From an uncultured Chloroflexia bacterium (GTDB taxonomy: Bacteria > Chloroflexota > Dehalococcoidia > DSTF01 > JALHUB01): DNA of 45,548 bases. Under the pieces are notes generated by a model. That model was not told where the DNA came from and did not search any database. It was given only the letters and a program-made list of their open reading frames with translations. Position numbers and translations under genes: made by a program. The stretch is from assembly GCA_963726245.1 (NCBI GenBank), contig CAVSBT010000003.1, positions 1 to 45,548 of the forward strand. The letters run 5' to 3'. Positions 1 through 45,548 of this stretch are shown here, piece after piece (within the stretch, counting starts at the first letter, position 1; every line of letters starts with the position of its first letter).

Positions 1-118
1 TAGACTGTTAGTGCTAGGCCTTTGTTCGTGGTTCGCTTCGCGTCCTGCCGGCAGGCAGGCTCATCTACGCCGCCCGCCCAGGGCGGTCTTGTTCCCAGAG
101 TGAGGTAGAGCACACGCT

Positions 119-730
119 TTGAGCAGCCCGCGTCCGACAACAGGCACGGCGGCGCCCGCCGAGAGGTGCGCGGTCGACAAGGAGCGCATCGCGGCGGCGG
201 TGCGCGAGATCCTCGAGGCCATCGGCGAGGATCCCGCCCGCGAAGGGCTGCGCGAGACTCCCCGGCGCATCGCCGAGATGTACGAGGAGATCCTCGGGGG
301 GCTTGCCATCGACCCGACGGAGTACCTCGGGTCGGGTTCGAAGTCGCCCACGACGAGATGGTGATCCTGCGGGACATCCCCTTCTATAGCATGTGCGAGC
401 ATCACTTCCTCCCTTTCCACGGCCAGGCCCACGTCGGCTACGTCCCCGACGGACGGGTGGTGGGCATCAGCAAGCTCGCCCGCGTCGTCGAGGGGTATGC
501 GCGCCGGCCGCAGAAACCAGGAGAAGCTCACCAGCCAGGTCGCCGAGGCAATCATGGAGGTGCTCAAGCCTGATGGCGTGGCCGTCGTCATCGAAGCCGA
601 GCACCTCTGCATGACGATGCGCGGCGTGAAGAAGCCCGGAAGCCGCATGGTAACGAGCGCCATGCGCGGCCAGTTCAAGCGCAGCGCCCTGAGCCGCTCG
701 GAGTTCACCTCTCTGGTGCAGGGCAAGTAG
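119..730 (+). CDS. folE: GTP cyclohydrolase I (two apparent frameshifts near 330 and 515)
   Basis: Pieces in three ORFs: [47 protein letters not shown]. These are FolE signature motifs. Confidence 0.93.
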
Positions 731-735
731 TCCCC

Positions 736-1717
736 ATGGCTCTGTCGGTTCGAAGGCAGGATTCGGAGAGCCTCCGCGACGAGTGGCAGGACCTGTCTCG
801 CGGACACCGGAGCCCCACGTCTTTCATCGCCCCACCTGGCAGGAGCTGTGGCTGAAGCACTTCGGCGACGGGCGGGAGCCCCTGTTCCTGGCCGTCCGCG
901 ACGGCGAGCGCCTGGTGGGCGTAGCGCCGCTCATGCGCGAAGGCCTGCGCCTCGCCCTGGTCGGCGACCATGAGATCTGCGACTACATGGACTTCGTGGT
1001 GGAGCCCGGCCGGGAGGGCGAATTCTTCGCCGCCGTCTTCCATTCGCTGGGCGAGGATTCCTGGGAGGAGATGGACCTGAGGGGGCTGGCCGCCTACTCG
1101 CCGGCGCTGGCAGCGCTGCCCAAGGCGACAAACGGCCTGGGCTGGCGGGTCGAGAGGGAACTGGAGGCGGTGGCGCCGCACGTAGAGCTGCCCTCCTCCT
1201 GGGAGGAGTACCTTGAGCGCCTGAATGGGAAGGACCGTCACGAGCTGCGACGCAAGATGCGCCGGCTGAGCCAGAGTGGGGCCCGGGTGGCGCTCCCTGA
1301 TCTGCGCTCGCCGCCGGAGGTGGCCGCCGGCATCGAGGACTTCCTCCGACTGCACACCGCCAGCCGCAGCGACAAGGCAGAGTTCATGAGCCCCAGATGG
1401 AAGGCTTCTTCCGGGAAATGTCGGTCGCCCTGGCCGGCGAAGGGCTCATCCGCCTCTTCATGAGGGACCTCGACGGCCGCCCGGCGGCCTCGGTGCTCTG
1501 CTTCGACTGCTGCCGGCAGCTCCACCTCTACAACAGCGGCTTCGACCCCGACCTGTCCTCCCTGTCGGTGGGCCTGCTCTCCAAGGTCCTCTGCCTGGAG
1601 GTCGCCATCAAAGAAGGGAAGGGCTGCGTGGATTTCCTGCGCGGCAGCGAGCCCTACAAGTACGACCTGGGGGGCCACGACCTCCCCATCTACCGCTGCC
1701 GAGTGCGGCGGAGCTAG
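736..1717 (+). CDS. GNAT-family N-acetyltransferase, CelD/BcsL-like (frameshifts near 800 and 1395)
   Basis: ATG at 736. Motifs VFHRPTWQELW, CDYMDF, LPSSWEEYL, YNSGFDPD..SVGLL, DFLRGSEPYKY across ORFs 783-1463 and 1397-1717. Confidence 0.8.
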
Positions 1718-1728
1718 CGGGGCGCGCG

Positions 1729-2981
1729 ATGCGGCGGGTCGCTATGATCAGCTACCACACCTCGCCCCTGGCTCCGCTGGGCGGCCCCGAGACGGGCGGC
1801 ATGAACGTCTACGTGCGGCAGCTCAGCCGGAGCTCGGGCAGCGCGGCCTCCTGGTCGACGTCTTCACGCGGCGCCAGGACGCATCGACCCCTGATGTCGT
1901 GGAAGACGGCGAGAACGTGCGCGTGGTGCACCTGGAGGCCGGGCCGCCACGGCCGGTCGAGAAGGGGCGGCTGCGCCGCTACCTGGACCAGTTCGAAGAG
2001 AACCTGATCCGCTTCGCCGCCGCCGAGGGCGTGACCTACGACCTGCTGCACAGCCACTACTGGCTCTCGGGCTCGGTGGCGCTCCGCCTTCAAGAGCGCT
2101 GGGGCCTGCCCCACGTCACGATGTTCCACACCCTGGGCGAGGTGAAGAACCGGGCGCGCGTCACGGAGCACGAGGCGCCGCTGCGCATCCGCGTGGAGCG
2201 CAGGCTGGCCGCTGAGGCGGATCGCATCGTCTGTGCCAGCCAGCACGAGAAGCATCTGCTGGCCCGCCTCTACGACGCCGACCCCGACCGTGTGGCCGTG
2301 GTGCCCTGCGGTGTCGACCTCGACCTGTTCCGACCCCAGGACAAGAAGGCGGCGCGTCGCGCTCTGGGCTACAGCGACGAGCGCATCATTCTGTTCGTGG
2401 GCCGCATCGAGCCCTTGAAGGGCATCGACATCCTGATCGACGCCGCTGCCCAGCTCGGGGACGAGTCGGACTTCCACGTGCTCATAGTGGGCGGCGACAA
2501 TCGCTCGCGGCAGCAGGTGAGCCACCTCCAGGACCTGGCGTCGGACCTGGGCATCGGCGAGCGGGTGTGCTTCCTGGGCGCCGTGGACCACGAGCAGTTG
2601 CCACTCTACTACAATGCCGCTGACGTCTGTGTGGTGCCGTCGTACTACGAGAGCTTCGGGCTGGTGGCCCTGGAGGCTATGGCCTGCGGGACGCCGGTCG
2701 TGGCCTCACGGGTCGGCGGGCTAACGGGCACGGTGCGGGACGGCGAGACGGGCTATCTCATCTCCTGGCGCTGTCCGGAGCCCTTCGCCGAGCGCCTGGA
2801 GCTCCTGCTGGGCAACGAGACCCTGCGCCATCGCTTCGGCGAGTCGGCCCGCGAGACCGTGGAGCTTTACCGCTGGGCAAACGTCGCCGAAGCGGTGGCG
2901 GGACTGTACCGGGAGCTTCTGGAGGAGTCTGCCGGAGAGGCTCTTCCCCCCGCGAGCGTCTCTGGCTCTTATGGTCAGTGA
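1729..2981 (+). CDS. mshA: MshA-like GT4 glycosyltransferase (frameshift near 1830)
   Basis: HTSPL..GGMNVYV, HSHYWLSG, FHTLG, GRIEPLKG and ESFGLVALEAMACGTPV motifs. Actual substrate unverified. Confidence 0.75.
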
Positions 2982-3020
2982 CTAACCCTGCGGATTGATG
3001 GCGTTAATCCAAATAGACGA

Positions 3021-3077
3021 ACCCTGCGGATTCAAATCCGCAGCTTCCTCGAAGCTGAGGGTTTCAACCCTCAGAGG
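3021..3077. repeat. REPIN-like double hairpin, family A copy 1 (partial extra copy at 2986-2997)
   Basis: accctgcggattcaaatccgcagc-ttcctcgaa-gctgagggtttcaaccctcag nearly matches the reverse complement of 12111-12166. Confidence 0.85.
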
Positions 3078-3160
3078 TGAGCGGAAATGCTTGAGGACCT
3101 TCAGACCCCGCGAACCTGTCGGAGCCTCACGGTCATCAACAACACATTGTTGACGGGAGA

Positions 3161-3218
3161 CGTAGGGGCAGGGCCCTGTCCCTGCCCAACCCAAGGCGCC
3201 CAGGGGGGCGCCCCTACG
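3161..3218. repeat. GTAG-type REP/REPIN-like element
   Basis: cgtaggggc ... gcccctacg terminal inverted repeat with internal hairpins gggcaggg/ccctgccc and ggcgcc. Confidence 0.65.
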
Positions 3219-3227
3219 ACTGGCCGC

Positions 3228-3937
3228 ATGACTGAATCTCAGGCCACGAAGCGGGCCATGGTCGTCATGGCCCATCCCGATGACGCCGAGTTCCTCTGCG
3301 CCGGCGCCGTCGCCCACTGGTGCGACGAAGGCTGGGAAGTCTACTACGTCATCGCCACGTCGGCGACAAGGGCAGCCGCGACGAGAGCGTCTCCCAGCAG
3401 GAGCTGGCCGCCCGGCGCGAGAAGGAGCAGCGCGACGCCGCCCGCGTCCTGGGCGTCAGGGAGTGCATCTTCCTGGGCTATGCCGACGGCTTCCTGGAGG
3501 AGAGCCTGGAGCTCCGTGAGCAGATCGTGCGGCTGCTGCGGAAGCATCAGCCCGAGGTGGTGGTGACCTGGGACGGATTCCGGCGCGGCTTCAACCATCG
3601 GGACCACCGCATCGTCGGGCGCGTGGTCTACGACGCCATCTACCCGGCGGCGCGCTCCCTTCTCTTCTATCCCGAGCACCGTGAGGAAGGGCTCGGGCCC
3701 TACCGGGCCTCGGAGCTATGGCTCGCCGGCGCCGAGGAGCCCGACCACTACGTTGACATAACCTCTTACTTCGACCGGAAGATGGAAGCGCTGCGCCAGC
3801 ACGCCAGCCAGGTCGGAAAGCGGCCGCGGGGAGACTTGCTGAAGCGGATGCGCCGCTGGCACCGGGAGGTCGGCAAGAAGGCCGGCTGCAAGTACGCCGA
3901 GGGCTTCCGCCGAGTGCAGTTCGAGCGGCCGCCGTGA
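3228..3937 (+). CDS. PIG-L/LmbE family N-acetylglucosaminyl deacetylase (MshB/BshB-like; frameshift near 3360)
   Basis: AHPDDAE, GDKG, RREKE, HRDH and HASQ motifs. Confidence 0.85.
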
Positions 3938-4803
3938 TCGTCGATTTCCACACCCACGTCTTCCCTCCGCAGGTGCGCGAGCAGCGCGACGAGTACCTGC
4001 GGCGCGATGCCACCTTCCGCGAGCTCTACAGCGACCCCCGCTCGAAGCTGGCGAGCGCCGAAGACGTGCTGGCCAGCATGGACGAGGCTGGCGTCGATGT
4101 CAGCGTCATCGTGGGGTTCGCCTGGAGCGAGATGGACCTCTGCCGACAGACGAACGACTACATCCTGGAAGCCGCGGCCCGCAACGGCGGACGTCTGGTA
4201 CCCTTCTGCTGCCTGCAGCCCCGGGCCGGCGACGAGGCGCGCCGCGAGGTGGAGCGCTGCGCGTCGGCGGGCGCCCGCGGCCTCGGCGAGCTGCGTCCTG
4301 AGCCTGTCGAAGGGCTGCGCCCTTGGAACCAGGGCTACGACCTGGCGGACGGCGAGGAGGCCGATCTGCTGGCCTGGGCCTCCAGCGCTCACGACCTGCC
4401 TCTCCTCTTCCACGTCAGCGAGCCGGTGGGGCACCGCTACCCCGGCAAGATGGGGCTGGAGCCGCCCGCCCTATACCGCTTCCTGGAGAAGTATCCGGAC
4501 GTGAAGGTCGTGGCCGCCCACTGGGGCGGCGGCCTCCCCTTCTACGCCCTCATGCCGGAGGTGAGGGAGGCGCTGAGCAACACCTTCTTCGACACAGCCG
4601 CCACTCCTCTCCTCTACGACCCGCTCATCTACCGGCGGGCCATCGACCTGGTGGGCGCGGACCGCATCCTCTTCGGCAGCGACTTCCCGCTGCTCTCCCA
4701 GGGCCGGTGCCTGGCCCAGGTTCGAGACGCGGGCCTGCGCGAGGAGGAGCAGCGCCTTGTCCTGGGCGAGAACGCCCGCCGCCTGCTGAGACTGCCGCCA
4801 TGA
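3934..4803 (+). CDS. Amidohydrolase_2 family metal-dependent hydrolase
   Basis: IVDFHTH, AHWGGG, FFDTAA and ILFGSDFP motifs. Confidence 0.88.
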   Translation: MIVDFHTHVFPPQVREQRDEYLRRDATFRELYSDPRSKLASAEDVLASMDEAGVDVSVIVGFAWSEMDLCRQTNDYILEAAARNGGRLVPFCCLQPRAGDEARREVERCASAGARGLGELRPEPVEGLRPWNQGYDLADGEEADLLAWASSAHDLPLLFHVSEPVGHRYPGKMGLEPPALYRFLEKYPDVKVVAAHWGGGLPFYALMPEVREALSNTFFDTAATPLLYDPLIYRRAIDLVGADRILFGSDFPLLSQGRCLAQVRDAGLREEEQRLVLGENARRLLRLPP

Positions 4804-5483
4804 CGCGCCGTGAGCCCCCGTGCCGGAGCGCGGGTCAAAGGTCTGGCCCGACCCCGACGGGCCGGCCTTTTCGGGACGCGGGCCCGGGCGGGCCGAGTCT
4901 CCGCCTCTTCGTCGCCTGTGAGCTTCCCGGCGAAGCCAGGGAGGCCCTCGCCACCGTCCAGCGCCTCCTCCAGGAGCAGGGCGCCGAGGGACTGCGCTGG
5001 GTGCGGCCGGAAGGCATTCACCTCACCCTGAAGTTCCTGGGCCCGGTGCCGGCCCGCCGCCTGGAGGCCATCGAAAGGGCGCTGGCGCGGGCGGTGAGCG
5101 AGCCCTTCCGTCTGTCGGTGAGGCTGGGAAGGCTCGGCTCCTTCGGCGGCTCCACCGGCCTGCGGGTCGTGTGGGTAGGACTGGAGGGAGATGTCGAAGC
5201 GCTGGCGCGACTGGCGGCGCAGGTAGAGGGGGCCATGGAGTCTATGGGCTTCGAGCGCGAACGGCGCCCCTTCGCCGCCCACCTTACTCTGGCGCGGGTG
5301 AAGGATGAGGCCAGCCCTCAGGACCGCCGCCGCCTCTTCGACCTCGTCCGTGCCCTGGAGCTGCCGCCGCTACCCGGCGCAACGCTGGACGCGCTGAGCC
5401 TCATGCAGAGCACCCTCGAACCGGGCGGGGCGCGCTACCAGTGCCTGGCCCGCTTCCCCCGCTCCTCGCCCGCCGGCGCATAG
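4800..5483 (+). CDS. thpR: RNA 2',3'-cyclic phosphodiesterase (2H family)
   Basis: RLFVA, HLTLKFLG and FAAHLTLAR (two HxT motifs). ATG at 4800 overlaps the upstream stop (ATGA). Confidence 0.88.
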   Translation: MTRREPPCRSAGQRSGPTPTGRPFRDAGPGGPSLRLFVACELPGEAREALATVQRLLQEQGAEGLRWVRPEGIHLTLKFLGPVPARRLEAIERALARAVSEPFRLSVRLGRLGSFGGSTGLRVVWVGLEGDVEALARLAAQVEGAMESMGFERERRPFAAHLTLARVKDEASPQDRRRLFDLVRALELPPLPGATLDALSLMQSTLEPGGARYQCLARFPRSSPAGA

Positions 5484-5535
5484 CGGCGCCCCGCCTGCTC
5501 GCCGGTGACGAACCGGTTACGGCCTCGCATACGGC

Positions 5536-5564
5536 TTGACGTCGAGAGCCGCCCGGGCTATAAT
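5536..5564 (+). promoter_or_regulatory. sigma70-type promoter
   Basis: TTGACG-N17-TATAAT, near-perfect consensus in a high-GC genome, upstream of the SWIM gene. Confidence 0.75.
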
Positions 5565-5643
5565 ACGAATCTAGTTCGGGGGCACGCGCCAAAAGGAGCC
5601 AAATGGCATGACTGGCGGCGCTGACAATCGAATAGCGTCTTAT

Positions 5644-5682
5644 GGGCACCAGCCTAGCAGTGGCCGGTGCCCTATTCTTTCT
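5644..5682 (+). terminator. Terminator/attenuator-like hairpin within the leader
   Basis: gggcacc-a-gcc...ggc-c-ggtgccc stem followed by tattctttct. Confidence 0.4.
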
Positions 5683-5713
5683 CTGCGGGTCGCCACAGAG
5701 CTAAGGAGGAGAG

Positions 5714-5975
5714 ATGCAGTCTAGTCTCATCGGCAAAATCGAGAAGGCCAAGCGCTACGCTCAGGAGCGAGATTCGCATCCGTTTCTCCAGCCTCCGCGT
5801 GGGCTTCCGAGGCGAGAACGACTCCCACGAGGTGTGGTTGGAGGACGAACGCTGGAATTGCTCCTGTGACTTCTTTGCCGGATGGGGCTTCTGCTGCCAT
5901 ACCATGGCCCTTGAGAGGGTCCTCGAAGGCATGCTCCCGGCGAGCGTCCTTTCGCAGAGCATGGCTCGCGTTTAG
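5714..5975 (+). CDS. Small SWIM zinc-finger protein (frameshift near 5770)
   Basis: aaggagga RBS. MQSSLIGKIEKAKRYAQE followed in another frame by WNCSCDFF..GFCCHTMALE (CxC-n-CxH). Confidence 0.75.
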
Positions 5976-6159
5976 GCTGCCGGCCTGTCGGCAGGCGACT
6001 GAATCCTCAATATTGGGGGCGGACGTAATTGTCCGCCCCCGATGCGTTTCCACAAGATAATGAGAATGGTTTCGCGCTGGTGGGTGCCCAAGATCGAGTC
6101 ATTATGGTGTCAGGAGTCCGCTGGGGGAGCCATTCAGCGGGGGGGCGTTTTCAGCGGCT

Positions 6160-7593
6160 TCAGCGGCTGATCGCCTCAATCACGTGGATTAGCGGGGCAG
6201 GGTAGACGCCCAGCCAGACCACCACTGACATCACCACTGCCAGCACCAGGTTGTCGGCCAGAGATAGGGATGGCTCGACGGCCGGTCCTCTAACCTCCTC
6301 CGGCGGGTGCGCGAACATCGTGCCGATGACGCGCAGGTAGTAGAACAGGCCTATGACGCTGCTCACGGCGAGAATGATGACCAGCGCCCACAGGGCGGAC
6401 CCCGCGGCCGCGGTCACCAGGTAGATCTTCCCCAGGAAGCCGGCCGTCAGAGGTATACCGGCGAGCGAGAGGAGCGTCGCCGTGAACGCCGTTGCCAGCC
6501 AGGGGCGGCGCCAGACGAGGCCGCGGTAGTCGTCCAGGCTGTCCGCCTCGCGGTCGGGGCCCGATAGCACCGTGATGATGCCGAATGAGCCCAGGGTGGC
6601 CGCGAAGTAGGCGACCAGGTAGAAAGTCACGGCCGTCACCACCAGCGAGCCGCTGGCCAGGAAGGCGACCAGCAGATACCCAAGGTGGGCGATGGAGGAG
6701 TAGGCCAGGATCCGCTTCACATTGCTCTGCAGCAGCGCAAGCAGGTTGCCGACGAGCATCGAGGCGACGGCGATGGCATAGAACGCGGCGAACAGTGAGT
6801 CGTAGGAGCGGTAGTCGATCTGCGTGTAGAACCGCAGCACGAGCGCGAACATGGCTCCCTTGGATACGGATGCCACGAACGCGGCCACAGGCGCCGGCGC
6901 GCCTTCATACACGTCGGGGGTCCACATGTGGAACGGCACAACCGCCAGCTTGAACCCGACCCCGACGACCACCATGCCGAAGCCCGTCATCAGCACCGTC
7001 TTCTGTATGTCGCTCAGTCCGGATATGGACGAGGCAATGCCGGCGAACTCCATCGTCCCCACTTCGCCGTAGATGAGGGCCATGCCAAAGAGAAGAAACG
7101 CCGCCGAGGCCGCGGCCAGGATCAGGTACTTGATCGCCGCCTCAATGCTGTGCTCTCTAAGTGGGTAGCCGATCAAGCCGTAGAGCGAGACGCTGAGGAT
7201 CTCCAGCCCAAGGAAGAACGAGGCGAAGTGCCTGCTGGCCACGAGCACTGCCGAACCGAGGGTGGCCAGCAAGAGGAGGATGTAGAACTCGTCGGCGCTG
7301 CCCTCGCGCCCTTCCAGGTACCTGTACGCCAGCCCGGCGACGGCGAAGGCGGCGGCGAAGATCAGCCCCATGTAGAAGAGCGCGTAGCGATCGAGAATGA
7401 GAAGCGCCGTCACCTCGTTGGAGCTGGTGCGTGACGATACGGGAAGCATGGCGAAGGCGAGGACAAGTCCGAACATGGTCAGCGCGACGGTCAGCCGGTG
7501 GTCGCGGTAGAAGGCGACCACCAGCATGATGACGACCGGCGCCGCCGCCAGGACGATGAGCGGCAACAGGGTAACGATTTCAGTGCCTGTCAT
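6160..7593 (-). CDS. nuoN: NADH-quinone oxidoreductase subunit N
   Basis: EAAIKY, FKLAVVPFHMWTPDVYEGAP, KRILAYSSIAH. Confidence 0.96.
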   Translation of the reverse strand: MTGTEIVTLLPLIVLAAAPVVIMLVVAFYRDHRLTVALTMFGLVLAFAMLPVSSRTSSNEVTALLILDRYALFYMGLIFAAAFAVAGLAYRYLEGREGSADEFYILLLLATLGSAVLVASRHFASFFLGLEILSVSLYGLIGYPLREHSIEAAIKYLILAAASAAFLLFGMALIYGEVGTMEFAGIASSISGLSDIQKTVLMTGFGMVVVGVGFKLAVVPFHMWTPDVYEGAPAPVAAFVASVSKGAMFALVLRFYTQIDYRSYDSLFAAFYAIAVASMLVGNLLALLQSNVKRILAYSSIAHLGYLLVAFLASGSLVVTAVTFYLVAYFAATLGSFGIITVLSGPDREADSLDDYRGLVWRRPWLATAFTATLLSLAGIPLTAGFLGKIYLVTAAAGSALWALVIILAVSSVIGLFYYLRVIGTMFAHPPEEVRGPAVEPSLSLADNLVLAVVMSVVVWLGVYPAPLIHVIEAISR

Positions 7594-9158
7594 CGGCCGT
7601 CTCCGAACAGCAGGTTAGGCTGGGACTCGCCACCCGGCACCACAGCGCCCGCAGCCGGCGGGGACGACACCGCCTGCGAGGTCGAAGCGATCTGTGGCAG
7701 GTTGTCCAGCGACTGCTTCGCCGTGCTAATCACCGACTGCGGGTAGAGGCCCAGCCACATGATGACGGCCATGAGCGCTCCCATGATCACCATCTCCCGC
7801 GGCCGGAGGTCCGGCAGCTTCCACCCGGCCGTGTTCGGCCCGTGGAAGGTGCTCTGGACTATCCACAGTGCGTAGACAGTCGCGGCGATGAGCCCCAGCG
7901 ACGCGAGTATCGCGAACACCAGGCGGGCCTGATAGGCCCCCAGCAGCACCAGGAACTCGCCGACGAAGTTCCCCATCCCCGGCAGACCCAGCGACGCGAC
8001 GGCGAAGAAGAGCGCGACGGCCCCCATGCGCGGCACCGTCGCCCACAGGCCCTCCATCTTGCGTATGTCGCGGGTGTGGGTGCGCTCCTGGAGCTCGCCG
8101 ACGAGGATGAAGAGCGCCCCGGTCGCGATGCCGTGGCAGATGATCTGCATCACGGCCCCTTGCAGCGCCAGCTCGTTGAAGGCGAAGATGCCGAGCAGCA
8201 CGAACCCCATATGGCTGACGCTGGTGTATGCCACCAGACGCTTCAAGTCGTACTGGGCAAATGCCAGCACAGCGCCGTAGATGATGCCGACGACCCCCAA
8301 TCCCATCGCGTACGGCGCGAAGTCCAGGGCGGCATTCGGGAAGAGCGGTAGGACGAAGCGGAGCAACCCATACGCCCCGGTCTTCAGCAGGAGGCCGGCC
8401 AGGATCACGCTGCCGGCCGTCGGCGCCTCGGTATGGGCGTCGGGCAGCCACGTGTGCAGCGGCACCACCGGCAGCTTGACGGCGAAAGCGGCGACGAAGC
8501 CGAGCATGAGCCACATCGCCGTCCTCCCGGACATAGCCGTGCCCAGCAGTTGCGTATAGTCGAAGGTGTACGTCCCGGTGCTGTGGCCGTGGGCGAAGTA
8601 CAACCCCAGGATGGCCGCCAGCATCAGGAGACCGCTGGCCTGCGTGAACAGGAAGAACTTGACAGCGGCGTAAGTGCGGTTCTCATGCCCCCACAGGATG
8701 ATGAGCAGGTACATGGGGACCAGCATCATCTCCCAGAAGAAATAGAAGAGGAACAGGTCCAGCGCCAGGAAGACGCCCGTGATCGCGGCCAGCGTCCACA
8801 TCAGGTTGAAGTGGAAGAAGCCTACCCGCTCCTCGATCTCCCGCCAGGAGGCGAGGACGCTCATGATCCCCAGGAAGGCGGTCAGCACGATCAGCAGGAG
8901 GCTCAGGCTGTCTATCGCCAGGTGGAACCTGATCCCGAGCTGTGTGATCCATGTGTGGTTCGTCTCGGCCAGCCAGGGGCCGCTGAACGAGGCGGCCAGC
9001 GGCCCGAAGTGGTGGGCCCAGAACGCCACCGCCAGTATGAGGTCGATCGTGAGGGCGAATAGGGAGATCCAGCGGGGCCATTGGGAGCCCCAGCGCGCCG
9101 CAATCCAGGCAACTACGCCGCCGGCGGCAGGGATGAGGATGAACGCCACTAGCATCAT
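7590..9158 (-). CDS. nuoM: NADH-quinone oxidoreductase subunit M
   Basis: FFWEMMLVP, KLPVVPLHTWLPDAHTEAPT, LLKTGAYG. Confidence 0.96.
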   Translation of the reverse strand: MMLVAFILIPAAGGVVAWIAARWGSQWPRWISLFALTIDLILAVAFWAHHFGPLAASFSGPWLAETNHTWITQLGIRFHLAIDSLSLLLIVLTAFLGIMSVLASWREIEERVGFFHFNLMWTLAAITGVFLALDLFLFYFFWEMMLVPMYLLIILWGHENRTYAAVKFFLFTQASGLLMLAAILGLYFAHGHSTGTYTFDYTQLLGTAMSGRTAMWLMLGFVAAFAVKLPVVPLHTWLPDAHTEAPTAGSVILAGLLLKTGAYGLLRFVLPLFPNAALDFAPYAMGLGVVGIIYGAVLAFAQYDLKRLVAYTSVSHMGFVLLGIFAFNELALQGAVMQIICHGIATGALFILVGELQERTHTRDIRKMEGLWATVPRMGAVALFFAVASLGLPGMGNFVGEFLVLLGAYQARLVFAILASLGLIAATVYALWIVQSTFHGPNTAGWKLPDLRPREMVIMGALMAVIMWLGLYPQSVISTAKQSLDNLPQIASTSQAVSSPPAAGAVVPGGESQPNLLFGDGR

Positions 9159-11053
9159 CGGAACACCACGATCGCCATGACTGCGACTGCGCCCACGGCG
9201 ATCCCCATCGCGTACCAGCGCACAAGCCCGGTCTGCGTCTGGCGCAGCCCTCCATAAGTTAGCCGGTTGACCCAGGCGATGCCTGTGTAGATCAGGTCGA
9301 CGAAGTCGCTGCGGTTGATGCGCGCGATCCAGGCGTAGGGCCAGACAAACAGCCTGTCGTACACCCAGTCGAAGCCCCAGCCGGTGAACCAGAAGCGATG
9401 GAGCTTCTCACCCACCGGCGTCTCCACCAGCCGCTCAACCTGCCGCGGGGCGCGCAGGAACAGCATGAAAGCCAGGTAGACGCCGAACAGAGTCACCATC
9501 GCGGCGATGATCTCGAACGCGGCCTCCGTCCCCGCGCCGCCGCGGGCGGTGTTGACCGCAAGCTCCGGCAGGGCGCTGTGCATGAAGTCCGAGAAGGCCG
9601 GGACGTCCCCCAGCGGGCGCGGCAGTTCGACGAAACCGCCGGCCAGCGAGAGGAAGGCCAGGATCACCAGGGGGATGCTGATCGCCAGGCCCGGCTTGTG
9701 GCTGATCTGCTGGCGCGCTTCGCCGAAGAAGGTGAGGATGACCATGCGGAACGTGTACAGCGACGTGATCAGCGCCCCGGCCAGGCCGGCCGCCCACAGC
9801 CCCGGATTGCCGATCTTCGATGACCACGTCTCCCAGAGGATCATGTCCTTGCTGTAGAACCCTGCCGTTATCAGCGGCAGCGCCGCCAGCGACGCCGAAC
9901 CGATCAGGAACGTCCAGAAGGTCAGCGGCAGTTGCTTGCGCAGCCCTCCCATCTTGAACATGTTCTGTTCGTGGTGGCAGCTGATGATGACCGCTCCCGC
10001 CCCCAGGAAGAGGAGCGCCTTGAAGAAGGCATGCACCATGAAGTGGAACATGGCCGCCGACCAGGCGCCGACCCCCAAAGCCAGGAACATGTACCCGATC
10101 TGGCTGATCGTCGAATAGGCGAGCACGCGCTTGATGTCCGACTGAGTAAGGGCAGTGAACCCCGCGATCAACAGGGTGGCCGCGCCTATGGCAGCCACCG
10201 TCAGCTCGACCCTGGGCGCCAGGGCGAAGAGCACGTGCGTCCGCGCGATGAGGTACACACCGGCCGTGACCATCGTCGCCGCGTGGATGAGGGCGCTCAC
10301 CGGCGTCGGGCCGGCCATGGCGTCGGGCAACCACGTCTGCAAGGGCAACTGCGCCGACTTCCCTACGGCGCCTCCCAGCAGCAGCAACGACGCCAGCACC
10401 GGCAGCGCCGTTCCCACCTGCCACTGCAGCGAAGCCCGCGTCATCAGGTCCTGTATCTGCAATGTCCCCAGCTTGGTGAAGATAAGGAACAGCCCCACGA
10501 TCATCGCCGTATCGCCGATGCGGGTGACGATGAAGGCCTTTCGGGCCGCGCGCCCGTTGGCGGGGTCGCTGTACCAGAAGCCGATGAGCAGGTAGCTGCA
10601 GAGACCCACGCCCTCCCAGCCCAGGTAGAGGAGCAGCAGGTTGTCGGCCAGGACCAGCGTCAGCATGAAGCCGACGAACAGGTTCATGTAGGCGAAGAAG
10701 CGGCTGTACGCTTCGTCGTCGGCCATGTACTCCGCGGAATACAGGTGGATGAGGAAGCCGACGAAGGTCACCACCAGGATCATGATCAGCGAGATGGAGT
10801 CGAGGTAGAACGCGATCTGCGGCTGGAAATCACCCACCTTGATCCACGTCCAGACCGTCTGGAGGTAGGCGTCGCCTTCGGGTGGCGAGACCAGGAAGCT
10901 AATCGCTATCAGGATGACGAAGAAAGCCGACAGCCCTACCGAGCTGACGCCGATGATCGCCGCCGCCTTTCGCGGGAGCCGCGCGCCGATCAGCGCCAGC
11001 AGGAAGTAGCCGGCGAAAGGCAGCATCGGGACCAGCCAGAGGAGCTTCAGCAA
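9155..11053 (-). CDS. nuoL: NADH-quinone oxidoreductase subunit L
   Basis: GWEGVGLCSYLLIGFW, GKSAQLPLQTWLPDAMAGPTPVSALIHAATMV. Confidence 0.96.
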   Translation of the reverse strand: MLKLLWLVPMLPFAGYFLLALIGARLPRKAAAIIGVSSVGLSAFFVILIAISFLVSPPEGDAYLQTVWTWIKVGDFQPQIAFYLDSISLIMILVVTFVGFLIHLYSAEYMADDEAYSRFFAYMNLFVGFMLTLVLADNLLLLYLGWEGVGLCSYLLIGFWYSDPANGRAARKAFIVTRIGDTAMIVGLFLIFTKLGTLQIQDLMTRASLQWQVGTALPVLASLLLLGGAVGKSAQLPLQTWLPDAMAGPTPVSALIHAATMVTAGVYLIARTHVLFALAPRVELTVAAIGAATLLIAGFTALTQSDIKRVLAYSTISQIGYMFLALGVGAWSAAMFHFMVHAFFKALLFLGAGAVIISCHHEQNMFKMGGLRKQLPLTFWTFLIGSASLAALPLITAGFYSKDMILWETWSSKIGNPGLWAAGLAGALITSLYTFRMVILTFFGEARQQISHKPGLAISIPLVILAFLSLAGGFVELPRPLGDVPAFSDFMHSALPELAVNTARGGAGTEAAFEIIAAMVTLFGVYLAFMLFLRAPRQVERLVETPVGEKLHRFWFTGWGFDWVYDRLFVWPYAWIARINRSDFVDLIYTGIAWVNRLTYGGLRQTQTGLVRWYAMGIAVGAVAVMAIVVFR

Positions 11054-11054
11054 G

Positions 11055-11363
11055 CTAACCTCGCATCCTGCTCGCCATGTCTGTGTCGAGCGTCTTGAAC
11101 CGGTGATAGGCCTGAAGAACCAGCGCCAGGCCTACGGACACCTCCGACGCCGCCATCGCCAGGATGAAGAAGAACATGACCTGGCCGTCGGGCTGCTGCC
11201 ATCGCGATCCGGCGACCACGAAGGCGAGGCCCGAGGCGTTGAGCATGATCTCGAGCGACAGCAGGACGAAGATGATGTTTCGCCGCACCAGGACGCCGAT
11301 CAGCCCAAGCATGAAGAGAATGCCCGCTATGAGTAGCCCGCTCTCCATGGGGACCGAAGCCAT
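11055..11363 (-). CDS. nuoK: NADH-quinone oxidoreductase subunit K
   Basis: [27 protein letters not shown]. Confidence 0.95.
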
Positions 11364-11388
11364 TGACGATTCCCCTTCTCGATCTCGG

Positions 11389-12015
11389 CTAAGACTGTTT
11401 CAGCAGCGGCTCCGGCTCGGCGGCCGCGGGAGCACGCGCTCCGCCCGCGCCTCTCGAGCCATCGCCGGAGCCTGACTCTGGACCGGCCGCCTCACGAACT
11501 TGCTGTTGGGAGGCCGCGCCGGTTCCCTCGCGGCGGCGGCCGAGGTGGTAGGCCCCGACAAGGCCCGCCAGCAGCAGGATCGATGCCAGCTCCACGCCCA
11601 GCAGGTAGGTGCTGAACAGCGCTACCCCTACCTCCCGCGGCTCCACAGCGCTCGTGCCCGCTGCCTCGGTCGTGCCCCTGGCGAGCACGTACACCAGCTC
11701 GCCGACCAGGATCAGCGCCAGGACCCCCGGCCCCAGCCACATGCTCGGCTTCAACCACTGGCCTTCCTGAACAGTGGCCTCCTGGCCCAGGTTGAGAATC
11801 ATGATCACGAACAGGAAGAGGACCATGATGGCGCCGGCGTAGACGATAACCTCCAGCCCTGCGACGAAGGGCGCGCCGAGCGTGAAGAAGATCACCGCCA
11901 CGGCCAGCAGCGACACGATCAGGTACAGCAGCGCGTGCACGGCGTTGAGCTGGGTGATCACGGCCAGAGTCGAGATCACGGCCACGCCCGAGGCCAGGTA
12001 GAACGCGACTGTCAT
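11389..12015 (-). CDS. nuoJ: NADH-quinone oxidoreductase subunit J
   Basis: [27 protein letters not shown]. Confidence 0.95.
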
Positions 12016-12029
12016 GACATGCCCGCTCC

Positions 12030-12060
12030 CGCTCGTGGTGAGCCTGTCGAACCACGAGCG
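12030..12060. repeat. Hairpin of GAGC-n-CGAA repeat family B
   Basis: cgctcgtggt-gagcctgtcga-accacgagcg, a perfect 10-bp stem. The loop is identical to 4300-4310. Confidence 0.75.
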
Positions 12061-12110
12061 CGCGAGTCTCTATTCATGGCCCTTCATGGCTTTCAACTAT
12101 TTGGCTCCAT

Positions 12111-12166
12111 CCCTGAGGGTTGAAACCCTCAGCTTCGGCTAAGCTGCGGATTTCAATCCGCAGGGT
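12111..12166. repeat. REPIN-like double hairpin, family A copy 2 (between nuoI and nuoJ)
   Basis: Reverse complement is accctgcggattgaaatccgcagcttagccgaagctgagggtttcaaccctcaggg, matching 3021-3077. Confidence 0.85.
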
Positions 12167-12173
12167 GTCTCCC

Positions 12174-12689
12174 CTAAGGCAGCAGCGTGTGCACATCCAT
12201 AGGAGGCTTTTCATTCTCAGCCTCGCCCTTGCCTTTGCCGCCGATCTCCAATCCCGCCACCCGGTAGAAGTTGTAGCCGGGATACTTGCCCACCCCATCG
12301 ATCAGCAGGTCCTCTTTCTCGTAGACCATGTTCTGCCGGTTGTACTCGGCCATCTCGTAGTCAGGGGTGAGCTGTATCGCGTAGGTGGGGCAGGCATCCT
12401 CGCAGAAGCCGCAGAAGATGCAGCGCGAGAAGTTGATGCGGAAGAACGCCGGGTAGCGCCTGCCGTTCTCATCTTCCGTCGCCTGCAGCGCGATGCAGTC
12501 CACCGGGCAGGCGACCGCGCAGAGATAGCAGGCGACGCAGCGCTCCGCGCCGTCCGGGTCGCGCGACAGGATGATCCGCCCTCTCCAGCGCGGCGGCAGA
12601 TAGGCCTTCTTCTCCGGGTACTGGATGGTCACGCGCTTCCGGAAAGCGTGCAGGAAGACGGTCCACAGGCCCTTGATCAGGCTGATCAC
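12174..12689 (-). CDS. nuoI: NADH-quinone oxidoreductase subunit I
   Basis: Two CxxCxxCxxxCP motifs ([24 protein letters not shown]). Confidence 0.96.
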
Positions 12690-12701
12690 GCCGCGTCCCT
12701 C

Positions 12702-13655
12702 TTAGCCCACAGCAAGCTCGATAGCCCCCGTTACCACCAGATTCAGCAATGCCAGCGGCAACATGACTTTCCAGCCCCAGGACATGAGCTGGTCATATCG
12801 CAGTCGCGGCAGTGTTGCGCGAAGCAGGATGAAGAACGAGATGAAGACAAACGTCTTCAGTATGAGCCAGACGACCGGCGGCAGGACCGGCCCCAGCCAG
12901 CCGCCGAAGAACAGCGTGGCCATCATGGCAGAGATCAGGGCAATGCCCAGATACTCGCCGACGAAGAACATGCCGAACTTTATGCCCGAGTACTCGGAGT
13001 GGAATCCGGCCACCAGCTCGCTCTCCGCTTCCGGCAGGTCGAAGGGTATGCGCCGGCTCTCGGCGATGCCGGCGATCATGAAGACGAAGAAGCCAAGAAG
13101 CTGGGGGATGCAGAACCACAGGTCCTTCTGCGCCTCGACGATGTCCCGAAGGTTGAAGGAGCCGGCGATGACGACGACGCCCATCACCGACAGCCCCATG
13201 AACACCTCGTAGCTCAACATCTGGGCGGCGGCCCGCAGCCCGCCCAGCAGCGAGTACTTGTTGTTCGATGCCCAGCCGCCGAGGACGACGCTGTACACCC
13301 CCATCGACGACATGCCGAGGAAGAAGAGCAGCCCGATGTTGAGGTTCACCACCGCGATGTCAGAGGCAAAAGGAATCACGGTGAAGGACATCAGCACCGT
13401 GACCATGATCACGGCCGGCGCGATCACGAACACCGGCTTGTCTGCGAAAGGCGGTATCCAGTCCTCCTTGCTGAATATCTTGATCATGTCGGCCACCGGC
13501 TGCAGCAGGCCAAAGGGGCCCACGCGGTTCGGCCCGTAGCGGTCCTGCCACAGCGCCAGCATCCGGCGCTCCACCCACATGAGCAGGGCGCTGGTCATCA
13601 GCGCGGCGCCCAGCACGCAGGCGATGATGATGATGGAGCGAAGTGTCTCGTTCAA
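12702..13655 (-). CDS. nuoH: NADH-quinone oxidoreductase subunit H
   Basis: [47 protein letters not shown]. Confidence 0.96.
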
Positions 13656-16388
13656 CTGTCCGGTTTCCTTCTCGTCTGTGTGGCGAACAACGGCGTCCAG
13701 GTCGGCGGCACAAAGCTTGGCAGTCCGGGCAGGCCGACCGGCAGACCGGCGATCCCTCTCGGCAGCGTGGCCATCACCTTGACGGGAAGCTGGCGTGCCG
13801 TCCCGCCGAGCGGTAGCACCACCTCATCCCCTTCCCGCAACTTGAGTTTGCCGGCGTCCGCGGGGTTCAAGCCGAGATAGGGCTCGCGGGGCCAGCTCGG
13901 CGACGCCGGGGCTGAGCACGCTAAGCTCCTCCGACCCGAAGATGTGGTGGATGGGGACCATTAGCCACCTGTCGCCGGGCGCCTGGAAGGGCGGCGGCGC
14001 TTCCCGGAAGTAGGTCACCTGCTTCACCGGCGCCGGTTCGATCAGCCGGCGCCCGGGGTCGCCGCCGCGCAGCGGGCCGCCGACCTCGCTCTGGAACTTG
14101 TTCAACGCCTGAACTGAGTTCCAGCCGGGGGCCCAGTAGCGCGCGATAAGAGCACCCGGCGGCTGCCCATTGTACCCCTCCATGCTGAAGGCGAGGGCGG
14201 AGTCGGGGTCATCGGGCGGCTTCGGCTCACTGACGTTGACGTTGGCCAGCATGGCGGTGCGCCCGCTGTACCTGGCCGGCTGGCGCGGGATCTTCAGGCC
14301 TGCAATGCGGAAGGTCGACGGCGGCGCGATCTCCGTGACGGGCCCGAACACAGGAATGGCGGCCGACAGCGCGGCCACAACGTCGTCCAGGTCTTGCCAC
14401 TGCGCCGCCTCCGCCCGACCGAGGCTCACCATCACGTCGCGCAGCCATCGCCAGCTCTCCTGGATTTCGCCCTCCGGCACGAAGACCTGGAAGAAGCGCT
14501 GCGCACGCCCCTCGCTGTTGACGAAGGTGCCGTCGCCTTCGGCGAAGGTGGCCGCCGGCAACACGGCCTCCGCCTTCGACGTGGTGGCGTTGCCCAGGTG
14601 ATCGACGGCGATGACGTGCGCCGCGCTGCCCAGCAGCTCGTCGACGACGGCCGCGTCCGCACGGCGGTACAGGTCGTTCTCCAGCACGACGACGGTGTCT
14701 GCCGCTCCCGCCCGCACCGCTTCGAGAGCCGCCTCGAGCGTTCCGCCGCCCATCAGTCCGATGCCGAGGCTGTCGCACTCCGGCACGACGAGACATAGTT
14801 GGGCCGCCCGACCGCCCTGACAGAGCGCCCAGGCGACGTTGGCAGCCGCCTCGATGACCGCCCGGCTGGCGCAGCCGGTGCCGGAGACGATGAGCGGCCT
14901 CTCCGCCTCCTTCAACGCCCGGGCAATGTCCTCGGCCAGGGAACGCAGGTCGTCCGGCAAGGAGGCCGCAGGCGCCCCGGCGCCCAGCGCCTGAGCGACG
15001 GCGAAGCCCAGTCGAGCCAGGTCGTCGGGCGCGGCGCGGTAGGTCCGCGTGGCAACTTCGTCGAGCCTTGTGCCGTACGGCGCCGCGACGTAGAGCGGCC
15101 CCTTCTCCTGCTGGACGGCCTCTCGCACGGCGGCGTCGTCCCACTCCTGGATCTGCAGCTTTTGGGCGATCTCCATCGGCTTCTGACGCACCGACTGCCG
15201 CAGGGCGAGCGCCAGCATCGGCGCCGTGTTCGTCACGTCCTCGCCCAGCACCAGGACGGCGTCGGCCTGGGCCGCGTCATGCAGCGACGGCGACCGCGCC
15301 GGGCCGTTGCGGAGGACGTTGAGGACGGTCGACAGCAGGCCCGCGTCGCTCTCCGACAGGCCCAGGTAGAAGTGATCGGGGCCGACCAGGGTGCGCAGGG
15401 CGAAGTTGGCTTCCAGCGACGCCCGCGGCGAGCCGATGCCGATGACCTTCGTGTTGCCGGACAGGAGCGACGCCACGTGTTTGAGCGCGTCGTCCCTGCT
15501 CACCGGTTGCAGCGGCTGGCCGGCTGCCTGGCGGGCCAGCGGCTCGCGGACGCGCTCACTGCTGTTGACGAACTCGTAGCCGTAGCGGCCGCGGTCGCAG
15601 AGGAAGTAGCCGTTGACCTCGCCGTTGTAGCGGTTGCGGACCCGTCGCAGCATGCCGTAGCGCTCGCCGGGGATGGTGTTGCAGCCGACGCCGCAGTTCA
15701 CGCAGACGGAGGGAGCGGTCTGGAGGTCCCACTGCCGTGTGAAGTGCTGTTTCAGCGTCTTGTCGGTAAAGACGCCGGTGGGGCACACCTCCACCAGGTT
15801 GCCGCTGAACTCGCTCTCCAGAGTCCCGTCCTCGTACCTGCCGAAGAACACGTCCTTGCGCAGGGCGAAGGCATTGAGGTCGTGCCCGCCGGCGTAGTCG
15901 CGGTAGAAGCGAACGCAACGGTAGCACTGGATGCACCGGTTCATCTCGTGGTTGATGAAGGGGCCCAGGTTCTGGTTGCGGTACGTGCGCTTCTTGCCTC
16001 GGTACCGGCGATAGTCGTGCCCCGTCATGACGATCATGTCCTGGAGGTGGCACTCGCCGCCCTCGTCGCAGATGGGGCAGTCGTGCGGATGGTTCACCAT
16101 CAGCAGCTCGGCTATGCTCGCCCGGAACGCCTTCGCGTCCGGGTCGTCAATGGAGATGCGGATCCCATCCGTGGCGGGCGTCATGCAGGCCATGACGATC
16201 CTGCCCTGCTTGTCCTGTTCGTCCCTGAACTGCTTGACCGCACACTGCCGGCAGGCGCCGACCGAACCCATGGCCGGGTGCCAGCAGAAGTAGGGGAGGT
16301 TGTATCCCAGGGAGAGGCACGCCTCGAGGAGGTTCTGGCCGTCCTTGACCTCGTGGGGCTGGTTATCGACGAAGATCCTGGCCATCAA
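13652..16388 (-). CDS. nuoG: NADH-quinone oxidoreductase subunit G (frameshift near 13885)
   Basis: [39 protein letters not shown]. The C-terminus continues in ORF 13652-13870. Confidence 0.94.
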
Positions 16389-17667
16389 CTATCTCCAGGG
16401 GCAGCGCTTCTCACGGATATGCCGTTCGAAGTCTTCCTTGAAGTACTTGAGCGCGCTCTGCAGCGGCTCCGCGGCGCCCGGCGCCAGCGCGCAGTGCGTG
16501 TGCCCCGGGCCCATCATGCGGGTGAGCGACTCCAGCCTGTCGAGGTCCTCCGGCTCCCCTTCTCCCGCCTCGAGCCCGCGCAGGATATCCTCCGCCCATT
16601 GCAGCCCCGACCAGCAGGGCGTGCACCAGCCGCAGGACTCCTGCGCGAAGAACCGTTCGAGGGACCACACCATGCCGACGGGACACGTCTTGTCATCGAG
16701 GATGATCATCGTGCCGGTGCCCATGCGGCTCCCCACCTTCGCCACGGCGTCGAAGTCCATCGCCACGTCCAGGTGCTCTTCGACAAGGAAGTCCGTCGAG
16801 GCGCCGCCGGGCAGAAGGCCGCGCAACTTGAGGCCGTCGCGCATGCCGCCGGCATGGTCCTCCAGGATCTCCCGCACGGTGGTGCCCATCGGCAGCTCCC
16901 AGCAGCCGGGATTCTTGACCTTGCCGCTCACCCCGTAGAGCTTCGTGCCGCTGTCCGCGGTGCGGCCCAGGCCTTTGAACCACTCGGCGCCGTTGTTGAT
17001 GATGTGCGGGACGTTGCACAGGGTCTCGACGTTGTTCACGACGGTGGGCTTCCCGAAGAGGCCGCTGACCTGAGGGTAGGGCGGCTTGGCCCTGGGGTTG
17101 GCCCGCTTCCCCTCCAGCGCGTTCAGCAGCCCCGTCTCTTCACCGCATATGTAGCGGCCGGCGCTGAGGTGGAGATGCAGCTCCAGGTCGTAGCCGGACC
17201 CAAGGATGTTCTTCCCAAGGTAGCCCTTCTCGTACGCCTCGGCGATGGCCTTCGCCAGTCGCCGCGCGGCAAGCGTGTACTCGCCCCTGATGAAGATGTA
17301 GGCGATGCCGGCCTGGATGGCATAGGCGCTGCAGATCATGCCTTCGAGCAGCTCGTGTGGGTCGTCCTCCAGGAGCACGCGGTCCTTGAACGTTCCCGGC
17401 TCCATCTCGTCGGCGTTCGCGACAAGATACTTGGGACGTGGGGCGTCATCGCCCATGGGCACGAAGCTCCACTTCATGCCGGTTGGGAAGCCCGGCGCCG
17501 CCACGACCGCGCAGGTTCGATGCCTTGACCAGATCCGTCACGTCCTTGGGCGTCATGCTGCCGAGCGCCTTGCGCGCGGCCTGGTAGCCGCCGGCCTTCG
17601 CGTAGGCCTCGAGGTCCAGCGGCTCCTCGCCGGGGCGGACGTTGCGGGTGAGCGGCTGTTCTGCCAA
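16389..17667 (-). CDS. nuoF: NADH-quinone oxidoreductase subunit F (frameshift near 17500)
   Basis: [44 protein letters not shown]. Confidence 0.95.
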
Positions 17668-17675
17668 GTCCTTCC

Positions 17676-18140
17676 CTACTCGTGCTTCGCCAGGATCTCG
17701 TCGATCTTGGCCGGATCCAGGTCCCCGTACAGCTCGTCGTCCACCATCATCGCCGGCGCGTGATCGCAGGTCCCCAGGCAGACGATGGGCAACAGCGTGA
17801 AGCGGCCGTCCTGGGTCGTCTCTCCGAGCCCGATGCCCAGGCGGCTCGTCAGATGCTCGCGGATGGGGTCGTACCCCATGATCCAGCAGGAGACGCTGTC
17901 GCAGACAAGGATGACGTGTCTTCCCACCGGCTTGCGGTAGATGAGGTTGTAGAAGGTGGCGACGGAGTCCAGCTCGTCCGGGCTCATCTCCAGGAACCCG
18001 GCGAGGTCCTGGATCGCTTCGTCTGACACCCAGCCCCGATGCTCCTGCACGATCTTCATCGCGTCGATGCAGGCCGCCTTCTTCTGTTCGTAGTTCGCGA
18101 CCTCTGCCTCGATCTCCCGCCGCTCCTCTTCGCTCAGCAT
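17676..18140 (-). CDS. nuoE: NADH-quinone oxidoreductase subunit E
   Basis: VATFYN, CDSVSC, CLGTCDHAP. Confidence 0.95.
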   Translation of the reverse strand: MLSEEERREIEAEVANYEQKKAACIDAMKIVQEHRGWVSDEAIQDLAGFLEMSPDELDSVATFYNLIYRKPVGRHVILVCDSVSCWIMGYDPIREHLTSRLGIGLGETTQDGRFTLLPIVCLGTCDHAPAMMVDDELYGDLDPAKIDEILAKHE

Positions 18141-18153
18141 CCTCTTCCTCCCG

Positions 18154-19932
18154 TCACCGATCCACGTCCGACAGCACGAAGTCGATGCTGCCGAGGATCG
18201 CCAGCAGGTCGGGGAGCATGGAGCCGCGACTGATGAGCGGGACCATCTGCAGGTGGGGGAACGAGGGCGTGCGGATGCGCGTCCTGTAGGAGATCGTGCT
18301 TCCGTCGCTGATCAGGTAGTAGGCGTTGCTGCCCTTCGTCGCCTCGATGGCGACCATCGCCTCGCCGGGTGGAATGACCGGCCCCCAACTGACGCCCAGG
18401 AAGTGCGTGATCAGCGTCTCGATGTCGTGCATCGTCCGCTCTTTGAGCGGCGGCGTGGTCAAGGGATGGTCCGACTTGTACGGGCCCGACGGCATGTTAT
18501 CCAGGCACTGCTTGATGATGCGCAGGCTCTGCCGCATCTCCTCGACGCGCACGGCGGCGCGGTCGTAGCAGTCGCCGTTCTGCGCCGTCGGGATGTCGAA
18601 CTCGAACCGGTCGTACCCCGAGTAGGGCCGCTTCTTTCGCCAGTCCCACTCCAGGCCGGTGGCGCGCAGCCCGGGCCCGGTAACCCCCCACTCGATGGCC
18701 TCGTCCGCCGTGTAGGCGCCGATGCCCTGGGTTCGCGCCTTGAGGATGCGGTTGGCCATCACCAGGCCGTCGTATTCCCTGATCCGTGGCGGCATGTACT
18801 CAAGGAAATCACGCACCAGCCCGTCCCAGCCGTTGGGCAGGTCCTGCGTCACGCCTCCGATGCGGAACCAGTTGGGATGCATGCGATCGCCGCAGACGGC
18901 ACTCGATGATGTCGAGGATGCGCTCGCGGTCGCTGAACATGTAGATGACCGGCGACATCGCCCCCACGTCCTGGGCGAACGTGCCGTACCAGACCAGGTG
19001 GCTGGCGATGCGGAAGAGCTCCACCAGCATCACCCGGATCACCTCCGCCCTCTCCGGCGCCTTGATGCCCGCCAGCTTCTCGACGGCGAGGACGTACGGC
19101 AGGTTGTTCATCACGCCGCCCAGGTATTCGACGCGGTCCGTGTAGGGGATGTAGGTGTGCCACGACTGGCGCTCGCCCATCTTCTCCGCGCCCCGGTGGT
19201 GGAAGCCGATGTCGGGCACCGCGTCGATGATCTCCTCGCCGTCGAGCTGGAGCACGACGCGAAGAACGCCGTGAGTCCCCGGATGCTGCGGGCCCAGGTT
19301 GAGGAACATGAAGTCCGTATCCTCGCCCTGCCTCTCCATGCCCCACTCTTCCGGCCGGAACTGCAACGCCTCCTGCTCCGCGATCTCCTTCTCTTCCGGA
19401 AGCTGGAACGGCCCCATCTCCGTAGCCCGCGCCGGGTGCTCCTTGCGGAGAGGGTGACCCTTCCAGGTCGGCGGCATCAGGATCCGGCGGAGGTTGGGAT
19501 GGCCGTCGAACGTGATGCCGAACATGTCCCACACCTCGCGCTCGTACCAGTTCGCCGCCGGCCAGAGTGTCGGTGATGCTCGGAAGGTGGGGGTATTCTC
19601 CCTGGAGAGGCGACCTTGACACGCAGGTCTTCGTTGCGTTCGAAGGAGAGGAGGTGATAGACGACCGTCATGTCCGCGGCCGGCTGGCCCTGGCGGTTGA
19701 CGCGGAGGCGTTCGTCGATGGCGGTGAGGTCGTACAGCATGCGGTAGGGCCGGTCGACCTCGTTCTTCAGGTAGCGCAGGACGTCCCGCACGCTGTCCTT
19801 CGAGACCCACAGGGTGGTGATCCCATCGCACGTCGGCTGCTGCGCGAGCGCCTGCTCGCCGAAGCGATCGCGAAGTTCTTGCAGGATGCCACCTGCATGA
19901 CTCACGCGCGGTGAGGGTTGTAGTTCAGCCAT
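18154..19932 (-). CDS. nuoC: Fused NADH-quinone oxidoreductase subunit C/D (frameshifts near 19610, 19568 and 18897)
   Basis: [18 protein letters not shown] (C part) runs in the same frame into [11 protein letters not shown] (D part). Ends [12 protein letters not shown]. Confidence 0.92.
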
Positions 19933-19959
19933 TTCGCCCTTAAGGCAGACGCGCGACCC

Positions 19960-20600
19960 TTAGACCTCGTCTACGGGCCGCAGAAGCGTCGCCTTCTGTC
20001 TCTCGGGTCGTTTCAAGTCACGCATGGACGGCATCGACGGCACGACGACGCCCTGGGGGCCGAGCACCCAGCTCAGCGGGCGCTTCTCGTCGCCGACCGT
20101 CTTCCGCAACAGCAACAGTCCTTCCATGAACGCGTCCGGGCGCGGCGGGCAGCCCGGGCACGTACACGTCCACCGGCAGGAACTTGTCCACGCCCTGGAC
20201 CACGCTGTAGATGTCGTACATGCCGCCGGAGTTCGCGCATGAGCCCATCGAGATGACCCATCGCGGCTCCATCATCTGCTCGTAGAGCCGCTGGATGATC
20301 GGGCGCCATCTTGATGAACACCGTGCCGGCGATGACCATCAGGTCGGCCTCGCGCGGCGTGCCGCGGATCACCTCGGCGCCGAAGCGGGCGATGTCGTAC
20401 TTGCTCGTGAGGCTGGTGGCCATCTCCACGTAGCAGCAGGACAGCCCGAAGTTGAACGGCCAGATCGAGTTCTTGCGTCCCCAGGCCAGGAGATCCTGGA
20501 CGCGCGACAGCAAGACTGTGCGGCTCACCGCCTCCTCGAAGGGGCCTTCCTCCGGGTTCACCGGCCTTTGGGCCCCAGGCTTACCCAACTGCTCCGGCAT
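19960..20600 (-). CDS. nuoB: NADH-quinone oxidoreductase subunit B (frameshifts near 20302 and 20155)
   Basis: [30 protein letters not shown]-terminus ..RPVDEV with TAA at 19960-19962. Confidence 0.92.
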
Positions 20601-20616
20601 CTCTTGAATGCCCTTC

Positions 20617-21030
20617 CTATTCCGTGAATCGCCTTCGTTTCCGGCCCGATGGTCCCCAGTCAAGGGCGCCGACTCGCCACAGGTACACCAGGGCAGCGAA
20701 CAGAACCCCTATGAACACCAGAATGTCGATGTAGCCGGTCCAGCCGGCTTGATGGAGCGCCACCGCCCAGGCGAAGATAAACGCTGCTTCCAAGTCAAAG
20801 ACTACGAAGAACATGGCGATCAGGTAGAACCGCACGTCGAAGCGGACGCGCGCGGTGCCCGTCGAGACGATGCCCGATTCGTAGGGCTGGCCGGTCTGCC
20901 TCTCCGAATGCCGCTGGCCAAGGACAGCGGAGATCACCAGCATGCCCGTCACTACGACGACGACAGCGGCGAAGTAGGCGACCAGAGGCCAGAGTGCGAC
21001 TGTGAGCACGGCTATTGCGGATCCTTCCAT
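20617..21030 (-). CDS. nuoA: NADH-quinone oxidoreductase subunit A
   Basis: [24 protein letters not shown]. Confidence 0.95.
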
Positions 21031-21345
21031 CGGCGATGGGCCGCTGACTGCATGATCGTAAAGGGCCGCGATAACGGCCCCCCCGCGCCGTTGCCCAAGC
21101 CCAGGCGAGTTGCTTGGGGCGCAGACCTGATCGTACGGGAGGTCTTCGCCTCAAGCGTGGTCCTCATCCTGAGGACGAAGAGCGGTGCCGGATGAGGCCT
21201 GACCAGCGTCATCCGCCAGCCGGTCAAGCCGCACCTGCTTGAACCAAGGATCGATTGTAGCTGACGGCACCCTTGGCGTCCAGCGTTCGGGCGATGCCAG
21301 CATAACGGGCTGCGCGCAATCATCCGCGGGCCGCCAGAACACTGC

Positions 21346-21375
21346 TTGTAAACGCGTCCGCAAGCCAGTTATGAT
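21346..21375 (+). promoter_or_regulatory. Possible sigma70-type promoter for ligD
   Basis: TTGTAA-N18-TATGAT in the divergent nuoA/ligD gap. Confidence 0.3.
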
Positions 21376-21464
21376 CAATGATCGCACCGAAAAACATCAA
21401 CAGAAGGTAGATTGAGGCACATGCCGTGCGAGCGGGCCGCAAAAAGCTCCGCGACCTTCGTTCC

Positions 21465-24222
21465 ATGAGTACGGATCAGCGCGTCAGGCATGGCGAGAAG
21501 GCGCTAAAGGAATACGAGAAGAAGCGTGACTTCGAGCAGACGACCGAGCCGCCCCCGAAGGGGCGCCGGCCGGTCAAAGGCTCGCTCACCTTCGTCGTGC
21601 AGAAGCACGACGCTCGCCGCTTGCACTATGACTTTCGCCTCGAGGTGGACGGCGTCCTGAAGTCGTGGGCGGTGCCCAAAGGGCCCTCCTACGACCCCCA
21701 AGACAAGCGCCTGGCCGTCATGGTGGAGGACCACCCCCTGGACTACGCCTCCTTCGAAGGAGTCATACCGGACGGCCAGTACGGCGCCGGCCCGGTCATC
21801 GTCTGGGACCAGGGCACCTACTCCCCGGACGAGGACGGCCGCCTCTCCTTCGGCCGCCGGGCCGAGGCCAACGCACGAATGCAGGCCGGGCTCGCTCAGG
21901 GCAAGCTTTCCGTGTTCCTGCGGGGCCGGAAGCTGAAGGGCTCCTGGACGCTGGTGCGAACCGCCCGGTCGCCCAAGGACTGGCTCCTCATCAAGCACCG
22001 GGACGAGTACGCGGGTCACCCGCCGCCCGGCTTCGAAGAGGAGAGGTCGGTGGTCTCCGGACACACGCTCGAACGGGCTGGCTCCGCCCATCTTCCGCAG
22101 GCCGCGGACGTAGGACGGGAGGCGCCCTACCCCGACCGACCTGGAACCCATGCTGGCGACGCTCATCCAGCGGCCCTTCGACGATTGCGAGTGGCTCTTC
22201 GAGCTCAAGCTCGACGGCGTACGGGCCCTGGCCTTCATTCGAGGCGGCCGGGCGGATCTGCGCAGCCGTCGCGGCGGCCTCATTACGCAGCAGTACCCCA
22301 CTATCGTCGCCGAGCTGGCCGGGCAGCGAGAGGCGCAGATGGTCCTGGACGGGGAGATCGTCGCTCTGGACGAGCACGGCGTCCCCAGCTTCGAGCTGCT
22401 CCAGCAGCGCATCCACCTGACCCGCCCGGAGGAGATCGCCTGGCTCGACCGCCAGATGACGACGGTCTACTACGTGTTCGACCTGCTCTACCTGAACGGC
22501 CGCGATCTGAAGGGGTTGCCTCTCAGTCAGCGCAAGGCCCTCCTCTGGCAGGCCCTGGACCAGTCGCCGCACGTGCGCTACCTGGACCACATCGAAAGCG
22601 AGGGCGAGGAGTTCTTCCGCGCGGCCGCCGCCCTTGGTGTCGAGGGGATCGTCGCCAAGCGCAAGGCCGGAACGTATCAGCCGGGCGTTCGTTCGCGCGA
22701 CTGGCTCAAGGTCAAGAGCACCCAGGGCCAGGAGTTCGTGGTGGGAGGCTACACGGTGGGCAATGGCGCTCGCCGGAGCAGCTTCGGCGCCCTCCTCCTC
22801 GGCTACTACGACGGCGATCGCCTCGTGTACGCCGGCAACGTCGGCACGGGCTTCACCGAACGCAGCGTGGCCGACATGATGGAGCGCCTGCGCCCCCTCG
22901 AAGTCGCGGAATGCCCTTTCGCGGAGGCGCCGCCTAAGGGGCCTGCGCCCTTCCGCTGGGTGCGGCCGGAGCTTGTGGCAGAGGTGAAGTTCTCGCAGTG
23001 GACGCGGGAGGGCAGGCTCCGGGCACCCGTCTTCCTGGGCCTGCGCGAGGACATTGACCCCCGCCAGGTCAGGCGGGAGACGCCCGAACCCAACATCGCG
23101 GTCAGAGGCGGCGATAGTCCTCAAGGTATGCCACCGGCCTTGGACGCGGTGCTGGCCCAGCTCGACAACGAGCGCGACACGCTCACTTTGAAGGTTTCTT
23201 CCCACACCCTCAAGCTCACCAACCTGAACAAGGAGCTCTGGCCCGCCACCCACGGCCATCGTGCCTACACCAAGCGCGACATGATTCTCTACTACGCCCG
23301 GGTATCGCCGTACATCCTCCCGCACCTGCGAGACCGTCCGCTTACGCTCACCCGCTATCCCAGCGGCATCGACAAGCCTTCCTTCTTCCAGAAGCACTGG
23401 GATGCGCCGCTCCCGCCCTTCGTGGAGACGGTGAGGCTCTTCTCCTCGCACAACGAGTCCGACATGGAGTATGTCCTGGTGAACAACCTGGAGACACTGC
23501 TGTGGCTGGCCCAGCTAGCCGACGTAGAGCTCCATGTCTGGCTGTCGCGCATCGACCCGAATCCCGACGCTGCCCACCTGCCGCTTGCCTTCACCGGCTC
23601 GAAGGAGGCCGTGGAGGCCAGCGTCCTCAACTACCCCGACTTCCTGGCGTTCGACCTCGACCCCTACATCTACTCGGGCCGCGAGAAGCCGGGAGAGGAG
23701 CCGGAACTGAACCGTCGCGCCTTCGCCAAGGTCGTCGCGGTGGCCCGGCACCTGCGGGAACTGCTGGAGGGAGCGTCCCTCAGGCCCTACCTGAAGACCT
23801 CCGGCAAGACGGGCCTCCACGTCTACGTGCCCATACTCCGCCAGCACGACTATGACACGACCCGCAAGGTCTGCGAGACCATCGGCAAGTTCCTGGTCCG
23901 CTCTCTGCCCGCCGACGTCACCATCCAGTGGGCCGTGAGCAAGCGAACCGGGAAGATCTTCTTCGACTACAATCAGAACGTGCGCGGCAAGACGACTGTC
24001 GCTCCCTATTCGCTCCGTCCCGCGCCCCAGGCCACCGTTTCCACGCCCATCGCCTGGGAGGAGCTCGGACGGATCTACCCCACCGACCTCACTATCGAGA
24101 ATGTGCCCGCGCGCCTGGAGAAGGTCGGCGACCTCTGGTCCGACATCCTGGAGTCGAAGCACGACCTCCGGGCGCTGCTGGAGGGAGAGAGCGCCAGCGA
24201 CGGCGCCCCCGGTCAGGGTTGA
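21465..24222 (+). CDS. ligD: Multifunctional NHEJ LigD: 3'-phosphoesterase, ligase and polymerase domains (frameshift near 22135)
   Basis: PE: FVVQKHDARRLHYDFRLE, SWAVPKGP. LIG: ELKLDGVR, EGIVAK, WLKVK. POL: RYPSGI, FDLDP, KTSGKTGLH, DYNQN. Confidence 0.93.
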
Positions 24223-24293
24223 CAGCGTTTCGATAGCGGGGGAAGCTATAAGTAAGGCCCGTTGGCGGCCGGGCCACCGCTGGAGGGAGAGAA

Positions 24294-25115
24294 ATGCCCA
24301 GGTCAATATGGAAGGGCGCTGTGAGTTTTGGGATGGTCAGCATCCCCATCAAGCTCTACACCGCCACCGAGAGCAAGGACGTCAGCTTCCACCTGTTGCA
24401 CAGCAAGTGTCACACTCGCATCAAGCAGCAGCGCTACTGCCCCGCGTGCGACGAGGTCGTGGAATGGAACGACGTGGTGCGGGGCTACGAATACGGCCCC
24501 GACCAGCACGTCATCATGGAGGACGGCGACTTCGAGAAGGTGCCCGTGCCCAGCGCACGGGTCGTCGAGATAGTCCAGTTCGTGGACCTGGACCAGGTGG
24601 ACCCCATCCACTACGACCGGAGCTACTACCTGGAGCCGGACCAGGCCGGCGCCAAGCCTTTCGCCCTGTTGCGGGAGACGCTGCGGCGCACCGGCCGCGT
24701 AGCCGTCGCGAAGGTCAGCCTCCGCCAGAAGGAGCAGCTCTCCATCCTGCGCCCCTACGCGGATACGCTCGCCCTGGAGACGATGTACTATCCCGATGAG
24801 ATCCGTTCGACCGCCGAGCTGGCGATCCCCGGCGATGAGACGTCGCTCTCCGACCGCGAGCTGGACATGGCGCGCTCACTGGTCGACATGCTGTCCGGCG
24901 AGTTCGATCCCTCACAGTACCAGGATGAGTACCGCCTGGCGCTGCTGGACATAATCGAGAAGAAGGCCGCGGGCCAGGAGGTGGCGCGGCCCCAGCCGGT
25001 GGCCGGCAAGGTGACGGACCTCATGGAGGCCCTCCGCGCCAGCGTCGAGGCGGCGAAGAAGGAGAGGGCCGCGGAGCGCGCTCAGAGGCCGGCGTCACGC
25101 CGCGCGGCCGGATGA
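24294..25115 (+). CDS. ku: Ku DNA end-binding protein
   Basis: RSIWKGAVSFGMVSIPIKLY, YDRSYYL, YYPDEIR, DLMEALRASV. Confidence 0.96.
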   Translation: MPRSIWKGAVSFGMVSIPIKLYTATESKDVSFHLLHSKCHTRIKQQRYCPACDEVVEWNDVVRGYEYGPDQHVIMEDGDFEKVPVPSARVVEIVQFVDLDQVDPIHYDRSYYLEPDQAGAKPFALLRETLRRTGRVAVAKVSLRQKEQLSILRPYADTLALETMYYPDEIRSTAELAIPGDETSLSDRELDMARSLVDMLSGEFDPSQYQDEYRLALLDIIEKKAAGQEVARPQPVAGKVTDLMEALRASVEAAKKERAAERAQRPASRRAAG

Positions 25116-26161
25116 GCTCGGCGGCGTCCGCGCAGGTTGCCGGTCTACGCCCTCGACCGGAGCCAATGCCGTCGAATCTAAGGCCGATGCTGCCGACTCT
25201 GGCTCCGGAGCCCTTCGACTCTCCCGATCACCTGTTCGAGCTGAAGTGGGGCGGCGTGCGAGCCCTGGCCTACGTCCAACGCAGCAATCTCCGCCTTCAG
25301 GCCCGCAACCTGCGCGACCTCAGCCCGCTCTATCCCGAGCTGGCCGGCCTGCCTCATCAACTCCGGGCGCGAAGCGCTCTCCTGGACGGCGAGATCGTCG
25401 CCCTGGGGCCCGAGGGATACCCTGACTTCAGCCTTCAACGTTCGCGCCTCGCGTCCTGCCTGCTGAAGCCCTCGGCGAAACGTCCGGCGGCGGCCGAGAT
25501 CTCCTACCAGGCGTTTGACGTCCTCTTCCTGGACGGACGCTCCTTGCTCAACCGCCCGCTCGCCGAGCGCAAGTCGATCCTCCGCGATGTCCTCGAGCCG
25601 AGCCAGACCACCCAGGTCTGTGACTTCATCGAGGACGACGGCATAGCCTTCTTCGAGGCGGCGGTGGAGCACAAGCTGGAGGGCATCGTTGCCAAGGAGA
25701 AGAGCAGCCATTACTTCCCGGCCCGCCGTTCGACGGCCTGGCTGGAGGTGCGCGCCCTTCAGGGCGGCGAGTTCGTCATCGGAGGCTACACCTTCGGGGG
25801 CGGTCGCCGCCGCGACCCCTTCCAGGGCCTGCTGCTAGGAGCCTATCGTGGCGGACGGCTGCACTACGTGGGGCAGGTGAGCGGTGGATACTCGGACGAG
25901 GAGGCCGCGGGCTTGGTCGACCTGCTCTCGAAGATGCACGTGGCCCGCTGCCCATTCGTGGAGCCGCCTGCCATCCAGCGCTTCATCTTCTGGGTGAAGC
26001 CCCAAGTTGTCTGCCAGGTACGCTTCAGCCATTGGAGCCCCCAGGGACGCCTGCGCTTCCCCGTCTTCGCCGGCCTGCGGACAGACGTCTCGCCCCAGGA
26101 CTGCTTCGCGGAGCAAGCACCGCCTCCTCCGCCTCGACCGCGGAGAGGCCCTCTCTCCTAG
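25112..26161 (+). CDS. ATP-dependent DNA ligase (LigC/LigD-ligase-like) with altered motifs I and V
   Basis: RPML, FELKWGGVR, LDGEIV, AFDVL, EGIVAK and an OB-fold ending GRLRFP. Confidence 0.85.
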   Translation: MSSAASAQVAGLRPRPEPMPSNLRPMLPTLAPEPFDSPDHLFELKWGGVRALAYVQRSNLRLQARNLRDLSPLYPELAGLPHQLRARSALLDGEIVALGPEGYPDFSLQRSRLASCLLKPSAKRPAAAEISYQAFDVLFLDGRSLLNRPLAERKSILRDVLEPSQTTQVCDFIEDDGIAFFEAAVEHKLEGIVAKEKSSHYFPARRSTAWLEVRALQGGEFVIGGYTFGGGRRRDPFQGLLLGAYRGGRLHYVGQVSGGYSDEEAAGLVDLLSKMHVARCPFVEPPAIQRFIFWVKPQVVCQVRFSHWSPQGRLRFPVFAGLRTDVSPQDCFAEQAPPPPPRPRRGPLS

Positions 26162-26165
26162 TCCG

Positions 26166-27083
26166 ATGGCGGGCCGCATCTACATCGGCACCTCTTCGTG
26201 GACCGACAAGGAGCTCGTCGATTCGGGTCGCTTCTACCCGCCCGAGGTGAAGGACTCCGAGAGCCGCCTCAACTACTACGCCGAGCGCTTCAACCTGGTG
26301 GAGGTGGACAGCACCTACTACGCCCTGCCCTCCACCCGCCGGTCGGAGCTATGGGCCGGGCGCACGCCTGAGGGCTTCCTGTTCAACGTCAAGGCCTTCG
26401 CCCTCTTCACAGCCCACCCAACGCCGCTCAGCTCCATCCCCAAGAGCTTCCACGAGCGGCTGCCGCCGGAGTTGCTCAAGAAGGCGCGCGTCTACTCCAA
26501 AGACGTGCCGGCGGACGTACGGACCGAGCTGTGGACCATCTTCCGCAACGCCCTCAGCCCCTTGCACCGCAGCGGGCGTTTGGGCGCCATACTGTTCGAT
26601 CTGCCGCCCTGGGCGCCGCCTTCCGAGGCAAGCCGCAGCCAGATCCTGGAGGCGGCGGAGCACCTGCCCGACTACCGGATCGTCGTGGAGTTCCGCTCGC
26701 CCGCCTGGGTGAACGACGAGCACCGCGACGACACATTCGCCTTCCTGCGAGAGCACGGCCTGGGCTTCGTCTGCGTCGACGAGCCTCCCGGCTTGAAGAG
26801 CAGCTTCCCGCCTCTGGCGGAGGTGACCTCCCCTACGGCGGTGGTGCGCTTCCGGGGCCGCAAGGCCGATACATGGGAGAGGCGCGGCGTCAGCGCTGCG
26901 GAGCGGCTGGACTGGCTGTATTCCGACGATGAGCTACGAGAATGGCTGCCGCGCATCGAGAGGCTGGCTGGCGAGGCTGAGCAGGTGCACCTCGTGTTCA
27001 ACACCAAGGCCGGAGATCAGGGTGTCCAGAACGCGATGCGGCTGAGAAGGTTGCTGGGCTTGCCCCAAGCCGCCGCTGAGTGA
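26166..27083 (+). CDS. DUF72 (YecE-like) TIM-barrel protein
   Basis: IYIGTSSW, FNLVEVDSTYY, F.VKA..FT, VEFR, VRFRGR and FN motifs. Confidence 0.88.
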   Translation: MAGRIYIGTSSWTDKELVDSGRFYPPEVKDSESRLNYYAERFNLVEVDSTYYALPSTRRSELWAGRTPEGFLFNVKAFALFTAHPTPLSSIPKSFHERLPPELLKKARVYSKDVPADVRTELWTIFRNALSPLHRSGRLGAILFDLPPWAPPSEASRSQILEAAEHLPDYRIVVEFRSPAWVNDEHRDDTFAFLREHGLGFVCVDEPPGLKSSFPPLAEVTSPTAVVRFRGRKADTWERRGVSAAERLDWLYSDDELREWLPRIERLAGEAEQVHLVFNTKAGDQGVQNAMRLRRLLGLPQAAAE

Positions 27084-27117
27084 ATACTAACGCCGCTACC
27101 AAGGAGACGGCGTACTC

Positions 27118-27690
27118 GTGCGTACCCTCATAGTCGTCCCTATCGTCCACAGCCGCGAAGACATGGGTAGCCTCACCCCAGAGAGCCCGCGCGGGCCGGC
27201 CGAAGCCGGTCGCCTGGGTGCCGCCTTCTGGTCGGCAACGAGGCAAGCTGTCGAGCAACTTGAGCAGGACTGGAGCGGCGTGAACGTCTACCAGGACGGC
27301 CTGCCCGACAGCCTCCCGGCCCTGGTGGACAAGGTGGTTTCGATGGGGCCGGGGCAGAACTACGAGCTGCTCCGCTGGCTAATTGAGCGCGGCGCAACCG
27401 TTCTCGGCACAGAGGACCCCAGTCTGCTGCTGGAGGAGCACAGGCTGTTGAAGGCGATAAACGATGCGCCGGGTCAGGCCGGGGGCAAGGCGAGAGCAGA
27501 GTACGCCAGGCGGGCGCCCGCCCTCCTCAGGGAGCGCGACGGTCACATCGCGCGGCGGATCGATGCTACCCTCGGTCAGGGCCAGACGGGTGTCCTGTTT
27601 ATCGGCACCGCTCACCAGGTCGAGAAGAAGCTGCCCCGCGACATCGTGGTGCGCCGCTTCGACACCTATCCCGCGAAGGCCACGCCCTAA
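27118..27690 (+). CDS. Hypothetical protein
   Basis: aaggag RBS and GC-typical codon use. Motif-like strings VPIVHS..DMGSL, VYQDGLP, GTED, RD..IA.RI, LFIG..H. Confidence 0.7.
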   Translation: MRTLIVVPIVHSREDMGSLTPESPRGPAEAGRLGAAFWSATRQAVEQLEQDWSGVNVYQDGLPDSLPALVDKVVSMGPGQNYELLRWLIERGATVLGTEDPSLLLEEHRLLKAINDAPGQAGGKARAEYARRAPALLRERDGHIARRIDATLGQGQTGVLFIGTAHQVEKKLPRDIVVRRFDTYPAKATP

Positions 27691-28514
27691 CCCACTCTCG
27701 AGATGGTGACGGTGATAACGCCCGCGCTTGGGTCCGCAAGCTGGCCGAAGGCGGCGTACGAGAGGTCTATGGCGTGGCTGAAGGCACCGCGATCGCGTAC
27801 CCGCACCTCGATGCAGCGTTCCTGGTAACAGACCCGCAGCCGGGTACCCAGAGGCCAGGCGTTCGCCGCCGCTATCGTGGGGTCATTCGGGTCGAAGGGA
27901 GCCCCGTCCGCCATCGTGTCCTCCGGGCCATAGCCGTCGTCGCCGCCGTACCAGGTGGCCAGGCCCGTCTCCACGCCATCAGGCGCACTGGGAGCCACCG
28001 GGACGCGGGCGGCTGCTACCGGCGGCGGCGCCGGCGCAGGCGGGTTCGGTGATGGCGCCGGCAGAGGTGGCGCCGGCGGTGGACTGGTGGGCGGCGCCAG
28101 GGGACTCGCATAGATCGGCTGAGCGGGAGGGGGAGCGACGGAATGTGAAGGGTCCGGCCAATGCTGGGAGGCCGGGGGCCACTCGAGGGCCACTACCTCC
28201 GAAATCCGTTCTTGTAGGAGACTGACTTCGCCGCCGTCATCGGGCCTGGTGCCTGAGGCTGCCGGCGTCGCCGCCCTCGCCGGCTTCCCGATCCCGGGAC
28301 CGGCGGCCGCGGCGAGTAGTCCCGACGCCAGGACCACCAGGGTGACGACCGCGACCGGTCGCCAATGCCGGACCGCGAATCGAAGAACCAGACGGATCAG
28401 TCTTCGACTGAGGGGCGTGGCCCGCCAGGGTGGCGACACGGCGCCGTGCCTGCGGGTGCCTCGTGTGTGGTGTCCTTCCCGACTGTCCCCAGTCCAGCTC
28501 GCGGCCGCTACCAA
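27687..28514 (-). CDS. RlpA-like double-psi beta-barrel protein with membrane anchor and Pro-rich linker
   Basis: GLATWYG, WPLGTRLRV, VRVRDRG, IDLSYAAF. Exact start codon uncertain. Confidence 0.8.
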   Translation of the reverse strand: MVAAASWTGDSREGHHTRGTRRHGAVSPPWRATPLSRRLIRLVLRFAVRHWRPVAVVTLVVLASGLLAAAAGPGIGKPARAATPAASGTRPDDGGEVSLLQERISEVVALEWPPASQHWPDPSHSVAPPPAQPIYASPLAPPTSPPPAPPLPAPSPNPPAPAPPPVAAARVPVAPSAPDGVETGLATWYGGDDGYGPEDTMADGAPFDPNDPTIAAANAWPLGTRLRVCYQERCIEVRVRDRGAFSHAIDLSYAAFGQLADPSAGVITVTISRVG

Positions 28515-29016
28515 CGCGACCGCTAAGCAGGCGAGAGGTAGCCATTTCGCAACGCCGGGGCGTTTCAGCCGGTGTCTAGCGTACCTCAGACGCTAAGGGC
28601 CGCCTTAGTAAGAGGTTCCCTCAAAATCACTTAACTCCTCCCACAAGAGGGAAAGGCGCCGGCCTCCATCAACGGAAAACAAGGTCAGAACCCTGTGGCC
28701 GGCACACGAGGATGATTCTCTCCTACGGCCGTAGTAGCGCCAATCAGGGTTGTCACCGCCATGTCGGCGCCAATACCCCTAATGATGTGCATTGAAACCC
28801 TACCGCGAAGCTATCTGGGTGTTGCTCGGAACGAAGGCCGGCCTGAGACGGAGCGCTGGCCGTCCCGGAGCTGCCGTGCGGCGGGATTCACCAGAGTCGT
28901 GGTCACGTCCGGACAGGGGCGAAGGCCGGGTTGGGCCGGAGATTGACAAAGATAGGGGAACTGTGGATATCAGGGCGGCGCGGGCGGTCCGTACACTGGC
29001 TGGAGCGTGTGAGAGC

Positions 29017-31195
29017 GTGGCACAGCCGAGCGAAACACCGAAGATAACCCTGCGCGTCGCGGAAGCCCACATGAAAGACGTGGGCCGCGGCATCGCCCGC
29101 ATCGACCCCCAGGACCTCGAGGCCCTCGGCGCCGAGATCGGGGACATCGTCGCGCTCACCGGCAAGCGGCAGAGCGTGGCGAAAGCGATGCCGGCCTACC
29201 TCTCGGAACGGGGCCGGCGCATCGTCCAGATCGACGGCATCGTCAGGGAAAACGTCCAGGCCGGTCTGGACGAGACCGTGACCGTCTTCAAGGTCGCCTA
29301 TGAGACGGCCCGGTCGGTTTCGCTGGCGCCGTTGAACCCCATGCGGTCGCGGCCCGGCACGCAGCAGACCAGCTACATCGCCCGCCTGCTGGAGGGGCGC
29401 GGCCTCACGGAAGGCGACAGCGTGCGGGTCAACCTCTTCGGCACCCGCGCCCTTGACTTCAAGGTCGTGTCAACGACTCCCAAGGGCCCGGTGGTCGTCC
29501 AGGCATCGACAGCCATCCGCATCGAGGGCGAGGGTGGCGCGCCAAAGGAGGCCGCGGTCTCCTACGAGGATGTCGGAGGCCTGGCCAAAGAGCTGCCCCG
29601 CATCCGAGAGATGATCGAGTTGCCCCTCAAGTATCCGGAGGTCTTCGACCGCCTGGGCATCGATGCGCCGAAGGGCGTCCTCCTGCATGGGCCGCCGGGC
29701 TGCGGGAAGACGCTCATCGCCCGCGCCGTCGCCAATGAGACGGCCGCCAGCTTCTACCACATAGCCGGGCCCGAGATAATCCACAAGTTCTACGGTGAAA
29801 GCGAGGCGCACCTGCGAAACATCTTCCAGGAGGCTTCCGAGCACGCGCCCGCCATCATCTTCCTGGACGAGATCGATGCCATCGCACCGAAGCGGGAGGA
29901 AGTGCACGGCGAGGTGGAGAAGCGGGTGGTAGCCCAGCTCCTGGCCCTCATGGACGGCCTGAAGTCCCGCGGCGAGGTCATCGTCATCGGCGCCACCAAC
30001 ATCCCGAACTCGCTCGACCCGGCGCTGCGCCGCCCCGGCCGCTTCGACCGCGAGATCGCCATCAGCATCCCGGACAAGTACGGGCGGCTGGAGATCCTCC
30101 ACATCCACACCCGCGGCATGCCCCTGGCCGAGGACGTGGACCTGGAGCGTCTGTCGCAGATAACGCACGGCTTCGTCGGCGCCGACCTGGAGGCGCTCTG
30201 CCGTGAGGCGGCGATGATCGCCCTCCGCCGGATCATGCCCAACATCGACTTCGCAGACGCCAACATTCCCCTCGAGAGGCTCCTGGAGCTCGTGGTCACG
30301 CAGCAGGACTTCCTGGAGGCCCTCAGGGACGTGGAGCCTTCCGCCATCCGCGAGGTCTTCACCGAGATACCGGACGTCAAGTGGGACGACGTGGGCGGTC
30401 TGGAAGAAGCCAAGGAGACCCTGCGGGAGAGCGTCGAATGGCCGCTGAACTACGGCAAGCTCTTCGAGTACGCTAAGACCAGGCCGACAAAGGGCATACT
30501 CCTCCACGGGCCTCCCGGCACAGGCAAGACCCTCCTCGCCAAGGCCGTTGCCAACGAGAGCGGCGTAAACTTCATCACGGTGAAGGGCCCGGCACTCATC
30601 TCCAAGTGGATGGGGGAAAGTGAGAAGGGGATTCGGGAGGTCTTCAAGAAGGCCAAGCAGACCGCGCCCTGCATCGTCTTCTTCGATGAGATTGATTCGC
30701 TGGCGCCCGTGCGAGGCGCCGGCACGGGCGACTCTCACGTCATCGAGCGGGTGGTGAGCCAGCTCCTCACGGAGATGGACGGCATCGAGGAGCTCAAGGG
30801 GGTCGTCATCCTGGCCGCCACGAACCGGGTGGACATCGTCGACCCGGCGCTCCTGCGCCCCGGCCGCTTCGATCATGTCCATTGAGCTGCCCAGGCCGGA
30901 CGAGGCAGCCCGCCGCACAATCTTCCGGATCCACACGGCCGGCAAGCCGCTGGCCAAGGGCGTTGACGTGGACGCCCTGGCCGCTGAGACCGAAGGCCTG
31001 GTGGGCGCCGACATCGAGGCTATCTGCCGCCGGGCCTCCATGCTGGCGATCAGGGAGTTCCTTGAGTCCCAGCGCAAGGCGAAGTCGAAGCCAGCAGAGG
31101 CGGCCGGGGACTACAGCGGCTTCAAAATCACCAGCCGGCATCTCCGCCAGGCGACAGTCGAGGTGTCAAGGACGCCCAGGGATTGGGCTTTGTAG
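29017..31195 (+). CDS. CDC48/p97/VAT-family double-ring AAA+ ATPase (frameshift near 30878)
   Basis: N-domain [11 protein letters not shown]1 [23 protein letters not shown]2 [20 protein letters not shown]. The tail continues in ORF 30875-31195. Confidence 0.93.
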
Positions 31196-31214
31196 ACGGC
31201 GGCGGGCTTGTGGG

Positions 31215-31649
31215 CTAGGCCACCTTGGGGAACTGAGCCTCGAAGACCCTGTCGTGGACGCTGACCTTCGGGGCGGAGGTCGCCGGGACGAGGAAGTTCT
31301 CGTAGTAATACCAGCCGGGCGCCGCGTACTCCACCTCGAGCACGTCGCCGGTCAGCTCCCATCGCAGGTCAGAGGCCGAGATGCCCTCCGGGAAGGTCAC
31401 GCGCACCAGGCACTCGGTCGCGGTCTCCATGATCTCGCAGGTCGAGGCGCCCAATCGACGCGGCGGGATCAGGATGTCTCCGTCCCGAGCCCGCGAGAGG
31501 AACTTCGGGCGCTGCTCAACCCTCTGGGGTCGGTACGTGGCCCCGCCGACGCCGCCGGTCGGTCGCTTGGTCGTGATCGTGTGAGGCGGAATGCTTCGCA
31601 GTGACAGCTCTCTGCTTTCCTTTCTTCGCCGGTCGCTTCCGGCTTCCAC
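31215..31649 (-). CDS. Small protein with a degenerate alpha-crystallin (Hsp20/GvpH-like) C-terminal domain
   Basis: EIMETATECLVRVTFPEGISASDLRWELTGDVLEV..YENFLVP..SVHDRVFEAQF parallels the Hsp20 beta-sandwich of 35254-35814. Confidence 0.5.
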   Translation of the reverse strand: MEAGSDRRRKESRELSLRSIPPHTITTKRPTGGVGGATYRPQRVEQRPKFLSRARDGDILIPPRRLGASTCEIMETATECLVRVTFPEGISASDLRWELTGDVLEVEYAAPGWYYYENFLVPATSAPKVSVHDRVFEAQFPKVA

Positions 31650-31866
31650 GTAGCGATGGTATATGAGGAAAGCCGCTCTCTCAAGGACCCTGAGGCGGAC
31701 CTGGGCTCGCAGACGCCGGTTCTTCTATCTCTAGAAACGCTGGGCGTCCGCCAGAATAACATGGCGACGCCACGTTACCTCTAACGGCCTATCGCCCGCA
31801 GAAGTAGCCAGCTTCCAGGCCAGAAGACGCCTTCAGGTTCTTGCCGTGGACTCGTGGCTTAGGGCC

Positions 31867-32000
31867 GTAAGGACAGAGCTTCAGCTCTGTCCGTCTCTCT
31901 CGTTCCCTTGCGGACGGAGCTTCCGCCTCCGCCAGCGGCGAATCCGCCGCCTCTGGCGGAAGAGGCGGACCCGCCTTCGGCGGGAAAGCTCCGTCCTTAC
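31867..32000. repeat. REPIN-like element with nested palindromic inserts
   Basis: gtaaggacagagcttcagctctgtcc ... ggacggagctt[nested ccgcc/ggcgg hairpins]aagctccgtccttac. Confidence 0.7.
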
Positions 32001-32370
32001 GTCGCGGATGGCTGCCCAGGCAGCCGCCTCTCCCCATCAGACGATTCACAATCTGTCCACCGGCCGATGCGCAAGCTCCTGGCCAGCGTCGAACACAGAA
32101 TTGAGAGGTGGAGCGAGGCGGCGATGTCCCGTCTGAGCCGCGCCCCGGACCTATCGGGAGCAGGGGTCGGCTTAATAGGGGGCAGCGCCGATAGGACCGC
32201 CCGACGGCCCGCTCTAGACTTTCTACAGCAGGAGAGGGCGACCCTGCGTATGAGCGAGATTTCCCCGGTTTGTTACGGCGTCAACAGGTGCGGGCATGGA
32301 AATAATGGAGCCGTTTCCCCGCCGCGCCTCTGGCACTAGCCCTTCAAGGGCAACTCTTTGACGAGAGGAG

Positions 32371-32595
32371 GTGAGCAGCGTGGCTGTCGAGAAGTCAATC
32401 GCGTCATCTAGCCTGGTCGAGGTGGTCGACCGCATCCTGGACAAGGGTATCGTCATCGATGCCTGGGTGAGGGTCTCCCTGGTGGGTATCGAGCTCCTGG
32501 CCGTTGAGGCAAGGGCGGTAGCCGCCGGAGTGGACACTTTTCTGAAGTATGCGGAGGCCATCGGTCTCACGCCGCTGGCGGCGCCCCCGGCTTAG
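32371..32595 (+). CDS. gvpA: Major gas vesicle structural protein
   Basis: [55 protein letters not shown], with gaggag RBS. Confidence 0.97.
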
Positions 32596-32625
32596 TCGGT
32601 AGACATCCGCATCCAAGGATAAGAG

Positions 32626-32704
32626 CGGTGCCTGGTCGGGGACTCCCCCCAACGCTGCAGGCTCCCGGCGCAACGAACGCATGAGGGAGCCCCGACCGGC
32701 ACCG
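32626..32704 (+). promoter_or_regulatory. Long stem-loop downstream of gvpA
   Basis: cggtgcc(t)ggtcgggg(a)ctccc pairs with gggagccccgaccggcaccg. Confidence 0.6.
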
Positions 32705-32757
32705 TGAGAGCTTAGACCGAACTCTTGCGAAGAGTCAACGAGGAAGGAGGAGGAGCC

Positions 32758-33744
32758 ATGCCGACTGCAAGTGACATGGCGCGCTTGGGAAGCATACTCA
32801 GATCAGGGCACCGTCAGAGGCAAGCGGCGGGCGCCGCCGTGAGAGCGGCTGTCGGTGCGATGAAGGTCGAAGCGCGGCAGTTCGTGGGCGACCTGCGCGA
32901 CCAGGACGAGGCCCGCAGAGGAGCGGTGCAGGAGCACGCCGAGGAGACCAGACGCTTCATGGACGAGCTCCACGCCGAGACCCGGGCCCGGAAGCGCGAC
33001 ACACGGCGACACGCCGCTCAGACCGGCCGGTTCGTGGGCCGCCTCCACGACAAGAGCCAGACCCGGAAACGCGACATGCAGCGACACGCCGCCCGGACCG
33101 GACGCTTAGTCGAGCAGCTCCACGGGCAGAGCCAAGCCCGCGCGCGCGATGCGCAGCGCCACGCCGCCGAAACCGGGGATTTCATCCACGAACTGCACCT
33201 GGGGTCGCTCGGGCGCCACAGCGAAGAGCAGAAGCACGCTGCTGAGACCGGGCGGTTCATGGCTCAGCTCCATCGGCAGAGTCGGTCCCGGCGACGCAAC
33301 ATGCTCCGGCATGCCGCAGAGACGGCGGGCTTCGTTCGCCATCTTCACGTTGTCAGCCGGGAGCGCCAGCATGAGGTGGGTCACCTCTTGGGGCAGACGC
33401 GCCAGCTCATGGCCGGGCTGAACCTCATCACGAAGAAGGCGCAGGCCGAGTGGCGGCGTCAACTGTCCGCCATCGACTCTGGTCGGCGAAGGGATGGCGC
33501 AGGACCTGTGGTGTCACCCCGAAGCGGCCCGACCGTCGTGGAAGCCAAGAGCGAGCCGCGGAGCAAGCGAAACGTAACCAGCCGCATGCTGGCGTACGTC
33601 GGCGGGCACCCCGGCGCCAAGCTCACGGAGATGGAAAGGGCGCTCAGGATCAACAGGTTAGAGTCCGCCCGCACAGTCCACGCGTTGCTCAACCGGGGCA
33701 AGATCCGGCGAGACAAGGAGACGAGGCAGTACTTCCCCGCCTAG
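32758..33744 (+). CDS. GvpC-like helical repeat protein (25-aa His-rich repeats) with C-terminal winged-HTH-like domain
   Basis: Lies between gvpA and gvpN, with aggaggagg RBS. Tandem HAAET..F...LH repeats. Family assignment is positional and structural. Confidence 0.7.
   Translation: MPTASDMARLGSILRSGHRQRQAAGAAVRAAVGAMKVEARQFVGDLRDQDEARRGAVQEHAEETRRFMDELHAETRARKRDTRRHAAQTGRFVGRLHDKSQTRKRDMQRHAARTGRLVEQLHGQSQARARDAQRHAAETGDFIHELHLGSLGRHSEEQKHAAETGRFMAQLHRQSRSRRRNMLRHAAETAGFVRHLHVVSRERQHEVGHLLGQTRQLMAGLNLITKKAQAEWRRQLSAIDSGRRRDGAGPVVSPRSGPTVVEAKSEPRSKRNVTSRMLAYVGGHPGAKLTEMERALRINRLESARTVHALLNRGKIRRDKETRQYFPA
32860..33384 (+). repeat. Seven in-frame 75-nt tandem repeats
   Basis: Units start at 32860, 32935, 33010, 33085, 33160, 33235 and 33310. 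Units 2-7 begin cacgc/catgc (His-Ala). Confidence 0.85.
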
Positions 33745-33779
33745 AGGGAGGGATGCGCCAGAAGTAGGAGGAACCACCC

Positions 33780-34760
33780 GTGGCCACTCGGACGCGTGAC
33801 CTGCAAGTAGAGACTCTTGCGGGCGGGGGAAATGGAGACTTCGCGCCGCCGGTCGACGAGGCCGCGTTCGAAGCCCTGGCCCGTCCGGCTTTCGTCGAGA
33901 CCCCGTTCGTGCGGAGCATCGTCCAGCGCGCCCTGGCGTACACGGGCCAGGGTCTTTCCGTCCACTTCCGCGGCCCCACGGGCTGCGGCAAGACGACGCT
34001 GGCCATTCACCTGGCGGAGCAATTGGGCCGGCCGATGATCATCGTCAGCGGCGACGAGGAGTACCTCACCTCGGACCTGGTTGGCGGCGAGCACGGCTAC
34101 GAGCGGAGGCGGACCGTCGACAACTTCATCCACTCGGTCGTAAAGACCGAGGACCGCGTCGACTACCGCTGGGTCGATAGCCGGCTCACCATAGCCTGTC
34201 AGGAAGGCTACACTCTCGTCTACGATGAGTTCAACCGCTCCCGACCCGAGGCCAACAACATCTTCCTGCCCGTCTTGGAAGAGAGGATCCTGATCCTTCC
34301 CACCATCAGGAGTGGGAAGGGCCACCTGCGGGTCCACCCGAACTTCTCGGTCATCTTCACCAGCAACCCAAAGGAGTATGCAGGCGTGCACGCCAGCCAG
34401 GACGCTCTCCTGGACCGGATGATCACCCTGGATCTCAAGCACTTTGACCGCGACACGGAGGTTGCCATCACCCAGTCCCGGACAGGACTCCCTCAGGGCC
34501 GGGTGGAAGTCATCGTGGACCTGGTGAGGACGCTCCGGGAGGCGACGGAGGGTCAGTGTGACCCTACTGTGCGGGCCTGCATCATGATCGGCAAGGTCAT
34601 GGCGGCGCGAAGTCGAAACGGCGGCGGGCCCTCGTTCGAGCAGGTGTGCATAGACGTGCTGGCCAAGGAGATAAACCCCGGCGGAAGGCCGGGCGACGAC
34701 AGAAGGCAGGTCCTGCTGGAGCTGGTCCGGGCATCCCGCTGGGGCCAGGCTCGACGCTAG
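33780..34760 (+). CDS. gvpN: Gas vesicle AAA+ ATPase
   Basis: VHFRGPTGCGKTTLA, VDNFIHSVVK, WVDSRLT, YDEFNRSRPEANN, TSNPKEYAGVH..QDALLDR. Confidence 0.95.
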   Translation: MATRTRDLQVETLAGGGNGDFAPPVDEAAFEALARPAFVETPFVRSIVQRALAYTGQGLSVHFRGPTGCGKTTLAIHLAEQLGRPMIIVSGDEEYLTSDLVGGEHGYERRRTVDNFIHSVVKTEDRVDYRWVDSRLTIACQEGYTLVYDEFNRSRPEANNIFLPVLEERILILPTIRSGKGHLRVHPNFSVIFTSNPKEYAGVHASQDALLDRMITLDLKHFDRDTEVAITQSRTGLPQGRVEVIVDLVRTLREATEGQCDPTVRACIMIGKVMAARSRNGGGPSFEQVCIDVLAKEINPGGRPGDDRRQVLLELVRASRWGQARR

Positions 34761-34805
34761 CCTGTCGGGTGCGGCGAGGCGGAAGGTATCGAACGGAGGA
34801 AGCCC

Positions 34806-35171
34806 ATGAAACAGGATGAACCTGATGGTGTCGCCAGGGGGCTCAGGGCGTTGCCAACCAAGACTGTCGAGCACGTCCGCTCGGCGCACGACGTGAGGCA
34901 CCAGACCACGATGCGTCACTCGACGGGCGAGGGCGACCCCTACAAGCAGCTCCAGCGCCTCGCGCGGGAGAAGGAGAGCCTGGAACGGCGCCTTCTTATC
35001 TGGCTGAGCCAGAAGGAGCGAACGGAAGCGCAGATCGCCGCCATCGCCCGCGAGCAGGCCCGTATCGTGGACGCGCTGGAGCCCCAGGTCCGCAGGGAGG
35101 CGGCAGGGTTCCGGCCGGGGCCCGGCTCCTTCCAGCCGGTTTCGTTGGAACGGAGAAGCAGGGCAGGCTAG
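34806..35171 (+). CDS. Coiled-coil protein downstream of gvpN (positionally GvpV-like)
   Basis: ggagg RBS and heptad segment YKQLQRLAREKESLERR..IAAIAREQ. Confidence 0.6.
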   Translation: MKQDEPDGVARGLRALPTKTVEHVRSAHDVRHQTTMRHSTGEGDPYKQLQRLAREKESLERRLLIWLSQKERTEAQIAAIAREQARIVDALEPQVRREAAGFRPGPGSFQPVSLERRSRAG

Positions 35172-35253
35172 CCGGGGCGGCTTTGCGAGCGAGTCGTGCC
35201 CAGCAGGCGGCGTTCGTGCAGGACGTCGCGTTGCCATATGGAGGTGGCTAAGG

Positions 35254-35814
35254 ATGCCGACCCAGAAGCGTGGAGGAAAGAAGAGGGAAGAGAGGCCGGA
35301 GTTCGACCCCGGGCTCGGGCTCGGCGGCATGTTCAAGGGGCTCGGCAGCTTCATCGAGCTCCTCACCGAGATGGCCGAGAAAGGCGAGACCCTCGCAGAG
35401 CGGAGCGGGGAGATTCACGGTCTGCGCGAGGGAATGCGGGGCGTCTACGGCTTCAACGTTCGCATGGGCCTCGGCGGCACGCCGCAGGTGCAGCAGTTCG
35501 GGAACGTGCATGCCACCAGCGAGGGGCCAGTCGTGGACGAGGTGCGGGAGCCCATGGTGGACGTCTTCGACGAGGGCGACTCCATCCTGGTGGTAGCGGA
35601 GATGCCAGGCATCGGCATCAAGGACATCGTGATCGACGTGAAGGGCGACGTGCTCTCTATCTCCACCATGTCGACGGCCGCCAGGAAATACGCCAAGGAA
35701 GTGTTGCTGCCCGCGGCGGTCAGCGTCGCCACTCAGCGGAGCACCTTCAAGAACGGCGTCCTGGAGCTCCGCTTTGGCAAGGCCGGAGGGAAGAGGCCTC
35801 GCGCGAAGAGATAG
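35254..35814 (+). CDS. Hsp20/alpha-crystallin protein (GvpH-like, archaeal-type N-terminus)
   Basis: VYGFNVRMG..QQFGNV, REPMVDVFDE..VVAEMPG, YAKEVLLP, FKNGVLEL. Confidence 0.88.
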   Translation: MPTQKRGGKKREERPEFDPGLGLGGMFKGLGSFIELLTEMAEKGETLAERSGEIHGLREGMRGVYGFNVRMGLGGTPQVQQFGNVHATSEGPVVDEVREPMVDVFDEGDSILVVAEMPGIGIKDIVIDVKGDVLSISTMSTAARKYAKEVLLPAAVSVATQRSTFKNGVLELRFGKAGGKRPRAKR

Positions 35815-35821
35815 AGTCAGG

Positions 35822-36916
35822 ATGATTCAGGCAGCCCGCGACGAAGCCTACGTCTACGGCATCATCCCCACGGGCGAAGCTATCAGCTTCGACTGCGCCA
35901 CCGTGGGCGGACGCGGCGACCGCGCTCACACCGTCGCCCACCGCGATATCGCCGCCGTAGTGAGCGCCTGCGCTCCCACAGACTACGCCGCCTTGAGCCG
36001 TGACCGGCTGCTCAACGAGCTCGCGCGGCACCAGCAGGCGATCGAGCACTTGCTCCAGCGCTTCCCCGTCCTCCCCATGAAGTTTGGGATGGTGATCGAG
36101 AGCGAAGAACGAATAGCAACGCTCCTGCGCCTGGGCTACGACGACTTCCGTCGCGCTCTGGACAGCCTCAGGGACAAGGTGCAGTTTGAGCTGGTCGCCA
36201 CCTGGGAACTGGCATCAGTATTGGAGGACGTGGCCCGCGAGAAGCCTATCGCGGAGCTCAAGGGTAGCATCGGCGGCGACTCGTCGCCGGCCGGCATCCA
36301 GGACAGGGTGCGCCTGGGCGAGATGGTGAAGCGGTCCCTCGACCGGCGACGCCAGGAGTACGAGGAGGCGGCGCTTCGGCGGCTTGCCCCTTGCTCCCTG
36401 GAGCTTCGCCGGAACCCCTTGTTCGACGATAGCCTGGTGATGAACCTGGCAGCGCTGCTGGAGACGAGGCGGCAGGATGAGTTCGATCGCGCCCTGGACA
36501 CGCTGGACCAGGAAGTGGGCGGCCGCCTGGCCTTTCGGCGCGTCGGCCCTCTGCCACCGTACAGCTTCAGCACCGTCGAGGTCCATCCGATCGCCCGGGC
36601 CAAGGTCGACGAGGCGCGCCGCCTGCTGGGCATAGGCGGGAGCGCCAGCGTCTCGGAGATCAAGAGGGCCTATCGCCAGCTCGCCCGCCGGTTTCACCCC
36701 GATGCCCATCGCGGCGACCGCGATGGCGACGGCGACGCGCGCTTCGCTGAGATCAAGGGGGCCTCGAACCTGCTCTTGAACTGCTGCCGGGCGCAGCTCG
36801 CGCGGCGGGAGAACGGGTCGCGCCCCGCTGACGACCAACCGTGCTCGTTTGAGCCTGACGCCATCGATGAGACCGTGCTCATAACCATTGGCCCGGCCGG
36901 AGGCGATGCCCTGTGA
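35822..36916 (+). CDS. GvpL/GvpF-family protein fused to a C-terminal J-domain
   Basis: YVYGII, HQQAIE, VLPMKFG, GPLPPYSF, then ARRLLG..EIKRAYRQLARRFHPD. Confidence 0.88.
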   Translation: MIQAARDEAYVYGIIPTGEAISFDCATVGGRGDRAHTVAHRDIAAVVSACAPTDYAALSRDRLLNELARHQQAIEHLLQRFPVLPMKFGMVIESEERIATLLRLGYDDFRRALDSLRDKVQFELVATWELASVLEDVAREKPIAELKGSIGGDSSPAGIQDRVRLGEMVKRSLDRRRQEYEEAALRRLAPCSLELRRNPLFDDSLVMNLAALLETRRQDEFDRALDTLDQEVGGRLAFRRVGPLPPYSFSTVEVHPIARAKVDEARRLLGIGGSASVSEIKRAYRQLARRFHPDAHRGDRDGDGDARFAEIKGASNLLLNCCRAQLARRENGSRPADDQPCSFEPDAIDETVLITIGPAGGDAL

Positions 36917-37737
36917 GGGACGCACGCGACGGCAGGGATGGCCAGCCGATCTACCTCTACTGCCTGATCAGGAGCGAGGAAGAGCAGCCGTTCTCCACCA
37001 AACCGCTGAAGACGCGAGGCATCGGCGGCAACGGCAGCGCCATCCACACTGTCCGCTTCGAAGACCTGGCCTTCGTTGTCAGCGACTGCGACGACTTCAA
37101 GTACGACGCCACTCGCGAGAATACCGTCTGTCACCAGAGGGTCATCGAGGAGGTGATGGACAGAGGCTTCAGCCCGCTGCCGGTGAGGTTCGCCACCATC
37201 GCCACGGCCGGCGTCGCCACGAGCGATGAACGTATCCGCCGCGTGCTGAAGAGACGGTTCGGTGAGTTTCAGGGCCTCCTTGGAGACATGGAGGGCAAGG
37301 TGGAGGTCGGACTGAAGGTCTTCTGGAGCAAGGCCCGCCTGTTCGACGATGTCGTCTCGGAGTACCGGCAGGTGCGGGTGCTGCGGGACCGCATCGCCGG
37401 CCGGCCTTCCTCAGGCCTGGCGTGGAGGGACGAGAGGATCCAGCTCGGCACCCTGGTCAACAGCGCCATCGAGGACAAGCGCGGCCGTGAGGCCCCGCTG
37501 CTGGTCCGGCCGCTCCGCCCGATCGCCTACGACTACAAGACGAACAAGATCATGACCGACACGATGGTGCTCAACGGCGCGTTCCTCATCTACAAGGAGC
37601 GCCTCGCTGAGTTCGACGCCGCAGTGAACGGGCTGGATGAGAGGTACGGCGACCGCATGAAGTTCAACTACGTGGGCTGCCTGCCCCCGTTCAACTTCAT
37701 CGAGATCGTGATCCGCTGGGATGATGGGGATGAGTAG
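36913..37737 (+). CDS. gvpF: GvpF/GvpL-family protein
   Basis: YLYCLI, HQRVIE, LPVRF, KVEVGLKVFW, LNGAFL, LPPFNF. Confidence 0.85.
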   Translation: MRDARDGRDGQPIYLYCLIRSEEEQPFSTKPLKTRGIGGNGSAIHTVRFEDLAFVVSDCDDFKYDATRENTVCHQRVIEEVMDRGFSPLPVRFATIATAGVATSDERIRRVLKRRFGEFQGLLGDMEGKVEVGLKVFWSKARLFDDVVSEYRQVRVLRDRIAGRPSSGLAWRDERIQLGTLVNSAIEDKRGREAPLLVRPLRPIAYDYKTNKIMTDTMVLNGAFLIYKERLAEFDAAVNGLDERYGDRMKFNYVGCLPPFNFIEIVIRWDDGDE

Positions 37738-37764
37738 AAGGTCTGTCGATGAGCGGCCCTGGTC

Positions 37765-37827
37765 TGTCACCCTGAGCGAAGCGAAGGGTCTCACTGAAGG
37801 AGATTCTTCGCTGCGCTCAGAATGACG
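37765..37827. repeat. Long hairpin of GAGC-n-CGAA repeat family B
   Basis: gtcaccctgagcgaagcgaagggtctc pairs imperfectly with gagattcttcgctgcgctcagaatgac. Confidence 0.75.
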
Positions 37828-37879
37828 GGGACAGCGGGTGCGTCTGGCTCTTCCGGACAGCGGTTTGCAGGAGGGGAAC

Positions 37880-38275
37880 ATGGCACAGAAGATAGCGACC
37901 AGACAGCGGCCGACCAGGGTTCGACAAGCCAGCCTGACCCGTGTCAGGTGCGCCTATTGCCAGGGCCGGGGGAAGGACCCCTTCGGCGTTCCGTCGCGGC
38001 TCTCGAGCTGTGGCGTCTGCGGCGGAAGTGGCGTCGTGGAGGTTGAAGCGCCCTTCCGCGCGTGCCTGTTCTGCTCGGGGACCGGTGTGCGCCCGCACAG
38101 CCGCCTCAACTGCACCGCGTGCAAAGGCAGGGGCGTCATCCCAGTCAAGGAGCCGGTAGAGACCTGCCCGGTCTGCGGCGGCGAGGGCAGGGACCGCCGC
38201 GGCGACATGCAGCTTTACTGCGCCACATGCGGGGGGGCTGGCGTGGTGACCAAGCAGAAGGCCAAGGCGCCATGA
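37880..38275 (+). CDS. Stand-alone DnaJ-type zinc-finger protein (six CxxCxGxG motifs)
   Basis: CAYCQGRG, CGVCGGSG, CLFCSGTG, CTACKGRG, CPVCGGEG and CATCGGAG, with ggagg RBS. Confidence 0.85.
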   Translation: MAQKIATRQRPTRVRQASLTRVRCAYCQGRGKDPFGVPSRLSSCGVCGGSGVVEVEAPFRACLFCSGTGVRPHSRLNCTACKGRGVIPVKEPVETCPVCGGEGRDRRGDMQLYCATCGGAGVVTKQKAKAP

Positions 38276-38291
38276 GGGGTGAGCGGCGGCC

Positions 38292-38612
38292 ATGATCTTC
38301 GGAGGGCTTCTGGAGTCCTACATCCTATACAAGGTGCTCAAGACCGCAAACGGCGTCCTAACCTTGCCCGTCACGGGCCCCTACAAAGGCATGAAGGGCC
38401 TCCTCGAAGAGATTCATAGCGAGGTGCAGCGGGAGCAGCTCGACGAGGACCGGATCACGTCGAAGCTTATGGAGCTCCAGCTCCAGCTCGAGCTGGAAGA
38501 GATCGATCAGGTGGAGTATGACCGCCAGGAGAAGGAGCTAATGGGGCATCTCGCCGCCGTGCGAGAGTACAAGCGAAGAATGGAGGAGGAAGGCCGCCGC
38601 GTTGACTTCTGA
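38292..38612 (+). CDS. gvpG: Gas vesicle protein G
   Basis: LPVTGPYKG...I...V..E..DE..I...L..L...LE..EI...EY...E..L pattern. Confidence 0.85.
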   Translation: MIFGGLLESYILYKVLKTANGVLTLPVTGPYKGMKGLLEEIHSEVQREQLDEDRITSKLMELQLQLELEEIDQVEYDRQEKELMGHLAAVREYKRRMEEEGRRVDF

Positions 38613-38667
38613 GAGGCGGCCGCGACCATCGATCGGTAGCGCACAAATCCCGGGAAGGAGGCCCAAT

Positions 38668-39174
38668 ATGGCTGAAGGGATATCAGACGGCAGGGCAAGG
38701 ACACAGGACGAGGTGGCGGCCGCCCGTCGCGCGGCCATGCTCAGGCTGGCTATCCAGGATCAGGATGCAAAGCGCTACGCCCAGGCCCTCGATATGTACC
38801 GTCAGCTCATCGAAGGCTACCCAGGCACAGAAGAGGAGTGCGAGGCGCGGGAGCGGATGCTGGACCTGGCCCATCTCTTCGCCGAGAGCCAGCCCTACCG
38901 GATGCTGAGCGTGTACAACAGCCTGGAGACCATGTACGCCCCGACGAGCGTCGAGCGGCAGACCGCCGCTCGCAGGGAGCGCGTCAAGGCCATCCTGCAG
39001 GAGGTACACGAGCAGGACGAGCGCGAGGCGGCGGCTGAGGCGCGGATCGAGGCTATCCGAGACGGCGCCCCGTCCGCACCGGAGCCTCCCCCGATGCCGC
39101 CTGAGAGCAACACGCCGGCGCGCGAGCCTCAGAGGAGGCCGGCACGCCGGCAAGGGGGTGCCGCCGTTGTCTAG
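38668..39174 (+). CDS. Helical TPR-like protein
   Basis: aaggagg RBS. YAQALDMYRQLIEGYPGTEE..AR resembles a TPR helix pair. Confidence 0.6.
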   Translation: MAEGISDGRARTQDEVAAARRAAMLRLAIQDQDAKRYAQALDMYRQLIEGYPGTEEECEARERMLDLAHLFAESQPYRMLSVYNSLETMYAPTSVERQTAARRERVKAILQEVHEQDEREAAAEARIEAIRDGAPSAPEPPPMPPESNTPAREPQRRPARRQGGAAVV

Positions 39175-39550
39175 GGAACTTGTGCCTCAGCGGGAGAGCG
39201 TCGGCAGCGTGGTCGACGTCATCGACGCCATACTGGACAAAGGGCTCGTGATCAACTCCGACATCATGGTGTCGGTGGTGGGCGTCGAGCTCCTCGGCAT
39301 CAAGATTCGGGCTGCCCTCGCCTCCTTCGAGACCGCAGCCAGGTACGGGCTGGAGTTCCCCTCCGGGACGAACCTGGAGCTGCCTGCCTGGCAGGAAGCG
39401 CGGTTGCCGAAAGAAACCTGCCCTCAGTGCGAGAAGCGGGTCGACAGCAGGGAGCTGCTGGAGATGGGCTGCCCCTGGTGCGGGTGGCTCAGCGCCCGCG
39501 CCGAGGCGCCGGTCATCGAGAGAATGGCCGCAAGCCCCGCGAAAGGATAA
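39158..39550 (+). CDS. gvpJ: GvpJ-like (GvpA family) protein with C-terminal Zn ribbon
   Basis: DAILDKGLVINSDIMVSVVGVELLGIKIRAALASFETAARYGLEFP, then CPQC..CPWC. Confidence 0.82.
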   Translation: MPPLSRELVPQRESVGSVVDVIDAILDKGLVINSDIMVSVVGVELLGIKIRAALASFETAARYGLEFPSGTNLELPAWQEARLPKETCPQCEKRVDSRELLEMGCPWCGWLSARAEAPVIERMAASPAKG

Positions 39551-39558
39551 CTGAGCCG

Positions 39559-40620
39559 GTGTTGCCCCCGGGGACGGCATATCTGCCGGCCAGCTTCAAC
39601 CAGTCATCTCTGGTGGACCTGCTGGACCGTGCGCTCGACAAGGGGGTCGTGGTATCGGCGGACCTCGTCGTCTCACTGGCCGGCGTCCCTCTCGTCGGCG
39701 TCAACCTGAGGGCCGCCGTCGCCGGGATGGAGACGATGCTTCGCTACGGTCTCCTGCGCGACTGGGACGCGCGCATACGGGACTGGGAGAGCGGGCACGT
39801 CGAGCAGCGGGAGCCTGCGCTGCTGACTAACGAAACGATGGTCCTGCGCATGTACGGGGCGCTGTGGGCGGCCCACGGCATCTACAGGGCCTGGAAGCCT
39901 GGACACGTCTATCTTACCAACAAGCGGCTCATCTTCTTCCGCGCGCAGCCCGCGGAGACGTTACGGGAGATACCCCTTCACAGCGTAAGCGGCTACGCCG
40001 TCCGGACGGAGGCCCACTTCACCGGCCGCCGGCGAGACCTGGTCTACCTGGCCCTCCGCTCGGGCGGACACGTCTGCTTCTATGCGGAGAGGCACGATGA
40101 GCTGCTGTCCGCGATGGCAACGGAGATGAGCAGCATGGGCCTCCCGCTCGTCGAAGGGGCCGCTCCGGCCTTCGCCGCCCTCGACGAAGAGGCGGCGCTC
40201 GTGGCGGGGGAGGCGATTAAGGCCGAGAGCAAGATGTGGCGCAAGGTTCCTCAACTGGGAATCCTCGGTGACACGTGGAGGCCCGGCAGACTCTACCTCA
40301 CTGACAGCCGGCTCGTCTGGCGGTGCGATACCGACCGGCAGGTCCGGCTGGAAGTGCCTGTGGGGCGCCTGGGCGCCGCCGAGCGTGGAGACGATGGACC
40401 TCGGCGGTCTCATCGGTGAGAGGCCTGTGCTCTCGGTGCAGTACAGCAACTCGCACGGGCTGGAGACGGCCCGTCTCACGGGCGACGGCCTCTGGGAGTG
40501 GAAGCAGGCCATCGAGGCCCTTGCGGAGGGATCAGGAGCCTGCCCTGAGCAGTCGAAGGGGCCTGCCCTGAGCACGTCGAAGGGCCAGTGGTGGCTCTTT
40601 CAGCACCCTGCGAGCGGTAG
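39559..40620 (+). CDS. GvpA-family (GvpJ/M/S-like) protein fused to two PH/GRAM-like domains (frameshifts near 40377 and probably 40552)
   Basis: LVDLLDRALDKGVVVSADL..L.RAAVAGMETMLRYG, then GHVYLTNKRLIF and GRLYLTDSRLVW. The end coordinate is inferred after frame correction. Confidence 0.72.
40538..40584 (+). repeat. Tandem pair of family B units inside the CDS tail
   Basis: gcctgccctgagcagtcgaaggg (23 nt) followed by gcctgccctgagcacgtcgaaggg (24 nt). Confidence 0.75.
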
Positions 40621-40644
40621 ACCGGCCGGGAAAGGAGTCTCAGC

Positions 40645-40980
40645 TTGGTCGTCGACATCGACGAAGGGAATCTGAAGGCAGGACTGCTCGCCCTGGTGGT
40701 CAGCCTGGTCGAAGTGATCAAGGATGCTCTCAAGCTCCAGGCGTTCAAGCGCATGGAGGGCGGAAGCCTGACGGAGGAGGAGATCGACCGCCTGGGACGG
40801 GCACTCGCCGATCTCGATGTCGCCCTGGAGCAGATGAAAGCCGATCAGGGCATCGCCGAGGCCGTGCAGCAGGTGCGGGACGGCCTCGACGAGCTCGTCG
40901 ACGACGTGCTCGACAAGTTCCTCAACCCGCAGTCCTGGGTGGAAGAGGCCGAGCGGCCTGATCGCGCGGGGGTGCGCTGA
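40645..40980 (+). CDS. gvpK: Gas vesicle protein K
   Basis: GLLALVVSLVEVIKDALKLQAFKRMEGGSLTEEEIDRLGRAL, with aaggag RBS and TTG start. Confidence 0.9.
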   Translation: MVVDIDEGNLKAGLLALVVSLVEVIKDALKLQAFKRMEGGSLTEEEIDRLGRALADLDVALEQMKADQGIAEAVQQVRDGLDELVDDVLDKFLNPQSWVEEAERPDRAGVR

Positions 40981-40981
40981 C

Positions 40982-42052
40982 GTGGCGCTGCGGTTCCAAC
41001 CTGCCCTGGCCTCCGGTGAACGCCAGGTCCTGCACGAGCAGGGAGCGTACACCTCCGGCCGCACGTGGAAGCTGGGAGAGTTCTGCTTGACCGACAGGCG
41101 GTTGCTCTTCGGCCATATGCACAGGCAGTTCCTGGAGGTAGACCTGGGCCGCGTGGAAGACATGTGCCTGCGGAAGAAGGCCTTCATCCTGAGCAGCAAG
41201 CCCTGCGTTGTGCTCACCTATCGGGACGCCGGGCGCGACAAGCCACGAGAGGCTTGGATAGTGAACGGTCACATCGACAGGTGGCGGAGCGCCATCGCGG
41301 GCCTGCTGGCCGAGCGGGGGATCGAGCTCAGACATGAGCCGTCGGAGGCCGGTGAGGAGGTCAGCTCGGACGGGGAGGGCTCTGGATGGCCGCGCGACGA
41401 CCCGAGGGCCGCCGGGGGGGCTGTGCGGAGGGGACGGCGCGACGCGGATCGGAGGGAACGCCTCCAGACGGCGATGGCGAAGATCCGCGGCCAGGACCGG
41501 GCCTGCGCGCTTCAGCCGAGTGACATCGCCGAAGTCGCCCGCCTCGTGGACGGCGGCAGTGCCAGGATGCTCTGGCACCTCTGGAAGCACCGCCACTACA
41601 GGCTGGACGAGCTAAAGGAGATGCTGGGGGAGACATCGCACATGGCCGTCCTCGCCCGCATCAGGGGGGTGATCAACCCGGCGGCCGAGCGGCTCCTCGG
41701 CAGGCCCATCCTGGTCTTCGAGCGGTCGCGCACGGACCGCGAGACCGGCGAACGCGTGCTCCATAGCTGGTGGCTCAACGAAGAGCCAGCGATTGAGGCG
41801 ACCGGCAACGGCCACTTCGTCGACGTGTTCGATGAAGGCGATCACTTTCTCGTCATCCTGGAGCTGACGGGCGCCCGCGAGGAGGACATCCAGGTGGAAG
41901 CCAGGGACGGCCGGCTTTCGGTAGCCGTCAACACGGCGGAGAGCAGGTGCTACGAGGAGACTCCCCTACCGCCGGGCGCCGAGGCCGGCGCTCTGAGCAC
42001 AACCTATCGGAACGGTATCCTCCAGGTCAGGCTGGGCAAGGAGGCTGCGTGA
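40982..42052 (+). CDS. Multidomain protein: PH/GRAM-like, wHTH-like and Hsp20 domains
   Basis: GEFCLTDRRLLF; MLWHLWKHRHYRLDELKEMLG; VDVFDEGDHFLVILEL..YRNGILQVRL. Confidence 0.75.
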   Translation: MALRFQPALASGERQVLHEQGAYTSGRTWKLGEFCLTDRRLLFGHMHRQFLEVDLGRVEDMCLRKKAFILSSKPCVVLTYRDAGRDKPREAWIVNGHIDRWRSAIAGLLAERGIELRHEPSEAGEEVSSDGEGSGWPRDDPRAAGGAVRRGRRDADRRERLQTAMAKIRGQDRACALQPSDIAEVARLVDGGSARMLWHLWKHRHYRLDELKEMLGETSHMAVLARIRGVINPAAERLLGRPILVFERSRTDRETGERVLHSWWLNEEPAIEATGNGHFVDVFDEGDHFLVILELTGAREEDIQVEARDGRLSVAVNTAESRCYEETPLPPGAEAGALSTTYRNGILQVRLGKEAA

Positions 42053-42894
42053 TGGAAGCTGAAGACTTGGGCGCAAGCGGCGCCACCGCCAGGTACGTTT
42101 ATGCGGTCGTGCCGCGCACGGCCGGAGAGGAGCTGGGCGTGGCCGGCATCGCCGGCGTCCGCGTCTACATGATCGTGCATCGGGCCGTAGCCGCCGTCGT
42201 CCACAACTGCCCGCCCGAGCCGTATCAAGGCGAGCCTGAGACCGTGGCGGGCTGGGTGAAGGCTCACAACGAAGTCATCGACAAGGCCTGGACCAGGGCC
42301 GGCTCCGTCCTGCCGATGCGCTTTAACGTCATCGTCAAGGCGGACGGCGAACGCTCGGCGGAGGAGAACGTCCGCCGCTGGCTGGAGCTGGAGTACCTGA
42401 ACCTCCAGGCTAAGCTGGACGAATTCCGGAACAAGGTCGAACTGGGCGTCCAGGTCCTGTGGGACCCGGCGGTCATTGCTCTGCGGATCGTCGAGAGCAG
42501 CGAAGAGATCAAGGCGTTGCGCGCTGAAATGGCGGCCAAGTCTCGAGGCACGGCCTACTTCCTCGAGCACAAGATCGGCAACGCCGTCAAGCAGGAGATG
42601 GAACGCAAGGCCCAGCGGGACTTCGCCACCTGCTACGAACGCCTGAAGGAGCGCTCCGAGGGGACTCACGTCAACAAGGTGAGGAGGCAAGACGACAGAG
42701 CGATGATCGCCAACCTATCGCTGCTTGTTCGAAGGGAGAGAGTACAGGAGGTCGGGGCTGTCCTTCAGGAAGTGGGCGGCGAACAGGGGGTCGAGGTCCG
42801 CTTCACCGGGCCCTGGCCTCCCTACACGTTCGCTGCCACTGTGGGAGCGATCGGAGGGGAGCCGGAGTTCGCGGCGGGGGTAAATGACAGTTGA
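42052..42894 (+). CDS. gvpL: GvpL/GvpF-family protein
   Basis: YVYAVV, AHNEVI, VLPMRF, ELGVQV, NLSLLV, FTGPWPPYTF. Confidence 0.85.
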   Translation: MEAEDLGASGATARYVYAVVPRTAGEELGVAGIAGVRVYMIVHRAVAAVVHNCPPEPYQGEPETVAGWVKAHNEVIDKAWTRAGSVLPMRFNVIVKADGERSAEENVRRWLELEYLNLQAKLDEFRNKVELGVQVLWDPAVIALRIVESSEEIKALRAEMAAKSRGTAYFLEHKIGNAVKQEMERKAQRDFATCYERLKERSEGTHVNKVRRQDDRAMIANLSLLVRRERVQEVGAVLQEVGGEQGVEVRFTGPWPPYTFAATVGAIGGEPEFAAGVNDS

Positions 42895-43216
42895 GAGGAC
42901 GAGCGCCTCGAAGAGCCTGGCGGAGTCCGTGGACCGGCTCCTGGCGGGCGGCATCATTATCGTTGACCGCGAGACACTCCTGTCGGTCCTCGGCCTGGAG
43001 TTGCTGAGTCTAGAGGCGCAGGTAGTGACGCTCTCTGCCCAGAAATACCTCGAGTACGCCGAGGCGGTGGGCTTGATACCGCTGGAGGGCCCGCGCCATG
43101 TGACCCGATACGTGATGCGCCGTGAGGTGAGGGCGCGGGTGGCCGCGCGAGGGGGGCTCATCAGGTGGCTCGTCGGGCTCGTCACCGGGAAGCGGCGGGG
43201 GCATCGAGAGGACTAG
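42884..43216 (+). CDS. Divergent GvpA paralog with basic/amphipathic C-terminal extension
   Basis: TVER..SLAESVDRLLAGGIII..SVLGLELLSLEA..YLEYAEAVGL. Confidence 0.8.
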   Translation: MTVERTSASKSLAESVDRLLAGGIIIVDRETLLSVLGLELLSLEAQVVTLSAQKYLEYAEAVGLIPLEGPRHVTRYVMRREVRARVAARGGLIRWLVGLVTGKRRGHRED

Positions 43217-43230
43217 TCGCGAGGCGGGCT

Positions 43231-43533
43231 GTGCTCACTTCGAAGCAGATGCGCGTCCTGGACCGGGCGTTCGCCGAGCTTGGCAGGACAGACCTGGCCG
43301 AGCTCTTGGCACGTCTGCGGGCCGCTCGGGCCGCCGAGTTCCGGGAACACATCCGCGAGCTTGTAGCCGGGATGGCGGAATCGCGCGAGCTCCGCCGGGC
43401 GCGCATCAACGAGATTCGTACCGAGGTGCGGGAAGCCATAGAGGAGTGGCAGCGGCAGTCGCGTGCCCTCCAGCGGCTGAAGTGGGAGAGGGATGGACAA
43501 GGTAATCGGCATCGACCTCGGGACGACCAATAG
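43231..43533 (+). CDS. Small helical/coiled-coil protein
   Basis: Fills the gap between the gvpA paralog and dnaK with a charged amphipathic sequence. Overlaps dnaK by 41 nt. Confidence 0.5.
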   Translation: MLTSKQMRVLDRAFAELGRTDLAELLARLRAARAAEFREHIRELVAGMAESRELRRARINEIRTEVREAIEEWQRQSRALQRLKWERDGQGNRHRPRDDQ

Positions 43534-45436
43534 CTGCGTGGCCGTCCTCGAAGGCGGCGAGCCCGTCGTCATTCCCAACGCCCTCGGCGAACGGATCACC
43601 CCTTCCGTGGTGAGCGTGAACCCCGCCGGCCGCCTGCTCGTCGGCACGCCGGCCAAGCGCTCCGCGGTCATCGACGCCGAAAACACCGTGCTCAGCATCA
43701 AGCGCTTCATGGGGCGGAGGTTTCATGACGGCGCCGGGAAACGGGACGAGGCCGTCAGGGTCGGGACCACGATCTCCAGCATCAAGCGCTTCATGGGCGT
43801 CAAGACCTTCGAGCCGTCGGTGGAGGAGGACAGCAAGTACGTCTCCTACAAGGTCGACGAAGGGGAACGGTACGACGTCCGTGTCTGGCTCGGCGATCGG
43901 CCCTACAGTCCGCCCGAGATCTCGGCCATGATCCTGCGGCAGCTCAAGTCTGATGCCGAGGCGTACCTCGGCGAAGAGGTGAGGCAGGCGGTGATCACCG
44001 TGCCGGCCTACTTCAACGACGGCCAGCGCCAGGCCACAAAGGACGCCGGCGCCATCGCCGGCCTGGACGTGTTGCGCATCGTGAACGAGCCCACCGCTGC
44101 CGCCCTCGCCTACGGCCTCCACCACAAGGGCGACCAGCTAATAGCCGTTTTCGACCTCGGCGGCGGCACCTTCGACATCTCCGTCCTCGAGCTTTGTGAG
44201 GGCACCTTCGAGGTCAAGGCGGTGAACGGCGATACCCACCTCGGCGGGGACGACATCGACAGGCGTCTGATGGAGTGGCTGTGCCGGCGCTTCGAGGAGA
44301 GGGAAGGCATAGACCTGTCCAAGGACCGGATGGCGCTCCAGCGCCTCAGGGACGCCTGCGAGAAGGCCAAGATGCGCCTCTCGGCCGGCGAAGCGACGGA
44401 GATCAACCTGCCGTTCATCTCCCCCAACGGAGCGTCGCCCAAGCACCTGGTCGCCTCTCTCACCCGGTCCGAGCTGGAAAGCCTGGCCGCCGACGTGGCA
44501 GAGCGGGCAATCGTGCGCTGCGGGCAGGCGCTGGACGACGCCGGCATTGCGGCCGCCGACTTGGACCAGGTCGTGCTCGTCGGAGGCCAGACACGGATGC
44601 CGCTCGTGCGGGACTGCGTGCGTCGCTTCTTCCACAGAGAGCCGCACACCGATCTCAACCCGGAGGAGGTGGTGGCCGTCGGGGCGGCGGTGCAGGCGGG
44701 AGTGTTGACAGGAGAGGTAAAGGACGTCCTGCTGCTGGACGTGACCCCGCTCACGCTGAGCATCGAGACCCAGGGCGGCATCGCTACACCCCTTATCCGG
44801 CGAAACAGCACCATCCCCACCAGCGCCGGCCAGGTCTTCACGACCGCTGAGGACGACCAGCCCAACGTGGAGATCAACGTTGTCCAGGGCGAACGCGCCA
44901 TGGCCGTCGAGAACCGGTCGCTGGGGCGCTTCTGCCTCGAAGACATACCGCCTGCCCCACGCGGCGTCCCCCAGATCGAGGTGACTTTCTCCATAGACGC
45001 CGATGGCATCGTCCAGGCGCGGGCCCGCGACGCGGCCACCGGCAAGGAGCAGGGCATCACAGTGGCAGCCGACGGCGGACTGCCGGCCGAAGAGATCGAG
45101 CGGCTCAAGGCAGAGGCCGAGCAGCTCTCGCGCCTCGACGCCGGGCGGCGCCAGGAAATCGGCGCCCGCAACGAGGCCGACACGGCGCTCCACCTGGCTG
45201 AACGGGCCATCGGCCTTCGAGGGCAAGAGCCCGCCCCTGAGGTCGCCGCTATAGTCCAATCCAGGGTTGCGCGACTAAGGGCGGCGCTCCGGGGCCAGAG
45301 CGTCATGCGCATCCAAATCGCCACCCAGGAGTTGAAGGCGGCCCTTCCCGCAGCGCTTCTCGATGAGGCAGGGCGGCCGGAAGACGCCGAAGCCGGAGTG
45401 GCTCTCGGCCTCTGTTCGGAACCTCTCGAGCGCTAA
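43493..45436 (+). CDS. dnaK: Hsp70/DnaK paralog with internal duplication
   Basis: GIDLGTTNS, TVPAYFND, DLGGGTFD, HLGGDD, DVLLLDVTPL linker and substrate-binding domain. Confidence 0.93.
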   Translation: MDKVIGIDLGTTNSCVAVLEGGEPVVIPNALGERITPSVVSVNPAGRLLVGTPAKRSAVIDAENTVLSIKRFMGRRFHDGAGKRDEAVRVGTTISSIKRFMGVKTFEPSVEEDSKYVSYKVDEGERYDVRVWLGDRPYSPPEISAMILRQLKSDAEAYLGEEVRQAVITVPAYFNDGQRQATKDAGAIAGLDVLRIVNEPTAAALAYGLHHKGDQLIAVFDLGGGTFDISVLELCEGTFEVKAVNGDTHLGGDDIDRRLMEWLCRRFEEREGIDLSKDRMALQRLRDACEKAKMRLSAGEATEINLPFISPNGASPKHLVASLTRSELESLAADVAERAIVRCGQALDDAGIAAADLDQVVLVGGQTRMPLVRDCVRRFFHREPHTDLNPEEVVAVGAAVQAGVLTGEVKDVLLLDVTPLTLSIETQGGIATPLIRRNSTIPTSAGQVFTTAEDDQPNVEINVVQGERAMAVENRSLGRFCLEDIPPAPRGVPQIEVTFSIDADGIVQARARDAATGKEQGITVAADGGLPAEEIERLKAEAEQLSRLDAGRRQEIGARNEADTALHLAERAIGLRGQEPAPEVAAIVQSRVARLRAALRGQSVMRIQIATQELKAALPAALLDEAGRPEDAEAGVALGLCSEPLER

Positions 45437-45548
45437 CCCAAGCTAGTGTGGTGAATCGGAGACCCCGTCAGGGCCCCTCGGAGGGCTCTGCGGCCAGAGC
45501 CGGCGCCGGCGCTTCCGCCGTCTTAGTCCCTACGTGGGCGCTTTCGCG

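What the first reader, a model, noticed from the sequence alone, without database searches (positions are those of the whole stretch)
29017..45436. Gas-vesicle locus with a built-in dedicated chaperone/unfoldase machine (CDC48, Hsp20 x3, split DnaJ, DnaK)
Seen in sequence: gvpA, C-like, N, F/L x3, G, J, K and extra GvpA paralogs are interleaved with Hsp20 domains, a J-domain, a DnaJ-type Zn finger and a terminal DnaK, with a CDC48 ATPase just upstream. Established: the studied clusters (Halobacterium, Anabaena, Priestia megaterium, Serratia) use GvpN and GvpF/L/G/K, and to my knowledge none has a characterised in-operon Hsp70 cycle or p97-type unfoldase. Inference: this is an organelle-specific proteostasis system. 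GvpF/L would capture hydrophobic GvpA, the fused J-domain would hand it to the local DnaK, sHsps would hold it, and CDC48 would extract or recycle subunits. Gas vesicles are also unexpected in a Dehalococcoidia-like host. Similar clusters may exist unstudied in other genomes.
Basis: partly seen in the sequence, partly recalled or inferred. Interest (0 to 1): 0.9.

Follow-up and report, generated by a model that had tools for sequence, protein, structure and literature searches.

The report
Gas-vesicle genes with built-in chaperones
An uncultured Chloroflexota bacterium keeps the genes for its gas-filled flotation organelles together with a private protein-handling kit (an extra Hsp70, a J-domain fused to an assembly factor, three small-heat-shock-type proteins, a CDC48 unfoldase); many relatives share this layout, and I found no study of it.

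Summary
Confirmed. Window 29.0-45.4 kb holds one gas-vesicle (gvp) cluster: gvpA, a repeat protein in the gvpC position, gvpN, three gvpF/L, gvpG, J, M-like, K and an A/S-like paralog. Interleaved are a GvpH/Hsp20 protein, a PH/winged-helix/Hsp20 protein, a GvpF fused to an HPD J-domain, a six-motif DnaJ-type zinc-finger protein and, last, a second DnaK. CDC48 and a third, divergent Hsp20-fold gene lie just upstream. The housekeeping GrpE-DnaK pair is on another contig.

All five gvp-bearing relatives keep the kit; in two, CDC48 sits inside the operon. Among 41 related genomes the extra DnaK occurs in 6/6 gvp+ and 0/35 gvp- genomes, CDC48 in 6/6 and 4/35. Across sampled Chloroflexota, CDC48 abuts gvpF/L in 22 of 45 other gvp+ genomes and GvpF-J fusions occur in 16 of 45. 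The gvp-linked CDC48s fall in one clade. Two Hsp70 lineages were probably recruited separately.

Two frameshifts here look like assembly errors. Comparative evidence says the chaperones are gvp-dedicated; the mechanism is inferred. My literature searches found only Hsp20 and ArsA precedents. This scan noted the same theme earlier in other genomes.

The parts
27118..27690 (+). p190, conserved protein of no known family that travels with the cluster
   Evidence: tblastn finds it in all five relatives (51-74% identity). It lies upstream of CDC48 in G004, G001 and G023, but next to the minus-strand Hsp20-fold gene after DnaK2 in G011 and G016. It has no Pfam family. The Atlas gives only unnamed clusters.
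29017..31195 (+). CDC48-type double AAA+ ATPase, broken in this assembly by a 1-nt insertion near 30881 (frame 1 to 30885, then frame 2 from 30875)
   Evidence: TIGR01243 876.5 bits. CDC48_N, CDC48_2 and 2x AAA. AAA_lid_3 in the shifted frame. An extra T relative to G004, G001 and G023. Two Walker A motifs and aromatic pore loops KFYGESE and KWMGESE.
31215..31649 (-). m144, divergent Hsp20/CS-fold protein (third sHsp-type gene)
   Evidence: The GC3 pattern shows a minus-strand gene. It is conserved in five relatives. hhalign to the GvpH/Hsp20 profile gives E 1.8e-5. In the AF2 model residues 70-141 have pLDDT >90. Foldseek top hits are sHsp ACDs and the Sgt1 CS domain.
31650..32370 (.). Non-coding divergent control region / gvpA leader
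   Evidence: No coding signal. Conserved blocks in four genomes, plus about 170 nt extra in G000. No Rfam family.
32371..32595 (+). gvpA, major shell protein
   Evidence: Gas_vesicle 3e-16. PRK09371 124.4 bits, above its cut-off of 100. 100% identical in G004 and G001.
32758..33744 (+). Repeat protein in the gvpC position (25-residue repeats; C-terminal winged-helix-like tail)
   Evidence: 75-nt tandem repeats. No GvpC family match. Weak MarR-type hit at residues 289-334. Conserved in relatives.
33780..34760 (+). gvpN AAA+ ATPase
   Evidence: TIGR02640 338.5 bits, above its cut-off of 266.8.
34806..35171 (+). cc121, helical protein of no known family
   Evidence: Correct GC3 frame. Conserved in the five relatives. 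No family match.
35254..35814 (+). GvpH-type small heat-shock protein
   Evidence: GvpH 23.4 bits and HSP20 22.1 bits, both just above cut-off. Orthologs in nine clusters aligned.
35822..36916 (+). GvpF/L fused to a C-terminal J-domain (HPD intact)
   Evidence: GvpL_GvpF 2.6e-56 plus DnaJ 2.6e-10. HPD invariant in six orthologs. 117 of the 120 best public clusters carry both domains.
36913..37737 (+). GvpF
   Evidence: GvpL_GvpF 2.9e-60.
37766..37826 (.). Dispersed palindromic (REP-like) hairpin inserted between gvpF and the zinc-finger gene
   Evidence: 25 motif matches in the genome against 0 for the control. Hairpin of -45.4 kcal/mol, z -5.4. Very high contig depth in four metagenome runs.
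37880..38275 (+). DnaJ-type zinc-finger protein (six CXXCXGXG motifs, no J-domain)
   Evidence: DnaJ_CXXCXGXG 3.8e-10. Motif count.
38292..38612 (+). gvpG
   Evidence: GvpG 3.7e-15.
38668..39174 (+). TPR-like helical protein, family unknown
   Evidence: Weak TPR_6 hit, 4.7e-4, below its cut-off. Conserved in relatives.
39158..39550 (+). gvpJ-like shell-family protein with a C-terminal Cys-rich tail
   Evidence: Gas_vesicle 1.9e-13. halo_gas_GvpJ 8e-27, below its cut-off.
39559..40675 (+). gvpM-like domain fused to two PH/GRAM-like domains, broken here by a 1-nt insertion at 40383
   Evidence: Gas_vesicle 5.6e-15 and Vps36/GRAM hits. An extra G relative to three relatives. The base is absent from contigs of four public runs (table 4).
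40645..40980 (+). gvpK
   Evidence: GvpK 1.7e-17.
40982..42052 (+). PH-like / winged-helix-like / Hsp20 three-domain protein
   Evidence: HSP20 20.9 bits. NCBIfam archaeal Hsp20 9e-15, below its cut-off. AF2 model. ACD fold match to 4rzk, E 1.3e-6. Seven orthologs aligned.
42052..42894 (+). gvpL
   Evidence: GvpL_GvpF 9.1e-64. gas_vesic_GvpL 167 bits, below its cut-off of 200.
42884..43216 (+). GvpA-family paralog (GvpS-like)
   Evidence: PRK09371 59.3 bits, below its cut-off. Gas_vesicle 18.6 bits, below its cut-off.
43249..43533 (+). cc122, 94-residue helical protein overlapping the dnaK2 start
   Evidence: Conserved in all five clusters that have the full-length DnaK2. No family match.
43493..45436 (+). 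DnaK2, gvp-linked Hsp70 paralog, last gene of the operon
   Evidence: HSP70 2e-225. The housekeeping copy lies elsewhere. It forms a separate clade, 100/100. Present in 6/6 gvp+ and 0/35 gvp- relatives.

Best explanation
This is a functional gas-vesicle gene cluster of a type widespread in Chloroflexota. It carries its own chaperone kit for the aggregation-prone shell-family proteins (GvpA, J, M, S).

Shown by comparison of genomes: the kit is inherited, lost and rearranged together with the gvp genes.

Inferred from what the families do:
- The GvpF-J fusion works like a client-delivering J-protein. GvpF supplies the client-binding part that DnaJ's C-terminal domains normally supply, and its HPD J-domain triggers ATP hydrolysis in an Hsp70.
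- In this lineage that Hsp70 is a dedicated duplicate, DnaK2. In most other lineages it is presumably the housekeeping DnaK.
- The stand-alone DnaJ-type zinc-finger protein and the three Hsp20-fold proteins act as ATP-independent holdases.
- The CDC48 double-ring AAA+ ATPase, with aromatic pore loops in both rings, threads and unfolds mis-assembled or collapsed shell protein. Subunits can then be re-used or nucleation sites cleared.
- No proteasome gene was found, so CDC48 would act as an unfoldase/segregase and not as a protease cap.
For: 1. Conserved linkage through rearrangement.
- All five gvp-bearing relatives keep CDC48, the three Hsp20-type genes, GvpF-J and DnaK2.
- The zinc-finger gene is seen in 4 of 5. 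G001's contigs break at that point.
- In G011 and G016, CDC48 lies between the GvpH/Hsp20 gene and gvpF-J, and m144 and p190 lie after dnaK2.

2. Phyletic pattern in 41 related genomes.
- gvpF/L in 6.
- DnaK2-type in 6/6 gvp+ and 0/35 gvp-.
- CDC48 in 6/6 gvp+ and 4/35 gvp-. Within family f1 the split is 5/5 and 0/13.

3. Phylum sample of 401 genomes.
- gvpF/L in 47.
- CDC48 at E<=1e-120 in 81, by my cross-tabulation 33/47 gvp+ and 48/354 gvp-.
- CDC48 lies within 5.5 kb of a gvpF/L match in 22 of the 45 other gvp+ genomes used, from 11 family codes. It is often between two gvpF/L genes.
- The GvpF-J model match runs through the J-domain in 16 of 45.
- A second type of Hsp70 lies 0.2-1.6 kb from gvpL in G117, G084 and G292.

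4. Trees.
- All 28 gvp-linked CDC48 rows fall in one 33-row clade (SH-aLRT 94).
- The label needs 4 changes on the tree against a shuffled mean of 20, reached in 0/500 shuffles.
- DnaK2 is a 100/100 clade nested among the class's housekeeping DnaKs. The short gvp-linked Hsp70s are a separate 99/96 clade.
- The gvp label needs two changes in all 200 bootstrap trees. AU test of a single clade: p = 0.043.

5. Working parts look intact.
- HPD is invariant.
- In DnaK2 the ATPase motifs, the VLLLDVTPL linker and the substrate-binding domain are conserved.
- The arch position reads Q or R in both gvp-linked Hsp70 types and L in all six housekeeping copies aligned. The name 'arch' for that residue is recalled, not from a call.
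- CDC48 has two Walker A motifs and aromatic pore loops.

6. Housekeeping GrpE-DnaK, DnaJ and Clp/ClpB-type genes exist elsewhere in the genome. The kit is therefore extra.

7. Operon form. Genes from gvpA to dnaK2 are on one strand with short gaps or overlaps. Nothing conserved follows dnaK2.

8. Precedent. GvpH prevents GvpM aggregation in Haloferax and 'might act as chaperone' (PMC6107691, passages read).
Against: - There is no experimental or expression evidence of any kind.
- In this genome CDC48 is a separate transcription unit.
- CDC48 and GvpM-PH each carry a one-base insertion here. G001's DnaK2 has an internal TGA.
- A related CDC48 (60% identity, inside the gvp-type clade) occurs in four gvp-less genomes of genus g9, with no gvp or chaperone neighbours.
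- 23 of the 45 other gvp+ Chloroflexota genomes have no CDC48 next to gvpF/L. 29 of 45 show no J-fusion and 42 of 45 no nearby Hsp70. The kit is therefore optional. Some of these misses may come from short contigs.
- From my own knowledge: the studied clusters (Halobacterium, Anabaena, Priestia, Serratia) make vesicles without such genes.
- The Pfam HSP20 and GvpH scores are only just above their cut-offs.
- No nucleotide-exchange factor is in the cluster.
- Related genomes are not independent, so the counts overstate the statistical support.
Confidence: 0.75

Rival explanations
1. The kit serves mainly disassembly and turnover, not assembly. CDC48 with DnaK2 and the sHsps would dismantle collapsed or surplus vesicles, and so lower buoyancy or recycle protein. 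This is a variant of the best explanation with the opposite direction of action.
For: CDC48 has aromatic pore loops in both rings, as expected of a processive unfoldase. It can be placed inside or outside the operon, so co-translation with shell proteins is not required. Clp/ClpB-type genes exist elsewhere, so a general disaggregase is not lacking. From my own knowledge: collapsed vesicles cannot be re-inflated.
Against: The J-domain is fused to GvpF/L, a family tied to early assembly and nucleation (stated in PMC2963123, passages read). The sHsp, zinc-finger and J genes are interleaved with gvpF, G, J and K, which suggests co-expression during biogenesis. No protease or proteasome gene is in the cluster, and no PF00227 match is in the genome.
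Confidence: 0.2
2. The chaperone genes are a general stress island that merely hitch-hikes beside the gvp genes, for example on a mobile island, without acting on gas-vesicle proteins.
For: Heat-shock genes often cluster. One paper read hsp20 next to gvp genes as a heat-shock link (PMC7325909, passage read). A REP-like repeat lies in the locus. A related CDC48 exists without gvp genes in genus g9.
Against: The J-domain is physically fused to GvpF in 22 of the 51 gvp+ genomes searched, 6 close kin (G000 among them) and 16 others, and in at least 117 public protein clusters. PH/GRAM-like domains are shared by the GvpM fusion and one Hsp20 protein. DnaK2 is absent from all 35 gvp- relatives. Linkage survives two gene orders and two separate Hsp70 recruitments. 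The housekeeping DnaK, GrpE and DnaJ genes are elsewhere.
Confidence: 0.05
3. The Hsp70/J/sHsp components are regulatory. As DnaK does with sigma-32, they would sense unassembled GvpA and feed back on gvp transcription. The winged-helix-like domains in the PH-wH-Hsp20 protein and in the repeat protein would read this out.
For: A winged-helix-like domain sits in the middle of the Hsp20 fusion (pLDDT about 80). There is a weak MarR-type hit at the C-terminus of the repeat protein. A long, partly conserved non-coding region lies upstream of gvpA.
Against: No DNA-binding family reaches significance. Foldseek returned only sHsp matches for that model. A regulatory role does not explain CDC48 or the GvpF-J fusion.
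Confidence: 0.1
4. The locus is decaying in this genome, and the frameshifts in CDC48 and GvpM-PH are real pseudogenisation.
For: There are two one-base insertions in 16 kb. G001's DnaK2 has an internal stop.
Against: The base at 40383 is missing from contigs of all four public runs laid. An X2 contig bridges the CDC48 site with one gap (table 8). The genes are intact in G004 and G023. GC3 periodicity continues across both breaks. Earlier notes on this same assembly report many one-base errors (unchecked notes).
Confidence: 0.1

Closest known systems
GvpH of Halobacterium/Haloferax gas-vesicle clusters (Pfam PF05455)
   Same: The 186-residue protein at 35254-35814 matches GvpH and HSP20. GvpH keeps GvpM from aggregating and 'might act as chaperone' (PMC6107691, passages read).
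   Different: Here there are three Hsp20-fold genes. One is fused to PH-like and winged-helix-like domains, and they come with ATP-driven machines (Hsp70, CDC48). My searches found no such machines described for haloarchaeal clusters.
gvp clusters with an ArsA/Get3 homologue and Hsp20 (Castillo and Saier 2010, PMC2963123; Polaribacter, Pelodictyon, Geobacter, Anabaena)
   Same: Non-canonical ATPase and sHsp genes sit inside gvp operons. The authors read them as energising or chaperoning biogenesis (passages read).
   Different: No ArsA/Get3 match was found among the ORFs scanned here. That paper does not mention Hsp70, DnaK or CDC48 (0 occurrences each).
HscA-HscB, the dedicated Hsp70/J-protein pair of Fe-S cluster assembly (from my own knowledge, no call)
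   Same: A paralogous Hsp70 works with a J-protein whose non-J part binds one specific client and delivers it. This is the closest functional analogy for GvpF-J with DnaK2.
   Different: DnaK2 is a recent duplicate of canonical DnaK, not an HscA. HscA models score lower than DnaK models (582 against 846 bits). The presumed client is a structural shell protein.
DnaK-DnaJ-GrpE with ClpB and IbpA/B, the bacterial disaggregation network (from my own knowledge)
   Same: The same logic of sHsp holdases, a J-protein, an Hsp70 and a hexameric AAA+ threading motor.
   Different: The AAA+ motor is a CDC48/VAT-type enzyme, not ClpB. The J and zinc-finger modules are on separate proteins. No GrpE is in the cluster. 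The set is tied to one organelle.
Archaeal Cdc48/VAT and actinobacterial Cpa (PMC6017811, title and start of the abstract seen in the search listing only)
   Same: Domain order N-D1-D2. The score is above the TIGR01243 cut-off. The control search found this family only in archaeal reference genomes.
   Different: No proteasome family was found in this 83%-complete genome. The C-termini of the gvp-linked copies are not conserved. The gene context is a gas-vesicle cluster.

Membership tests
Gas-vesicle (gvp) gene cluster | GvpA-family shell protein gene | tested here: met
   Gas_vesicle 3e-16. PRK09371 124.4 bits against a cut-off of 100.
Gas-vesicle (gvp) gene cluster | Core accessory genes gvpN, gvpF/L, gvpG, gvpJ, gvpK | tested here: met
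   TIGR02640 338.5 bits. Three GvpL_GvpF matches. GvpG, GvpK and GvpJ-like matches.
Gas-vesicle (gvp) gene cluster | GvpC outer scaffold protein (Pfam Gas_vesicle_C) | tested here: not met
   The repeat protein at 32758-33744 has no GvpC match at E up to 5. Its repeats are 25 residues long. Only its position and repeat nature resemble GvpC.
Gas-vesicle (gvp) gene cluster | Gas vesicles are actually formed | not testable with these tools
   The organism is an uncultured MAG. No RNA-holding run was listed.
Hsp70/DnaK | Full-length match to HSP70/DnaK models | tested here: met
   PF00012 750 bits. NF001413 845.9 bits against a cut-off of 648. The match is split by an insertion of about 28 residues after residue 76.
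Hsp70/DnaK | ATPase motifs, interdomain linker and substrate-binding domain conserved | tested here: met
   Alignment with six housekeeping DnaKs. The motif names are recalled, not from a call.
Hsp70/DnaK | Paralog distinct from the housekeeping copy | tested here: met
   A second copy with GrpE is on C37. DnaK2 is a 100/100 clade. Present in 6/6 gvp+ and 0/35 gvp- relatives.
Hsp70/DnaK | Own nucleotide-exchange factor (GrpE) in the cluster | tested here: not met
   There is one GrpE match in the genome, next to the housekeeping DnaK.
J-domain protein | J-domain with an HPD motif | tested here: met
   PF00226 40.7 bits against a cut-off of 27.8. HPD is invariant in six orthologs.
J-domain protein | Stimulates Hsp70 ATPase | not testable with these tools
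   This needs a biochemical assay.
Type I DnaJ (full DnaJ) | J-domain, G/F region, zinc-finger domain and C-terminal domains in one chain | tested here: not met
   The J-domain is on GvpF (35822-36916). The zinc-finger domain is on a separate 131-residue protein with six CXXCXGXG motifs. Neither matches full DnaJ models above cut-off.
CDC48/VAT/p97 AAA+ ATPase | N domain (CDC48_N + CDC48_2) followed by two AAA modules; above the TIGR01243 cut-off | tested here: met
   Two Walker A motifs.
CDC48/VAT/p97 AAA+ ATPase | Uninterrupted reading frame | tested here: inconclusive
   The frame is broken by one inserted T in this assembly. It is intact in G004, G001, G023, G011 and G016. One public contig bridges the site with a single gap.
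CDC48/VAT/p97 AAA+ ATPase | 20S proteasome partner (as for archaeal Cdc48 and Cpa) | tested here: not met
   No PF00227 match in G000, which is 83% complete. The C-termini are not conserved.
Small heat-shock protein (alpha-crystallin domain) | ACD by sequence | tested here: met
   HSP20 22.1 and 20.9 bits against a cut-off of 20.8 for two proteins, both marginal. m144 is detected only by profile-profile comparison, E 1.8e-5.
Small heat-shock protein (alpha-crystallin domain) | ACD beta-sandwich fold | tested here: met
   m144: Foldseek hits to sHsp ACDs and the Sgt1 CS domain, target TM 0.6-0.73. PH-wH-Hsp20: 4rzk, target TM 0.81. GvpH-type protein: not folded.
Small heat-shock protein (alpha-crystallin domain) | Holdase activity and oligomer formation | not testable with these tools
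   This needs biochemistry.

The most novel reading that the evidence does not exclude
CDC48, an Hsp70 recruited by the GvpF-J fusion, and the Hsp20-fold proteins form an organelle-specific, ClpB-independent disaggregase/segregase. It would extract the amyloid-like shell protein GvpA from mis-assembled or collapsed vesicles and feed it back into growing ones. That would be the first bacterial case of a CDC48-type machine dedicated to building and recycling a protein-shelled organelle. The separate recruitment of two Hsp70 lineages, both with a polar residue at the substrate-arch position, would mark adaptation to that one client.
Probability: 0.25. Interest if true: 0.85.

Novelty: new variant of a known kind. 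Interest (0 to 1): 0.72.

Why it matters
How the extremely hydrophobic, aggregation-prone GvpA is kept soluble, delivered and inserted into a growing gas vesicle is an open question.

It is also a practical bottleneck for gas vesicles used as acoustic reporter genes. Heterologous expression causes proteotoxic stress (PMC12848028, abstract and passages read).

A naturally co-evolved kit gives named, testable candidates for that missing chaperoning step: a J-domain on GvpF, a zinc-finger holdase, sHsps, CDC48 and sometimes a private Hsp70. The same genes could improve expression in foreign hosts.

It also gives bacterial CDC48 homologues, whose roles are poorly known, a defined candidate client.

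Tried and rejected
- **Complex prediction, DnaK2 (alignment A5) with cc122 (A4).** The verdict was 'no answer', score 0.00. This is no evidence either way. The idea that cc122 is a DnaK2 cofactor or exchange factor stays a guess based only on co-occurrence and the overlapping start.
- **Expression.** No RNA holder was listed for the stretch.
- **The search for related loci with the GvpF-J alignment.** The patterns were too narrow and returned only the five known relatives. The wider survey was done with the genome search instead.
- **Genome-wide J-domain search.** The listing was cut (98 matches not shown), so it could not be used to count fusions. It was replaced by the A1 model search.
- **Hsp70 of G148.** It lies 13.9 kb from the cluster and groups with non-gvp paralogs, so it was rejected as gvp-linked.
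- **G117.** No CDC48 within 10 kb downstream of its Hsp70, and none in that genome at the threshold used.
- **CDC48 as a proteasome cap.** No PF00227 match.
- **Promoter and terminator scan.** Terminator-like sites were at chance level (8 against 7.4). Three promoter-like sites against 1.0 expected, not informative.
- **Rfam.** No match in 27000-45548.
- **Atlas look-ups.** p190 and cc122 gave only unnamed clusters. One cc122 hit was a cluster in which 10% of members carry Gas_vesicle_C, a lead only.
- **N-terminal PH-like domain of the Hsp20 fusion.** The model confidence was too low (pLDDT 50-65) to name the fold.
- **First careful DnaK tree.** No answer came back. It was repeated as quick and careful runs.
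- **ORFs dismissed.** 30882-31604, 31846-32136, 31908-32339 and 35196-35825 were dismissed as wrong-frame or non-coding.

Full report
**What is there.**
- The window is a whole 45.5-kb contig (C3) of a 2.68-Mb, 46-contig, 83%-complete MAG.
- Its closest relatives in the genome collection are titled 'uncultured Dehalococcoidia bacterium', and one 'Chloroflexia bacterium'.
- G+C is about 66%, so six-frame ORF lists are full of spurious frames. I used third-position G+C to pick the real ones.
- From 32371 to 45436 a single plus-strand array with short gaps or overlaps encodes, in order: GvpA; a 25-residue-repeat protein in the gvpC position; GvpN; a helical 121-residue protein; a GvpH/Hsp20 protein; GvpF fused to a J-domain; GvpF; a DnaJ-type zinc-finger protein; GvpG; a TPR-like protein; GvpJ; a GvpM-like domain fused to PH/GRAM-like domains; GvpK; a PH-like/winged-helix-like/Hsp20 protein; GvpL; a GvpA/S-like paralog; a 94-residue helical protein (cc122); and a full-length DnaK.
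- Upstream lie a conserved protein of no family (p190), a CDC48-type ATPase and, on the minus strand, a 144-residue protein (m144).
- m144's C-terminal half is an Hsp20/CS-type beta-sandwich.
- All Gas_vesicle matches in the genome are in this locus.
The corrections are listed under the observation check.

**The two broken genes.**
- CDC48 changes frame near 30881 and GvpM-PH near 40383.
- Each break is one extra base relative to G004, G001 and G023.
- Contigs of four public metagenome runs that carry 92-100% identical DNA all lack the base at 40383. One contig spans the CDC48 site with a single gap.
- Earlier notes on other pieces of this same assembly report many one-base errors (unchecked notes).
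- I read both breaks as assembly errors (about 85%). Raw reads of the source sample would settle it.

**Is the DnaK the housekeeping copy? No.**
- A higher-scoring DnaK (888 bits against 656 bits for the main stretch of the gvp-linked copy on PF00012) sits on contig C37, directly after the genome's only GrpE match.
- DnaJ-type genes are on C17 and C39.
- Clp/ClpB-type genes are on C1 and C45.

**Recurrent linkage among close kin.**
- GvpL_GvpF occurs in 6 of 41 related genomes, G000 included.
- tblastn with 22 window proteins shows that all five others (four genus codes, two family codes) keep CDC48, m144, the GvpH/Hsp20 gene, GvpF-J, the PH-wH-Hsp20 gene, cc122 and DnaK2.
- The zinc-finger gene is seen in four. 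G001's contigs break at that point.
- Gene order differs. In G011 and G016, CDC48 lies inside the operon, between the GvpH/Hsp20 gene and gvpF-J, and m144 with p190 follow dnaK2.
- Linkage that survives rearrangement is the strongest sign that these genes belong together.
- With a profile of the five full-length DnaK2 proteins, the six gvp+ genomes give a match above 1150 bits. The 35 gvp- genomes give only the housekeeping type, at most 802 bits.
- CDC48 (E<=1e-120) is in 6/6 gvp+ and 4/35 gvp- genomes. Within family f1 it is 5/5 against 0/13.
- The four exceptions are all in genus g9. Their CDC48 has no gvp or chaperone neighbours in the two I fetched.

**Across the phylum.**
- In an even sample of 401 Chloroflexota genomes, GvpL_GvpF is in 47 and CDC48 in 81.
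- Cross-tabulating by hand gives CDC48 in 33 of 47 gvp+ and 48 of 354 gvp- genomes. The tool's tallies include G078, flagged unpublished; without it the first figure is 33 of 46.
- Leaving out G078, CDC48 lies 5-5481 nt from a GvpL_GvpF match on the same contig in 22 of the 45 other gvp+ genomes. It is within 2 kb in 20 of these, from 11 family codes, and often sits between two gvpF/L genes.
- The 23 without adjacency include genomes whose CDC48 and gvp genes are on different short contigs.
- The GvpF-J profile matches through the J-domain part (beyond position 320 of 368) in 16 of those 45 genomes.
- In the public protein collection, 117 of the 120 best clusters carry both GvpL_GvpF and DnaJ domains. 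Where named, they are annotated only as 'GvpL/GvpF family', from Chloroflexi/Chloroflexota, Desulfobacteraceae and Acidobacteria MAGs.
- An Hsp70 gene lies 223, 329 and 1577 nt from gvpL in G117, G084 and G292. These clusters also have a GvpF-J fusion, zinc-finger genes and Hsp20 genes, and G084 and G292 have CDC48 as well.
- Related genomes are not independent, so these are descriptive counts, not tests.

**Trees.**
- CDC48 tree: 60 rows, IQ-TREE quick, LG+G4. It holds 28 gvp-linked rows (G065's partial copy left out) and 32 of the non-linked matches, which I picked to span scores and families.
- All 28 linked rows fall in one 33-row clade (SH-aLRT 94, not starred).
- The five non-linked rows inside that clade are second copies or displaced copies from gvp+ genomes (G397b, G346b, G051, G076) and G018 of genus g9.
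- The other 27 non-linked rows are in other clades. Among them is a longer type of about 880-920 residues.
- DnaK tree: careful run, 23 rows, one very long row left out. Three rows are the largest piece of a broken gene.
- The six kin DnaK2 form a 100/100 clade nested among the class's housekeeping DnaKs (96/98), so they are a fairly recent duplicate.
- The Hsp70s of G292, G084 and G117 form a separate 99/96 clade outside that group.
- The two of these whose whole frame is open, G084 and G117, are about 505 residues long and end soon after the beta-sandwich, so they lack most of the helical lid. G292's copy is in two pieces.
- The gvp label needs two changes in all 200 bootstrap trees.
- The AU test disfavours a single clade, p = 0.043. 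This is marginal, and the group was defined after a first tree had been seen.
- Two separate recruitments of Hsp70 into gvp clusters is the likelier reading.

**Do the parts look functional?**
- HPD is invariant in the six GvpF-J orthologs.
- DnaK2 keeps the phosphate-binding and adenosine motifs, the VLLLDVTPL linker and the substrate-binding domain.
- DnaK2 has a roughly 28-residue insertion that duplicates the SIKRFMG motif in four of the five orthologs aligned. G016 has a shorter insertion without the duplicated motif.
- Its C-terminal tail is shortened.
- In the ETxGG motif of the substrate-binding domain all six housekeeping copies have L. DnaK2 has Q or R, and the short gvp-linked Hsp70s have Q. 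From memory this is the arch residue over the substrate cleft (M404 in E. coli DnaK).
- A shared polar change there in two independent lineages would fit a special client. This is a lead, not a result.
- CDC48 has N, D1 and D2 domains, two Walker A motifs and aromatic pore loops in both rings.
- No 20S/HslV-family gene was found in the genome.

**How it most likely works.**
- Shown: the kit is co-inherited with the gvp genes and is additional to the housekeeping chaperones.
- Inferred from the families:
  - GvpF-J is a client-specific J-protein that presents GvpA-family proteins to an Hsp70. That Hsp70 is the private DnaK2 here and the housekeeping DnaK where no private copy exists.
  - The zinc-finger protein and the three Hsp20-fold proteins hold unassembled shell protein.
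  - CDC48 unfolds or extracts mis-assembled or collapsed shell protein.
- The PH/GRAM-like domains shared by the GvpM fusion and one Hsp20 protein may bring holdase and shell protein to the same place. This is speculation.
- The closest functional analogies are HscA-HscB (a dedicated Hsp70 with a client-delivering J-protein) and the sHsp-DnaK-ClpB network, with CDC48 in ClpB's place.

**What is known.** I ran seven full-text searches.
- 'gas vesicle' with DnaK and gvpN; with Hsp70, gene cluster and gvpA; with CDC48; and with DnaJ and GvpF returned no paper describing an Hsp70, a J-domain or CDC48 in a gvp cluster.
  - DnaK in PMC12848028 is only in a reference.
  - Cdc48d in PMC6107691 is a Ni-NTA contaminant (passages read).
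- 'gas vesicle' with Hsp20 and gvp gave the precedents:
  - Hsp20 and ArsA homologues in gvp clusters (PMC2963123, passages read).
  - hsp20 beside gvp genes in an actinobacterium (PMC7325909, passage read).
- 'gas vesicle' with Chloroflexi and gvpA led to gas vesicles imaged in Chloroflexales (PMC7332563, passages read).
- A seventh search, for the Cdc48-like protein of actinobacteria, gave PMC6017811, of which I saw only the listing.
- GvpH as an anti-aggregation factor comes from PMC6107691.
- Subscription-journal papers and supplements were not searched, so 'not in print' holds only for this library.
- Within this scan, at least seven earlier notes on other genomes describe the same theme and likewise found no paper (unchecked AI notes). 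Those genomes are Bacteroidota, Anaerolineales, a CPR bacterium and others.
- This window is thus one more member of an undescribed but widespread cluster type.
- It is notable for the full-length private DnaK2 with cc122, the three Hsp20-fold genes and the absence of an ArsA/Get3 gene.

**Verdict.**
- Novelty: a new variant of a known kind. It is a gas-vesicle cluster whose accessory set extends from the known GvpH/Hsp20 and ArsA to an Hsp70 cycle and a CDC48 unfoldase.
- Interest: 0.72.

Noticed in passing
window 37766-37826: A REP-like palindromic element sits between gvpF and the zinc-finger gene. It has two inverted copies of a 15-nt core. There are 25 core matches in the genome against 0 for the control. 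The hairpin folds at -45.4 kcal/mol (z -5.4). Contig depth over it is very high in four metagenome runs, so the element is common well beyond this genome.
   Followed up: partly
window 27118-27690: p190 is a 190-residue protein of no known family. It is conserved in all five relatives and moves with the minus-strand Hsp20-fold gene when the cluster is rearranged. It is probably a further member of the kit or its regulator.
   Followed up: partly
window 27687-28514 (-): An RlpA-like DPBB (lytic transglycosylase-type) gene is inserted between p190 and CDC48 in this genome only. In G004 that gap is about 300 nt.
   Followed up: partly
window 31650-32370: A long non-coding region (570-720 nt) lies between the divergent Hsp20-fold gene and gvpA. 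Several sequence blocks are conserved in four genomes. There is no Rfam match. It may be a regulatory leader.
   Followed up: partly
window 43721-43810 (DnaK2 residues about 77-106): A roughly 28-residue insertion duplicates the SIKRFMG motif of the nucleotide-binding domain. It is shared by G000, G004, G023 and G011. G016 has only a shorter insertion at that place, without the duplicated motif, and the housekeeping copies have none.
   Followed up: partly
window about 44760-44775 (DnaK2 ETQGG): In the ETxGG motif of the substrate-binding domain both gvp-linked Hsp70 lineages have Q or R. All six housekeeping DnaKs aligned have L. This may be convergent tuning of client specificity.
   Followed up: partly
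window 22114-26161: An NHEJ set is present: LigD (ligase plus primase-polymerase), Ku and a second ATP-dependent ligase, followed by a DUF72 gene. This block is absent between the syntenic flank and the gvp cluster in G011.
   Followed up: no
L016:2457-3259, L021:3806-4595, L022:3616-3951: Relatives carry two or three copies of the DnaJ-type zinc-finger gene. In G023 an extra copy lies between the GvpS-like gene and cc122.
   Followed up: no
L023:3845-5761 (G001): The DnaK2 of the same-genus relative has an internal TGA, leaving an open frame of 402 codons from the start. This is either an assembly error or decay.
   Followed up: no
G018:C3:349657-351759 and three other genomes of genus g9: A CDC48 of the gvp-type clade (60% identity) occurs in genomes without gvp genes, with no chaperone neighbours detected. 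It may be a relic or have another client.
   Followed up: partly
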